DNA of 64,000 bases from Klebsormidium nitens (lineage: Eukaryota; Plantae; Klebsormidiophyceae): assembly GCA_000708835.1 (NCBI GenBank), contig DF237380.1, positions 14,673 through 78,672 of the forward strand. Reading direction: 5' to 3'. Of this stretch, positions 1 to 64,000 are shown in pieces. Positions within the stretch are counted from its first letter, which is position 1; each line of letters opens with the position of its first letter. The notes beneath the pieces were generated by a model that saw nothing but the letters and a program-made list of their open reading frames with translations, had not been told where the DNA came from and did not search any database. Both the position numbers and the translations under genes were made by a program.

Positions 1-1
1 C

Positions 2-229
2 GCGGTGGTCAGCGACTGGCAGATGAAGTGGAACTGGGACCTGGTTCTTGACAAGGTCAGCGAGCTCAATAAGCGCTGGGCGGAGCACAATGGGGGGGGG
101 GCAAAGCGGGGGGGCGGGTCCCCCAGGGGGGGGGTTGTCGCGCAGTGGTGGAAAGGCGTCAGGAGGACCGAGGCGGGGGGGAAGCTTACCTGGCGGGTGC
201 TTGCCAGCGGTAGCTGGGAAGTGTGGTGA
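2..229 (+). CDS. Possible terminal coding exon of an upstream gene, product unknown
   Basis: Open frame from the window edge (AVVSDWQMKWNWDLVLDKVSELNKRWAEHN...) with GC3-rich codons like the other exons. No family recognised. Confidence 0.3.
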   Translation, partial: AVVSDWQMKWNWDLVLDKVSELNKRWAEHNGGGAKRGGGSPRGGVVAQWWKGVRRTEAGGKLTWRVLASGSWEVW

Positions 230-2514
230 TAGCTTATGGAGGTGGGGATAGCTTATGGTAGACTGAGTTTGGGAGTCCCCTTTGAAGGACGTCAAGCACG
301 CACCTTGACTTGGTGGGGGCTTCTGTCGTTCCGTCAGAAGCACTCCAAGATTTTCTTCTGTCAGAAGTGTTGGAGGTGGGAAAGAGCCTGACTGAGGTGC
401 ATGGAGCTGGGAGGGGGTGCAAAATCATCCTTGTGTGTTGCTTATTTGAGCGCAAAGGTGGTAATTAAGCGTTGAGAAAGAGCAGCGGAAGGAAACGCTA
501 CAGTCAAAGATTGAAGACGGTCTTCAGGGAGTCAGGTCGACACATGTACAATAGAAAGGTGCATAAAGGTTCATCCTTGAAGACAGGATAGTACTGCTAG
601 TGTAATTGGATATCTCAGATTAGTCTTGACAGCATAGCGGGTAGCTTTATCCATGTAAGAAGGTTCTTCTTGAATGCAAACTATTGTGGGCAGGTTTCCT
701 TTTAAGAATAGTCGATCAGAGTGAAAGAACTTATATGGTGTATGAAATGGAACTAGCGAGATCAAGTCCGGGGACTTGACCTCCACCAGCGTCAGACTTC
801 ACCGAGGTAGCTGGAACATGACAGTTTGTCTAGATAGCGTTGACGGTTTGAAGATGATTGCTAGGTTAATCTAATCGCTTCTATTTGGTCCTTCAGAAGT
901 GCTATTGACCTTAGCTTTTATAAAAGCCAGATAACGACCAAAGGCCAAATATTGAAATTGTTACAACGCTTGTGACGCGGCCGTCTTTGACATCGACTTG
1001 TTGTGGTGATTGTAGAATGTGAAATACTGGTCGTCACTCACACAAGAGGCTCAGATTATATCAATATCAGATTATATGTTGAATTCTGGATATAGCTGAT
1101 CTAGCTGGCTGCGTATGGTAGCTTTTGGCATAGATGCAACATTGTGAACCATGGCGGTATCTGGAGCAACGTCTGGTTCCGCTCGCGAGCTCATTGTTAT
1201 TGATAGCATGTCGTTGAGATTGGCCCGGAGCTAGCTTCACCTGCGCTGGTATTATAACGCAGTGGATCCTCCAGTGAAACAATAGAAGACGTGCCGAGCT
1301 CACACAACGTACAATCTGCAAATTGTCACTGCGTTTGCGTGGACTGCGTCACTCAGACCGGACTGACAAATCCATTAAGAAGTTTCATTCATGGCTGCGC
1401 GCGTGGCAGCGTAGTCCGACTGCTTCGAGTATGCTACTGTTCAACTTATATATGCAACGTGGCTTTGCCCCGGCTTTGCCAGCTGGCAAGGCGGCCAGCC
1501 ACTGGCACAAGAGACCTCTTACCGTCTATTAGTCAATAATCGTTGATTTCACCCACACAGGCTTCGGTATCCGCTCAAATATCATCCGCCTGAACTGAAC
1601 CGCGGCTTCTTGCTAGTGATATGCAGCCCTTTGGTCACACAGGTGCTCGTCACTTTGCAAGAATAGGTATTTGAATGGTCCTGGTCATGATCAGGAGATT
1701 GCAGCTCTCTTTTAACTCGTCCCTAGCTGTATCGAAGCCGCGAGAGTACCGCCTGCCCATATCACGGCGGAAAAAAAGCAATCCTGAGCAGCGCAAGAGT
1801 CGAGTGAGACAACTCCCCCCCCAAATGTATAAACACAGTCCTGCTACTCAGCAACAATGGGAAGCCGCCTTTCATATTCTACAACTGCCAGCACGCAGAT
1901 CCCCGGTAGGAGCCTGATCATAATTGCACCATACGTACGTATATCTATCTGTCTGCGGTGCCGCAAACCATTGTTTTACAACAAAGCGAGACCGTGTCAG
2001 CCCTGCGTCTTAGAATCTTAGCGCGGCGTTTTAGTTTCTCAGTGCTAGAGATTTTCTTTACCCAGTCGTCCAGTGACGCTCGATCAGAGCTGTCAGTAGT
2101 TGTGCTCGGCGCACTTGCTGACAAGAAGCCGTTGTGCAAAGCAGTCCTTTTCTAAGTAGTGCTATCTTCCTACCGTACAAACATCCTAAGCTTTTGGGCA
2201 GCTTCGCCCGCTCCTGTGTCGACTCCGAGCCCCCGGCAGCGCGCGGTAAAAGCTGACACCGGAGCAAGTCGAAACCGGTGCTTGGAAACAGTTCATCGTA
2301 CTAGGCCAGTGATAATAGCAAACTCAAAAACACCCATCTAGTATTACATCCTACGTTAGTGCTAGCGTAAATACAGCGTGCCATAAGCAGTTTCAACCCC
2401 TCAGTCGAGCGGTTGAACCAGTTTCCATGTTATTGCTGCGCGTGTTCTGAGAAGCCAAAGTTCGCAAAGCTGCCCTTGCTTGCCCCGCTTATCCCTCCAA
2501 CCGAAGACCCGATT

Positions 2515-5500
2515 CTACATCCCGGGCGGTAGGGTTTGACAGCTGTGCGGGCCGCACTGCGCGGCGTGCGGCGTGGTGAAGAACCGGGTCAGCGCGCCGC
2601 ACACGAGCGACATGGCGGCCGCGGTGATGCCGACCGGTATCAGGGGGATCCCCCGCCAGAGGAACGTGCTCTCCTTCGCTGCACGAGAGAAAGGACGGGC
2701 ACTTTGCTTTCTGACGTCACGACCTTCGTTGGCTCACGATGAAGAACCAGGAGGCTGCCGACGGGTAATCTCTTCCACTGAGAGCGGAGTTTGCCTATTT
2801 CCAACATCCGGGATTCGAAAAGCAACCCTCCACTTTTACATATGGCGGAGAATCGGATCAGGGGCTAAGATCCATAGCCTGTGACTTTCTTGACGGAGCC
2901 GCTTTTGAGGATGCTGAACCTCCAAAGAAGGGGTCCTGTTGTGTCAGACCTACTGTACATTTTCTCGAGCCACGTCCTTTGTGGGCAGAAACCCCCATGC
3001 CCTTCTCATCACTAGATTTGCACGGGTTCGAGTCCGAAGCAGCCGCTGAGGTGCTGTCCTGAGGGCCATTTCCCATACCGACGGAACCACTTTCCTAACA
3101 AGTTCAGTCGGTTTCAAGCCCGGTTAATTATCTAGCTGAAGTTAGTCAGGCCGGGGTTAGGATTTGCACCCAGCGGTTAGCCGAACCAGCACCGCAACGA
3201 CGCCGCGTTGTGGGGCGACCTGGACGGGTCATCTTAACCTTGTCGGTTTGTGTGCGAAATCCCAATTCTCTGATTAGCAGGTCGGTTCACTCAAGGGACA
3301 GAAACCCACCGGTTAGCCGGACCAGGCCCATGACGACGCCGCTTCAATGGCTGACCTGGACGTCTTCTTAACCTTGTCGTTCCCAAGATTTTGATTAGCA
3401 GGCCGTTTTTCTCAAATCGAGGTTAGGAACGGAAACTCACCGTTTAGCCGGACCAGGCCCACGACGACGCCGCTGAGGAGGCCGCCGACGTGCGACCAGA
3501 CGGAGACGAACATCTGGGCGCCTGCGGACGCGTCCAACATGCCCATCACCTGCGCCCATGCGTCCGAATGTCAGGGAAGCGAACGTAAAAGCAGTACGTG
3601 CGAATCCAAGGACATGCGAACGGGTTGAAGGACGGTGCGTCCGGAAGGCTGGAAGGAGCGTCCGAAGCTGCGAACAACGCGTCCGAAGAGAACTACGCCT
3701 GCGGCTAGGTCGGGAACGGTGCGTCCAATGGTAAAGTGGTTCGATCCGTTTTGTAAAACGACGTGTCCGGGTTATGGCGAGGGTTTGGTCCAGATAGAAG
3801 AACCGTGCAACAGAAACCTCAAAGCAGGAAGAGGCGCAGGCAGGAGCAGCGGGAGAGAGGCACGAGCGTTCAGCAGTAGCAAGGATAGGTTTGCTTTGGG
3901 AGCTGTCCGTAGGTATCATTCGTACGAGAGAACGTCCGAATTGAAGAAAGGTGTTGGAGGCGGTGACGAGTGTCAAAATCGATACGAAGGGTTGTCGCAT
4001 GAGAAAGGAGCGTCTCTGATGGGGAGGTCACTTTCAAAGTTCAAAACCCAAAAGTTTGAAGAGACACTGCCACGAAGTGTTTGGCAAAACGTCTTTTCAC
4101 GGAAGATGAATTCAGGAAAGGCAAAGAGATTGTCTGACCACTCGCCTAGATGATTACCGAGCTATATATTTGAAACCCAATATGTGAAACGAAGCGTTGG
4201 GGAGTTTGTTTGTAGTAACTTCTGACCTTATTCCAGTGAGGGATAGGTTTGCCGCTGGGGACAGCAGCGGAACTGAAAATAATAACGGATTCATTTGACC
4301 CAGTCTCACCGGTCAGAGTGTAAAGTACGTGGTAAATGAGATACTGACAGAACGAAAAACTCTGCCTGTGCGTTTGCGCCCCTTGAGAAGCTCACCACAA
4401 CACACAAGCCCGCGGCCGCGAGCGTCGCCCCGTACGCCGCCCAGGCCGGCGCGCGCGCGGCCGCGAAAGCGCGCGCGCGCGGGAGCTCCACGAGGAGCAT
4501 GCCCGCGGCGCCGACGACGAGGCCCGCGGCGCCGGCCGCGGTGCAGCAGCGGCTGTCCGCGACCGCGCCCACCAGACAGGAGCCGAACGTGATCTGAAGG
4601 AAAAATGACGGGCAGGGGGGTGATTTTGCAGTTACTCTGACCCCCCATGCACGAAGTGTGCTGCTTTGATTGCTGAGAGCTGTTGGGCTCAGGAACACGG
4701 ATGCTGCCCACCAGACAGGAGCCGAACGTGATCTGGGGGAAAAACGAAGCCCGTGTCTGAAGAGAGTATTCACACCGCCTCTTTCCTGTGGTGATGGGTG
4801 CTCTCTTCACATCCGTCATCCACGTCATCCAACGAGCGGGGGTTGGAAACTCTTGTTACTTTGACCCCGTACTCACGAAGTGGGCTGCTTTGATTGTTGA
4901 GGGCTGTTGGGCTTAGGAACACGGATGCTGCCCTCCACACCGGAGCCGATGTGAATTGGGTAAAAACGACAGGCAGGGGGGGTGGATTTGCTGGTCCTTT
5001 CTCCCCCCCGACTTCAAGATTGCGTTGGATGTGAAGGAGTTTTGGAATCAAGAACGCAGCTGCTGTCAACAGGACAGGAGCCGAACGTGATCTAGGAAAA
5101 ACGACGGGCAGGGGGTAAATTTCGCTGGTGCTTTCGGCCCCTCACTACGACTTGATTTTGTCCTTTAGAAGGTTCCGGGTCAGGAACGCAAGTGCTGCAT
5201 ATGGAACAGGAGGCGTAACGTGATTTGAGGGGACACGACGGGCAGGGGGGTCGATTGGCTGTTTTTGACCCCCACTGCAGTGTGCCGCTTGGGCATTGCG
5301 GAAGTTCGGGGTAAGAAAATTACGTGCCGCAAACGGAACGCATCGCAGAGAAACGAGGTCAGATGGAAATCCATTCCCACGAGTCCCGGGGTTGACCGCA
5401 TACTCCAACGAATTCTCGAAAGCCCGTCTCCTTGCCACTGCTTGGGAAAGCGACCGGTCAAAACGTACCGGGCAGGAGCGGTACGTACCAGGAGGGAGCT

Positions 5501-7488
5501 AAAAGCCGCGACGGCGGTGTCGCAGCGCGTCTCCAGAAGCGACAGCACGAGCACCAGGGGGATTGCCATGGCGGCCAGGTGGAGCAATCTGCGCTCGGGA
5601 TTGTGCCACGTGTCATAACTTGCGGCGTCTGTGCTCTTCAAACCTTTGCAAAAGACAGCGGATGCTAAAATTGGAAGCATGAAACAAATGGCTCTCAACA
5701 AATAGGTCTGACTTTGAATTGCTATCGGTAGAAAGGAGAATGGACGGCTCTTCAAGCTTTTTCCCTTCGCAGATTCCTAGCGAGGGGTTTATAACAGAGA
5801 CGTCTCTCCGTCAACCGCGGCCCTTCTGGCGCCGAGAAGCTAATTGAACTTTCCGAGGTCTGGCAAGGTGACAGAGCCTTTTTTCCGAAGCTTTCATCCA
5901 GTTATCATTTGATGTCCAGGGATCCGCAAGAGCTTTCCAGGTACTTCTATCACGGGAGACGGAAATGAGAAAGTTCAAGGGCATGTGGTTACCTGGTGTG
6001 AATGAGCACCGGGGACACCCACCGCCACCATTCTCCAGCCATCGCGGCCACGCCGTATCTGCATTCACACCGGAGCGCGTTTCACGTATTGTGATTCAAT
6101 TGGCCGGCGAGTTAATCGCGGCGTCGAAGAGTGCAAACGCCTTCGCAGATCTTAAGAGTACGGATTCCAGGAGATTTCCACGCCCTTACTCTTGTGTTAG
6201 CAACTGTATTTACGAGGGGAAGCGTTTGCATTTCAGGTATTAGGGCTTTGGAAGAAGACGAAGAGGGTTAAGCCGAAGGTCATAAGCGCTCACCGCACGC
6301 CCTACTGCTGTACAAACTGCACGCTGAAGCAGCGCTCTAAGATTAGATTTCTCAGACTTCCAGATTGTCTAGATTGTCTAGATCTCGAGTTAAAAGGTCC
6401 GATTGTTGGTGAAGGATTCCGCGTTTGCTGGAATTCAAATTTAACCCACTCCAAATCTTCGAAACATTGAAGGGTTACGTTGAGAGTTACAAGAGCTCAC
6501 CCCGCGCCCCACTGCTGCAGGAACTGCGCGCTGAACGGCTCGTAGCAGCGCCTCCAAACCAGAATTTGTCGGATTTACGTCTAGCTAGCTACGAACTGTC
6601 TTTCTGGAAAATCAAAAACAAAATATTGAATCTTATAAGCGCTCACCGCGCGCCCCACTGCTGCAGAAACTGCACGCTGAACGGCTCGTCCTGTATCAGC
6701 GCGTCGACGAGCGTGCCCGGCCCCCACTTGCAGTTCTGGCTCAGGTAGGGGGATCCCTTGAACCCCGGCAGGCACGCGCGCTGCTGCGTGCCGCGGTACT
6801 GCGCCGCCATCGCCACGTGGACGCACACGAGCGCCCAGAACATGAACTGCGCGCGAGCGACTTCCACGTGTCAGGAAGTCAGTGGGCGGATGGAAATGGT
6901 TGGCGGGACAGTTGAAAAAGGGTTGGATCGCGAGTATGAAGAGAGAAGGCACCTTAGGATACTGTCAGCTTCGTTAGACGCTCCTACTTTGCAACGACGA
7001 TTCGCAAAAGTAGGGGGATTTTCACGATGGAGTCAAGATACTGTCACATTCTGCCGAGGGCGTTCGCTTCTTTTCAATTGTGGAACAAGCATCTTGATCT
7101 GTGCCTTGACTTTCATCTTTGGTTTGCGGCGAACCGAGATGACGATCCCTCAGCCCCCTTTTCAAGTTTCACGTGGACCACCCTTTGCTTTATCCCTGGT
7201 CTGACGTCAGCGTCTGACGGCAGACATTCTCACCCACGTAAAGCTGAGGCGACCCTTCAACACCTCCGTCGCATCTCCCGCAACTTCTAGAGCTTCTGCC
7301 CACAGCTCACGGAAGAACCCTCGCCGGGATATCCGGAACGGTAACCCGGTCGACTCCTTGGAGGGAGTGTCAAGACCTTCAGGGGCCAGCTGAGAGATCT
7401 CCATTGACACCATCTTTTCCGGGTCGCCGATGCTGCTGACGGAGCTCCGCCGCCGGGAGCCGTTCGGAGAGCCGCTCATCTTCAGCAT
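2515..7488 (-). CDS. Rhomboid-like intramembrane protein, probably a pseudoprotease; 7 modelled exons, 5' end uncertain
   Basis: Phase-consistent GT-AG exons 7488-7234, 6846-6647, 6058-5993, 5588-5489, 4593-4396, 3513-3441, 2678-2515. They give TM1, then QWGARYGVAAMAGEWWRWVSPVLIHTRLLHL (rhomboid L1 WR motif), TAAGAAGLVVG (GxSG position), WSHVGGLLSG (AHxGG motif) and a Cys-containing tail. Confidence 0.8.
3110..3500. repeat. Roughly 130-bp tandem decayed copies of a rhomboid exon 3' end and donor
   Basis: The motif ggttagccggaccaggccc..gacgacgccgc occurs at about 3175, 3311 and 3442 (true exon). Confidence 0.75.
4560..5260. repeat. Five tandem copies (unit about 125-140 bp) of a rhomboid acceptor and exon start
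   Basis: caggagccgaacgtgat(c/t)t...acgggcaggggg recurs at about 4575 (true), 4715, 4940, 5075 and 5205. Confidence 0.8.
6280..6710. repeat. Three copies of a rhomboid exon 3' end and donor
   Basis: gctcacc.c.cgccc.actgctg.a.aaactgc.cgctgaa at about 6288, 6495 and 6641 (true). Confidence 0.75.
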
Positions 7489-7799
7489 GTGTCGTATTCT
7501 GCATGGGGACATGATCAGCGGTTTATCTACTCCGGAGCGTGCTTGTTAAATCTTCATGGATGTCACTTATGACCACAAAAATGAGTTGGCGGACCTTCCT
7601 GCAGAAGAAGCTCTAATCGAGCCCCTACGATCTACCGTAAGCTGTAGAGATGCTTGCTTACGTTACTGGTATGCCTTGTTAGATAAACCCGGCCAGTCTC
7701 ATGTTCAAAAGACTAGGCCTAATCAAGGCTGTGGAAGCTTCCATCCTGAGTCCATCCGTTCAAGAACACTTACGGAACATGCTTAGTATCCTTTCGTTG

Positions 7800-8140
7800 C
7801 CTTCACCTCTGAGGCAGGGACTGTTCCTTCCGGGTGTGTCCGGCGCCGAACATTCCTGAGGAGTGTCCGGAGCCACCGAGGAGGGTTTTATGGGTGCAAG
7901 GTCTAGTGTTCCATAGTTCTGGGGTTCGAGAGACTGGCGCTCGACCAGACGAAACATGCAATGCTTTTTCTTTCGCTATGATTACCTGTCAAGACGTGGG
8001 CTGTTTCTTCCGGGCGTGCCGGGCCCGGGACTGTCTTGCGGTGTGTCTGGAGCCACCGACGAGTAGGGCCGCATCAACGCCCCGGGGTCGTACCCCGGTC
8101 CCTCTCTTCGTGGACCTTCGTTCTTCCGGCCTGTTCCACC
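7800..8140. repeat. Local duplication of about 200 bp
   Basis: ttccggg.gtg.c.ggc.c.g..c...c.tg.gg.gtgtc.ggagccaccga.ga at about 7828 and 8008. Confidence 0.6.
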
Positions 8141-8739
8141 AAGAAGTGGTTTTAACTTGTCTATGACTGAATAGGCGAACGCCATGGGTATGTTTTGACC
8201 GAAATTCGGCTATCTCAGGCCGAGCGGATGTCACGCAAGAAAAGTTCAACAAATGCACGCATGCGCGAAAGCTTGGGGATAATCATTTGACCTAGAAGGG
8301 TCTCTGGTGCGACTCGCTGCGGGTTCAAGCGCCACGTGGCAGCATATCCGCTTTGGTCGTAATGTAGATCCCGACGCTCCCTTCCGTTCCAAGAACGGAG
8401 AGCCTGATACCCAGTAGTTGGACAAATTGCACACAAGCGTCAGCTCCTTCATCCTCCCTTAGGTTGTCATAGAATCTTTCCAAAGGTGCCTCTCAAGCCC
8501 TGAGCTGCGACCGAAGTTGCAGCTTTAAGGGGAACCGCGTGATATACGATCGAACGCAGGTTGCCTAACCTAACCTCACCTTTTGCCCCCCCGTGTTGCC
8601 GCCCCAACCGCAGCATCGCAACCGGACCCCTCGACGGCCGCCGCCCCCTCCCTTCCCCCCACCGACCCGTTCGTTCCCTTTCTTTAGAATCCATCCCCTT
8701 CTCCTCCTCGCCTCTCTCCACATCGCTGTCCCCATTCTC

Positions 8740-9810
8740 TGTAATGCTCACCAGCGCCCGCGGCCCGGGGAGACTCTTCTGCTTCTTTAGGCGTCCCGTC
8801 CTGCCATTCTGCCCCGGCTGGTCTTCAAAAGATTCTTCCCGGCCGCTCGGTTCGTGGTCAGTGTGCCTCCGGTGACTGAACGGACTGGTTCCGGGCTGGA
8901 CGGACTCCCAAGAAACGGTCCCGTCGTTGACCGTGAACGCGCGGCGGCCACGTGCCCGGCCCGGTTTCACGGAGGGGCTGCAATTTGAGAGGAGCGGAAT
9001 CCTTGCAACCCAGAATCATATGAGTTGCATTCGGTCGAATGATTCATAGTGGAGGCGCCTGAAGCAATGGTTTATGGGGGAAAGCTTCCTTCAACTAGGA
9101 CACGTTTTTCGAGAATGTTTCTGCGTCATGTGCGAAGCCAACATTCAACCGTGATTGCGGTGGTGCCACAGATGGTGCTGGGTGCTCCGTAAAGCCGATA
9201 CGCCCTTGATTAGAAGAGGTTTTAGATCTGAGATTCGCATGACAAGAAAGCTCAAGTTGTGTTCTCTGAAAAGTTCTGCCTTGACCACCAGTGATGGTAG
9301 CTGTTTGCTCTGCTTACAGTTATCTTGACCCGCCCCTTCACAGCTAACACCCCCCTCTTTCCCTTTCATTCTCACAAATAAGGGTCTGGAAACCACTGGC
9401 ACAGATCCAAAGCTGACCCGTTTGCAGCAGCCACCGGACAACCCATCGACCCGAAATGCGGCTACGCACCTTCTAATCATCCGCAACTTCAGCAACCTAA
9501 GTCAGAGGAGAAACCCTCGCAACGCTCACCTGTTACCGCTGCCTTCTCCTGTGGAACCCCCGGTTGAAACCCTCCTCCTTCCGGGGGCTTCCGGGCTGGG
9601 CTCTTCCTGCCCCCCCTCAGAAGCTGTAGGCGAAGAAACCCTTATTGAAGACAGCCGGCGAATACGGCCAAGGTCCGAATGGAGGATTGCATCCACTGTG
9701 GGGGGGTCCACAGGCAGGGAGGGGGGGGAGAGGGGAGTGGAGGTTCCGTCCAGGGGGTGGAGCGTGCTGGTTGGGGTGGAGCTCTGCGGCCCCCCCTCCG
9801 CAAAATCCAT
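8740..9810 (-). CDS. Possible additional 5' exons (Ser/Pro/Gly-rich) of the rhomboid gene
   Basis: ATG at 9810 (MDFAEGG...SGNR) ends in AG|GTGAG and joins in phase to an acceptor near 8978 (PSVKPGRARGRRAF...). I could not confirm an in-frame join to the 7488 exon. Confidence 0.3.
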
Positions 9811-11713
9811 CGCTTTCCTTACCCCCTGAAACGGGCGCTGAAATTCGGGTTGTGCTCAGCTGGGTTGATGCATTGGGAGGGGTTTTCTGGTGGGCACTTG
9901 TTGAGTGTGGGGAAGCGTAGCTGGGATTCGCTAGTGGGGGTGGGGGATTTCGTGTGATTTGGGGTTTAAAAAGAAAAGTGCAATTGTCCCAATTGGGCTG
10001 TGCTAACTAGCTGCAAAGGAGCTAGGGTGAAAGGGCCAGCGGCCATAGGATTTTCTGGTTGGACCTTTTGGATTTTCTGGTGAAGAGCGGGCCAGCTCAT
10101 TTTAGGGTAACCACACTGCTGTTCTACTGAATTCAGCTCGTTATCCGTGTATAAGTTTATGCACTGAAGAGAGCCGCCCCATCTCCAGGGCAAATCTGAG
10201 CACTCCACTGCTTGATGAGCTAGGCCAGCCTGCCAGCAAAGAAAGAGCTGCAACCTGGTGGCTGCCGCGCAGCTATGCTTCAAAAGAGAAGCTCATTTGT
10301 CGTTGAAATGAGCACGGGCCAAATTACCACGTCTGCTGCTTTCCATCGGCCCACCCAATGCAGCTCGTGTGTGGCAGCTCCTAGCTCAGCACTACATTTT
10401 AGGAGCTTCAGTCCCAGCTCCAGTCTATGCGTCTGTTGTCTGTCAGCTTGCTTCGCAGCTCGCTCCTTGTCCCTCTTCCTGATTCGCTCCAAATTTGCAT
10501 GTCTGTTTCATCTGTTGCTAACTTTGCTGCCTTAGTATATAGCACTGTAGCAGGCGCGAGCCGCGCGGCCGGCATGAGGCTAGCCTTAGTAGACGGTCAC
10601 GACGGTACGGTAGCCGCTGACGGTCGGACCCGTGAGGCGCCAAGGTCCGCGTTCTGACAGCTGCCATTTGCTGATGGAGGGTCCGTCATTGGCGGCGATG
10701 CAAGCGGCTGGGAGGGCGCGGGACTGCACTTCAAATGTTGTCAGTTGTTCGCTGATGTCAGCTCAGTGCTACCCAGTATAGTACAAACCGTACAACGTTT
10801 ACAGGTAAATAGGTAGGTACAGGTAATTATTTCGAAATTTGAACCGTCTAACCGTCAATCTTCGTAACGTGACAATAAACGCGCGCGCACGAAGTCAGCC
10901 GTGGCCCGTTGATTGTTTTTGAGGCGCGCGCAAGCGCGGCGCATTCAGGCGCCCGTCGCTTCTGAATTTACGGAGACCGTCTACCACGCGGACTGCAACA
11001 TCAACGTGAAAGACGATATCCGATGATCGAGACGGGGACAAGATGTCCAAACCTTTGATTTAAGTACGTTAATATGTAAGTTTGCATCTCAAGTACAAAT
11101 AATTTCACAAAGGGCCTAGCCTTTCAAGCTTGATTGCATGGAGCTTGTATAGCGGTGGTTGCATGGCATGTAGGTACTACGGACGTTTTAGACGTGGGAG
11201 AATAGCTTATATGCTCTAGTAGGCAACTTAGCAACCGCATGAAGAACTGAGGAGCAGTAGAATTGATTACAACACCACATGTATAGCAACTGCATGAAGA
11301 AGGATCGCGGAAAGATTACAGGCAATGGATACACCACATTTGTACGGTATGCCACTGGAAAAGCCTATTGCATATTGCATGCCTATTTGGGTGCATGGTG
11401 AAAACGACAAAAACCCATCGTCGATCATGGAATCTGCCGCAATGCATGACACAATACGATAGCATACTATGCTGCTGTTACGCCGCCGATGCCATGAGCT
11501 AGAGCTCAGTAGGAGCTTTTCTGCAATACCATGATATGTCTAGCCTGCATGTGCAATATTGAAAAGCAGCGCGCTATTGGCTGTGCGGATTTTTATGACT
11601 TCATAAGAACCATGTAACGCTGCCAAAAGATCCGCCTATTTGCGAACTCGGACTGGGTCCACTGAAGCTCCAATTCATTCCGTCGCCTTCTCCCTTCCGT
11701 GTCCACGATCACT

Positions 11714-14700
11714 CTACGCCAACTTTTTGAAAGAGATTCTCTCCAGCATCTCCTCAAGAGCATCAACGCAAAACTGGCAAAGCACTTCCGGATCTGGAAC
11801 AACCTCCTTGATCGAACACGCGATGAACTTGACCTTGCCCCGGTAGCTAACAAAATGAACGATGAGGCCTTGTGACGTGCCCACCACTGTGGGCGTGAGC
11901 GTGGTCACAGGGACGCCCGCCAGCGTCACGGGCTCGGCAGGGCCTACCACGTTAGACAGCGAAATGGACGTTTGGACGATCGTACGTTTGGTCGCGAAAA
12001 CGGCCGCCTGCAAAAATCGGGAAGAGCGTGAGGTCGCACGAGTGGCTTCCTTTGGTCGTCCGATGGGTTCGTCCTCTTCTTGATGTGCGGGTTCTCTCTG
12101 CTATTCTGTCCGCTGTCGTCTGAGAAAGAAGCAGCTGAGAGGTAGACTAGACGGGACTTGCAATCTACTCGAGACTGTGGACTACGACTTACTGGGCGGT
12201 TTGCAGATCAAGACAGAGCGGGTTTGCATTCGTTGCCCAATAAGCATTGACTCTTGACCCAGTCTCCTACAGCGCTTTGAACATCATACCGCGAGGAGGA
12301 GGAAGAACGAAGTCCGAATCGGACCCCAAACTATGCTCAGCTACTTCGCAGGCTCTCTACATCGGAGAGGGAAGTATTCACTCGCAACCAAGATTACCAA
12401 AGTGTTCCCTGAGACGTCTGGAAACAGACCACACAATCCTGAATATCCTGCCAGGAATAGCCAACCCGGTGAACTCTTCTGCTTCCGTCACACTCCTCCT
12501 AAGATCCCCTTTCTGTATGCAGCTCGCAAAAGCGGAATAGGACCTACCGAGGGGCCGAAACTGTTTAGGATCTGGACGCCGTTCCACGCCGTGAACCACG
12601 CCTCGATGGAGTTCTTTGCCATCGCCGTCTCGCGTCGCACCATCCGGACACGCACCAACGGGTCGCGGACCTGCAGCCGGACGTCAGCGGACGTTAGCGG
12701 CCGAAAAATCGGCCACAGTGAATGGGAGGGCCGGTCGTCTCGGTTCACATTGAGCGAAGAGACAGTCCTTTCTGCTTCGAGAGATATCTTCCTGCAGCCG
12801 GACGTCAGCGGAAGCCAGCGAACATGAGCCGAGTATCAGCGGCCAACCTGTGAGAAGACCGGTCGTTATGAATGGCCACAGAGAAACTATTGCAATTCGC
12901 TTGGAGGCTACTCCTGCAGCCAGACGTCAGTAGACGCCGGCGGACGTCAGCAGACGGTCAGTTGGCAGGAGCTATTAGAAAATCGGTCGTTCTGACTTAG
13001 AGGATCTGATGATCTCTAATCCACCTTTGGAAAAGGTGGACCTGCACCCGGACGTCCGTGGACGGTCGGTTCACCTCGGTCTAACGGAGGACCCGGAGCA
13101 GGACGTTCGGAAAGGGCCAGCGATTGCTTTCGTCAGACCTGAGTTATCTAGCTTAACGTAAAAGAGGCTCCAACAATCATCCAACGTAATCGGTACTTCT
13201 GGGCAGATGTAGGTCTAGCTGCTCAGCATATTTACAACGTAAACTCCCGCGCCTGGAAAGCGAGCCGCCCCGCAAACACCGCGGACAGCGGAGTTCGAAG
13301 AGCGTCCAGTTGGAGAACAAAGGGAAGCAGAATGAAGAACAAGTTTGGAGCCTGGGTTTCGCAAACCAGAAAACTCCTGACCCGGGACCTTCAGCTTCTC
13401 AGGCCCCAATTCGTTCCCCCAGCAAATAGAAACCTATAACAGGAAATGTCTTCCAATCCGACGGTTACAAACACTTGCAAACCCCAAAGTTTCGAAAGTT
13501 TGAAATGCCACGATCTTTTGACCACCTTCAAGAGGATCACGCACCTGATTCACCGGCAGGGGTAGCAAGACATACCCCATCTCATTCCCCCAGACAACAG
13601 AAGAACCTTGCACACCGGTGTTATCCTCCAACTGGCAACTTTTCGAGTCTCGGAAGTCTACACACTTGTTACAAACGACCTGAGAAAAGTCCCAAGAACG
13701 CACCTGGTCCACCGGCAGGGGCAGCATGACATACCCCATCTCGTTCCCCCACCGCGCCTGCGACCCGCCCCGCATCATCGCGTCTAACTCCTGCACCCCG
13801 GGGGACTTCCGAATGTTCACGAGCGCCAAAGCTCGCACTCGCAACCTCTTAGGCACGTACCACCGTTTTCGCGTCTCTCCCCCCCCCTCCTCGGCGGGCT
13901 TTTCGTCCCCCTGTTTCGAGGGGCTGTAACTGCTGCTCGGAAGCTCTCCGTCAGGCTCCCCCGAATCGGTGGGAAGGGCTTCCGAGGGAAGGCGCGAGGC
14001 GAGGCGGTCGGAGAGGGCCTGTGCGCGGGCGGCGAGGCCGTCGACGTCAGCGGTGACGTCAGCCGGGTCGTCGTTGGTCTCTCGCGCCTTGAAATACCTG
14101 TGGGGAGGAGTCTCTTGAGAATGTCGCTAGGAGAAATGAAGCAAAGCCATCGTATATTCCGCTTTCTGGCGCTCTGCTCAGTTAAAAGAAACCGCATCAG
14201 AAACCGAACGACATGATTAATGAGTGGTTTGTGAGAAACCGTCAGTACGTACAGCCAGCAGTGGGCAAAGGGCTCGTCAAACCCGTTATGCCCCTGCGAA
14301 GTTAGCACTGCCCCAGGTCTCAAATTGCTGTTACTGCTGGAATATGGGGCTGTCAAGTAGTCAGTGTATCGGAGAGGAAAGGGGGCAGCTCCGAAAAGCA
14401 TAAGCCGGCCTTTGCACTATTGATTTGTCTCGTTTTGCTAGTGTTTGCAAAAACCCTCCGGATCCTCCTACTCTTAATAGCTTGCGTACAAAACGACCTT
14501 TTTGAGGAGAGTGCCAGGAATCGGGCAGAGGGGCTCAGTCTTTAGCGTATAAAACAATATCCTCTTCCTCGAGACAGTCTTTCCCAACGTTTATATCGGT
14601 CGCACGCCCCCTCAATCCTCACCTGTTGAGCCCCCCCCCTAGGCACGCCACCAACACATCATTTGCGGTTGCGCCCCCCCCCACAGCCCGCGCCACCGCC

Positions 14701-16132
14701 TTCACGTCCGCCAACGCCACTTCGCAACTGCTCGCGAGCACCTTCTCGCAGTGCTGCATCCCGTCTCTCGCTTTCACGGGGGTCTCCGAGTCGCGCACTA
14801 CGGCCGTCATCGCCACGAACCGCCAGATGAGCACAAGCGAGTTCCAGAAGATAATTAGAAACCTCAGCAGTGCCCGGAGCAGTCTCATCACGAGGGGGGC
14901 GTCGCTCTTCTGCGCAGCGGGCCGGGGGTTGGCCCCCGGGATCGAGGGGAGCGCCCGCGCATCCCCGGACTGGCGTGTGGCGGCAATCAGGAGCGCGATA
15001 AGTGATGTGCCGTCGCCCAGGCTATGGTGGATCCTGAGAACTAGGCTGGCGGGACGGCGCGCTCCGGGGGGGTGCGTTAGCAGGTGCGCTTGCCAAAGAG
15101 GGTAGCGGGGGTCGAGGGGGTGCGTCGTGGCCAGCTTTGCGGTGTAGTGCTCTGCGGGGTCGACGGAGGGGTCAGCGAGGCCGACCTCCGAGGGGGCTTC
15201 GAAGACGTGGCGAGAGAGGTCCACTTCCACGGGGCACCACTCGGGGGCGCGGAAGCGGCCGCCCGGCTTCTGCATTCGCAGAGGACGGGACTGTTATGAA
15301 GGAACTTTGTAGCACCCAGGCTAGCCGCAGTCGTGCTGCGATTCCTAGGAAGGGGGGAGACATGTGAGCTACCAAAGAAGTGTCAAATAAAACGTTATGG
15401 CGGTTCTGCAGTTAGAGGGGGGAAGGAAGGCGAAGAAAAGCTTTCCTACCAATGACATGATGACAGGTCAGCTGCTTAACTTCATTCGAGATGGAGTAAA
15501 AAGAAGCGGGGAACACTTGATATATGTAGCCATGGAGGGAGCGCCTAACTTTCAGTTTGTTCTGGTGGGACTCTGTCAACCTGATCTCGCTTTTGTAAGG
15601 GCACTTCCACACAATTGACCATGTGCTTAATGACGTAGACGTCGCTTGATTGCCAGAGCCTATCCAACGCAATTGCAGCCAACTTTTTCACCTCATTGCT
15701 CCTCGCCAGCCTCGTCAATCTAAACCTTGATTTCTGCAGGGTATCGATTGGGACCCTGTACCTGGGACTTCAAGGTATGACATCTGTCCTGAATTGAAGC
15801 ACCAACCCTTGAGCACTCACCATGATACTGTGGAAGCGCCTGTGCTTCACCAGCGTCCCCCGCAAAAACTCCTGCATGTGCTGCAACCCCGGTTTCTCCG
15901 CCAGTCCCACAACGCACAGAATCACAACATTCATGTCCGGCTGCGAGAAGGCTTGCCCGACAGGCGTCACAGGGCTCGTAGGCTCGTCATCAGCAGGCGT
16001 AAACTTCACTGCAGGGCCAGGCTCTGTACGATTCTCGCCGGTCTTCAGCGGCCTCAGCCTCAGAGAAGCGGCCTTGGCCAGCTGTTTAATCCCATCGACC
16101 TCGCGCGAATGACTCTGAGTGGGTTCCTCCAT
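11714..16132 (-). CDS. WSD: WSD-family wax ester synthase/diacylglycerol acyltransferase, multi-exon
   Basis: Exons about 16132-15821, 15272-14624, 14098-13705, 12669-12548 and 12008-11714. Contains RIHHSLGDGTSL (HHxxxDG catalytic motif), PLWQAHLL, WGNEMGY, SNVVGP and SYRGKV (WS/DGAT C-terminal domain). Confidence 0.92.
12640..13110. repeat. Decayed tandem copies of a WSD acceptor junction
   Basis: cctgca(g/c)cc(g/a)gacgtc.g at about 12670 (true), 12791, 12912 and 13040. Confidence 0.7.
13390..13790. repeat. Duplicated WSD exon 3' end and donor
   Basis: gcacctg..tccaccggcagggg.agca.gacataccccatctc.ttcccc at about 13541 and 13700 (true); a remnant at about 13403. Confidence 0.75.
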
Positions 16133-16637
16133 TCCACCTGCGTCAATTCTCTGCCTCAAGCCTGGAAACGTCTCTCCCAACAAAAGCATGCACTGGACAA
16201 GCTTTGAAAGCTGCTTTCAAAAGACCATCTGCTCCAGACATCCGGCACGCATTGCTGCACAAGTGTACCTACACTGACAGTGACAATTGGCAATTGCCCC
16301 ACCTGGAGGTCCTTTTAAGTTTTAGAAGGTGCAGGTGTATTATTCGCAGGTTAAGAAGTTTTACAAGCACAACCTTATTAAGTATTGGCTGCCCACTACA
16401 GTACGTAGTAGTGTTGGCTGAGTACTAGTTCTTCAGATTGTCAAACCTAAACCCATCCTTTAACCCATCCCTAAAACGGTTCAACTTCTTTCACATGGAA
16501 CGATGCTGTACATAGTTAAGAATCAAACTTCAAAGAGAACAGAAGGAAAGTTGGGGAGGGAAAATGCAGCATTGCACCTGTAACGCCCTGTACTGAAGGG
16601 GCAGGCTAGGTACTCAAGGTGCAAGCCGTCCATTCCA

Positions 16638-19600
16638 ATGGCGTTAGCGCGTGCACACATACGCGTCCACTCCCAAACCGCCAGATGTGTGACCACCTTC
16701 CAGAGGCAGCGGCAGCATCTGCTCCAAGAACCACTCCATACTTTGAGCAGCAGAGACCTGCGTGTGCTGACAAGTGGCAGCTCGCCATTCGTTGGCATGG
16801 CCCAAAGGCCCCAGCTACTGAAAAAATGCTTGGAAGCCCAGCCTGTCTTTCAGAAGAGATGTCGAGCGATGGCGACGAGCGCCTCGAATGCTGACGTCAC
16901 CACCGGATCCATCAAGCAACTACAGGGAGACCTGCGCTCGGGCGCCAGATCAGCAGTGGAAGTGGCCAAGGAGTATCTGGAGCGGGTGGCAAAAACGGAG
17001 CCGTCCGTCAGAAGTTTCCTCCATGTTGCGGAGGAGTCTGCTTTGGAGCAGGCGGCCGCAATTGATAGAGCGATTGAGGGTGGGAAGGCACTGGGGCCGC
17101 TAGCAGGGGTCCCCATCGGTGTCAAGGTCAGCGTCTCGCTTAAGGAAGTTGGATCTTGGTCAAAACCTCTGGATCGGTGCTACCAGTTTGTCAAAAGCTT
17201 AATGGTTTCAATCCACGATGCAAGTGGTGGTATGGTTCAGAATGCCAAAATTAGGCAACAACAGACCAGTCCAGTAATCTTACAGGAGTACTCTCAACAG
17301 GCATCCTGAAGGTGGCCAGACCGGGCCAGATCATTGATGAGAGAGAATGTACACTTGTTGCAGCTTCTACTTCACTTGCCTTTCCAGGACTTCTTACAAT
17401 CTTGCAGGAAAAATCTTCTTGCTTGCCACCACTACCACCAAGAAGGCACGATGCAGGCCCTGCAGCCGGTCAAGTTTTGTTGCTTGGTCAGCTTTCTTTT
17501 TCCCCCCAAACAAAGCTCTGATTGACCGAGTCTCTATATTCACGCACTCAGACATTGGTCTGAATGCAACCTCGTCCTCCAAAGCGAAAGTACAGTATGC
17601 TTCAATCAGACATCAGGAAGGATAACTTGTGCATAGTTATGTACTTCTATCAACCTAGTATCTCCTGATTTGTAGCACCCCCTTTCCAGGACAACATCTG
17701 CACAAAGGGCCTCCCCAGCACAGGGGGCTCCCGCATCCTGGAAAACTTTACCCCCCCCTACGATGCCACCGCTATCGCTCGGCTCAAGGCCGCGGGAGCC
17801 GTCATTATCGGTAAGATGAACTGCGACGAGTTTGGCATGGGCAGCAGTACTGAGAATTCGGGTTACCACATAACTGCCAACCCCTGGGACTTAACCCGTG
17901 TTCCCGGGGGGTCTTCCGGGGGTTCGGCGGCGGGCGTAGCGGCGGGACAGGTGATGGCATCGCTGGGGAGCGACACGGGGGGGAGCATCCGGCAGCCAGC
18001 GAGCTTCTGCGGGGTGAGATGTCTAGCCTGCTGAATTCTACCTGTCAGGATGAGCTGGCGGCCTAGGTTAAGTCTAAAAGCAAGGTCTTCAAAGTGCAAA
18101 AGTGCATGACGAAATGATTTCGGTAGTGAGCACGTTCCACAATGTCAGACGCGCATCTCCTGACGCATCCCATTTTTTAATCGGCTCAAGTTCACTCTCG
18201 ATCAAGCCTTGTGTAAGGAGGTCGTTTGAAAGACCACGTGCAGATACCCAAACTCTACCTATTGTTTCACCAAGCACGAAAATCAGTCGTGCAGAATCGG
18301 AGTCTTCTTGACTTAGTGCCCCTGCTCTTGACACCGGCATTTGCCTCCCAGGTTGTCGGTCTGAAGCCCACATACGGGCTGGTGTCACGATATGGGCTGA
18401 TGGCTTATGCGTCCTCCCTCGACTGCATCGGGCCGCTTGCGAACAGTGTTGAGGATGCAGCCATCGTTTTGGGGGCCATGGCGGGGCATGATGAGGCGGA
18501 TTCGACCAGCGAAAAACAGGTTGGTCAGCTGCTTGCCGGCTCTGTCTAACTTAACCCTGGGCGAGTCAGAGCTTTTGCTCGTTGCCAGTGTATGTGTGGT
18601 ATCAGGACCTTGCAAAGACATTTCTACGAATTTTACGAAGCCTGAGTACGTGTGGTACGTTCTATTGCTATCTAGAAGGAGCCGTTTCGTTTTCGAGAAG
18701 AAAGACCCCGTCCCAAATGGCGTACGACCAGCCTCGAATGAGAGTCCGTTTGCAGCCACAGTGTGCTTTTGAATCGAGTGGAAGCCTTCGAGTTCGAGCA
18801 TCTTTACCGCGACTTCTCGATTTCGAACTTTCAATGCGGCTTGTGTTCCTCAGCAGTCTTTTCCAGAAACGGACGCCAAGTCTTGTACGTTTACAGATTC
18901 ATCTGCTGCGTCCATAAATGACAAGAACGCCCCACTTCCTCATAGGCACACTCTCTGCAGACTGCGACTGGTCTTTCATTTTTGCTTTTCTGGTCTCCAC
19001 GAAGGCTCCTTCTCGAGTTGCCAAGACTTGCGTCAGACGTGCGCTACCCCAAAAATAATACTTCCAATCCACCTTTCTAGGAAGAGAAGTCCAAATACTT
19101 CATTTCTTTGATACACCAAGGCGCCATACGACCCTCCTCGGCCCAGCTCCCGAATGCTTCCCCTCTAGATCATCCCAACCTTTTTGACATCCTGACTTTC
19201 TCCCACTTGGCAGGAGGTATTGACTTATTTCTTGAATATATATGGCGCCTTCGACATTTCTATGCGCCATTCCTATGCCCAGGTGCCGCAATGTTCCACT
19301 TATGCAGGAAGTGCCTGACTACACCGCCAATTTCCGCCCGGCCAGAAGCTTGATAGCCGGCCCCGCACTGGTGTGCGCCGAGGACTTATTCCTCAGGCAG
19401 TGCGTAAAACCCTCCACATTTCGATTCCCAACTTTTCTCATCCTCATCTCGCCAATCTCTTCGAAATTTGCAGAAAGTTCCCGACTACACCGCCAATCTC
19501 CGCCCGGCCAGCGAGCTCGACAGCCGGCCCCTCGCAGGTGTGCGCTTGGGGCTCATCTCGGAAACGATGGGGGAGGGGGTGGATCCGGGAGTGGTTACCG

Positions 19601-22600
19601 CAATCCAAGCTGCCGCGGCGCACTACGAGCAACTCGGGGCCGTTGTTGAGGAGGTGGGTCTCGCGTGCCTCTTTCTGAAATACAGTGGCCAAGAACAAGG
19701 ACTGCAGAAATTGCTACAACCCTTGCCCTCACAAACAGAGATCAAGCTTACAGCAATGATCTCTGCTTCATCAATATCGTTCGGGGAACCTCCAGAGAAA
19801 AAGCCCTTTCTGTTTCAGAATGCACTGACGTCGTCGCGTTGTTGACTGTGCCAGGTGTTGCTTCCTTTTTCCGGCAGGGGCTTTCCTGGATGCTGACGTC
19901 AGCAACGCTTTTCCACTGTGCCAGGTGTCGCTCCCGTCTTTCCGGCAAGGGTTGCCCGCCTATTACGTGCTGGCACCGTCGGAGGCCTCGTCGAACCTCT
20001 CACGATACGACGGAGTCAGGTGAGATCAGCTCAGTACCTCACAACGCACTGAGCGAACGTTCTCACCTGTTCCTCACAGCTCCCTGCTTGAAGACGTGTT
20101 GCCCCCTAGCTTTTCTGCTGAAGCGCTTCAGATGAACAGGGGATGGGGTTACGGTGTGCAGAGAACGCACACAGGATGAGGATCTCTTGACGCCGTTCGT
20201 GAAACGCAACGCCTCGCCGAGGCCCGAGCTTGGGAGCCAGTGGCTTCGAAAGCTTGGGCTGAGAGTACCGCAGATGCATCCAATGTGTCGCCTGGATCCA
20301 CCCAATTTTGTGCCCTCGTCGCTTTGTCCAACTGTCCAGAGACCTGTGGAACTTCGCAGTTGGTGCACTTTCGCGTCACATGATGCGAGCTGGTCTTGGG
20401 GTTCGCTAATGCATCTGTTAAAGCAGGTTGCAGAAATGTACGCCGAAATTGCAGCATCTCACACGAGAGCCTGACCTCTGAATCTGGTGATGGACACGTG
20501 GTCTTCGGCGGCAGGTACGGTCTGCGAGTGGAGGGCGACGAGCTGACGTCAATGTACGGAAAGACGCGCGACCAGGGGTTCGGCGCGGAGGTCAAGCGGC
20601 GGATCCTGATGGGCACGTACGCGCTCTCGGCAGGGTACTACGACGCGTTCTACAAGCGAGCGCAGCAGGTGAGCCGGCGGGCGGAGCGCCTGTGACCAGA
20701 GTTTCGGCCTTTTAGCTTTTGGGGTTTTGCAGTCCTGAGGGAAGTTATTTTTTTGGCAGCCCTCTGGAGGGACCCTTGTTTTCCCAGGATTAGTACATAT
20801 GGAGAACGGGACCTGCCGGTTCTTGACGTCTCCCCACATCGGGCGTTTCATGCCCAATTCAAGAGAGCCCAGATCGTCCAAGCTAAGCACGCTTGTAACA
20901 GTGCGTGCCTGATGAGCCACTCGGTTCTCGTGCTCTCTTTTATCCGGTTCTGAGAGATCGATCGGGAGGTCCACTCCGGCTCTGGTGAAAGTGCCCGCTC
21001 GGGGTTGACTTTCTGAATTGGTGCGTCGAGGAACTTTGTTGTAGAACGTGGTACGTCGTAGATCGGGGACCAAAGTGGGAGGAGAAGGCTCCGTGACCGG
21101 CAATTTGGAATTCTGTGTAGCCGCGTTTTTGGACAAAACTTTAGGATGAATGTCAGGATTCGACTGAGTCAAAGTTCGTCTTGGCGGCAGGTTCGACTGC
21201 AGTACAGCTGTTTGCGTCCAAATTGCCACCTTTACCTCCAGTCGGAAACCTTTGACACGATCTTAGACCGTCCGATCAGCAGAAGCTGGCCATCCGGACT
21301 GCCTAAGATCGTAACCGGCGAACCTCGCAGCTTTCGAGGGTGCAGATTTTCATGCAAACAGCTGTCCCTGAAGTACCCGGTTCTGCGGTCAGGCTCAGCC
21401 CGGCACGGCCCCTAAAGTGGGTCTCTGCTCTTTCACCTTCATCATAGACGGCTTTGGCCAGAGTAGGGGTTCGACTTTGACTGTTGATTGCAGGGAAGAT
21501 TACAAGGCGGGCGTTCGGGAGTCCTCTGCGAAGCCCGCGTTCCCGGACGCGCGAGTTCAGCACAGAAGAGTACGTCGGCAAACAAACCGGCAGAAAGACG
21601 ATATGTGTCCTCGCCTCAGAAGCTTTTGCGCTGCCCCGCAGGTCCGAACGCTGATACAGAGAGACTTCCAGTCCGTCCTGTCAAAGTACGATGCGCTGCT
21701 GTCACCCACGGTGCCCACAACTGCCTACCAAATAGGTGAGCCATCACATATTGGGGCCTTGCTCTCGCGGCGGCCTCGCTTCGCGAGGTTTTCTCGATTA
21801 TGGCCGCCTCGCCCAAGACTCGATCCAGGCTGTTCTTGGAATCGAGGCCGTCCGATGCTTTAGAGTGGGCAGTCTAACGGCACAGATTTGCAACTGGTGG
21901 AGGTCGAAGTCGTGTCGAGTGGCCCACTTTCACAAAACCTGCAGAGAAAGGAAGTTGCAGCTCCTGCAACGTGTCAGGCTTTCGGTGTCCTCTTTTGGGG
22001 CATGTATCACTGATGCGGCCGACTCGGCACGACTTGACGGGAAGCTTGCTTTGTTCAAATCCGGTCAAGTTGACACCGTCCAGTCTGGACTCTGCGTGAA
22101 ATTCAAGCGGATGTGAGATACCTTCACACAGAGACACGTCTTTAGCAGTCGGTCGGAAGCTGCCTTGGCGACCCGTCGACCGCAATCAGAGTTTGATAGT
22201 CGCCTTGCCATGCAGGAGAGAAAACGGAGGACCCGCTTTCTATGTACGTGGGGGACATCATGACCGTGAGTTGATTGACCCCCCTTTCGAGGAGTGTTTG
22301 CACTGTGAAACGTGTATGTACAATTTCTCCACAGCATAGGTGCCGATACCGTCGATTTGACTGGGCGTCCTGAAACACTCCAAATGAAGGCGGTTTTCAC
22401 CGCGCTCCGTTTCAGTGCCAACTACAGTCTCCAAGGCTAACTCCACCTTAACCCGCGATTGACGTTATCATCGGGTAAAGTTCGAGCAGACCTCTTGGTA
22501 CTTGAGAACCGTTGCAAAGAAAAGAGGCAGAACACAGTCGATTCTCGGACGGAGTCGATAACATTGACCATACTAAGTTTATGTAGTCGGCTTCAGCCCT

Positions 22601-23934
22601 TAGGAACTGCGAGTCACTCTGAGGGTGCGCTCGCAGACTCTCCCTGACTCTTCTGACCTGTCGCAAACGTACTTACTTGGGTCGCTGTCACTCGTTTCAT
22701 CACCCGGACAGTTTTCGGACGGGTTTGAAAAACTTCTGAACGTCTGGAACCTTCCGACCGCTGGGATCCCAGAGCCTGCTCGCGGCCAGGGTACAGGTCC
22801 CCCAAAACCTATGATATTGTTTCTCTATTTGAGCTGATCCGCTTGTCACGTCTAAGTCAGCTTTCTGCAGCACCAATCCGATAGGCCCTGCCGTGCGCCC
22901 CTTACCCGCCCCGGTTACGCGTGCAGGTTAACGTTAACCTGGCAGGGCTGCCAGCGCTCGTCGTCCCGTGCGGTCTAGACCAGGGTTTGCCGGTCGGTTT
23001 GCAGCTCGTGGGCCCCGCGTTTGGAGAGGTCAGTCCTCGCTTGGCTTTACTCGCTTGCATTTTAAGGTCGGGCCTCTACACTTCTCTTGCTGCTGCCCAA
23101 TCGTTCTGGTCTCGCCTTGATCATCGAAACCAAGGCACTGTCAGAAACAGCGTTAAGCGTCTTTACTATGTTCGCTGCGCAGACGACTTTGTTTTAGGGC
23201 TTATAGGTCATCCTTCAGAAGTCATTGCGATCAAAGATGGGACTACTTGTTGGCTCAAGACAAACCTACAGATGTCGTCTAGATCAGTCCAGCTTCGCTG
23301 CTGTGCAAAAGGCGGAGTCGCACGGGAGAGCTCACCACAGGCACCTAGCAGTCCTATCCAGAGACCGAGTTTGTTGGTTAACAACTCAAGCAACCAGGAT
23401 CTTCAGAGAAGCAAAATCGAAGCTTTGGCTCCTTGAACGGCCAAGCTTCGTCAGGGTACTGACTGTTTGCACCAGCAAAAGGTCGTCAAATCTCGGTATG
23501 CTGCTCCAAGCTGCTCATTCTGCGCCCTGAGTACCTTCAAACCCTAAAACCCGAAAACCCTAAAACCCGAAAACCTGAAAAATCTAAAAACCGCAGTGAC
23601 CTGTGTCACAGTCTCATGCGCCACAAGAGGAGCTCTATTTTCACATCCACCTTTATGTCTTTGATCCCGGGATCCCTCACCCTTCGGCAACCAGAGACAG
23701 CGCAAAGCCCCGTATTGTTTGCCAATGTAAAGGCAAACATAGTCGTTCGATGCACGAAGCTCTGAGGACTCGATCTTTCAGAAGTGCGCCTTCCGGCGCG
23801 CCGCCCTCTTTGACTCAACGGTCACACTCCTCTCCTCTTTGCAGGCCGAGTTGTTGCGCTTGGGGCACGTGTTTGAGCAGACCAACTCTACCTGGCGGAA
23901 TGCCGATCTCCCAGAGCTGGTTGTAGCTCGATGA
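16638..23934 (+). CDS. gatA: Glutamyl-tRNA(Gln) amidotransferase subunit A, organelle-targeted, about 10 exons
   Basis: Exons about 16638-17127, 17689-18014, 18352-18520, 19477-19654, 19926-20018, 20515-20667, 21642-21735, 22216-22266, 22927-23028, 23845-23934. Amidase signature [75 protein letters not shown]. The N-terminal extension resembles a transit peptide. Confidence 0.97.
19290..19960. repeat. Duplicated acceptor/exon-start segments in gatA introns
   Basis: gt.cc.gactacaccgccaat.tccgcccggccag at about 19311 and 19477 (true); actgtgccaggtgt.gct.cc.t.ttt.ccggca at about 19846 and 19916 (true). Confidence 0.75.
23150..23450 (+). pseudogene. Decayed group II intron reverse transcriptase/maturase fragment in the last gatA intron
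   Basis: [41 protein letters not shown] matches RT5-RT6 (YVRYADDF.IG..G.....IK..I..FL...L). A downstream KIEALAP*TAKLRQ resembles the maturase LxAP..I..KL segment. Confidence 0.75.
23538..23592. repeat. Interstitial telomere-like (CCCTAAAA)n degenerate tract
   Basis: aaaccctaaaacccgaaaaccctaaaacccgaaaacctgaaaaatctaaaaacc. Confidence 0.6.
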
Positions 23935-25512
23935 TGACAGAGCGCGTGAGGACATCCCAAAGAGCTCCTCAAGTCCAATTTAAAGAATCGCACCGTATGC
24001 TGGAATATAATTATCGAAGCAATACACGGATTCGCAGTAAACGTATGTGCGAATCTGGCCGGCCGATGCAAAGGGGCGAGGATGGGAGCCGTTTGCCAAA
24101 CATGGCGCGAGTGAACGTCCTTTATACAAGCGTGCCAGGCCTCTGGAATGCGTTCGTTGTTGAATCTCGAGGGCCAGTAATGCAACCCGGCGGCTTGGCT
24201 GCGTAAGGGTCAAATGTCAGCTAGCATCATTGGGCTCGGAAATCATATGTGAATACAGAAACTGGAAACGCGTTGGCACTCACTGTATGTCGGATCAATC
24301 ATGTTACCTGGTGCATGATGCGTAGGTATACAAGTAGCCACACGAGTATGTACATGTCCTGATTGAAACAGGCTGGCAGGTCGATATCTTGTCTAGCTGG
24401 CTATATAGAGGCTGCCAGGTGAATGCCGCGTCTCTAGGTATTCGTTTTCTCCGTATAGCCAAATAGGATCGACGGTCGTCACGTAGCCTTCTCATGTGGC
24501 ATACATGTATGAGTACTTGATGATCGAACGGCCATATGCATCACAGACTACACTGCACGATACTACATTCGAAAAAACACTAGTGTTTCTTGTTGTCATC
24601 TCGCTTTTTGGGCAAGCTTGGTCTACTTAATAATATACTCTAATTTTACATATATCTGCACTTTCGATGCTGGCCATCCTACAAACGTCATGTTGATTTT
24701 GTGCGTTAATTTGGCCGCTTCTTTGATGGACTCTGACGATGCGTGCTCCAGTTGACTCTATTGACCGGAGCATTGAACGTCTGCGAAGATATCATTACAC
24801 AAAGGCGGACTCCCAAACTATAGATTGGAAGCTTTTCAAGCTAACTTGTGGTCGCTGATTGATCTGGTATGCAAGCTGACGGTACAGTCGAATGTTTTGT
24901 CGGACTATTTTCGGCTACAAGCATGTCGACCAATAGACGTGTAAGCCATGCAGGTACATGCAAACCTGTGCCACCCCCGTACATGAACTCCGTTTTAGAA
25001 AGGTAGCCCTTAATCTTGAATTGCATATTCATCTCTCAATGTAGCGCCGGCCAGAAACAATCAGCCGCCTTTTGCAGAGGACGATTTACATATGCGAATG
25101 AATGTTATCAGTTTCACATAAGTTAGTAGGTTGTTTACTCAGCGTTGTCGGACATACCCACGCTGACTAGGCCAACGAGGAACGCTATCCTAATTTAGCG
25201 GAAACTTCAGTTCATCTGGATTTCGGCGAGTTATATCATCTGGACCCAACTGCTTGGAAGTCATCAGTTCCAACCTAGACCAGTGAAAAGTTCTGTTGCG
25301 ACACGCACGGATCTACGTTTGTGCAAGTTCTACTGTCTTCGTGAACAGAATCACGAGCGTTCACCAATTGCTCTGCAATGCTTTCGTAGGTTACCACCGT
25401 TCCAAGTTACGACTTTTTCCACTGCTGGGCTGCTCTAACCAAACCCTTCCAGTCACTCCCACTAGACGCCAATAAATACCGACAGTGCGTAACAGTCTGT
25501 CCGTCTCACGCC

Positions 25513-28500
25513 CTAGCGGCACAGCAGCGACCCCGTCTCCTGGCTGCACTGCGGGCTGACCGTGACGTACTCGTCGACGGCCGGTGACGTCAGCATCTTG
25601 CGCGAGGCCTTGGCGCCGTCCTCGAGGATGTTGACATTGCGCACGGTGACGCCGGTCGCCAGGTCGAACTGGTTGAACGTGCTGTCGGCTGACGTCAGCG
25701 ACGACACGCGGTAGTCGGACGTGACGCCCTCCACCAGGAACTCGTGGCCGGTCGCGTTGGTCGTGACGGCGTTCCGGCGCTCGATGGCGTCCGGGCGGAA
25801 CATCTGGCCCTGCAGCGGAACGGAGCGAGGGGGGAGGTCAGTGACCTTCCAAGTTAGGAGTGGGATTGCGGGTTGACAGTCGAAGCACGAGGAGATACGT
25901 TCATCCTTACGGAATTGACGACTTGGGTTCTGTAAGGAGTCGGCGCCCCTACTGATGGTTGAGTGAAGGAACTCGAATCGAAGTACGAGATGCGCATCCA
26001 GATTTTGGAATTGAGGTGAAAGGACGAGAGCCGCACAGTACAGAGTTGAAAGGAGATTTAAGATCAAAGCTTCGTTCTACGACGTGCATACCGCCAATCT
26101 CGATCAACTCGCACAAATGCTTCGCCAGGTTTCTTCATTCAGTGCGCTTAATCGACGAAGAGGCTTTGGCGACGCTCTTCCAAAACGGACCTAAAGCTTG
26201 CTCCTGAGATTAGACTTCCAAGTCGAAGTGAAGGCAACGAACAAAAGACTCCCGAATCGACAGCAATTACCCGCGTGGCTAAACTCGAGGCGTGAAAAAC
26301 GGCCACGTGGCTTACCAGGACACCGTGAGCGTGGCGGGAGATGGTGAGGTGGTCCATGTCCATGTCGAGGTACTTGCCAAGAGGGTCCAACTAGAGAGAG
26401 CGAGAGAAAGAGAAGAGCGTCAGAAAGAGCAGATGTGAAGCTTCAAGTGAAGGGATTCCACCAGAGAGCGCGAGGAAAATGAGAGAGTGTCAGACCGAGG
26501 CGTCTAGACAGCTGCCGAAATGCGTGCAGAGAAGGGTCATAGCGGATGGAGACAGATGAACGGTGGATCATCAGTGCAAATCGAAACGAGCAAGTTTCGG
26601 ATCGCACTCTTTCAGAGGGACACACGTAATAAGATTGCGAACCGAGTGCTTCTGTTCATTCGAGTCAAGTTGAAACACACAAAAATTTGGAGAGGAGGAC
26701 AAAGACAATCCCCGCGCAAAGCCGCCTTAGGGAGCATAAGCGAGAAGCGAGCCAAGTCTTGGAGCCACAATAATGTCCTGGACTTTTCAAAGACTTGAAA
26801 GGCAGAGAATGGCAGAGTCGTGGAGCCAGGAACTTCTGACAAAAGTTTACAAAAAAACTGGGAGGCAGCGGCGCACCTGGATGCGGCTCTCGATGCGGGG
26901 GCTGAACGTGGCCTCAAAGTGGCCGTCGATCTTGATGCGGGCGTGCGCGCGCATGTGGGGCTCGCGTGTGATGGTCGCCTGGCCGTCGGGGGACGTCCAC
27001 GTGTACTCGGCGGTGCCCTGGACGGTTAAGGAGTGGGGTTAAGGAGCTGATGAGAAGGGTTAAGGGCACTCATTGGTGCTTTACTTGATGCTTTAAGAGC
27101 GAAATGGTATTTAACTTGCTGCGGAGCTAGGAAGGTGAAATCAGCAGGATTTGGTCCGAAAACCCACTTTTGCTGGAGTATCTACAAGACGCTACTTCTC
27201 AGAGCTTTCTTATTATTAAGACCTTTCTTGGCCCTTTGAACAAGGACTTGACAGAGTGTTTTGTGTGAAGCAGGGCAATACGAGCGGGAGTCGCAGTTCT
27301 GAGCAAGCGACAAGCTTTCAGTGTTGCAACCGAACAGCATAGACAGGTATCTGAAGGCTCTCTCAGACACAAAGGACAGCTGATGCAACCAAAGTCACCG
27401 TGACCTGATGCAACCAAAGTCACCGTGACCTGAAAAATTCCGAGTCGGCGCCCAAATAAGCTGCTCTTGCAGGAGACATAAGGTATAGCAGGACGTGAGC
27501 AACATCGTTTTTTTTCCTGCGGGACCGAGCTGTCACCCCAGCTCGACTCGAGTCCGTTGAGGGGGTAACAAACGGGCGAAACCTGCGTTCAGAAGCTTGC
27601 TATCCAAATTTAAAAAACACCTGACTACCTCCAACCGACAAGCCACTTTTACCCCAGATGCAAATGCGAAGACAAAAAGAAGAAGAAGCGCATCTTACCG
27701 AGCCGACTGGAATGTCTTCCCCGTCAAAGGTGAAGAAGAAGACGTCAGCGGCCTCGAACTCCTTCTCCTGGTCGATGCCGATGCTCACAAAGTGGGTCAC
27801 GCCAGCCTCGTCTTTGTAACCCATGGCCATCTCCTGCAAAAAGAAAGGGTTAAGAAAGGGGTTAGCGCTGACACGTTGGTCTCGTATATAGTATCCATCA
27901 ATGTCCCTTGGGCACACCGAAGGATAACATCTGCAGCGTGTAATTGTAGTGTGGAGAGAATCCAACAAAGACCCCGGCGCAATAACCCCTGATCCGTAAA
28001 CAGCATGTTGGCAAGCGATATGCATACCTGCGTGACTTCTGAACAGATCCATCGAGCAGACCAGTACGGTCAAGCAAAAAACCTCCAAAGCCAAAACGCT
28101 TCTGCACAAGTCCTCTGTGAAGCGAGTGAACTGTACCCCCTCTGGAAAAGATAAGGCGAATCTCTTCAGGAGTGGATGAGTGCACTCACCTCAATCCAGG
28201 TGCCGTGCTCGACGTTCTCCGTGTTGGTGCGCTCACCGACAAACCGGGCGTTCATCTGCAGAGATTCCACAGAGTAGTCAGTCCCCTGCCCAGCTTAGAC
28301 CCAGATCATGGGAACACAAGCAAAGGGACGGGGAATAGCGGATAAGAGACAAATCGGTTGTACTTAACCGGCCCAAAGTCGAGAGAGTATCACAAAGGCA
28401 GTGGGCATTGTGAAACTGGGTACGACTGCAATGACAAGAATCTGGAAGCAAGGTTGGAGCAGAGTCCTGTTGGGAGACATGCCAGCTGTCATGACTTGCG

Positions 28501-30276
28501 CTTCTCAGCTGGGATTCTGCCAAAGCTGGGGGCTGCCATACTGGTGAAAAAGGGGCTGGGTTATGGTTCCAGTATGTGTTTGACCTACTTCAAACCGCGA
28601 ATCATCAAACCGTGCTTCTCCGACTGTCTACCATGTGGGTCCATCAGGTGCCCAGTAACCCCTTTGTATCAGTTCCTTTCGATTCGACAGACTTTGCTTG
28701 ACAAAGAAGCAGTGGGGATAAAGCAACTCCCTGCCTTTGGAGTCACTCCAGTTCTGAGGATTCAGACAGGCATGCGAACCATAGTCTAAAGGCAGTCCCT
28801 CATCCTGACACCAACCCTGCTATTGTGTGGAGAGTAAGCCTCTCACCTGGAAGTCGGTGTCAGAGATAATGCTGAAGATCTGGTCACGCACGCCGTGCCA
28901 GTCGAAAAAGATGCCCCCCGGTGCCGCAAAGTGAGGGTCGCCGCAGACCCCTCCGGAGTACGCCTCTGCAAAGGGAACGAAGCACATGAGCCTATATTAC
29001 ATGGAAATATCCTGCTTGGATCGGCATGCTTTGGTATTCTGCTCAACCCGAGTCGAAATCTGGACTTAAAGAGCTTTGAGTGTGGCAGATCGCACATAGG
29101 GCTACAATGCAATTGAGAAGGGACAAGGGAATAGAAAGCTATGGGCCATTTTCGAAACTTGCTGCTTGCTCGGCTGTATCTGTGCTTGGTTATTGCCTGT
29201 AATTGTTGGCAAGCCTGAGAACACCTATGACTTGCCAGGTCTGGTAGGCATACGACAAGAGGCCCTCAGGTGCTCAGGTGAGTGGCAAAATTGGCAAGTG
29301 CGTTGCACGTTTGGAAGATGGAATTAGGTGCTTGATGCAAGCAGAAAGAAGGAGTCCAGTATGCAGATTAGGAAGTGTAAAGGACTTTGCACGGAGCGGG
29401 AAAAGAGGAGGAAGAGTGCACAAGAAAGGTGCAAGTACAGATTGCTGTTTCTGCCTGCCATGGGAACAAGCAGAAAAGGGACATCCTGAATCGAGGGGAA
29501 AACAACCTGCGTCTGTATTTGTTGCCCAGCGTTACAGGGTCTATGATTAGTATAAGCCTCAGCTTTCGGAAGGGCTAGCACACCACTTTCCCAAACTTAG
29601 CTCGACACAGTTCACCACTGTTCAGCGGACCTGCCTATTTCAGAGCCTTTCAGGTTTGTTAAGGTAGCAATGCAGCCTTTTTTGAAGCTGGATGTGCTGT
29701 GTCTCAACAAGGTGGCTGATCCGCTTGGACACTCTGAAAGACCACGCCAAGCTGGTAAGCCACGAGTCACCAAAAAGAGTTTCCAGCCCCCCTACCGCTG
29801 CACCTCTGCCACCAGTGGCTTCATGTGAGCATGAGTGCCGATCCATATTTCAGCAGAAGATGGAATAACTGAAAGTGAATCTTCAATGACCACAAACAAG
29901 ACCAGAGTGAGAATACAGGCCTCAACAACGAAGGAACTCGAAAGCTTTTCTGCTCACTGGGGTTGTCGCAGTTGCTATTGAGGAACCAGAGATCATTTTC
30001 GCACTCGAGCTTGATGCTGCCGCCAAGGTCGGTGCACTTCGGGCACGAGTCGTCTTCGGACCCGCATGTGTTCCCGCTCCCAACGCTTTTGTAGCAGCCC
30101 ACGTTGATGTTGGCGCAGCTTGTTATGCCCGTCAGTGTCAGTGACCCAATGGCCCCTGTGCACTTGCGGGTGGTGACCCCGGCGCAAGGCGCGATGTATC
30201 CAATGTAGGTGGCGGTCGCCACATGGGCGGTCAGGGCAAGCACCAGGAGGAGGGCTGACAGCTGGCGGGACGCCAT
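25513..30276 (-). CDS. Root_cap/LEA-related secreted protein with VWD-like GDPH motif, tandem copy 1 (7 exons, apparently intact)
   Basis: Signal peptide MASRQLSALLLVLALTAHVATA; 9-Cys exon 1; CGDPHFAAPGGIFFDWHG; MNARFVGER...GTWIE; HAHGVL|GQMFRPD...DYRVSSLTSADSTF, matching the land-plant Root_cap pattern (DPRF.G.DG..F.FHG, HGVLGQTYRP, Y..SSL.S.DC). Exons are phase-consistent. Confidence 0.85.
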
Positions 30277-30706
30277 GGGGACAGCTGGCAAGCGCAGGCG
30301 ACACCTGTTGAGCTGGAAAGAGCAGACCGTGCTGTCGGCTGCCGCTTGCGTGTGGTGGCGATGAGCAAGGGAAAGGAGAGCGGTAAGTAATGAGGGAGGT
30401 GGGGGGAAATATGTTCTTTTCAACACTCAGCTTGTGCGAATGAAGTGATCGTGACAATGCATTCGAGCTTTTCAACAGGAGCGCGCCGGCTTACTCGATT
30501 GGAGCTGCACTACACCGATTGAAGGCCCACAGTCGCCGCGATCCAGTGCAGCTACGTTACGTGCTAGTGCTGGTAGTTAGCCATGATCGACACGCCCAGA
30601 GAAAAGCGACATCTCTACCCATGCGCAGCCCCATACACATAATGCAGCCTATGGAAAGTTAGCTGGACAGGTGCTATCCGAACGTTCGCCATGGGGCTTG
30701 CAACCC

Positions 30707-30734
30707 TTTCTCCTCCCCCGGATCCCACGGCCCC
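30707..30734. promoter_or_regulatory. Conserved upstream motif of the Root_cap paralogs (copy 1)
   Basis: tttctcc...ccggatcccacggcccc, about 440 bp upstream of the ATG. Confidence 0.5.
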
Positions 30735-32359
30735 GGCAGGACCGGGCCAGACTGCAGCTCGGGCCGAATCGGTCTAATTTAAACTTATTTTAATTCAATC
30801 GGTCAACCACCTTGGGAAGGAAGGGGTTAGTAAGTTGGTCTCCGTGTCAGGTGGGTACGAGGCAGGTTTCAAATTCCGGGTTTAGGGGTTTGTGACCTAA
30901 CTTTGCGCTTCCGCTGCTTACAAAAAATATATAACCAGTATTTCGATATTCTCGAGCTTTTGCAAAGGGGGCGCGGCGAGTGCCGACATTTCATCGACAT
31001 CATAGTCGGAAGGCCCCAGCAAATTCTTTTTTGATTTCCGCAGCGGCCGGGATGGCGACCAACAGACTCGGGAATTGGTACCTAAGGTAGTTGATGGCTG
31101 AGCAGACTGATGATCGGTCGCCACAAAGAATCCGTACAAGTATCTACCACCGAGATTCACGGCGCGGGGCGTTCCTTGCTTGCCGCGTGCGTCCTTGTGA
31201 CTCCTGCGGCGCCGGGCCTGGGCGCCAGGCAAACTTACTTTTCCCATGCACTGGAAGTTGGACGTCCCGTTTGTCCCATATACTTTAACATGACGTATGT
31301 ATGATGTGACATGGCACCAATTTGTATTTCTTACTGCAAGTAATTAACGAGTGTAACTGTTTGTTTGATGCATATGTTTACAAAATGCTTACAATTGGTT
31401 AACATATGCTTTCACGCTGTTGAATGGCTGTTTATTACTCGATCGCTTTGAGCAATATGGAGAGTGCCAACTAGGGGAGTCAATATATGACACTTACTGT
31501 ATTCATCATTTGTACCTTCCAATGACTGTATAAATACTGTATTAGAATTGTCACCTGCCGTCACCTCTGATGTGCTAAATGCCTCATGGCAGCGACTTGA
31601 TCAATATCCCCAGCACTTGAGCGACTGGCTCGTGGGACTCAAGCTCGACACAGAATCTGTTGGTAGAGATTTATCTTTCATGCAAACCAAATTTCCAAAG
31701 CCTTTCTGTAAGCCACGCCTGACTCTACACAACCATTCATTCTAATAATCTGATAAACTGCAGCTGCGGAGCATCAATCTTCATTGGACGCATGCTGTAG
31801 GTTATTAAGCAGTATGTGGACAGGTTCGGCCAAGCTTGATTAGAGACAAGGGGCCGGGGGGCGAGTCGAATTCAAGTCCTCCTGATCATACTGTATCTAG
31901 GATCACTAGACCGTACGTAGCAGCTTCTCCCTGTCTATCTTGAGCGATGTAAGGATTGCCGATGTAGCTCACGCGGTATGTTCAGACTTTCTGGCAACTT
32001 TTAAACCAATGCACTAGTCATACCCTGACAAATGAGGAGACGAAGACTCAGAGTACTGTTTGCCAATGCTGGCCTGCGGGCTAGCTACATAGCCGTGTAC
32101 TGCAATGTTTAGTAAAGGGACCGCCTTTGATTTGTCATGAGATAGTAATAGTGATGGGAACCGATCCTAGGCTCTACAGAGACGGAGATTCGATTCCGTT
32201 TGCCGGTACTGGCAGCGGGCTAGCTAGCCATCTGCAATGGTTAGCAAGGGGACAGCCTTTATCAGGAGATAGTAAGAGTGATGGGACCTCGATCCTAGGC
32301 TCTACAATTAGTTGTGAGTGTTTCTATTGTGTTGTGCTCTCTGTTCTGTTGCGTGCCAA

Positions 32360-35300
32360 TCAGGAGCAGACCAACGACCCCTTCTCCTGGTTGCACCGCG
32401 GGCTGACCGTGACGTACTCGTCAACCCCCGCCGAAGTCAGGATCTTGCGCGAAACCCGGGCGCCGCCCTCGATGATGTTGACGTTGCGCACAGTGACGCC
32501 AGCGGCCAGGTTGAACTGGTTGAACGTGCTGTCAGCTGACGTCAGCGAGGAGACGCGGTAGTCGGAGGTGGCGCCCTCCACCAGGAACTCGTGGCCGGTC
32601 ATGTCGGCAGTGACGGCGTTCCGGCGCTCGACGGCGTCCGGGCGGAACATCTGGCCCTGCAGCGTAACGAAGCGAGCAGGGGGGTCAGCGGATTCCTGAA
32701 GGACGATACGCGTCGCAGGCGCGCTGGTGACGTTCAGATTCAAGTTACAGAAAGATCGATCCGGGCCCCTGACGAGGACTTGGGGGAGTGCAAGAGTTGA
32801 GGCGTTCAACGGACAGGGGAAAAGCGAGATCGAGTCCTGGACTGGTCACCAAAACCTTGATGCGAGTTGGAACTTAGAAACGAGTACATCGCGAGACAGC
32901 TAATGATTTGAAAAAACCACGCAGAACATGGCGGTGACCAAAGCTTCCCTGAGTCTAGGAAGTGCCTACAGCAAATCTCGTTTGTGAAGATGCTTCACCA
33001 TCTTTCCACATTCAGGTACCAACTTAACGCTTTGACAGAGGATGTGCGGCTCGGTTGCCTGACCTGTCCTTAAGTAGATGCTCTTCTGAGACCGCCGAAT
33101 CCATTGACGCCGAAAAGGGCGCACGAAGTCTTTCAAAGGCCTCCCTGGTTCGCCACATTGATACTCGCGTCATTTGGATTCAGGGCACGGAAAGCTGGCC
33201 ACGTGGCTTACCAGGACGCCGTGAGCGTGGCGGGAGATGGTCAGGCTCTCCATGTCCATGTCGAGGTACTTGCCGAGGGGGTCCAACTAGAGAGAGCGAG
33301 AAACGAAGTAAGCGTCAGTACACGGAAGATTAGGGCGGCGACTCAAAGGCTCTCAGCTTATGTGATTGCGCGAAGATCGTGCGCAGATCGTACGACAGAC
33401 GGCCGGGTTGAGAAACAAACAAACGGAAGGCAGCTAGGGCCGACAGAAAGGTGGAAGCCTGCTTTGGCAGATCGAGGAACGAACTGCGCTGTCGAGTAAG
33501 ACCTCGGAGTATCCAGGTTGCCTGCGAAAGGAATCATTGTGATGGGTCAATTCGCTGAGAAGGGAATTCGTGTGAAAGGGCTTGAACACAAGATTCACAG
33601 AACTAGGAACTAGGAAGGCGACAAGCGATCCGTACTGTGAGCGGAGTCGTGGTTCCACGAAAACTTCCATGAAAACATTTTGCGAAATTTTGCAGATTGA
33701 GAAGGGCAGATCTAGAGGCGCACCTGGATGCGGCTCTCGACGCGGGGGTTGAACGTGGCCTCGAAGTGGCCGTCGATCTTGATGCGGGCGTGCGCGCGCA
33801 TGTGCGGCTCGCGCGTGATGGTCGCCCGGCCGTCGGGGGAGGTCCACGTGTACTCGGCGGTGCCCTGCACGGTTAAGGAGAGAGTTAACGAGCCGCTGAC
33901 AAGGGTTACGGAACCTTGTACGATGTTTCTTATGGTGTGCTTAAAGCAGAAGTCTTCTCGCTGATTGCTTGAACTGGACGCGATCTCGACGGAAGATCCA
34001 ACGATTGCTGGTTTACGAGGACCGACTCGACCTTTGCCGGGCATGCAGTTTATAGCGGGAGCGATGTTCAGCGAATTAACAAGCTGAACAAGTCTGTCAG
34101 AAGAAAGCGTTCGAGCTTTAGAAATGGGTGCCCGAATAATGAAGCAGAAAAGGAGAGCAGTCCAGGAGGAGCGATGGCGCGAGAGTCAGAATAAGGCGGC
34201 GGAGAAAAGTGTTCGAGGCGCTGCCACAATAAACCGAAACTGGTTCCGATGAGACACTTTTATAAAACATCGTGGTGAAGGGATCTCGGAGCATGAGCTG
34301 GCAGAAATCTCTTCATTCATCAAAAGTCTGAGCTTCAAAGTCCACCAAGCTAGAGTGACTTGAGTATCACAAGAGGAGCAGACGAGCCAGTCTTCCCGGG
34401 TCGCAAAAGACTTCGCAAGCATCTCAGGAGTTGCTGGGGATACTCTACTTGCAGCGAAAGCAACGAAGGCAACGAAAGAAGAGACGAAGCTTACCGAGCC
34501 GATTGGGATGTCCTCTCCGTCGAAGGTGAAGAAGAAGACGTCGGCGGCCTCGAACTCCTTCTCCTGGTCGATGCCGATGCTCACAAAGTGGGTCGCGCCA
34601 GACTCGTCGTTATAACCCATGGCCATCTCCTGCAAAAATTGGGGGTTAAGAAGGGGTTTATCTGCTGGCACATCCATGGCCTGCGGATTCCTGGCATACT
34701 TTGAAACATATTGTTTGCAGGGTGCCGGCAATTTGAAAGGGATGTAATGCATCTCTGATCTAGATGTCGAGCAGAACTGGTTCAGGACAGAAGCTACTTG
34801 CCAGGGAACAGTCTATTACATACAAATTAAGATGCTCTTAAACTTGCTCTCAAAGTCGCAAGCGTGAGGGGCGGGCCAGCCAGACTTGCAGATCAAAGGC
34901 CTCGGAACAGGAGTACGTGAATTTACCTCGATCCAGGTGCCATGCTCAATGTCCTCCGTGTTGGTGCGCTCACCGACAAAGCGAGCATTCAGCTGCAGAA
35001 TGATAAAGCCGTTAGTCCCCGTTTCGGAGCTGGACCATCTTCCCGATCGATCGGTGATCAGTCCTGCTGGGCAAGAGCCAGCTGTCAGCTTGTCCTGACC
35101 GTTTTATACTCAGACTTTTACGGAAGCTGGGGGCTGTCAAACTGCGGGGGATTTCCTCAAAGCTCTTCACAACCTGGATGGATCTTGCTAGGATTCAGCA
35201 TTGAGTCCCCGTTCATTCGAATGCACTGAAAGCTCGGCCTTACATAGATGGCTGTTTTCTAATGAGGACTCCATTTCCGAAAGAAGCAGACGCAACAGAT

Positions 35301-36881
35301 ACAACACCTCACTGCCTATTGGGGCCTGAGAAAAAGCCAACCATGGAATAAAGTTCAACAGTGCATCCTTCTTAGCTGACACCATCCCTGCTGCCAAAGG
35401 TGTGCCTAGCCTCTCACCTGGAAGTCAGTGTCAGAGATGATGCTGAAGACCTCATTGCGCACGCCGTGCCAGTCGAAGTAAATGCCTCCCGGCGCCGAGA
35501 AATGGGGATCGCCGCAGACACCACCGGTGTTGTACGCGCCTGCGAAGGACAGGGAAACAGAACCGTTTGTGTCATTCCGACGAACCTCCGCCCTGCTCAG
35601 ATATTTCTGCTACACGGAGCGGGTTAGACTGATGTGGCTCCCCAAGAAGATCCTGGAACGGTTTTGAAACTGTGACTTAGGGCTCTAGACCAGTCTCGTA
35701 AAATGGCTCTCTCGAATGAGTCATTGCTTCGATAACACGTTTGTTTGTTTGAGTACATGGGATATGTTGCTTGCAGAAATGGAGCAAACCCTCAAGAAGT
35801 CCTCGAGAGAAGCTTACTGAAAGAGGAACAGCTCATCACAGACCCGGCCAAGGCTATGTTCTTGGGCTGAAACCAAGAATGGTAGAGGCTTTTGAAAATG
35901 AAGAGGGGAGCGCAGGAAAAGATCCGGAGTGCAGGGGACAAGAGGAGAGTGAAGATTAACGATACTGCCAAACTCAACAAAGTGGAAGAGCGCGCAGGGG
36001 ATGCATAACATTCTTAAGCAGGGAAGACTAAACCAGCCATCAGGGATTCGATTAGTCAGTCAGTATTGACTGCATAGCGCAGCGGGGTCTCATCATCTTT
36101 CTCAGCGTAGGGTTAGAAGGATGACGAGACGAAAAATCCTACGGGAGTAGCTGAGCATTTTTTATGGTAACCTCGGCTGCTAGAGTCGGATTAAAACCAT
36201 TCCAGGGGCGTTTGCTTTTGCGGGCGCTCCGGATCCAGAAGCAGCTGAATGAAGTGATAGACTGAAAGGCTATTGTTGAGTTTTGGAGAAGCCGGACACT
36301 TGAATAGATGGTGTAGTTTTTCAAGGCTTCAGGTTTGTTTCTGCTGCTTCTGAAGCGACACGCCTGAGTTGCCGCCAAATGAACACTCACAAAACCTGGC
36401 AGATTGGAAGTTTAGAACTTGGGAGGCAAACAGAACCACTGTAAGAACAGAGCAGATGCAGACCGGGAAGAAAACTTTTGAAAACAGAGACCTGCCCAAT
36501 CTTGTGCCTACTTGACAGCCACTAGGCGCAAAGCAAAAACCTGGAGCATAGCACACTGAAGAACTGGTGAAAGGAGTCAGGAAGCTCACGGGGATTGGTG
36601 CAAGAGCTCGACGACGCGACGCACTTGAGCGTGATGTAGTTGCCGTTATCGGTGCACGATGGGCACGAGTTGTCCCTGGACCCGCATCCGCTGTTATAGC
36701 AGCCCACCGTGACCTGGTTGCAGCTCGTTATGCTCGTCAGATTCAGTGCCCCAATGGCCGATGTGCACTTGTTTGAGTTGACGCCCGCGCATGGGGCGAC
36801 GTAGCCGATGTAGGTGGCGCTCGCGACATGAGCGGTGAGCGCGAGCACCAGAAGAAGGGCTGGCAGCTGGCGGTGCGCCAT
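32360..36881 (-). CDS. Root_cap/VWD-like secreted protein, tandem copy 2 (7 exons, apparently intact)
   Basis: Same exon series: MAHRQLPALLLVLAL..., CGDPHFSAPGG at about 35500, EMAMGYNDESG, GTAEYTW, LDPLGKYLD, GQMFRPD...GSLVCS*. Confidence 0.85.
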
Positions 36882-37176
36882 GGGGACAGCTGGCAAGAGC
36901 AGATGACAGCTGTACTTGAGCTATCAAAAACCAAAGGGCGCGCGTCAGCTGGCGCAAAATACTGGTGCACTGGGAGCTGCAGAGAGAAACTGAGAAGAAG
37001 ATTGAAGGAGGAGCTGACAATTGGTCTGTGAATGAAAGACCGGACCTAAGCTTCGCTTTTAAAGTTGCCTTCGCTCATTGCCTCTGTCCTGACGGTGCCA
37101 GTAGCTGGACAGCTGCGCCAGTGGAGTTGTTGGTGGAGCAACGTTTGCTCAATGATCACGCAAGCTCAAGCGAACT

Positions 37177-37200
37177 TTTCGCCTTTCCGGACCCCACGGC
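37177..37200. promoter_or_regulatory. Conserved upstream motif (copy 2)
   Basis: tttcgcctttccggaccccacggc, about 305 bp upstream of the ATG. Confidence 0.45.
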
Positions 37201-38141
37201 GCTGCATGCTCATCCAGAGCATACTTTTAACAGTGCTCAATGAGCTAGGAGGCCGAAGTCAGTACTGGCAGGCTGCATGAGCTACTGCCACTGGTTACCA
37301 CCCCTGCATGAGCCGCCCTCTGCCATGTGGGCCTGATGATAGGTACCTAGTATACCATGGCTAGAACTAGAAGTAGGTAGGTACCAAGTGGCAAGGGGCC
37401 GGTGCAGTTCAAAGACCTCTAGAGTCTAGAAGCCCCGGGCACCTTGACCAAAAACTCTAACTGAAACAACGTGACGCGCCCCGGAGCCCCCACCCTACCC
37501 ACCGTCCCTTAAACCACCATGTAGAATAAACAATACCCGTCCCCCGGGTGCTCCATCCTTCGCGGACAAAGTAAGTACCCGTACAGGTACCAGGGTACAC
37601 CGTACGCATCATGCATGGCGTCATGCTGCACAATCATAGGTACCGTAGGTAGTTCCTGAGCCTTGTGCAGGAGCCGCGGGCGCGGCGGTAGTCGCGCACC
37701 CGGCTAAGAATATGGTGTACTATGTTTGTGTTTCGAAGTCGAAGTCCATTGGCGCCCTCTTTTGTCCAACTCCGCTCTGTTGGTTATCCGCCGGAGGCGA
37801 TGGCTGGTCGCCACACGCACCCGTTACCGTCTGGATTCCGAAACGAAACACTGTCGCACCCCGATCCCGGGCTACGCGCTGGGCCCGCGCGGTGTACCCG
37901 ATCACGGTTCACCTGACCCGAAATACTCGCGCGGCCTGACCCGGTTGCAACCTGGTAGCTGTATCTGTATTCCCGCTGCTACAGCGGGGCACGGCGGGAC
38001 AGGTTTTTATCGACTGTATGTTGTCCCGCGCGCGATACCCGCAGGGTATCTCCTGAACCCCCCATAGACTGGGATATTCAGAAAAACGCCAAGTCCATAT
38101 TATAGTATATATATATTATACGATCAAATTTGACCGGCGAA

Positions 38142-38221
38142 GCAGCCCGGTGTAGTGACTAAGACCTTCGCCTATACAGTGAGGTGAGACGCTCGAATCC
38201 CTTCAGAAGCACCTTTTTTTT
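38142..38221 (+). pseudogene. Degenerate tRNA-like (Val-like) sequence with oligo-T terminator
   Basis: gtgtagtg.cta..acc ttcgcct....a.gtgagg...gctcgaatccc resembles the eukaryotic tRNA-Val A-box, anticodon arm and B-box. It has an AT-rich run about 30 bp upstream and T8 downstream. Acceptor and T stems pair poorly. Confidence 0.45.
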
Positions 38222-39699
38222 AACAACTTTTTCTTCAGTTAAGTTGGTAGCTCTTAAGAGTGTTTATAAAGGGTTCAAACAACAACGTAGCCCTTTTGAG
38301 TTAGACGTACATTATCTAAGCTCATTTTTAATAGACGTACATTAGCTAAGCTCATTTTTTATAGAAGGAAACCCTGTACATGATGTCTCGTTTGCTAGAT
38401 ATACATACCGTCATCACTCACATACATTCACTCGAATACAAAATGAACGGACATGATCATATTTCCAATACGTGCAATCAATTGACCATCATGGCATATG
38501 CACACGAGTGATTCTCTAATTGATTGCATGTAATCCATTTAAATGACGTACAAAGCGAATTCGATATGCCCCGTATCTCAACGTCGTAGTATATGCAAGT
38601 TTGCTTTGCAGACTGTTTTATTACTCCTGCATTGCGTCTGCTTCCAAAGGGTTACTACGCAACCATGTCTTGAAACCTTCGTGTCCTAATTCATCTCGCT
38701 TTCTAGAGTACTCTTTGATTAAATCCTCAAGCTTTACCTTCTTTTGCTTCTTAATCGAGTCCCCGCCTGCCTCCTCGTCGGCCACTTCACCCGCCTTTCG
38801 CTTCTTCATTGTCGGGCAAGCATCAATGAATGACCTCATTGCAGCATGCGGATCCCCTAACGTGTCCGTCTTGATCCGCTCCGTGTATATGATTGCCTCC
38901 TCTGCACTTAGCCCTAGAGTCTCCGCCGTGTTTTCGACAAACTTGACAAGTACCTGTAGCCCACTGATCAAGCGACCGACTTCCCTGTCCGCATATTTGA
39001 AGGTTCGATCCTCCAATGCTGCCGCTTTCAATGCATCGATGCTCTGTTTTCCATCCAAGCCGACCTTGAATAAGTAATAAGCTTGCGCCACCTGCGTTAT
39101 CTTTCGGAGAAAATTTAAGGAATAAACATTCTCAACGTCCTGTTGACGTGTCCTTCGAGGCCTCCGTGCCTGACCTTGTTGCGAATTCGTCCCAGCTGAC
39201 GTACCCGCAGCGCCGGTCTCCTGATCGGCAGCATCACGTGCTGCAAAGTTTGCGCGACCACCCGTTGCAGCTGCGGAAGCAGCGGTGGCATGCTGTGATG
39301 TCATCCCTGAGCGGTCGAGGTCGTCATCGGGACCTCCAGCCGTTGCAGCCCCCTGATCTGCGGGTCCCCCAGTTGCTGCGATGAGTGAAATTTCCCCCAA
39401 GCAGCGCTGTAACCGCGTCACAGCTCCACGCAAAAGCCCCACGTCCGTTGCGATGGTGTCCAGACCCGCCTTGATCTGCATTCAAATAAGACTTTCGCCA
39501 TTCAAAAACTGCAAGCCGATTGCAGAAAAAGCCTGTAAAGCCTGTACAGCATGTAAATGCCTGTAAAGGCTTTACAGCCTGCAACATTAGCTGGAGTAAC
39601 TTTGCATGAGTGAATCCGGGTTTGGCAAGCCAGAACCATCAAACCGTACACTAATTGAGTTGGAACCGCAGTCTGGTTACCTACGAATTCAGGGTCTGG

Positions 39700-39900
39700 T
39701 TGGGTGAGCAACCGGGACCTGGTTGAGGTTAACCAGACTGTGGTTCTGAGCCAGACTGTGGTTCTGAAGATGTGGTTAACCAGACTGTGGTTCTGCGGGT
39801 CAACCAGGCCTGGTTAGAGCCGCTAACCAGACCGGCCTGGTTGCGGTTTGATTAGCTCCTGGTTAGCGAGTCTGGTTAGCTGCGGAAATTTCCCTGTGAA
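39700..39900. repeat. CTGGTT/AACCAG-rich intron element, copy A (in Crypton intron 9)
   Basis: cctggttagagccgctaaccagaccgg...gagtctggttagctgcggaaatttccctgtg; homologous to 43480-43660. Confidence 0.7.
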
Positions 39901-42559
39901 CGGAATAGCTAGCCTAGAAAAATCATCATCAAAGGTTTGGACCAATCTAAGACTCATAAGTCAACGAAGCAGAAAGGTGAAACTCGACAAAATGTGACGC
40001 TCGGGCACCGACATCTGTTCTGACGACAGAGTCAATTCGGTTTCTCACCTCGGCCCCTGGGACCTCTGGCCGCTCAACCACGTCCGGAAGCTGGTCACGG
40101 CCTTCTTCCGCATCAACGACCTCCTTCACGAACTGAAGCCAGAGTTCGGCGTGCTCCGCGTCAGGGTCCATCAGGACATGGTTACACAGAGGATGGTCTG
40201 GACACCGGTCGTAGACCAGAGCAAGATGCTGATAGACAATTTTCCGCAGCGGCCCTGTAAGCGCCCTGAGGAACTGCTCGGCCGACATGTCACGCTCCAA
40301 TTTTTTTGGGGCCGCCTTCCGCTCGCCCTTGTACTTGCTGATGAGAGCGTGCCTCTGCACACAGAAGGGCCCATTCCGATGAGCTTTGCGTGCTAAGCAG
40401 GAGAAGGCAATTTCATATTAGGGTATCAGCTCTCTAGAAGAGCTTTTCTGAACCGATTTTCGAACACCATGCAGAGGTTGCGCGGCACAGTCTTTACTGC
40501 AGCACAATCTGACCTTCATGCAAAGACTAACTTCTGAGCCATTGCAAAGCACAGATCACAGCGGTCCGCTCCTACGAACCTTTGAGCACACCAAAGATGA
40601 CCTTGTCGGCAACTTACCGCCACAACCTCTGCTAGCTGGCTGTCGGCCTTTGCGAACAGCATGGGGAGGCCGTCCGGAACATCCACATGGAACCGTGGTA
40701 GATGATATGCCTGCTTCAGTGGAGGGAACCCGCTCATCACGAGAAGCGCCTCAGGGGGTATGTTGGTCAGGTAGCTTAGGAACATGTGGGCATATACCCA
40801 GTGCCCAAGCCGAGCAATATCTGACTCGGACAACCTGCAAGATGGACGATCGAACTCGATGAAAAGCTTATTTAAAAAGAAATGAAACGGCTCCTGACTC
40901 GAATTGGCACGCAACACCTTTCATTAGCCGAGCAGACAACAATTATACGTGGACGGTGACCGAGACAAGCAAGTGCGGGACTCCATATCTAACGGTAGTC
41001 AGACTAGGCTCCCGTCCTTTTGACGGCCTTCAAAGCAACCGTTCTTTGGCCAGCGGCCTTCAAAGCAGCTTTCAGGAACCAGCGTGCAAGGTACCTGTGG
41101 CATGAGAGTCTGGGATCTCACCCTCCGAGGTCAGCCTCCCGTGCACCGACACCCCGAAAGGAGTGTGTGACTTTCGAAGAGCTGATTCCAAGCGCCGCAA
41201 ATATCCCGCACAAGTACTGGTAGTGTTGGTCGAACCGCAGTGGGACCAAAGGGGAGCGAGCATCGCCGGGAAACAACCAGTACAGGTACCCAGAAATCAG
41301 ATTTAAGCATTTCGGGTTTTTCTCTGGCAAGTTCTAGATTGGCATAGTCGCGTGTCACACGGACCAAAGTTCCCGAGCAGGTGCTCAGGAAAAGAAAGCC
41401 GGTCTGCAAGTGCTTGCAGACAATGAAAGAATAAAAGGAAAGACAGAAACGATTGCTACACACACGATGGCCCTTGCTTACCAGGAGCTGGGAAATGGGC
41501 GCATCTCTTGCTCGCTTGCCGCTGTCTGGTTACCCGTTGGGCTACGGGCGGCAACAGGTGTCCGCTCAGAGCTCGAAGTAGTTGAAGCCCCGTCGGCCGC
41601 TGCTGAAGTGGCGGCAGCGGGTGACTGGGCGGCTCCGCCTGCAACAGGACTCAACAACGGGCTCCCGTCTGGCGTTAGCAGCTGTGGTCGCTCGCTGTCA
41701 TCGGAACCACCGTCATCAAAGTCCTCGTCCTCCGCCTCCCTGTATCCGGGATCCTGCCGCAACTGCCGCTCGTACTCAGCTTCTGTGCCCTCAAAAGGGG
41801 CCCAGTCTGGGTAGACGTCTTTGGGAAGTCTCCACCGAGTGTCTGGGAATGGCTCATTCAACACCTCCCACCGGTAGTACAGAAGGAGGCCAAGAGCGCC
41901 GAACGCGCAGCGCCCCCACTTCTTGTGCTGAATGAGGCCAATCATCTGTTTCCGCCCCTCCTACAAGGACACGCAGAGAACCAATTACAATTCCGAAATT
42001 CTACAGGGTAACGCGTGCCAGGTACAAATCAAGCCGAATACCCTTCAGGAAAGGAACGTTCAAACGCGTATAAGCCTAGATTGCCAAGGGGCCTCATACT
42101 TGTCAAGAACACTTTGTGAGCACCCCGTGAGAAGATCTATTCTTAAACTCAAAGCAAACATCACGGAGTCGATCGTGCAATGGACAAGACAAACAAACAC
42201 CTGATATGATGGGCTGGGCGCTTACAGCAAAATCTCACACTTAATGCGTGCCAAGAGCTATGCGCGCCAGCCACTTACTTTGTTCTGCTTCCCTCGATCG
42301 GTAACCAGGCCCAGCATCCAACACTCGGTCGGGCCTATGGATTCCTGCTTGAGGGCGAAGAGGTCGCACAAATTGAAGCCACGTGTCGTGTCTCCTCTGC
42401 CCAAAGATGAGTGCTGTAGTGCCGACATGGCTCTGCAAGAAAACAAGAATGTAAATCAAATCTGCAAAACGAAAGCGCAAGGTTCCCAACGCCAGCAAAG
42501 AAGACCAGCTAACGGTTACTGTCAAAGCGAGTTCGAACGGCCGAGCGGCTATGACGTTA

Positions 42560-42790
42560 GCAATCAGTCTGCTGACGTCACAGCAAGTTCAAACGCGCGG
42601 AACCAAGCGGCCAAGCCCCTCCGACGTAAGCAATCAGCCCGCTGACGTCACAGCAAGTTCAAACGCACGGAATCAAACGGCCAAGCCCCTCTGATGTCAG
42701 CAATCAGTACGCTTACGTTAGGGCAAGTTTGAAAGAGCGGATCGAACGGCCAAGCTCGGCGCGGACGTCAACAATCATTCCGCTGATATA
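42560..42790. repeat. About 70-bp tandem repeat, three copies plus a partial, in a Crypton intron
   Basis: caatcag..cgctgacgtcacagcaagttcaaacgc.cggaa.caa.cggccaagccc repeated. Confidence 0.75.
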
Positions 42791-43479
42791 TTAGAACAGA
42801 TTTAAAGGAGCTAACTTGAACGGCGGAGCGCCTCTGACATACCTCATTGAAAGCGCTTCGAATACTTTGTCGTAGTCTTCGTCCATGTTGTGGTGCCAAG
42901 CATCGTCCAACATCTTGTCCAACATGTCGGTGAGCTGATCGTCGGAGTAACCATCGGACACCGCCCCCTCTTGCCGGTCCAGAAACTCTCTGCAGCAGCA
43001 TGACTCTCTTTGGCAACCGTGTACATATAAAGTTTGAAGACATCTTGAAGACCACGACTTCCTTCACGACGGCTGAGACGAACGGGACGGACATTCTAGA
43101 TAGAAAGTGCTTCAGAGAGCACCACTGCAAAGCACGTATGCACCAGCTTTTCTCACTTACTCGCGTGCCCGGGTGGCTGTTTGTCGTGCAGCGGCTCGCA
43201 GGCATGTCTTCACGGAGGGAGTCCGCAGGTCGTGTGTCACCCGCACCCCCCGCATGATGCACTGGATCTGGTGGGTGAAGACAAGAGCTTTGACGTGGTC
43301 CTCCACAACGCTGTAGCTCTGCAAAGGAATATGGAGTGAATTGGTGCCACATGTATCTCAGATCGTGTGCTCGAACTCGCAAAGCTTGTTGCAAGTCACA
43401 CTTGCTCCAACCATTAATCAAGCAGAAAAGTTTTGTGAGAAAGCTGATTGCACGTAAAAGCATAAACAGAGTCCAGTCT

Positions 43480-43660
43480 CAATTGATCGACCAGACTCTG
43501 GTCACCACCAACCAGGCCGCCATCGAGTCTGGTCAAGCTTTTGGAGTATGGTTCACGAGCTAATCACGCCTGGTTAAACCGCTAACCAGCCCGGTCTGTT
43601 TATGGTCTGGTTTTAGGGTCTGTTTAAAGAGTCGGGTTAGCAGCGAAATCTCCCTGTGTT
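43480..43660. repeat. CTGGTT/AACCAG-rich intron element, copy B (in Crypton intron 2)
   Basis: cctggttaaaccgctaaccagcccgg...gagtcgggttagcagcgaaatctccctgtg. Confidence 0.7.
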
Positions 43661-46600
43661 AGTCCTCACCTTCCGCTTTTTCATCCCCCCTGGCCCAATG
43701 ATGGGCTGGGTGAGGTTGGCAATGTATGATTCAACCCTTTCGGGGGTGATCAATACCCCCTTCCACCACCACTCTCGTGGTTCCAATCCCACCCCCAAAC
43801 CAGAGGGCTCGTTTCTGAACTCCCGCATCTCGTCCCACCTCGCTTCGACGTCGGCCTCTCGAAACTTGTTGCGGAAGAACACCTGAAGTTGGACAAAAAA
43901 CATTGAATGATTCACTTTATGGCCAAACCAGTAGTTTCATTGCTCCCAATCTCTAGCCAGCTGATTGCTCCTCTAAATTGGGTCGATGAGCGGTCAACAA
44001 AAATCTAGACAAAAGCACAACCAGACAACCAGTGCAATTTCCACCGCTCGCCGATTGCCAGGCAAACATGCTTGTGCTTGTAGCATTCCGCAATTCACGC
44101 GACTTCAGACCTGCAGCAAGCCGAGCACAGTAAAGCCAAAGATGCAGAAACTTGAAAGCTAGCCTTCGCTTCTCCGCTGCACTGTGCACAAAGAACGATC
44201 ATCAGTTGCATAGCTTGCAAACAGTTTTGTTGCCTACCTGAAACTCCCCGGTCCGCGAAAGGTACTTCCCTTGGCTCCGTGGAGCTAGCGTGGCGATGTA
44301 CTGAAGAGCAACTTTCTTACGATCATCCAGACTCGGAGCCATAAGATCTTCTTGCAGCACAGTCTGGGCCGCAATAGATTCAGCCTTTGCTTCTTCAGGA
44401 GTGCTTGGAGGGTCACCATGGCTTGGCAACCCATCATCGTCGTTCGCATCCGACTCCCCATCTGCATCCGATTCTGCAGCCTGAATTGCTGCACGCTGTT
44501 GTGCTCGCTGCATTCTGGCACTTATGCGTTTCGAGACACGCCGCACCGGTGTCCCTTGTTCAGAACCATCTGCACCACCTTCGTCAACACTGGGGGAATC
44601 TAGGTGCTGCCTTCCAACATTTGGTGAATCTAAACCTCTATCGTGAGAAAACTCAAACGGGTGGCCAGCTCGACGCTGAGGTTCAAAAGGGCTTGCAGAA
44701 TGCTGAAAGTAACGGGGACGCCGTCTTTCAAACTCGGGAGACGCTGGACTATCTGCATTCACAAAGAAGCCAACCGTTAGTATGCGTCGCTTTGCTTGCT
44801 GTTCAAATCAACTCAGCTGACTTGACTCTCAATACACCGGGCAACTAATGTCCAGCTTCAACTGCTGCTGTACACTCACAGCACACGTTACAAATTGAAA
44901 CATAACAAGGAACTGAGCTCATGAGAAGGTCTGCCAACATTCAGACAGATTTGCAAGACAAGCTTTTCAAAGTCTCTGTTGGGTTTCAACTTGTCCTGCT
45001 GCCCCTCTCAAAAGGTCATTCTGTAAGCTGGTCTCGAACCAGGAACAAGTTGATAAGCAAGATCAGAATATAGAGCAAACATTTCACCACTAACATCTAT
45101 GTTTTGTAATGTTCACACCCTATTTTCCAAATCCTAATGTGCTGGAAGTACCAATTTGGCACATGCTGGAGATAGGCTAAGATAATTTGGTGCTGGTCTT
45201 GCAATTCAAGTGGCACTTGCAACTGTCTCACATCAGTAAATGGGAGCTCAAGCTTGTTGAAGGGCAGCTCACCTTCAGCAGAATTCATCCTTGGCTATCT
45301 TGCTTGAGTAAAATTACCATGCTTTGTGCCAACTCTAAACGAGTGCTGGTACTTCTTTAAGTGAAAACCCAAAGTATGGCAGCTGTTTGGTAACGGTATG
45401 TCCTCCTTGTTTCAGCTGGCACCACCGGAATTGACTATCTTTTTAAAGCTGTTTCAGCCCCGTTTCAGCATTGAGCAAAAAGCAATCCACCATTGCTACA
45501 TTGTCACAATTCAGGCTTGGTTGGAATGGCATTGAGGCAATGCTACCATTGGGCTGCTGCTGGTATGCTTTTGTTCTCTGCCTCTCAACAAGCCTCAGGA
45601 CCTTGCTTCTTGCTTCAGCTTGATCGAGCTAACAACTAACTTATTAGGCGCGGCTCCTGCAACAACCTGGTTCCTGCCAGCACTGAATGCTAGCCGGCCT
45701 GCCGGAAGCTGGGTTATAACCTATTGTATGGTCCCTGGTAATAGCTTATTGAGATTGGACAGGCTATAGGCGACGGCTTTCTTACGGCAGAACTGACGTT
45801 GAGCGCTTGATGGTTTCTTGATCAGCCAGGGGGTCACCGACGGAGTCGCGCCGGTCCGGGGTAACACAGTTAAAATTGGAGCGGGACCGGCCGCGCGGCG
45901 GTACGGTGTCCCGCTGCCCCACGGCACCGTGTCCCGCGGAGTGCCCCGTCGCTCGATACGGCTCTGTACGTGTGTCCACTGTCTTGGCTTTCGGGCCCCG
46001 GGGGATCACTCTCACAGATACTTTTCCTCAGTTTAGGTATGTGCTCTGGATAGGATCCTAGATTCGGAAGCTGGATGCCAGTGCGCAGGACGTGACTTTG
46101 AAAGAATTCTGCTCATCGACTCCTCTGATCTCAGTCACTCCAGTACGTACGTCCTGCAGATGTGATGAGAATCGCCAATATTCTTCACCTTCACCCAAGT
46201 ACAGCTGGCAATTCCTGGTGCCTAAACTCTGGCCTGTAGCTTGGGATGGTCATGAAACCAAGAATCATTGATATCTGACGAGCCTTTCAAGTTTTCAGTG
46301 CCGATATCAGTGCTTTACTATCTATGGGGTGATGATCACAATTGATTATATATGCCCACGTCCCCAGCGTGGGCATCACGTGTGCCGCCTCTGATCGGTA
46401 CTGTGCCGAGCGAACTTTTTATGAGGGGCGGTCGCACATGCCCGACTTAGATCGACATACCTACCTATGTAGTTAGAAAACAGCACCTGCACAGCCTTCC
46501 ACTAGTGTACACAGTACGAGACCGGGATTTGGCAGTGCTAATTACGAGCGAGACAAACATATGCATATGAGCATGATACATGTTCTGTTAAAGTGAGGCC

Positions 46601-47758
46601 ATATTGGCCATGATTGGATGAACGGGTATAGGTATACAGCCTCTAACCGACGCCCACTGACTTTAAGCGGCAGTGCTTTGAAATGTTCATCGAGCATCTG
46701 GGCTGATCTGGCCCATTCTAGTACCGGTATAATGTCATTGAACCCGACTTCGCTTCAGAGGTAGCAGCCTGTCCCGGTAAAAGAGCACTTCACAACCCGG
46801 GACTGTCGACAACCAGCTGTGAACCAGCTAGCAGTGAATCAAGCATATAATTACTTTTATTTCCAGCTCTGTACTGAAAGTGAGCGAATGAGTAAATCCT
46901 TGATTTAGTTGAACGGTCATCAAAAGTTGAGGCTACAATGAACCGCAAGTGAGTGAAACTTGCGGTTGATGGCGTTGACACAGCAGCTTCAAGAACGTCA
47001 AGTCTCAAGTGTGTGAAGATGAATCGAACAGTATGTCATTATCGTTCTGTACCACTGATTTGGCCGCCTCGTTGAAATCATGCAGTATTCAGGGCGTTAT
47101 ACAGTTTGCTGTTTCTGTAGTTATGCACCCAACGTCCACGCAGCTCGATATCCTTCGGGCAGCACTTTCCGCTCGCATCGTACACCCTTAAAACTGCTCA
47201 TATGTGGACCGATATGCCTCCACCTACTAGTACAGGTCTCTGATTGATCACAGTCTTTATGAGCGCGGCCGGTCATGGTGCAGGCAAATGGTTGAGAGAT
47301 GCAGCTTCGTTCGATTGGTGGAAGAGTAAATGCAAACGACAACGATAGATGATACTGCACAAAGGATCAGCCGCCACTTCCGTCATCCAGTGACCGGTTC
47401 GAGGTAATTTGAAACCCCTTCCTTTATTCTCCTCCGATTTCAATCTGATCTGTCTACGTCACTATGGTAAGTTTCGACTCACTCCGTCTTCAAATTTCAG
47501 AAACTTGTGCTCCGGAACAGCTCAACAAGTGTGTAGGTTACAGCACCTGACTACGAGTACCATGAAGAGCTTCAGCGGCAATAATGACATGCACAAATCC
47601 TTCTCGACGACGGCCAGAGCGAAAGCTGCTTATGCTCGACTTCAAATGTTCAAAGGGAACTTGAATGCCCAAAGGAGAAGCCCACCTGGGGAACTCTGCT
47701 GAAATTTCAAACGGTTCTAAATGAATGGCTTCCTGAATTCAGGTCGCGTCATATTGTT

Positions 47759-50700
47759 CTAGAAGCAGACCAGCGACCCCGTCTCCTGGCTGCACCGCGC
47801 GCTGACCGTCACGCTGGCGTCATCAGCAGCGGAAAGCTCCGCTGACGTCAGCATCTTGCGCGAGGCCTTGGCGCCGTCCTCGATCATGTTGACGTTGCGC
47901 AAAGTGACGCCAGCGGCAAGATTGAACTGGTTGAAGTCGCTGTCGGCTGACGTCAGCGAGGACACGCGGTAGTAGTCGGTTTTGCCCTCCACCAGGAAGT
48001 CGTGACCCGTCGCGTTGGCCGTGACGGCATTCCGGCGCTCGACAGCATCCGGGCGGAACATCTGGCCCTGCAGCGGAACGGGGCGAGGTGCCAGGGTCAG
48101 CGGAACGGAGGGACGGAATGATGACTGGGTCCGAGAAGATCACAATCCGGGCCCAAAAGGGAGACGTGGGACGGCAGAGGTTCAGACATGATCCAAACCG
48201 CTACTTGCCCAGATCGTGTGGGGTGAGACCAGGGACAAGTGCCGCACGATTCAGATCTGAAAAGCGACGTGATGCATACAGGGCGGTGATCATCAAAGCT
48301 GCTAGGCTCGTTCGCCAACGTCGATCCACGTACTCGCAAAACTGCTTGCTCGCCTTTGTCAGTTCGGCAGATTTGGGACGCTTGTTCGACACATCAAACA
48401 AGTTATGCGGCGGTGTAACCAGATCAATTGAAACCGAAGCTGAGATAAACATCTCGGGAAAAACTCAGCGCCGACAACAAGGCAACGCACATGGTCCTTT
48501 GAGACTCCCTGGTTCTGCTACCTGTAATACGCGTCGCTCGAATGTCAGGCGCGGAGAGACTGCCACGTGGCTTACCAGGACACCGTGAGCGTGGCGGGAG
48601 AGGGTGATGCTCTCCATGTTCATGTCGAGGTACTTGCCGAGGGGGTCCAACTAGAGAAGGACAGGAAAAGAGAGAACGTCAGAACGGGGCAGATATTAGG
48701 TCTTTGAACAGCTGTCGTCCAATGAAGATCTGTCACCGAGCTGTGGGGAAATGTGCGAAGAGAAGGTGGCTGAGGCGAACAGAAACGTGAGAGCGACTTT
48801 GGGATCGCAGTCAATCAAAGGACAGTACTTTATCGAACGTGAGAAAGACTTATAAAGTACGAATAGTGAGGTGGGCATTAGGATGCTTCCGAAAGAAATC
48901 AATCCATTCATTGAATCTCCGACAGGTCGAACAAGCCAGGCAGCCTGTTGGTCACCAGAGTCCACCAAGCCGACGCAGAAAAGGGACAACAATCCGATTT
49001 GGTGCAAGCAAGATAATACAGTTTCTGTGGTACGTTCTGCGAAGTTCTACACAAGACGTAAACAGGCAGCGGCGCACCTGGATGCGGCTCTCGACGCGGG
49101 GGTTGAACGTGGCTTCGAAGAGGCCGTCGATCTTGATGCGGGCTTGCGCGCGCATGTGGGGCTCGCGCGTGATGGTCGCCCGGCCATCGGGGGACGCCCA
49201 AGTGTACTCGGCGGTGCCCTGCACGATTAAGAAGTGGAGTTATAACTAGGAGCCGATAAGAGAAGTGAAGGAACATCAACAGGTATTCTATTTGGTACGT
49301 TTTTACCTTGATGAGTTTTCGCTGGCTTCAAGGCAGATCCAGCAGGAAACGTATGAGTACGTCTTGGCCTACCCAAAGACGGAAACGTCTGCGGAGCGAA
49401 GCCACGAAGCAGGAGCGAACGATCGGACGGATTAGACAACTTCAAAAGTGAGGAACTCGGATCTAATTTCTTAGCTAAATCCGATGGCACGAGAGCAAAG
49501 GAGAGCACGAAGCGCGGTTCCGGGAAAGCCATAGCTCAAAAGTCGGAGTCGAAAACCAGATGGTTGCAGGCGCTGCTCAAAGGCAAAGAACAGCGGACAG
49601 GAGCAACGAGGATAGGATATTTTGGTCAGGTGCAAGCTTGCCAGACTTGGTTTTCTCATTCCATTCGGGAAAGCATGGAGTCAAACACAACCCGCTCCAG
49701 CCCATTGAGGAAGTATCGGTAGATCCTCATGTTCCGTCTAAAAGACTTCGGCTAAAGGCATTCGCAAGATTTGCAGGGTGGGATGGTTTATTCCTGTCAG
49801 ACCGAATACGGCGATAAAAGGCAGGAAACAGGAAAGGAGAAGCTTACCGAGCCGACTGGGATGTCCTCCCCGTCGAAGGTGAAGAAGAAGACGTCAGCGG
49901 CCTCGAACTCCTTCTCCTGGTCGATGCCAATGCTCACAAAGTGGGTCGCGCCAGACTCGTCCTTGAAGCCCATGGCTATCTCCTGCCAAAAGAAAGGGTT
50001 AAGAAAGGGGTCAGCGTTGACACGAATCACGTGGATAAGAACAAGGTTTTGGAGCGTATCAAGACACCAGAAGAATTGCGGATTGTGACGGAGTGTGAAA
50101 GCCCCCATTGCGGCTTGGCGCTACAACGACATACCTGCAATAGCCATGGGCAAATCTGCATCTAATCAAGCAATGCAGGTGTCTTCCAGCAGAGTCCAAT
50201 CAGGCCATACACTGGCAAAAGAAGAAAATGGCGAGAGACGACATGCATCTGCGTGAGAACCAGGAGGTTTGTATTTGCAAGGGGCCAGCTGTTTTCATTT
50301 GAAGCCCTATGAGAGGACCACATTGTGTGTTTTACACTAGGTTCATCTTCATCATCTGTATTCACCTCGATCCAGGTGCCGTGCTCGACATCCTCCGTGT
50401 TATCGCGCTCACCAACGAAGCGGGCATTCAGCTGCAGGATGTGACATTCGCATGTTAGTCCCCTCATCATTGGACCCCGGGTATGAGGGTAGACCCAGAC
50501 AAGCATCAGAGAAGGGGACAGAAAACGAAGTCGGTACGCTTATCCAGTTGAGTTGGTAGAGCATCGTCAAAATAGTGGGGGCTGTTGGAAAGGGGATAAA
50601 ATAACTTGAGAGGGGCGCTTTAAGAATTAAACAGAATCGATCCAGGCTACCAATGCCAGCTGTCATGTCATCGTGGGCTCATCTGATTTTCAAGCCAGTG

Positions 50701-52324
50701 CTTGGGCTGTCACATTGGTAAAAGAGGGGCTGGAAAATTGTCCTAAGCTGTCTCAAACCACACTCTAAAGTAAAGAAAACTCATGCAGGACTGTGTTTCT
50801 CGGGCTTCATTCATTCAGCATTTGGATCTAGAAAAGTTCAGTGCCCCCTTCGAAGCACTTTCGTCTTGACATATTTTGTCTCAAAAGGCAAGCGGTAGGT
50901 GTAAACTGACTCCCTGCCTTCGGGTGACTCCAGTTCAGGGCCCGAATGGAAATGCTATCAGACGTGCAAACCGAGGTCACGTGCCTTTCTCTCAGCTGAC
51001 ACCAGGCCTGCTTCCACGGGCTGTGGATAGCCTCTTACCTGGAAGTCAGTGTCAGAGATGATGCTGAAGACCTCGTCACGCACGCCGTGCCAGTCGAAGT
51101 AAATGCCCCCGGGAGCCGAGAAGTGAGGGTCGCCGCAGAACCCTCCGCTGTACGTCTCTGCAAAGGGAGCACATGACATGAGCCAGTAGTGCCGGAGAAG
51201 AATGCTTGATTGAGCCGACGTACAGACTTCAGGATCAGTTGCATTCACGACCTTGCCCTAGTGGGACCCTGGTGAAGACAAGTGTGGTTTAAGTGAGGTT
51301 TCTCAATAGCGCGAAGGCATGTATGCATCTGAAAAGGGACAAGGGAGTGAAGTTATACGCCAACTCTAGGAGTTGCTGCTTGGCTTAGTTGTGTGCGTGC
51401 TGGGATGTGAGGATGGAGGTACAGGTTGCTCAAATTTTCTGGTCATGGGAACAAAGAAAGAAGCGATATTCTGCACGTAGCTGGGGTTCAAGACAATTCG
51501 AAGCTGGGGAAACCTGACCGACTATCAACCAAGTAATGGCTGCTTAATTAGCATCAAGGGATTCAAGGTCTCTGCGTGGATTTGAAGAGGCTGTGAGACA
51601 CCATGATGAAACAGACTAGTTAGAACGATACAAGTGAATGAGACACATCACCAGGCCCACAAAAGGAACCTTTCAGCACCTGCTAAGTAAATCTCTTTTC
51701 AAGTTGACATCTGGACACGCTTTATCTCAAGAGGTACTTTCCTGAGGCTCTGGTAGGTATTACAAATTCAAGAGTTGACAAAATAGGCTCTCCAGCCCCC
51801 CCTTTCCCCCCTGCTGAAGCTCTCCTACCAGTAGTAAAATGGTGACGATGAGCGTCAGTCCTTAGATTAATTAGCAGAACTAGACGGAGGAGAAGAAATT
51901 GACTTTTCTCAGGTCGCAAACAAGGGCGGTATGGTGACACAGGGAGGACTAGATATACAAATCTAGAAGGAGAAAAAAGCGTCGCAATTTGTTCAAGATA
52001 AAAGCTTTGGCTCACTGGGGTTGTCGCTGCTGCATGAATAGTCCTTGCACTCGAGCTTGATGCCAGTGGCGGTGACGGAGCATTTGGGGCAAGAGCCTCC
52101 GTCCAAGGTCAACTTGCCGCAGGCAATTGGGAACTTGTAGCAGCCCACAGTGACCTGGCTGCAGCTTTTTATGCCCTTCAGGTCGAGTGTCTTGTCGACC
52201 CCCGTGCACTTGAGCTCGTCGACGTCGTCACACGGGGCCATGTAGCCAATGTAGTTGGCGGTCGCAACGTGCGCGCGCCGAGCGCGAGCACCACGAGGAG
52301 CGCCGACAGCTGGCGGGACGCCAT
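47759..52324 (-). pseudogene. Root_cap/VWD-like protein, tandem copy 3; frameshift in the signal-peptide coding region
   Basis: All 7 exons are present with intact splice sites. There are 2 extra nt in a (GC)n run at 52271-52280 relative to paralogs (ctc ggc gcg CG cac gtt), so the ATG frame stops after about 50 codons. Confidence 0.75.
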
Positions 52325-52695
52325 GGGGAGAGCTGACGAGCGCAGGCGCACAGTTTCTGCGCTGAGAAGATGATAGGATGCCGTTCTGGCGAAGGATGGT
52401 GGCGCAGGATGAGCAGATGAAAGAGAAAGCGCTGGTTGATGAGGGGATGATGAGGGAGGCGACGTTGCAAGAAAGTTATTCTGAGAATGAGAGACCTTAG
52501 CTCAAAAGCTTGCAACGGAGACGTGAATCTAGCCAGACATATTGCGAGCTTGAAGTCTGTGATCGAACCACACCGCACTCTGATGCAACATGAGAAGCCT
52601 GGTGAACTCGTCGAGCTGGTGCTGGAGGCCGCGGCAGATAGGTAGCAGGCTATACCGAACTGGATCTGTACGTCACATCATTGCCGTTCTGGCCG

Positions 52696-52725
52696 TTTCT
52701 CCACCGGATTCCACGGCCCCACATG
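52696..52725. promoter_or_regulatory. Conserved upstream motif (copy 3)
   Basis: tttctccaccggattccacggccccacatg, about 380 bp upstream of the ATG. Confidence 0.5.
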
Positions 52726-54696
52726 ACGGCCGGCCGCACTTGGCAGATTACACAGCTGTCAGGGGTTCCCCGGTCACTTCAAAGTTCAAAACGGGCCAGC
52801 CGCTGAGCATGGCGCTGATCCGCTGGTGACCGGGGGCCGACCCTCCAGGGCCGACAGCGCCTTATATCACAGCATCGAGACGTTTGTGCATGTCGACAGT
52901 ATCCGTACTCACCCAGACGGTCCCGCCCGGGCTAAACCCCTCAATAAATGGCCGGGCTGATTGACAGTATTAGGTATGCAATTCGACGCCACCGGAATAG
53001 CGACTGCAGACTCTACTTTCGGCCTTAAGTAAGCCGAGCAGAGCGGTCACTGGTCGCCACTTGCGGTGGTTATCGTCGTTCCGACTTTTCGCAAAATTTG
53101 CCTATTAAATACTGATAAATTGCATGAGAACCTCGGCACTGGCTGCCCCGGGGCCTGACTCTTCGCGCGGCCGTGCCCAGCATGCAGCTAGAGGGCGCCC
53201 ACTCATGCAATCCATTACTAGTGTGGCGCTGAGTGACATTCCGATTGTCACATCATGCCCACACCATCTCTAGCTGGTGCAGTAGTACCAGTACCAGTTC
53301 TTTGTCCGGACCGGCCGGAGGCGCACCCTTCCACCCTGTTACCTCGAGGCCAATATTTACAGCTCTCCTCAACGGGACTCCTTAAGTCCAAGCAAGTCGA
53401 GCTAGGGCCAGGAGCTGGGCGCACCTTATCAAGCTGAGACGTCACGGGCCGGATTAATCAGTGCGCGTACGAATCATTCCAGATGGGACACACAGTGAAT
53501 ACAGTCGCCCCTTCGGCGGCCCGTCGCCGCCCGGGAGTGCATCATGGTCACACCATAGAATCAATGCATCTACTTTTAAGTTTTCCAACACTTGATCGAT
53601 CTGCCCACGCACACCTCAGGATGCATCATTAGCTTAAATCATCACATGTGCACTGGGTACTGCGGTACGCATGAGGTCTTGAGGTACTGACCTGCCAGAC
53701 CTCGGACGTTCTTAGTCTGTACCGCTTAGACCTTTACTTTCGTGATTGAATCGCACTATCTGTACATCACGGCATCAATTGTCGTCGATCCGTTGATGAG
53801 CCTTGGCTCCATGCTACGTACAGAATCAGTCACTTTTGAGGACTTTCCTGGACCACAAGCATGTGCGGTTTCCAGCCCGGCGGCCGAACTCGACCCATAT
53901 ATTTACATCACTCGAAGCATTTCGGCGCCAGGGCCTACTTTGACATCGTAGTTTGGCCCGGCCTCCCAAAATGTTTCTTCCAAGCGGCTCAGTGAAGACA
54001 AAAGTCCCGTGGGCCGGACAAAGTTGACATCGCAGATTCGACAATATTCACCAAAGCCTAAATTATCATTGGAGCACTAACCGACATGCAATTAGAACCA
54101 GGACCGTGCAGATCGATCAACATTGCTTCAATGGATGGTATGGTACGTACGAGTAGTTTGACGGCATCACCTCATCAACACCTTTTAACCCCCAATGATG
54201 GACTTGAAATGAAACCCCAGCTTGCACATGTGAGTGCAAACTTGCGGATCCGAACTCGATCAGCTCAGCACTCTGAAAGCTTTTAGGTTCAGAGACACTA
54301 TGTTTTCTGGACGAAGGGAACAAACTACGTTATCGTCGAGGTGCTCGTATCGTTCAAAGGACCAAAACTGTTGTACAAGCTTTCGAATCAGTTCTAATGA
54401 AGTGCCCTCGTTTCTCCTAACTCCAATAGTCGTCCGCCAATCTTCCTTCACCCTCAGTTGATTGATCACTTCCAAATAATCATGAATCTAGATCGAGCAG
54501 CTTGCAACCCTCAGTGCTGTCTGCTTCATCTGGTTTTTGGCTCATCTGGTTTACCCGCCAGCCATTCATCTGCTTTACCGCCAGCCATAATGACTACTTT
54601 ACAACATCAAAACAAACCGTTGCTGATAGCGTTGTTAGTCCCATAACCAGTCCTCTAACCAAGGTATGGCTATGCTCACTCGGTGATCTCCCGAAC

Positions 54697-57600
54697 TTAA
54701 GCGCAAACCAGCGACCCCCGATCCTGACTGCACTGCACGCCGAAGACCATGGTGACGTCTTCACCGTCGGGCACGCTCGCTGACGTCAGCATCTTGCGCG
54801 AGGCCTTGGCGCCGTCCTCGACGATGTTGAAGTTGCGCACGGTGACGCCAGCCGCCAGGTTGAACTGGTTGAACGTGCTGTCGTATGACGTCAGCGACTC
54901 GACGCGGTAGTCCGCCGTTTTGCCCTCCACCAGGAACTCGTGGCCCGTCGCGTTGGCCGTCACGGCGTTCCGGCGCTCGACGGCGTCCGGGCGGAACATC
55001 TGGCCCTGAGAGCGGAACGGAGTGAGGATAGGGTCAGTGGATTCTTGGAGACTGTGTTAAGTTTTTGATCTCTCAGATGAGCTTCTTGATCGGGACCCGG
55101 AAATCAAGGTTTGAAAGAGTCTGGTGAGCAAATGTAGTCAAGTCCAAACCTCTCGATCGAATGGCTTCACTCGCTGTACGTGAACTGAGATAGCATCGAA
55201 GTGCTGCAGAAACCAGGAACGGCGGAAAAGCATGCTTACACAGACAGTCTTACAAACCAACTTCGTCTTACTTGCTTAAATCTGCTGAAACTATTATTTC
55301 TGCCCTTACGACGAACGAGAAGGCTGTGCGTGACGGCTGCCCGACTTTCTTGAAGCGGCAATGAGGAGATGAAGGACGCTGACAAAAAGGCAGCGCACGT
55401 ACTTCTCAAGAAAGGGTGCTTGTCCAAATTGACGACGCCGCTCGACTTAGAGAGAGACGCGGAGAGACGGCCACGTGGCTTACCAGGACGCCGTGAGCGT
55501 GGCGGGAGAGGGTGAGGCTCTCCATGTCCATGTCGAGGTATTTGCCGAGGGGGTCCAACTAGAGAGGGCGAGGGAAAGAGGATTCAGTACCGGGCAGATT
55601 CTTAAAGTCTGGATAGCCGTCAATTGTACGAGAGCGTTCTTAAGCGAACAAAAGGAGGTAAAAACCCTCCTTTACCTCGCTTCTGTAAGGGAATCAGAAG
55701 CGGGAATGTCAGAGCCAACGGAATCGCGGAAGTTGACTTCGAAAGCGGCAGTCGGACGACGGAAAGGATCACGAGCTTGCGCACGACCTGTCAAGCAAGG
55801 TGTTTGGCAAGCCGAAGTCTCCGACGAGTCAGGGAAATTTTAGAATTAGAGTAAGTGCACGGAATCCCCACAGAAGCGAACGCCAGGGCGCACCTGGATG
55901 CGGCTCTCAACACGGGGTTTGAACGTGGCTTTGAAGAGGCCGTCGATGTTGATGCGGGCGTGCGCGCGCATGTGGGGCTCGCGCGTGATGGTCGCCCGGC
56001 CGTCAGGAGACATCCACGTGTACTCGGCGGTGCCCTGCACGGTTGAGGAGCGGGGTTAAGCTTAAGGTGCCGCTGACAATCATAAGCTGGTGTGTCCTCT
56101 GAAGCCGAGAAACGCGAAAGACAGGTGTGTTTCGCTGACCGCTAGAAGGGAAGGCAGATTCAGGAATTGTTCGATGAGACTCCCCATTGGAGCGTTCTTT
56201 GATCTCCCTCTGGAGAGCGTCTGGGAGCATCTGGCAGGGTTTCCGGAATGGTGGAGAAGCCGCGCAATACTGAGCGCAATCCTTTAGACGGGATAGACCG
56301 CTTCACTCAGTAAGTTTTCTGGGATAGTGCACGAAGGAGCACTTTCTAAGGGAGTGGCGGGCTCAAGTATCAGCATCTACTGCAGAGAAGGGTATCTTGA
56401 GTGCTGCTTAGAAGTGACCGACGGCTGAGAAAATTCAGCGCCTAGGAGCGAGCCAAATCGAGCTACCCGCACGGGATAGGGGAAAGAGAACTTGACACAA
56501 GCTTTGGCAGGGGACGAGGAACTCCGCGTCATCCTCCAGGGACTGTGTCAAAGGCAGAGCAAGAGCCAGCGTTCAGAAAAGTTTCTTCAAGCAGAAGGAT
56601 ATTTAGTGGATTCATGGAGCGGGCCGCAAATGCGTGTCATGAATACGGAGCAGATGGACACTAAGAAGCCGAACTTACCGAGCCGACTGGGATGTCCTCT
56701 CCGTCAAAGGTGAAGAAGAAGACATCAGCAGCCTCGAACTCCTTCTCCTGGTCGATGCCAATGCTCACAAAGTGGGTCGCGCCAGACTCGTCCTTGTAAA
56801 CCATGCCCATCTCCTGCAAAGATGGGGGTAACCAACCGGTTCAAATGCAAACGCGTCCGACTTGACCTAAGGAAAAACTCGACCGACTTTTTGTGATAGG
56901 AAGCAGGGCATCAGCGGAGGGAGAGGACTCCACTAGGGGCGTTGCTATTGTCCCAGTCCAAACAGGCACTGTTGACAAGCATGGGAAACACAGAAGGAAC
57001 TGTTGACGTCCATCAAGCGGAGTCTATCGAGGGTTGTTTCCCAGCTGGCTCCGGTCATCAGGATCCGCAAGAGGCCAGCTATGCTGGACTAAATGCGCCC
57101 AGAGAGTCAACTTCTATCTCCTGACAGAAGGGTAGCGGGTATATCCCTCAGAGAAGGACGTGTCCTCACCTCGATCCAGGTGCCGTGCTCGATGCTCTCC
57201 GTGTTGGTGCGCTCACCGATAAAGCGGGCATTCAGCTGCAAGACAGAAGAAAAGCGCTGATTACTTTCCTTGACCAGACTAAAGCGGAAGCCTTTCAAGG
57301 CAAGAGCACGAAGAACACCGTAGACATTGATAGGAGAGCCAACAAGCTCAAAGTTTGTACAGCTTTTAAGGGTTTACGATGCAATGGATAGTGGATGAGG
57401 GGACTTCAACAAGAGAGTAAGACCGGGCTACCCAAAGCAAGTACGACCGGGCTACCCAAAGCAAACAGTCCTGTTGGGCAAGAGGTTTGCTTTAAGACCC
57501 TAAGACCCTAAAAGCTTAAGAGCCTAAACCCTGAACAAAGGGGCAGGATGCCAGCTGCCATGTTATGGGGCTTTTCTGCTGAGGTTTTCTGCCAGAGCTG

Positions 57601-59206
57601 GGGCAGTGCTAGTCATGAAAGTGTGCTGGGAGCTGCTTCCAGAATGTCCTCGAATCTTGAATGGGAGTCAGCGATCAGCATTGTGCTTCACAGACCTCAA
57701 TGCTTATCCAGCATTTGAGTCCAAAGAGACCGCAGTGCCCCCGATGAAGCCCTCCATCTAGAAAACCGTCAGAAGGCAAGCAGTACGGATGAAGAAGCTG
57801 TATCTAACTCCCTGCCAGGCCAGCCCACTTCGAGAAGAAACTTTGCAAACCTTGTAAACCGAGTGTTGATGTTCTCCTCTGTTTTGACACCAGGCCTCTT
57901 TTGACACCATGCCTGCTTTCTCAGGGTTTGGACAGTCTCTCACCTGGAAGTCGGTGTCAGAGATGATGCTGAAGACCTGGTCCCGCACGCCGTGCCAGTC
58001 AAAGTAGATGCCCCCAGGCGCCGAGAAGTGGGGGTCGCCGCACACTCCACTGGGGCTGTATGCAACTGCAAATAGACGAGGAGTGAGTCAGTGTTGCAAA
58101 GGTTTGACTGCTTTGGGCTGTGCTTGGAAGACCCTGCCAAAATGAAGAGTGTAGAGTTTGGACTGTTGTGTTTTGTGTGACTTTCCCACAGAGTTCCAAA
58201 CCTTATAGCTGGACACACTGATCGAGACATTGTGGCCCAATCTGACGTTTGCTGGCTTTACTGTGAACCTGCTTGGCGATAGCTATGTCGTTGGACAATG
58301 ATATTGCTTGACAATCCTGGTCAGACAGGGAAGAGGTCCTGATGGGAATGGAACAGGCGCTGAGCACAGACACAAGTAGTGACATTGCTGGAGCTGAAAA
58401 CAGCCATGGGGAAATGTCAGCTCAATCACTCAGCACGGACTGCATAGCATAAGCCACAGTATGAGGTTAGAAGGTTGACAAGATACCAGACTCAATGGAG
58501 TAGCTCGATGGAGGTCAAAGGTTCTGGTCCAACTTAGAAACATTCCCATTGGCTGTGGCAGCAGTCCAGCTCTGTTCCCAGATGTATCTGCTCAGCATCT
58601 GGAGAGGCTCTGATGACTCAAGAAGCCAGAGTTTCTAGGAAGGAGCTCTCAGCTCCTCAGGGCCTAACCCCTTCTTCTGCTGCTTGCCGCTTGACTGGGA
58701 GGGCCACCGGATTGCTCAGGTCAAGGACTGGCAATGCTGTGGACCTTTCAAAGGGCTGAAAGACTTGGAGTTCAGAGAGTAACAGGAATGAGAAGTTTTT
58801 CAAAACTGGCTGGTTTGATATGCAGCCAGCTCAGCAACGCGCGGTCACGAGCAATGCAAAACTCTAGAAATGATGGATCTTGATGGGGGAGCTTACTGGG
58901 GTTGGGGTTGGAGCACGTGCCCGACGTCGAACAGCTGATCGTGACGCTCTGGCCATTGTCCTTGCACGACGGGCACGAGGTGTCCTTGGCCCCGCACGTG
59001 TCCCCGCTCCCGTAGCTCTTGTAGCAGCCGACGGTCACCTGGTTGCAGCTCGTGATGAGCGTCGTCGTCACGGTCCCGTAGGCCCCGTAACATTTGAGGG
59101 AGTTGATGCCGACGCACGGGGCGATGATGCCAATGTAGGTGGCGGTCGCAGCTTGGGCGGTCAGGGCGAGCACCAGGAGGAGGATGGACAGCTGGCGGGG
59201 CGCCAT
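54697..59206 (-). CDS. Root_cap/VWD-like secreted protein, tandem copy 4 (7 exons, apparently intact)
   Basis: MAPRQLSILLLVLALTAQAATA; 9-Cys exon; CGDPHFSAPGG at about 58030; the remaining exons match the paralogs and end GSLVCA*. Confidence 0.85.
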
Positions 59207-59629
59207 TGGGACAGCTGGCGGGCGCCGGGCTGGCAGGTGTTGAGCTGGGGAAATGAGAGGATGCCACTGGCCGGCGAGGGATGATACAGAGGGATGGTAT
59301 AAAGGGTTGATATGGCGGCGCAGAAGAAGCCCAAGAGAGAGCGCTGGATGATAAGGAAGGCGTTGACCTGTGTGTGAGGTATGTCAGTCAGACTATCCGT
59401 GAAGATTGAGCGCCCGCCTCAGGCACAGGCCAACGTAACGGAGCCAATACATGCCCTAGTAGTACGGTAAATTAGTGCAGGGCGTTGCGCCAGATAGGAA
59501 ACCGTACATCAAAAGTTAATAACTTGTCCTTGGTCTGGCTGCCTGGCACCCAATAATCTGATTCTTCCTAAATTCTGTTTACTCCTTGCCCATCGGAGGC
59601 CAATAACAACTCCCAAGCTTTCAAGCGCC

Positions 59630-59660
59630 TTTCTCCTTTCCGGATCCCACGCCCCACATG
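59630..59660. promoter_or_regulatory. Conserved upstream motif (copy 4)
   Basis: tttctcctttccggatcccacgccccacatg, about 435 bp upstream of the ATG. Confidence 0.5.
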
Positions 59661-61779
59661 GCAGAACAGCCAGAGACTTAAGGTGGACTACCTTGGTGGA
59701 CTAAGTGGACTGCCTGGCGCTCTGAATCTGATGCAATTGCGGATAATTGCAATTATCCGCAACAGGTACCGTCACCGGCGTAGGTACCTCTGAGAGTGCA
59801 AGTTGGAGCCCGGTTTTCAACAGCCGCCAAGAGAACCGGGCCGATAAGGGACCCCGGGCGGGACCCGCCGGCTGCTTGGCCAGCGCAGAAATGGCGGCCG
59901 GTAAATCCAAATGCCAGCTACCGAGCCAACAGAACCGGGTGGGGCGCCAGCAGCTGGCCGGCCGGGACGACCTTCCCGCATGGGAACCCAGTTACCCAGG
60001 GGCCAGGTGGCAAGCTGCAATTCAGGGACCTTGCAATTATGCTGTTGACACCATCCGTACACTCCGGGCCTGACATTTAAGGGCGCTGAGACGCGGGCAG
60101 AGACGCGGGCTCTGTACTTTAAGCCTGAAGGTGTACACTGTACCTACATCATGCAGAGCGCGGGCGTTGTATAGGCATCCTGTCACGGTGATACTGTGCG
60201 CGAGCGACAGAACGATTCGTGTCCGTGGCTCGGCCGTCGCCGTAAAAGCACGGACATGCCAGTGCATGAGCCCTCAAACTTATGCAAGTTTTCAGGAGCC
60301 TCAGACTCGGGGTTGCGAGAGAGCGCATCGTCGCATCTTACAGAAGAGGCAAAACATCACCCGAAAGGTCTTGAATCACGCGCGCGACTCGTCAAGATTC
60401 AATCTGTTCGGTTCGCGCGAACCCGGCGTCCCTTCGCTGCCCCGGGCTTTTGACCAGATTATATTGGATCCAGCTAAATTTACTATACAGGTAGTCTGAT
60501 CAGTATTAATGTCGTTTTTTTGCTTGTACATTATCTGCATGCCATGCCCCGCCATGCTGCTGTCCCGCCGTCAATATTGTACTCGACCTAGTAAGTTTGG
60601 CGCAAGGGGCACTAGTCATGCTTTTTATTTCTTGTAGTTGACCTAATATCGAGGCAGATTCTGGGTAATTAGTACTCACCAAGGAATATAACGGAACCAA
60701 TCCACAGACGTCATTACTGCACGCTCCTCATTGACTCGATACTGGCTGGATGGCCCCGTTTCTATATACTTGCATGGATTTATCCCTTATCGAATCCGTG
60801 ACGTCTGTCGCCCATCCGAGTTTTGGGAGCCAACTACTTCAGGTTGTGAAACATCAATTCTTAACAGTACGACCTGAATCAGTATAATTAGTACGGCTCT
60901 TGAAGTAGTACGGCAATCAAGTAACTTGCGCCTCAGTGACAACAAGAACAACTTGAAGTTCTGTGTTTTGAGCAGAATGATTGCCCCAAATCAACCCTTA
61001 TGGATCAAGGGTAAACCATCCCAACTTCAGTCCGCGGACCACTACTGAGGTCCCGAACGCACTTCGTCTGACGGCTCGCTGGCCTTAGCTAGTAATCTTA
61101 GTAAGGTCGCGCTTCAATTGAAAGTGTTCCCTTCAGATATAACGGCTCATTAATTGCAGCAGTGGACACTTTAACAACATCTGTACCAACATTGGACCAG
61201 CACATGGTTCATGTCTCAGAAACATCATCACGATTCAAGACAAGTAGTTCATGGGAGTGCCAAGTGATGGTGACGTCGACTCGGATGATGCAGGTTTTGC
61301 AGAGATATTCTGGCGCACAATCGACCTGAAAAACTTGAATAATCAATCTCCAACTCGTTTAAGAGCTGGTTGCAACGGTCAGCACGGGCAAATCCTTTGG
61401 GTGTCCTCACGAAGGGATGTTATAGTACGTCCTGAAAGGCTACAACATGCAAACCACCGTAAAGGTGCCAGTTCTCGTACCAATCAGAGTACGACAGTGT
61501 TCCAAGAGTCATCGAATCAGCTAGGGGTCTCGTTCTGTCGGCATCGTCCACCAAACGTCTTATAGTCCGCCTGAGTCAACTGAACCTACAGATTGAGGCA
61601 CCGGACATCAGCCTGCGATCATCTGGTTCAGGTCGGGTTCATCTATTTACCCGCCAGCCATGATGAAATGACTAAAATAAAACAGTAAAACAAACCGCTG
61701 CTGATACGAGTTGTTACTCCCAACTTAACCACTGTTTCTCTAACCCCAAACCGCTCTGCTGACTCCGCGGCCTCCCGGC

Positions 61780-63742
61780 TCAGGCGCAGACCAACGACCC
61801 CCGGTCCTGGCTGCACCGGGCGCTGACGATCGTGCTGCCATCCGCGCCGGGCAAGCCGCTCGCTGACGTCAGCATCTTGCGCGCCGCCAACTTGGCGCCG
61901 TCCTCGATGACGTTGAAGTTGCGCACGGTGACGCCCGCCGCCAGGTTGAACTGGTTGAAGGTGCTGTCATATGACGTCAGCGAGGAGACGCGGTAGTCGG
62001 CGGTTTTGCCCTCCACCAGGAACTCGTGGCCGGTCAGGTTGGTCGTGACGGCGTTCTTCCGCTCAATAATGTCGGGGCGGAACATCTGGCCCTGCAGCGG
62101 AACCGGAACGAGGCGGATCTCAGTGAACGGCAACACAAGGGGGGACGAACGAAATGGATCGCAGCCTCGGCCCTGCGGAAGCAAAGACCGATGAAAAAGG
62201 AAGGCTTCGGTCGCAGCTTTCGAGTCTGCAGAATACTTGGGTCCTGAGGAAAGAGATACCGACCTGGTTACTATTAGCTGAGAGACTGCAGTCAAAGCGC
62301 TAGGCGTTCCGAAATCCGGTTGTGATTACCCGCTCGTAATGCCCACCGCGAGAGAGCTTGCAGCGCCACCAGCCAAGGACATTGTCACAATGATTGCAAA
62401 CGACTCGTCTTTCCCGCTCACTATTGTGGGCTTCGATAGTCATACTGGTAACTCCGGGATGACTTAACGGGTGAGTGACTTAAGATTCACAACTCCCGAC
62501 CAAACAAACTAAAAAAGCTAACCCAGATAATCACCCGCTCCGCACCCGAACCCACCCTAACCACCATGCTAACCCCACCCGTCCTCCGGGTGCCTATCTT
62601 AAGTCACCCCGCTGTTAAGTCACTCTCTAAATACCAGACTTTGATAGTCCCTTTATTAGAACAGCGCAATGATCGTGAAATCGTGGGGGGACACGTAGCT
62701 TACCAGGACGCCGTGGGAGTGGCGGGAGATGGCGAGGGTGTCCATGTCCATGTCGAGGTACTTGCCGAGGGGGTCCAACTAGAGAGGGCAAGGAAAAGAA
62801 AGCGTCAGAACAGCAGATGTAGAAGTTCGAGGAAAGACAGACTCGCGTTCAAAGCGCGAGAGGCGGAAAGAGCGTCAGAGGAGCAGATGCAAAGCTTCGA
62901 GGGAGGGGAAGAAGGTTTATAGGGCGCGCAGAGCAACTTTCGTGCGCCGGAGTCTATCGGACGCAGGCAGCGGTTGTCCGACGCAAAGTAAATGGTTTCA
63001 GACATAGGAGCAATCCGCCACCAAAGACAGCTTTAAATGAATTGTAAGCGCAGCCCGATACAAGAGCGCGTAGCTTTTTCCGATCAAAGCGCGTACCTGG
63101 ATGCGGCTCTCGATCCGAGGGAAGAAGGTGGCCTTAAAGAGGCCCTCAATCTCCACGTGAGCGAAGGCGCGCTTGTGCGCTTCGCGCGTGATGGTCGCCC
63201 GGCTGTCGGGGGAGGTCCACGTGTACTCGGCGGTGCCCTGCGCAGTTAGTAGACACGGTTAAAGTGAAAAGCTATATCCGAAACCTGAAATTGCATGGTT
63301 GGGTGCTTTGAGAAGCTGTTCAAAAGCTGTGGGAAGTTTAGCTTCGACTTTCCATTCTTTCGAGCGGCCTCAAGAAAGCAGAATTCTGCATAGCAAGACG
63401 AGTTCCAAAGAACAAAGCCACCTGACCCGACAACGGATGCTCGAACAAGTCAAATATCAGGTTGATGGATCTTCTTTTGAAACAAGTCTTAGGAAAGCGC
63501 CGTCTTTGTGACAAAGTGTCAGTATGTTCCAATAACCCGGATCGACAGGAGCTTTTTTTTGAGAGGCATAAATGCAAGCATTTCCACGAGATTTAAAGTG
63601 GAGCTTAGCGAGCCGACTGGGATGTCCTCTCCGTCGAAGGTGAAGAAGAAGACGTCAGCAGCCTCAAACTCCTTCTCCTGGTCGATCCCAACTGTCACGA
63701 AGTGGGTGACGCCAGACTCGTTGTTGTAACCCATGCCCACTT
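61780..63742 (-). CDS. Root_cap/VWD-like protein, tandem copy 5 (exons 4-7 only; 5' part lies beyond the window; exon-4 donor mutated)
   Basis: EVGMGYNNESG...DIPVGS, GTAEYTW, LDPLGKYLD and GQMFRPDIIE...GSLVCA* are present. The donor reads CTAAG instead of GTAAG at 63608. Confidence 0.75.
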
Positions 63743-64000
63743 CCTGCAAAAACCATGGGTCAAGAGACGGGTCAGGGCTGGTTATGTGACGTCTGCCCTA
63801 AAGCCTCAGCTATAAAGCGGCAATACGACCAGAGAACGAAGCGGAAACTCTGTCGCCTATGCAGCAGCCATGGAAAACCCTGGAAGCGCCCTCTTGCAGA
63901 AACCAGAGTTCTGTGTTGTATGCTGAGTTTCGCTTCCCTTCCCCTTTAGGTGCCAGCCCGCAGACCGGACTTACCCTGACTGGGTACTCGACGGGAGACT

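Follow-up and report, generated by a model that had tools for sequence, protein, structure and literature searches.

A tandem array of putative, divergent root cap family genes with variable cysteine-rich heads in Klebsormidium nitens

Five related genes in Klebsormidium nitens encode proteins in which a variable, Cys-rich N-terminal head is followed directly by a conserved body, which opens with the residues CGDPHF in the four copies covered far enough to show it. The locus raises the question of which family these proteins belong to, and whether the GDPH site in them is a self-cleavage site or a structural element. The window referred to below is the whole stretch of DNA that was analyzed (64,000 nt).

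Layout of the array

The window carries five paralogs in tandem on the minus strand, within KFL_004310070 to _120 (Table 1). Reading the exon borders off the DNA gave seven exons per gene, with intron 1 in phase 1 and the remaining introns in phase 0; the introns are all GT-AG and stand at identical positions between copies, intron 4 of gene 5 being the sole exception. The exon model of gene 1 (1149 nt spliced) yields protein P0002 (383 aa), identical at every residue. A tblastn search of the 64,000-nt window with the gene 1 protein returned exactly five copies, with no array copy below 25.5 kb of the window, and a repeat finder recovered the 3' exons as five in-register copies at a spacing of 6.8-7.2 kb plus a single 15.4 kb gap. 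An earlier note on this DNA had described five same-strand paralogs of seven exons, four of them with all seven visible; the exon borders, the tblastn search and the repeat finder bear out this count, with the strand being minus, genes 1-4 complete and gene 5 cut at the window end.

The 15.4 kb spacing lies between genes 2 and 3 (vs. ~6.9 kb elsewhere) and is likely due to the insertion of a block that does not belong to the gene family; this block includes a 70-nt tandem repeat in three copies (42538-42747). Introns are just 38-58% identical between copies while their positions are nonetheless kept, and on these grounds the array is called old. Further fragments (P0003, P0012-P0014) are on JGI and Logan contigs.

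Table 1. Coordinates of the array genes and associated features in the window
Feature	Coordinates	Strand	Remarks
Gene 1 (KFL_004310070, P0002)	25513..30276	-	383 aa, intact; exon borders and P0002 match
Gene 1, exons 1-7	29958-30276, 28847-28965, 28190-28255, 27699-27833, 26877-27017, 26316-26390, 25513-25809	-	including stop
Gene 1, predicted signal peptide	30208-30276	-	~23 codons
Gene 1, head	29959..30207	-	~83 residues, 9 Cys; remainder of exon 1; equivalents in exon 1 of genes 2, 3 and 4
Gene 1, CGDPHF	28928-28945	-	eight codons into exon 2
CGDPHF, other copies	35499-35516, 51120-51137, 58025-58042	-	
Gene 2 (KFL_004310080, P0008)	32360..36881	-	375 aa, intact
Gene 2, exons 1-7	36590-36881, 35418-35539, 34927-34992, 34495-34629, 33724-33864, 33212-33286, 32360-32656	-	
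Inserted block between genes 2 and 3	38621..44762		outside gene family; ORFs unrelated to array; strand not assigned
Gene 3 ('putative root cap family protein', P0010)	47759..52324	-	356 aa; exons 2-7 intact
Gene 4 (KFL_004310110, P0009)	54697..59206	-	385 aa, intact
Gene 4, exons 1-7	58897-59206, 57944-58065, 57170-57235, 56679-56813, 55894-56034, 55484-55558, 54697-55005	-	
Gene 5 (KFL_004310120, P0001)	61780..64000	-	3' part; exons 1-3 past window end
Gene 5, exons 4-7	63609-63743, 63097-63237, 62704-62778, 61780-62091	-	

Family membership and likeness to known proteins

Protein searches used P0002, taken from the exon 7 profile search, as the gene 1 protein. The Pfam family Root_cap (PF06830) matched P0002, P0008, P0009 and P0010 at 14.8-19.4 bits (E 0.0012-0.032), below the gathering score of 27 bits, and in three of the proteins the match covers positions 6-57 of the 57-position model; the matches lie in the C-terminal region, where they are expected; the other two of the six family proteins, P0001 and P0011, had no Root_cap match. 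An exon-by-exon Pfam scan of gene 1 produced no match because the domain spans intron 6. The proteins bear the UniRef name 'Root cap family protein', and their nearest clusters in a protein-language-model atlas are Root_cap (0.95, with 206 of 256 features in common). The conserved domain starts with DPH, as in the definition of algal root cap proteins, and both a secretion signal and a variable, Cys-containing N-terminal part are present, as in that of the family. Profile searching with exon 7 against 1.8 billion representatives gave seven matches (five Klebsormidium-type and two spurious WD40), and the C-terminal tail with its Cys pair occurs among these representatives in only six Klebsormidium-like sequences. 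Searches for 5-residue words found none in common with other root cap members, retrieving K. nitens paralogs only, and scans of metagenomes found no relative. Read from sequence, the proteins are divergent members of the root cap (PF06830, 'DPH-domain') family with Pfam scores below threshold. The UniRef name of paralog P0011, 'Expansin-like EG45', was not reproduced by Pfam.

The general build of these proteins, with signal peptide, variable Cys-rich N-terminus and DPH or DPR, is already published for the whole family (Raymond 2024, bioRxiv 10.1101/2024.01.29.577848; Prochazkova 2024, PMC10796529), and the contrast that the earlier note drew between DPH here and DPR in land plants is likewise in the literature, as one between algae and land plants. 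Known root cap proteins (PF06830; maize RCP1/2, Matsuyama 1999) resemble the K. nitens proteins in the signal peptide, a variable Cys-rich N-terminus of ~100 residues, a domain starting with DPH in algae, a root cap stretch near the C-terminus, many paralogs per genome and restriction to streptophytes; the Klebsormidium copies differ in their sub-threshold Pfam scores, their lack of common 5-residue words and their C-terminal Cys-pair tail. In AnIBP of Ancylonema nordenskioeldii a different head is likewise fused directly to DPH and the introns are confined to the DPH domain, but that head is a known DUF3494 ice-binding fold, whereas the Klebsormidium head is an orphan 9-Cys module. Algal root cap proteins have been found, N-glycosylated, in the secretome and EPS of Penium (PMC6027541). 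The literature search returned no paper that connects root cap proteins with either VWD or GDPH, none that names these genes, and no data on their expression.

The earlier note had called the genes secreted and Root_cap/VWD-like and proposed searches with both models. Root cap membership, putative secretion and a rootless streptophyte alga as host stand, with PF06830 at the sub-threshold scores given above; for VWD membership, neither Pfam nor the PDB sequences gave a match. VWD (PF00094) produced no Pfam row at E up to 10, and PDB sequence searches with a single protein, the family profile and the exon 2 profile returned chance-level rows only and no VWD chain. In the atlas, a VWD cluster stands at 0.86 and ITI_HC_C clusters at 0.92. 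Pfam ITI_HC_C (PF06668) matched P0009 at 13.6 bits (E 0.053) and P0010 at 12.1 bits (E 0.14), both below the gathering score of 27, over the ...HGVLGQMFRPD stretch (profile positions 104-138 of 189). AlphaFold gave a pLDDT of 33.4 from the single sequence and 38.5 from a 12-row alignment; these models are unusable beyond an all-beta secondary-structure pattern, in which, at this low confidence, motif residues 115-118 fall between predicted strands 112-114 and 125-129, and Foldseek TM-scores of ~0.1 on the low-confidence model are noise. A link to VWD is thus a lead, suggested by the motif, the protein-language-model matches and the sub-threshold ITI_HC_C matches.

VWD proteins with GDPH (FCGBP, MUC2, MUC5AC, MUC4, RGM, BMPER) are alike in that an aromatic residue and then a Gly-rich beta stretch come after GDPH, in being secreted and in a Cys shortly before the motif; the Klebsormidium proteins differ in having no detectable match to them, and the comparison is one of sequence alone. 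Inter-alpha-inhibitor heavy chains are alike in a D|PHF-type site before a C-terminal domain of ~240-270 residues and in the weak Pfam and atlas similarity; here the Klebsormidium proteins differ in that the matches are sub-threshold and there is no vWA cargo, and glycan coupling is not known in plants. The vWD/GDPH adhesive proteins of the diatom Seminavis robusta, linked to adhesion and contact with bacteria (PMC7335047), are likewise secreted and come from a tandem-expanded family of an alga that lives on surfaces, and a diatom VWD cluster is among the atlas neighbors (0.86); the lineage is unrelated and the likeness is one of analogy.

Variable head, conserved body and the CGDPHF motif

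Exon 1 encodes the signal peptide and the head: a hydrophobic leader with an A-x-A end, read by eye, is followed by 82-91 residues with nine Cys, all of which are kept among the copies with exon 1. The head domain had no match in Pfam or in the atlas. Pairwise identity between copies is 40-65% in the head vs. 87-91% in exons 2-6, in agreement with the strong divergence of exon 1 between fixed cysteines that the earlier note had described. The head has dN 0.41, dS 0.62 and dN/dS 0.66, rising to 0.89 in the inter-Cys loops (bootstrap range 0.54-1.35); exon 2 has dN 0.067, dS 0.65 and dN/dS 0.10, so that dS is equal for exons 1 and 2, and the body (exons 2-6, one figure from pooled codon counts) has dN/dS 0.18. 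The non-synonymous to synonymous excess of head over body was seen in all six pairs (odds ratios 2.5-4.1, p 4e-4 to 1e-2). The body is under purifying selection and the head loops change near the synonymous rate within a fixed Cys frame. Per-exon dN/dS had been proposed as a check on the variable-head view, with comparable purifying selection in exon 1 as the outcome that would speak against it; the constraint on exon 1 proved much looser than that on exons 2-6. As the introns are saturated, the neutral rate is probably higher than exon dS suggests, and the true ratio is probably lower. The loop range does not show positive or diversifying selection on the head; relaxed constraint fits it equally well. 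The constant scaffold and variable head of the earlier note are retained as a fixed body with a fast-changing head.

A degenerate CGDPHF pattern had four minus-strand matches in the window, compared to 0.01 expected by chance from shuffles, which confirms the placement of the motif right after the Cys-rich head at the four positions first noticed. It is found in all copies with exon 2 in the window (4/4) and also in P0011. In the exon 2 alignment the motif amino acids are invariant in five paralogs while the D, P and H codons vary synonymously. Ten Cys, an even count, precede the D-P bond, the last of them directly before the G of GDPH; the part after the bond is 268 residues long and has two Cys, together at the far C-terminus, the first of which lies 258 residues on from the motif.

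Self-cleavage and competing readings

The locus is very likely an old tandem array of K. nitens root cap family ('DPH-domain') genes for secreted four-part proteins with variable heads. From the N-terminus, a signal peptide would be followed by a nine-Cys head of ~85 residues, encoded on an exon of its own, by a conserved body starting at C-GDPH-F, and by a C-terminal stretch with the weak Root_cap match and a Klebsormidium-type tail with one Cys pair. What sets the copies apart would chiefly be the binding partner of the head, with the proteins working extracellularly, either in the wall or in a secreted matrix. GDPHF is the motif known for self-cleavage from the VWD and ITIH domains of animals; going by the motif, cleavage in these proteins is plausible, at somewhat less than an even chance. 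If it were cleaved, the head and the short strand before the motif would be released with no disulfide tether, because the ten upstream Cys all lie before the D-P bond and only two lie downstream at the C-terminus (pairing inferred).

The reading that comes nearest to an even chance has no cleavage: GDPHF would be a structural turn at the start of a beta-rich body, the proteins would be intact, lectin-like or protective components of the wall or matrix, and head differences would be drift under relaxed constraint after old duplications. The loop dN/dS of ~0.9, not >1 and probably an overestimate given the saturated introns, is consistent with this. Native AnIBP, also a DPH-domain protein, seems uncleaved, running on a reducing 2D gel at ~55 kDa, its full predicted size, although the spot had no mass-spectrometry confirmation (PMC10796529). 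Furthermore, cleavage of FCGBP needs both D and H (PMC10880436, PMC8267560), and in land plants the His is replaced by Arg (DPR), so the required His is not kept family-wide, which speaks against cleavage. What an uncleaved turn accounts for less readily is that CGDPHF is invariant in five paralogs despite synonymous codon changes, and that the self-cleaving motif of animals is there in full (4/4 residues), with the required D and H.

Self-cleavage between D and P followed by display of the head on the conserved body, or its release from that body, in the extracellular matrix, as the earlier note envisaged, is considered rather doubtful. The motif matches the VWD and ITIH one exactly, the head occupies its own exon immediately before it, and the Cys parity of ten before and two after the bond would permit untethered release; however, in VWD the strand before the motif remains in the sheet after cleavage, and release would not be automatic.

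It is improbable that the array is partly decaying, with some copies pseudogenes and head divergence marking loss of function instead of specialization. Two lesions point that way. In gene 3, a 2-nt insertion lies near 52279-52280, within the part that encodes the signal peptide (DNA alignment columns 69-70, also seen in a three-frame view), so that the reading frame from the conserved ATG at 52324 is broken and terminates prematurely; the public model begins at a Met further inside and lacks a signal peptide. In gene 5 the intron 4 donor is CT and not GT (63607-63608), and the public model runs 24 extra codons into the intron. Against decay, no premature stop interrupts any exon in any copy, 4/4 heads retain the Cys frame, the body dN/dS of 0.18 includes the gene 3 pairs, and three copies are fully intact.

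Least probable is an ITIH-like coupling in which the body would be a self-removing pro-domain and an Asp anhydride on the head fragment would leave that fragment esterified to a polysaccharide of the wall or matrix, the array delivering different Cys-rich heads to the matrix: ITIH heavy chains shed C-terminal pro-domains of 239-244 residues (268 here) on esterification to chondroitin sulfate (PMC7170535), GDPH cleavage gives a reactive Asp anhydride through which ITIH3 is coupled (PMC8267560), GDPH lies in a VWD-like sandwich in ITIH3/5/6, and weak Pfam ITI_HC_C and atlas (0.92) matches exist, but the ITI_HC_C similarity is all sub-threshold with the HMM match at the far domain end away from the motif, there is no known glycan acceptor, and FCGBP with the same motif simply hydrolyses (PMC8267560).

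A broader proposal, tentative at best, is that the body may be a plant-lineage relative of the VWD/ITIH pro-domain that cuts itself between D and P of GDPHF. With no disulfide spanning the cut, each paralog would then free a different 9-Cys head, either as a peptide or, as in ITIH heavy chains, attached by an ester bond from its new C-terminal Asp to a polysaccharide of the wall or matrix, and the root cap domain would serve streptophytes generally as a self-processing module that delivers extracellular cargo.

The three intact, closely related copies, which differ almost only in a small head, are a convenient natural test set for whether the DPH start is a working self-cleavage site and what role the variable N-terminal parts have. 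If there is no cleavage, what is left is a tandem family of a common kind that is annotated already. Cleavage, if true, would be the first mechanism for the root cap family, which comprises ~2000 streptophyte proteins, and would link it to the chemistry of animal mucins and ITIH proteins.

The tandem array and its gene structure

The tandem array of same-strand paralogs described in the earlier note was confirmed. The five genes are all encoded on the minus strand. A repeat finder placed their 3' exons in five in-register copies spaced at 6.8-7.2 kb with one gap of 15.4 kb, and tblastn of the gene 1 protein against the window returned the five array copies and no others. A back-translated CGDPHF pattern gave four matches in the window versus 0.01 expected by chance, in agreement with the four motif-bearing copies previously noted. 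The encoded proteins carry the source names KFL_004310070, _080, _110 and _120, plus one "putative root cap family protein"; the genes are already annotated members of a described family. The inserted block listed below approximately doubles the spacing between genes 2 and 3.

Exon borders were read directly from the window sequence. Full-length analyses were run on P0002 (the database protein of gene 1) and its database paralogs, and the array genes themselves were searched exon by exon. Each gene has seven exons, as had been proposed. Intron 1 is in phase 1 and falls directly after the conserved Asn-Pro that closes the head (the part of exon 1 following the signal peptide); the remaining introns are in phase 0. 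Intron positions are identical across copies, and all introns are GT-AG except one in gene 5. The gene 1 model (383 codons) is identical to P0002, which was retrieved by the exon 7 profile search.

Genes 1, 2 and 4 are intact. In gene 3, two extra bases cause the frame from the conserved ATG to end early, and the public model, which begins at a Met further inside, lacks the signal peptide; because the exons after exon 1 are all intact and conserved, the insertion is either a recent lesion or an assembly error. Exons 1-3 of gene 5 lie past the end of the window, and its public model extends 24 codons into intron 4 before splicing.

Features located in the array (window positions)
Feature	Position	Location	Description
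Inserted block	38621-44762 (~38.6-44.8 kb)	15.4 kb gap, between genes 2 and 3	ORFs unrelated to the family
Tandem units	42538-42747	Inserted block	Three units of 70 nt
Insertion	near 52279-52280	Gene 3, exon 1	2 nt, in CG-rich run of signal-peptide region
Conserved ATG	52324	Gene 3, exon 1	
Intron 4 donor	63607-63608	Gene 5	CT, vs GT in the four other copies

Divergence of head and body

The earlier note had described exon 1 as strongly diverged and the other exons as conserved, and had proposed per-exon dN/dS as a check. Both identity and dN/dS bore this out, exon 1 being far less constrained than exons 2-6.

Divergence between array copies
Region	Amino acid identity	dN	dS	dN/dS
Head, mature part of exon 1	40-65%	0.41	0.62	0.66
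Head, 69 inter-Cys codons		0.57	0.64	0.89 (bootstrap 0.54-1.35)
Exon 2		0.067	0.65	0.10
Exons 2-6 pooled	87-91%	0.055	0.31	0.18
Exon 7	74-81%	0.156	0.33	0.48

Because dS is equal in exons 1 and 2, unequal mutation rates do not explain the contrast. The non-synonymous excess in the head is significant in 6/6 gene pairs. Positive selection on the head was not supported, the bootstrap interval for the inter-Cys codons spanning 1. Nine cysteines are present in all four visible heads, two of those in gene 3 being displaced by two to three columns. The conclusion drawn was that the disulfide frame is fixed and that constraint on the loops of the head is weak.

At only 38-58% identity between copies, the introns are saturated; this marks the duplications as old and means that exon dS probably underestimates the neutral rate. 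It was also observed that dS declines along the genes, from 0.5-0.65 in exons 1-3 to 0.17-0.34 in exons 4-7, with all introns saturated; codon-usage constraint or exon-limited gene conversion could account for this.

Family assignment

Assignment to a Root_cap/VWD-like family by HMM search held in part. Intron 6 interrupts the region covered by the 57-residue Root_cap model, which is why exon-by-exon Pfam scans gave no match. With full-length proteins, Root_cap scored 14.8-19.4 bits in four of the six proteins, under the 27-bit cut-off, and no significant VWD match was found in Pfam or PDB sequences. The UniRef name is "Root cap family protein" and the nearest clusters in the protein atlas are Root_cap (0.95). 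The array proteins were filed as divergent root-cap family members.

In sequence, these proteins stand apart. Word searches recovered K. nitens paralogs alone, one of them a sixth copy, KFL_002290180, on another scaffold. This paralog (P0011) shares the signal peptide, the 9-Cys head and CGDPHF with the array copies, and its public model appears to extend into an intron after exon 3; UniRef calls it "Expansin-like EG45 domain-containing protein", a name that Pfam did not reproduce. The exon 7 profile, run against 1.8 billion representatives, found as relatives only a few Klebsormidium-like fragments; its matches to the two long WD40 proteins P0005 and P0007 (7-11 stretches, E 6e-9 to 6e-6) were rejected as a repeat/composition artefact.

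The head/body contrast is real. A constant scaffold with a variable head is not new, since the family build has been published: behind a secretion signal come a Cys-rich, variable N-terminal segment of ~100 residues, a beta-sandwich, which opens with DPH in algal and DPR in land-plant members, and a root-cap stretch (Raymond 2024, bioRxiv 10.1101/2024.01.29.577848). The "DPH domain" was named by Prochazkova et al. 2024 (PMC10796529). For Closterium, >50 copies of the family have been reported (PMC10796529; bioRxiv 10.1101/2024.01.29.577848), and N-glycosylated root cap homologs were found both in the secretome and in the EPS of Penium, an alga without roots (PMC6027541).

The GDPH motif and possible cleavage

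The GDPH of VWD domains, placed between strands 1 and 2, self-cleaves in a reaction that needs its Asp and His, and strand 1 stays attached through a disulfide (PMC10880436; PMC8267560). Cleavage generates a reactive Asp anhydride (PMC8267560), which in ITIH heavy chains couples the chain to chondroitin sulfate (PMC7170535; PMC8267560) with loss of a C-terminal pro-domain of 239-244 residues (PMC7170535). In ITIH3/5/6, GDPH occurs within a VWD-like sandwich that lacks VWD annotation in databases (PMC10880436). No paper linking the root-cap family to VWD or GDPH cleavage was found.

The full CGDPHF motif is invariant among the Klebsormidium copies compared. Weak leads were obtained to ITI_HC_C (atlas 0.92; Pfam E 0.05-0.14) and VWD (atlas 0.86). 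For want of a deep alignment, both AlphaFold runs gave unusable models, and the Foldseek output was noise. Two observations argue against obligatory cleavage: AnIBP, an ice-binding protein with a DPH domain, migrated on a reducing gel at the size predicted for the whole protein, the spot being unconfirmed by mass spectrometry (PMC10796529), and Arg replaces the motif His in land-plant members (bioRxiv 10.1101/2024.01.29.577848).

Ten cysteines precede the D-P bond and only a C-terminal pair follows it, so a cut would leave no disulfide tether, unlike in FCGBP, where a tether remains. This layout is a new structural point. Self-cleavage between Asp and Pro of GDPH in the Klebsormidium proteins is a reasonable hypothesis.

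Follow-up and report, generated by a model that had tools for sequence, protein, structure and literature searches.

A putative CryptonF-type tyrosine recombinase gene with ten introns in an enlarged spacer of a tandem gene array

Genes and features of the locus

The window, by which we mean the whole 64,000-nucleotide stretch of DNA that was analysed, contains an array of five co-oriented units with genes for secreted proteins. Whereas the other array spacers are 2.0, 2.4 and 2.6 kb long, the spacer between units 2 and 3 (36923-47758) measures 10.8 kb and encloses a gene predicted to encode a tyrosine recombinase (YR). The gene lies on the minus strand (45288-38621), approximately 1.7 kb upstream of one array gene. 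By its length this spacer holds some 8.5 kb more DNA than the others, and the ends of the putative element would fall within it. This is in agreement with the preliminary description of this DNA, which had the recombinase gene lodged in the tandem array. Judged by spacer length alone, the gene was most likely inserted into the array spacer. For the further suggestion that the recombinase might help to reshape the array no sign was found, the units being regularly spaced and in the same orientation on both sides of the gene. A second copy of the gene was not found within the window.

Exon-intron structure of the gene

A related contig of 7.6 kb (L001, Logan run SRR23617307) served as the reference for placing the splice sites. 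The alignable DNA of the two sequences consists of exons only (69-77% DNA identity), and the position and phase of all ten introns are common to both. Splicing of 11 coding exons yields a single open frame of 1,075 codons. Ten phase-consistent exons encoding about 1,070 amino acids had been proposed before within 38621-44762, and this reconstruction was borne out: the ten exons in that span form a frame of 1,070 codons that neither a stop nor a frameshift interrupts, and their splice sites were matched to L001. The upstream boundary had to be corrected. The GTG at 44762 is not the start, and the conserved acceptor is at 44752. The ATG is carried by a 16-nt mini-exon, exon 0 (45273-45288; MNSAE plus G, phase 1, donor GTGAGC at 45272), whose counterpart in L001 has its ATG at 542, encodes MSNSE plus G and is followed by the donor GTGAGT. 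The number of coding exons is therefore 11, with 1,075 codons and the start outside the span given before. The exon set is real and goes well beyond what chance would give.

Exon 1 (44238-44752, aa 6-177; all exons are on the minus strand) opens at the conserved acceptor TGCAG/AT in phase 1 and encodes a poorly conserved N-terminus. Exons 2 (43670-43882, aa 178-248), 3 (43161-43318, aa 249-300, conserved donor GA/GTAAGT) and 4 (42843-42989, aa 301-349) show 73, 77 and 78% amino acid identity to L001, respectively. Exon 5 (42279-42432, aa 350-401) holds the catalytic arginine R362 and lysine K398, and exon 6 (41482-41960, aa 402-560) begins with about 45 residues of the NDC10_II part, the remainder being an acidic, Ala/Ser-rich low-complexity insert. 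H603-x-x-R606 is in exon 7 (41122-41289, aa 561-616), W629 and the nucleophile tyrosine Y638 are in exon 8 (40618-40834, aa 617-689), and the YR domain ends in exon 9 (40049-40354, aa 690-791). Exon 10 (38621-39475, aa 792-1075, TAA stop at 38623-38621) encodes a predicted helix, a low-complexity linker, the GCR1_C domain (38876-39112) and a basic/acidic tail.

The ten introns are 171-573 nt long and nine of them have canonical GT-AG ends. All phases agree across the junctions, as had been claimed, but the junction of intron 6 (41290-41481, minus strand) is non-canonical: its 3' end reads TTTCTG/G, with TG where AG is expected. Five relatives (L001, L002, L004, L008 and L010) have AG at this position. 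Splicing from the conserved donor to either of the upstream AGs (41325-41324 and 41323-41322) leads to an in-frame TGA, and read-through of the intron leads to TGG TAA. There is a single in-frame rescue, in which a donor at 41533 is joined to an exon start at 41323. The predicted gene is almost intact, the TG acceptor being its sole apparent flaw. Since the frame is intact but the acceptor is TG, the window copy was either disabled very recently or relies on an alternative splice; given this defect, it may not make the full-length protein.

Domains and catalytic residues of the predicted protein

When the exons were scanned against Pfam one by one, exons 6, 8 and 9 matched NDC10_II (PF16787) in collinear order. 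Exon 6 aligned to positions 83-130 of the family (the best or only match in seven family members, 11.4-18.7 bits), exon 8 of L001 to positions 189-251, and exon 9 to positions 258-312 in the window gene, L001 and L010. With exons scanned separately, no single exon reached the NDC10_II cut-off of 26.3 bits (each scored 11-19 bits); the three exon scores of L001, likewise from separate scans, sum to 42.9 bits. A rough estimate based on the E-values puts at about 1e-14 the probability of three independent exons choosing the same family among 24,736, and NDC10_II was the only Pfam family matched repeatedly. The exon scans gave no match to DUF3504 or Phage_integrase. Weak matches to 5_3_exonuc_N (E 0.004-0.06), located where exon 9 begins, comprised only about 25 Lys-rich residues and were regarded as spurious.

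The C-terminal GCR1_C-like domain of the preliminary description was also recovered. In the last exon of the window gene GCR1_C (PF12550) scored 20.2 bits (E 7.6e-4) against a cut-off of 23. Of two relatives, P0002, which matches the last exon of the window gene with an E-value of 8.4e-26, scored 28.9 bits, above the cut-off, and P0003 scored 17.5 bits. AlphaFold2 modelled the C-terminus with its GCR1_C domain as all-helical (mean pLDDT 64), and a Foldseek search of the PDB with this model gave no match with E < 1. PDB chains were searched with exon 8 by itself and with exon 6, exon 8 and exon 9 profiles, and no Ndc10 or other YR chain was returned; solved Ndc10 structures exist according to the literature, so they were expected among these chains.

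All motifs of the R-K-HxxR-H/W-Y set that had been listed before were located in the spliced protein (1,075-aa numbering): LGRGD at 360, GKQNK at 397, THSFR at 602, GHW at 627 and LSYL at 636. They supply a full catalytic set, R362 (codon 42398-42396), K398 (42290-42288), H603 (41165-41163), R606 (41156-41154), W629 (40800-40798) and Y638 (40773-40771). In the seven copies that cover exon 5, LGRGD is without substitution and the lysine of GK.NK is retained in all; the H and R of exon 7, as well as the G-H-W and S-Y-L of exon 8, are invariant among five aligned copies. The distances from R606 to W629 (23 residues) and from W629 to Y638 (9 residues) are identical to those in Cre, where the corresponding residues are R292, W315 and Y324.

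Related copies

Nine further contigs of the family, representing at least six distinct copies, were found in three outside data sets (SRR23617307, SRR14092358/60 and IMG 3300060284/5), and the exon structure is common to them. Several diverged copies occur per data set: a JGI sample pair has at least four, and an SRA run pair at least two. Every relative is disrupted by stops, frameshifts or the loss of splice sites, and among the family copies found the window copy is the only one with an intact frame. A variant genetic code was rejected as the source of the stops, which include TAA, TAG and TGA and stand opposite E, Q, K, S, W and R.

Between the window gene and L001 the amino acid identity is 67.7%, with synonymous sites saturated (pS 0.79) and a pN of 0.22; in the YR part the identity rises to 79% and pN falls to 0.14. 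Saturated pS combined with low pN indicates selection at the protein level over most of the divergence. The gene was under purifying selection in the past.

When 1.84 billion representative proteins were searched exhaustively with the last exon, four relatives came up and no more, each from the same small group of data sets. There was no fungal or oomycete relative at E <= 1e-3 among the matches and no full-length protein of the family. Exact look-up of four window ORFs showed them to be absent from a collection of 15 billion proteins. A word-index search for homologues, made with the last exon in full, gave no relative because low-complexity words swamped the candidate list. Two scans of metagenomes, one with an alignment of exon 8 and one with an alignment of exon 7, and a scan of viral contigs produced pattern matches with no confirmed relative among them.

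Flanks and possible ends of the element

Array spacers aligned to one another for the insertion point showed no similarity, and because they are unalignable the insertion point is not mappable. The flanks of the window gene and L001 share chance-level matches only, and the relatives have no non-coding DNA in common with the window copy; among the 3' tails of six copies, UTR is common only within one subfamily. A 24-nt inverted repeat with 75% identity, the halves of which are 8.3 kb apart (37131 and 45469), was rejected as a candidate for the ends, being no better than 19 other chance pairs. Within the 10.8-kb spacer (36923-47758), ORFs exceeding 113 aa all overlap the YR gene, and no reverse transcriptase (RT) motif could be recognised in any of them. 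With no sizeable second ORF, the region could not accommodate a gene for RT or RNase H.

Discussion

The predicted product of 1,075 aa would consist of a central tyrosine recombinase of the NDC10_II/Crypton type and a C-terminal GCR1_C DNA-binding domain. An NDC10_II-type YR, GCR1_C and the full catalytic set sustain the view, expressed in the preliminary description, that this is a CryptonF-type tyrosine recombinase gene, a putative assignment made from domain architecture. The locus is probably a copy of a single-gene CryptonF-type DNA transposon, belonging to an old lineage resident in the host clade; old residence is suggested because the ten fixed introns were kept. Following the published Crypton model, the GCR1_C domain would bring the protein to the element ends, and the recombinase, using R362, K398, H603, R606, W629 and the nucleophile Y638, would excise the element; in this model transposition leaves neither TIRs nor classical TSDs. 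The window copy would have landed, or have been retained, in the spacer upstream of one array unit. The mobility of the element, its mechanism and its present activity are inferred.

Fungal Crypton elements such as Crypton-Cn1 were reportedly described by Goodwin in 2003. The CryptonF elements of fungi and oomycetes (Crypton-Cn1 and others; Kojima and Jurka 2011, PMC3212892) share with the window gene the combination of an NDC10_II-type YR with GCR1_C, the retention of the catalytic residues and the lack of RT and long terminal repeats. The window gene differs from them by its ten introns and by the low-complexity insert of about 100 aa inside the YR domain, and the similarity is seen at the level of Pfam profiles only. 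Known CryptonF elements have short direct repeats at their termini (4-6 bp; 6 bp in the fungal and oomycete elements) that match the target site. CryptonA/I (DUF3504 type), CryptonS and DIRS/Ngaro elements, like the window element, use a tyrosine recombinase as mobility enzyme. However, CryptonS elements are without the GCR1_C domain that the window gene has, and DIRS/Ngaro elements carry RT and RNase H genes beside the YR, whereas the window spacer has no sizeable second ORF.

The best surviving alternative, raised already in the preliminary description but in our opinion unlikely, is that the gene is a Crypton-derived host gene domesticated, for instance, for DNA binding or regulated recombination, in the manner of yeast Ndc10/Cbf2, Gcr1, Msn1 and Hot1, which belong to the same Pfam families NDC10_II and GCR1_C. 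The strong purifying selection in the history of the gene, its stable intron-exon structure, its single copy in the window and the fact that no other family copy found has an intact frame would all be in keeping with domestication. In contrast, the six catalytic residues are all kept here, whereas the catalytic site is lost in the known domesticated derivatives (PMC3212892). Genes of the Ndc10/Gcr1 type are single conserved host genes, but the relatives of the window gene are several diverged and decayed paralogues per data set, with no single conserved orthologue. Domestication is also at odds with the splice-site lesion in the gene itself, with its location within the extra spacer DNA and with its GC3 of 0.60, which is below the 0.74 of the neighbouring host genes.

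It appears very improbable that the gene came recently by horizontal transfer from one of the classical CryptonF hosts, fungi or oomycetes. Such an origin, also considered before, would explain the domain architecture, which the CryptonF elements of both groups share, and transfer of CryptonF from fungi to oomycetes has been proposed (PMC3212892). Three observations stand against it: the ten intron positions are common to diverged subfamilies from four data sets, the last-exon search brought up no fungal or oomycete protein at E <= 1e-3, and in GC content neither the gene nor its introns fall outside the range of the rest of the window. That the assembly is chimeric here, or that contaminating DNA was joined to the array, is very improbable, as co-oriented and otherwise regularly spaced units of the same array flank the gene on both sides, there is no compositional break, and the intron style resembles that of the neighbouring genes.

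Cryptons are rare elements, and movement is, to our knowledge, on record only for those of Chlamydomonas. The notion that Cryptons are undescribed in green plants is outdated: CryptonF-1_cRei of Chlamydomonas reinhardtii, which has YR and GCR1_C and is drawn with exons and introns, is active and is even the most active transposon in strain CC-2931, has CACCG termini and favours gene-proximal intergenic DNA for insertion (Lopez-Cortegano et al. 2023, PMC9977147). The putative transposon in the window resembles it as a single-gene, intron-containing Crypton with YR and GCR1_C in a green-lineage genome, and its position close to an array gene is similar to the gene-proximal preference. This likeness is one of description; the last-exon search matched no annotated Chlamydomonas protein, and the two elements are thus at best distant relatives. 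The window gene adds a member to a known kind of green-lineage CryptonF, not a new kind, and reveals no new mechanism. Its value lies in being nearly intact and modelled throughout: as a CryptonF gene of a second green-lineage host, apparently a distant one, it can serve as reference for an otherwise unannotated family, for masking and annotating the family in related genomes, and for testing whether the CryptonF elements of the green lineage are long-standing residents or came by transfer.

A search of the literature available for this analysis found no paper linking Cryptons to streptophytes. If the host is a streptophyte, be it a charophyte alga or an early land plant, the gene could, as a tentative suggestion, represent the first CryptonF lineage described in Streptophyta, ancient, vertically kept and with ten fixed introns, of which the window copy would be the only known intact representative, possibly mobile via the alternative splice. 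The GC content of the window is 52%, compared with about 64% in C. reinhardtii.

Structure of the recombinase gene

In the recombinase region of the window the ORF listing contains many short minus-strand ORFs without any long one, and the motifs named in the preliminary description are spread over separate pieces in the stop-to-stop frames. Comparison of the window with L001, a related 7,597-bp contig of Logan run SRR23617307, by tblastx and blastn yielded ten collinear blocks (53-88% protein identity, 69-77% DNA identity), which are separated by unalignable DNA. Splice sites are found at all block edges, with the same position and phase in both sequences, and when the window is spliced at the shared positions, the result is 1,070 codons free of stops and frameshifts. 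The acceptor at the start of exon 1 (TGCAG/AT, 44752, minus strand) is conserved and is in phase 1, therefore an upstream exon is required. A 16-nt coding mini-exon, exon 0, has its ATG at 45288 on the minus strand and encodes MNSAE + G, followed by the donor GTGAGC; the L001 counterpart is MSNSE + G with the donor GTGAGT. The full gene (45288-38621, minus strand) thus consists of 11 coding exons with 1,075 codons. Its introns are 171-573 nt long with 43-51% GC, and nine of the ten are GT-AG. These results confirm the previously described set of ten exons (38621-44762), which do join into an open frame, with two refinements: a first exon was missing, and one acceptor is non-canonical.

The 3' end of intron 6 reads ...TTTCTG/GTACC in the window, with TG in place of AG. 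The homologous acceptor is AG in L001 and in four other related contigs (L002, L004, L008 and L010), and AA in L003, an obvious pseudogene. Joining the conserved donor (TCCTG/GTAAGC) to either upstream AG creates an in-frame TGA, and read-through into the intron gives TGG TAA. The single in-frame rescue, donor 41533 with an exon start at 41323, would swap 17 residues for 12 others, and the lost part would include the family-conserved P-x-P-x-S-W motif. The frame of the window copy is intact; its full-length product is a prediction.

Domains and catalytic residues

Pfam scans were run exon by exon, so that the scores refer to single exons and not to the whole spliced protein. NDC10_II (PF16787) was the sole recurring family, and its matches were collinear along the exons. 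Exon 6 matched model positions 83-130 with 13.0 bits in the window and with 15.3 (L001), 11.4 (L002), 16.4 (L004), 17.5 (L006), 18.7 (L008, E 9.8e-4) and 17.5 bits (L010) in the relatives. Positions 189-251 were matched by exon 8 of L001 (11.5 bits), and positions 258-312 by exon 9 of the window (11.7 bits), L001 (16.1 bits) and L010 (13.6 bits). Each exon by itself scores below the cut-off of 26.3 bits; the L001 exons total 42.9 bits. By rough arithmetic from the E-values, the chance that three independent exons pick the same family out of 24,736 is about 1e-14. No match to Phage_integrase or DUF3504 was obtained in the per-exon scans.

The catalytic set of a tyrosine recombinase (YR), which had been claimed to be full, is complete in the window product: all six residues (R362, K398, H603, R606, W629 and Y638) are present, with zero substitutions among the relatives covering these positions. 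The distances from R to W (23) and from W to Y (9) are identical to those in Cre recombinase.

The GCR1_C-like C-terminus was also found. Exon 10 of the window matched GCR1_C with 20.2 bits, and two protein fragments homologous to this exon scored 28.9 bits (P0002, above the cut-off of 23; E 8.4e-26 against the window exon) and 17.5 bits (P0003). An NDC10_II-type YR combined with GCR1_C is the architecture of CryptonF (PMC3212892). Assigned by domain architecture, the window gene is most likely a further CryptonF member.

Relatives and history of the family

An exhaustive HMMER search with exon 10 against 1.84 billion representative proteins returned four matches, all of them short ORF fragments. 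One of these, P0001, is 50% identical to the window exon and is encoded on L001. Further fragments came from word-index searches with exons 6 and 8, and their contigs were then compared. Besides the window, relatives derive from three outside data sets: the Logan run that yielded L001, Logan runs SRR14092358/60 (L006/7, L008/9 and L011) and JGI samples 3300060284/5 (L002, L003, L004/5 and L010). Neither the exhaustive search with exon 10 nor the word-index searches with exons 6 and 8 found an annotated full-length family protein; outside the window the family was represented by nothing more than ORF fragments, all on eukaryotic contigs that lack annotation.

The exon boundaries of the window are common to all relatives, none of which is undamaged. 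In L001 the frame shifts within exon 9, and the acceptor of intron 8 is CAA. In-frame TAA, TAG and TGA stand opposite various residues in most of the others, for which reason a variant genetic code was rejected. L010 is also frameshifted, and in one pseudogene relative, L008/9 (4483-4827 in L008, 1249-1593 in L009), exons 7 and 8 are fused, intron 7 and 12 codons being gone and a TGA standing at the junction. The DNA of the relatives groups into subfamilies of 70-80% identity; the JGI pair holds four or more diverged copies and the SRR140923xx pair two or more. Between the window and L001 pS is 0.79 (saturated); pN is 0.22 overall and falls to 0.14 within the YR part.

As judged from these sequences, the lineages have evidently been under protein-level selection through most of their history, and single copies decayed afterwards. 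Such selection followed by decay of copies appears to be the pattern of a transposon family and not that of a domesticated gene, an option raised in the preliminary description; the relatives are decayed and multicopy after long protein-level selection. The window copy is most likely a nearly intact member of an old resident lineage.

Comparison with known Cryptons

The statement that no Cryptons had been described in green plants is outdated. CryptonF-1_cRei, the most active transposon of Chlamydomonas reinhardtii CC-2931, encodes YR and GCR1_C domains, and its published drawing shows exons and introns. It has CACCG at its end and CAYCG as its target, leaves by clean excision and gives rise to inversions and translocations (PMC9977147 and its preprint). 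The window gene resembles this element in being intron-containing and in combining YR with GCR1_C. No link between Cryptons and streptophytes was found in the literature search.

The CryptonF-type gene of the preliminary description stands, and the interpretation given there holds in part. Array reshaping by the recombinase would be mechanistically conceivable, because the Chlamydomonas element causes rearrangements, but it is unsupported, since the array of tandem secreted-protein genes is regular on both sides of the gene. A recent origin by transfer from a fungus or oomycete is unlikely in view of the fixed introns, the host-like composition of the gene and the lack of a fungal or oomycete relative of exon 10 at E <= 1e-3 among the 1.84 billion representative proteins.

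Genomic setting and element ends

The recombinase gene sits between units 2 and 3 of the co-oriented tandem array (period about 6.9 kb), in a spacer of 10.8 kb; the other three array spacers are 2.0, 2.4 and 2.6 kb. Apart from the recombinase gene, the 10.8-kb spacer lacks any sizeable ORF, and an RT is likewise absent; there is no second recombinase copy within the 64-kb window. Alignment of the array spacers showed no similarity between them, and no non-coding DNA common to the window and any relative was found. In one subfamily similarity ceases about 110 bp past the stop codon, and the L001 contig ends 95 bp past its stop, which suggests that the 3' end of the element may be close to the gene.

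Several introns contain repeats. Intron 4 (42538-42786) has 3.3 copies of a 70-bp unit, of which units 1 and 2 each carry the palindrome TGACGTCA and unit 3 is degenerate. In introns 9 and 2 (39660-39900 and 43480-43660) direct and inverted AACCAGAC/GTCTGGTT repeats are clustered, with 77% identity between 39802-39898 and 43562-43658; a small nested repeat and binding sites for proteins are both conceivable explanations of these clusters.

Neighboring genes

The array (25513-64000, minus strand) is made up of five or more units of about 6.9 kb in the same orientation. Every unit is a gene of several exons, and its product is a secreted Cys-rich protein bearing a GDPHF motif. Exon identity from unit to unit is 66-92%, and five array exon pieces had no Pfam match. 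An intron-rich WS/DGAT acyltransferase gene (11717-16216, minus strand) lies head-to-head with an intron-rich GatA-type amidase gene (16584-23030, plus strand); a WSD1-like gene has been reported in Klebsormidium and not in Chlamydomonas (PMC4927632). Directly past the last amidase exon, an open frame at about 23158-23275 (plus strand) contains an RT-like motif, with no Pfam RT match at E <= 0.01. Within the first 7 kb of the window, at 4600-5100 and 6270-6690, there are families of short repeats, dispersed or in tandem; their units are 64-118 nt long, and each family has 2-3 copies that are 67-88% identical.
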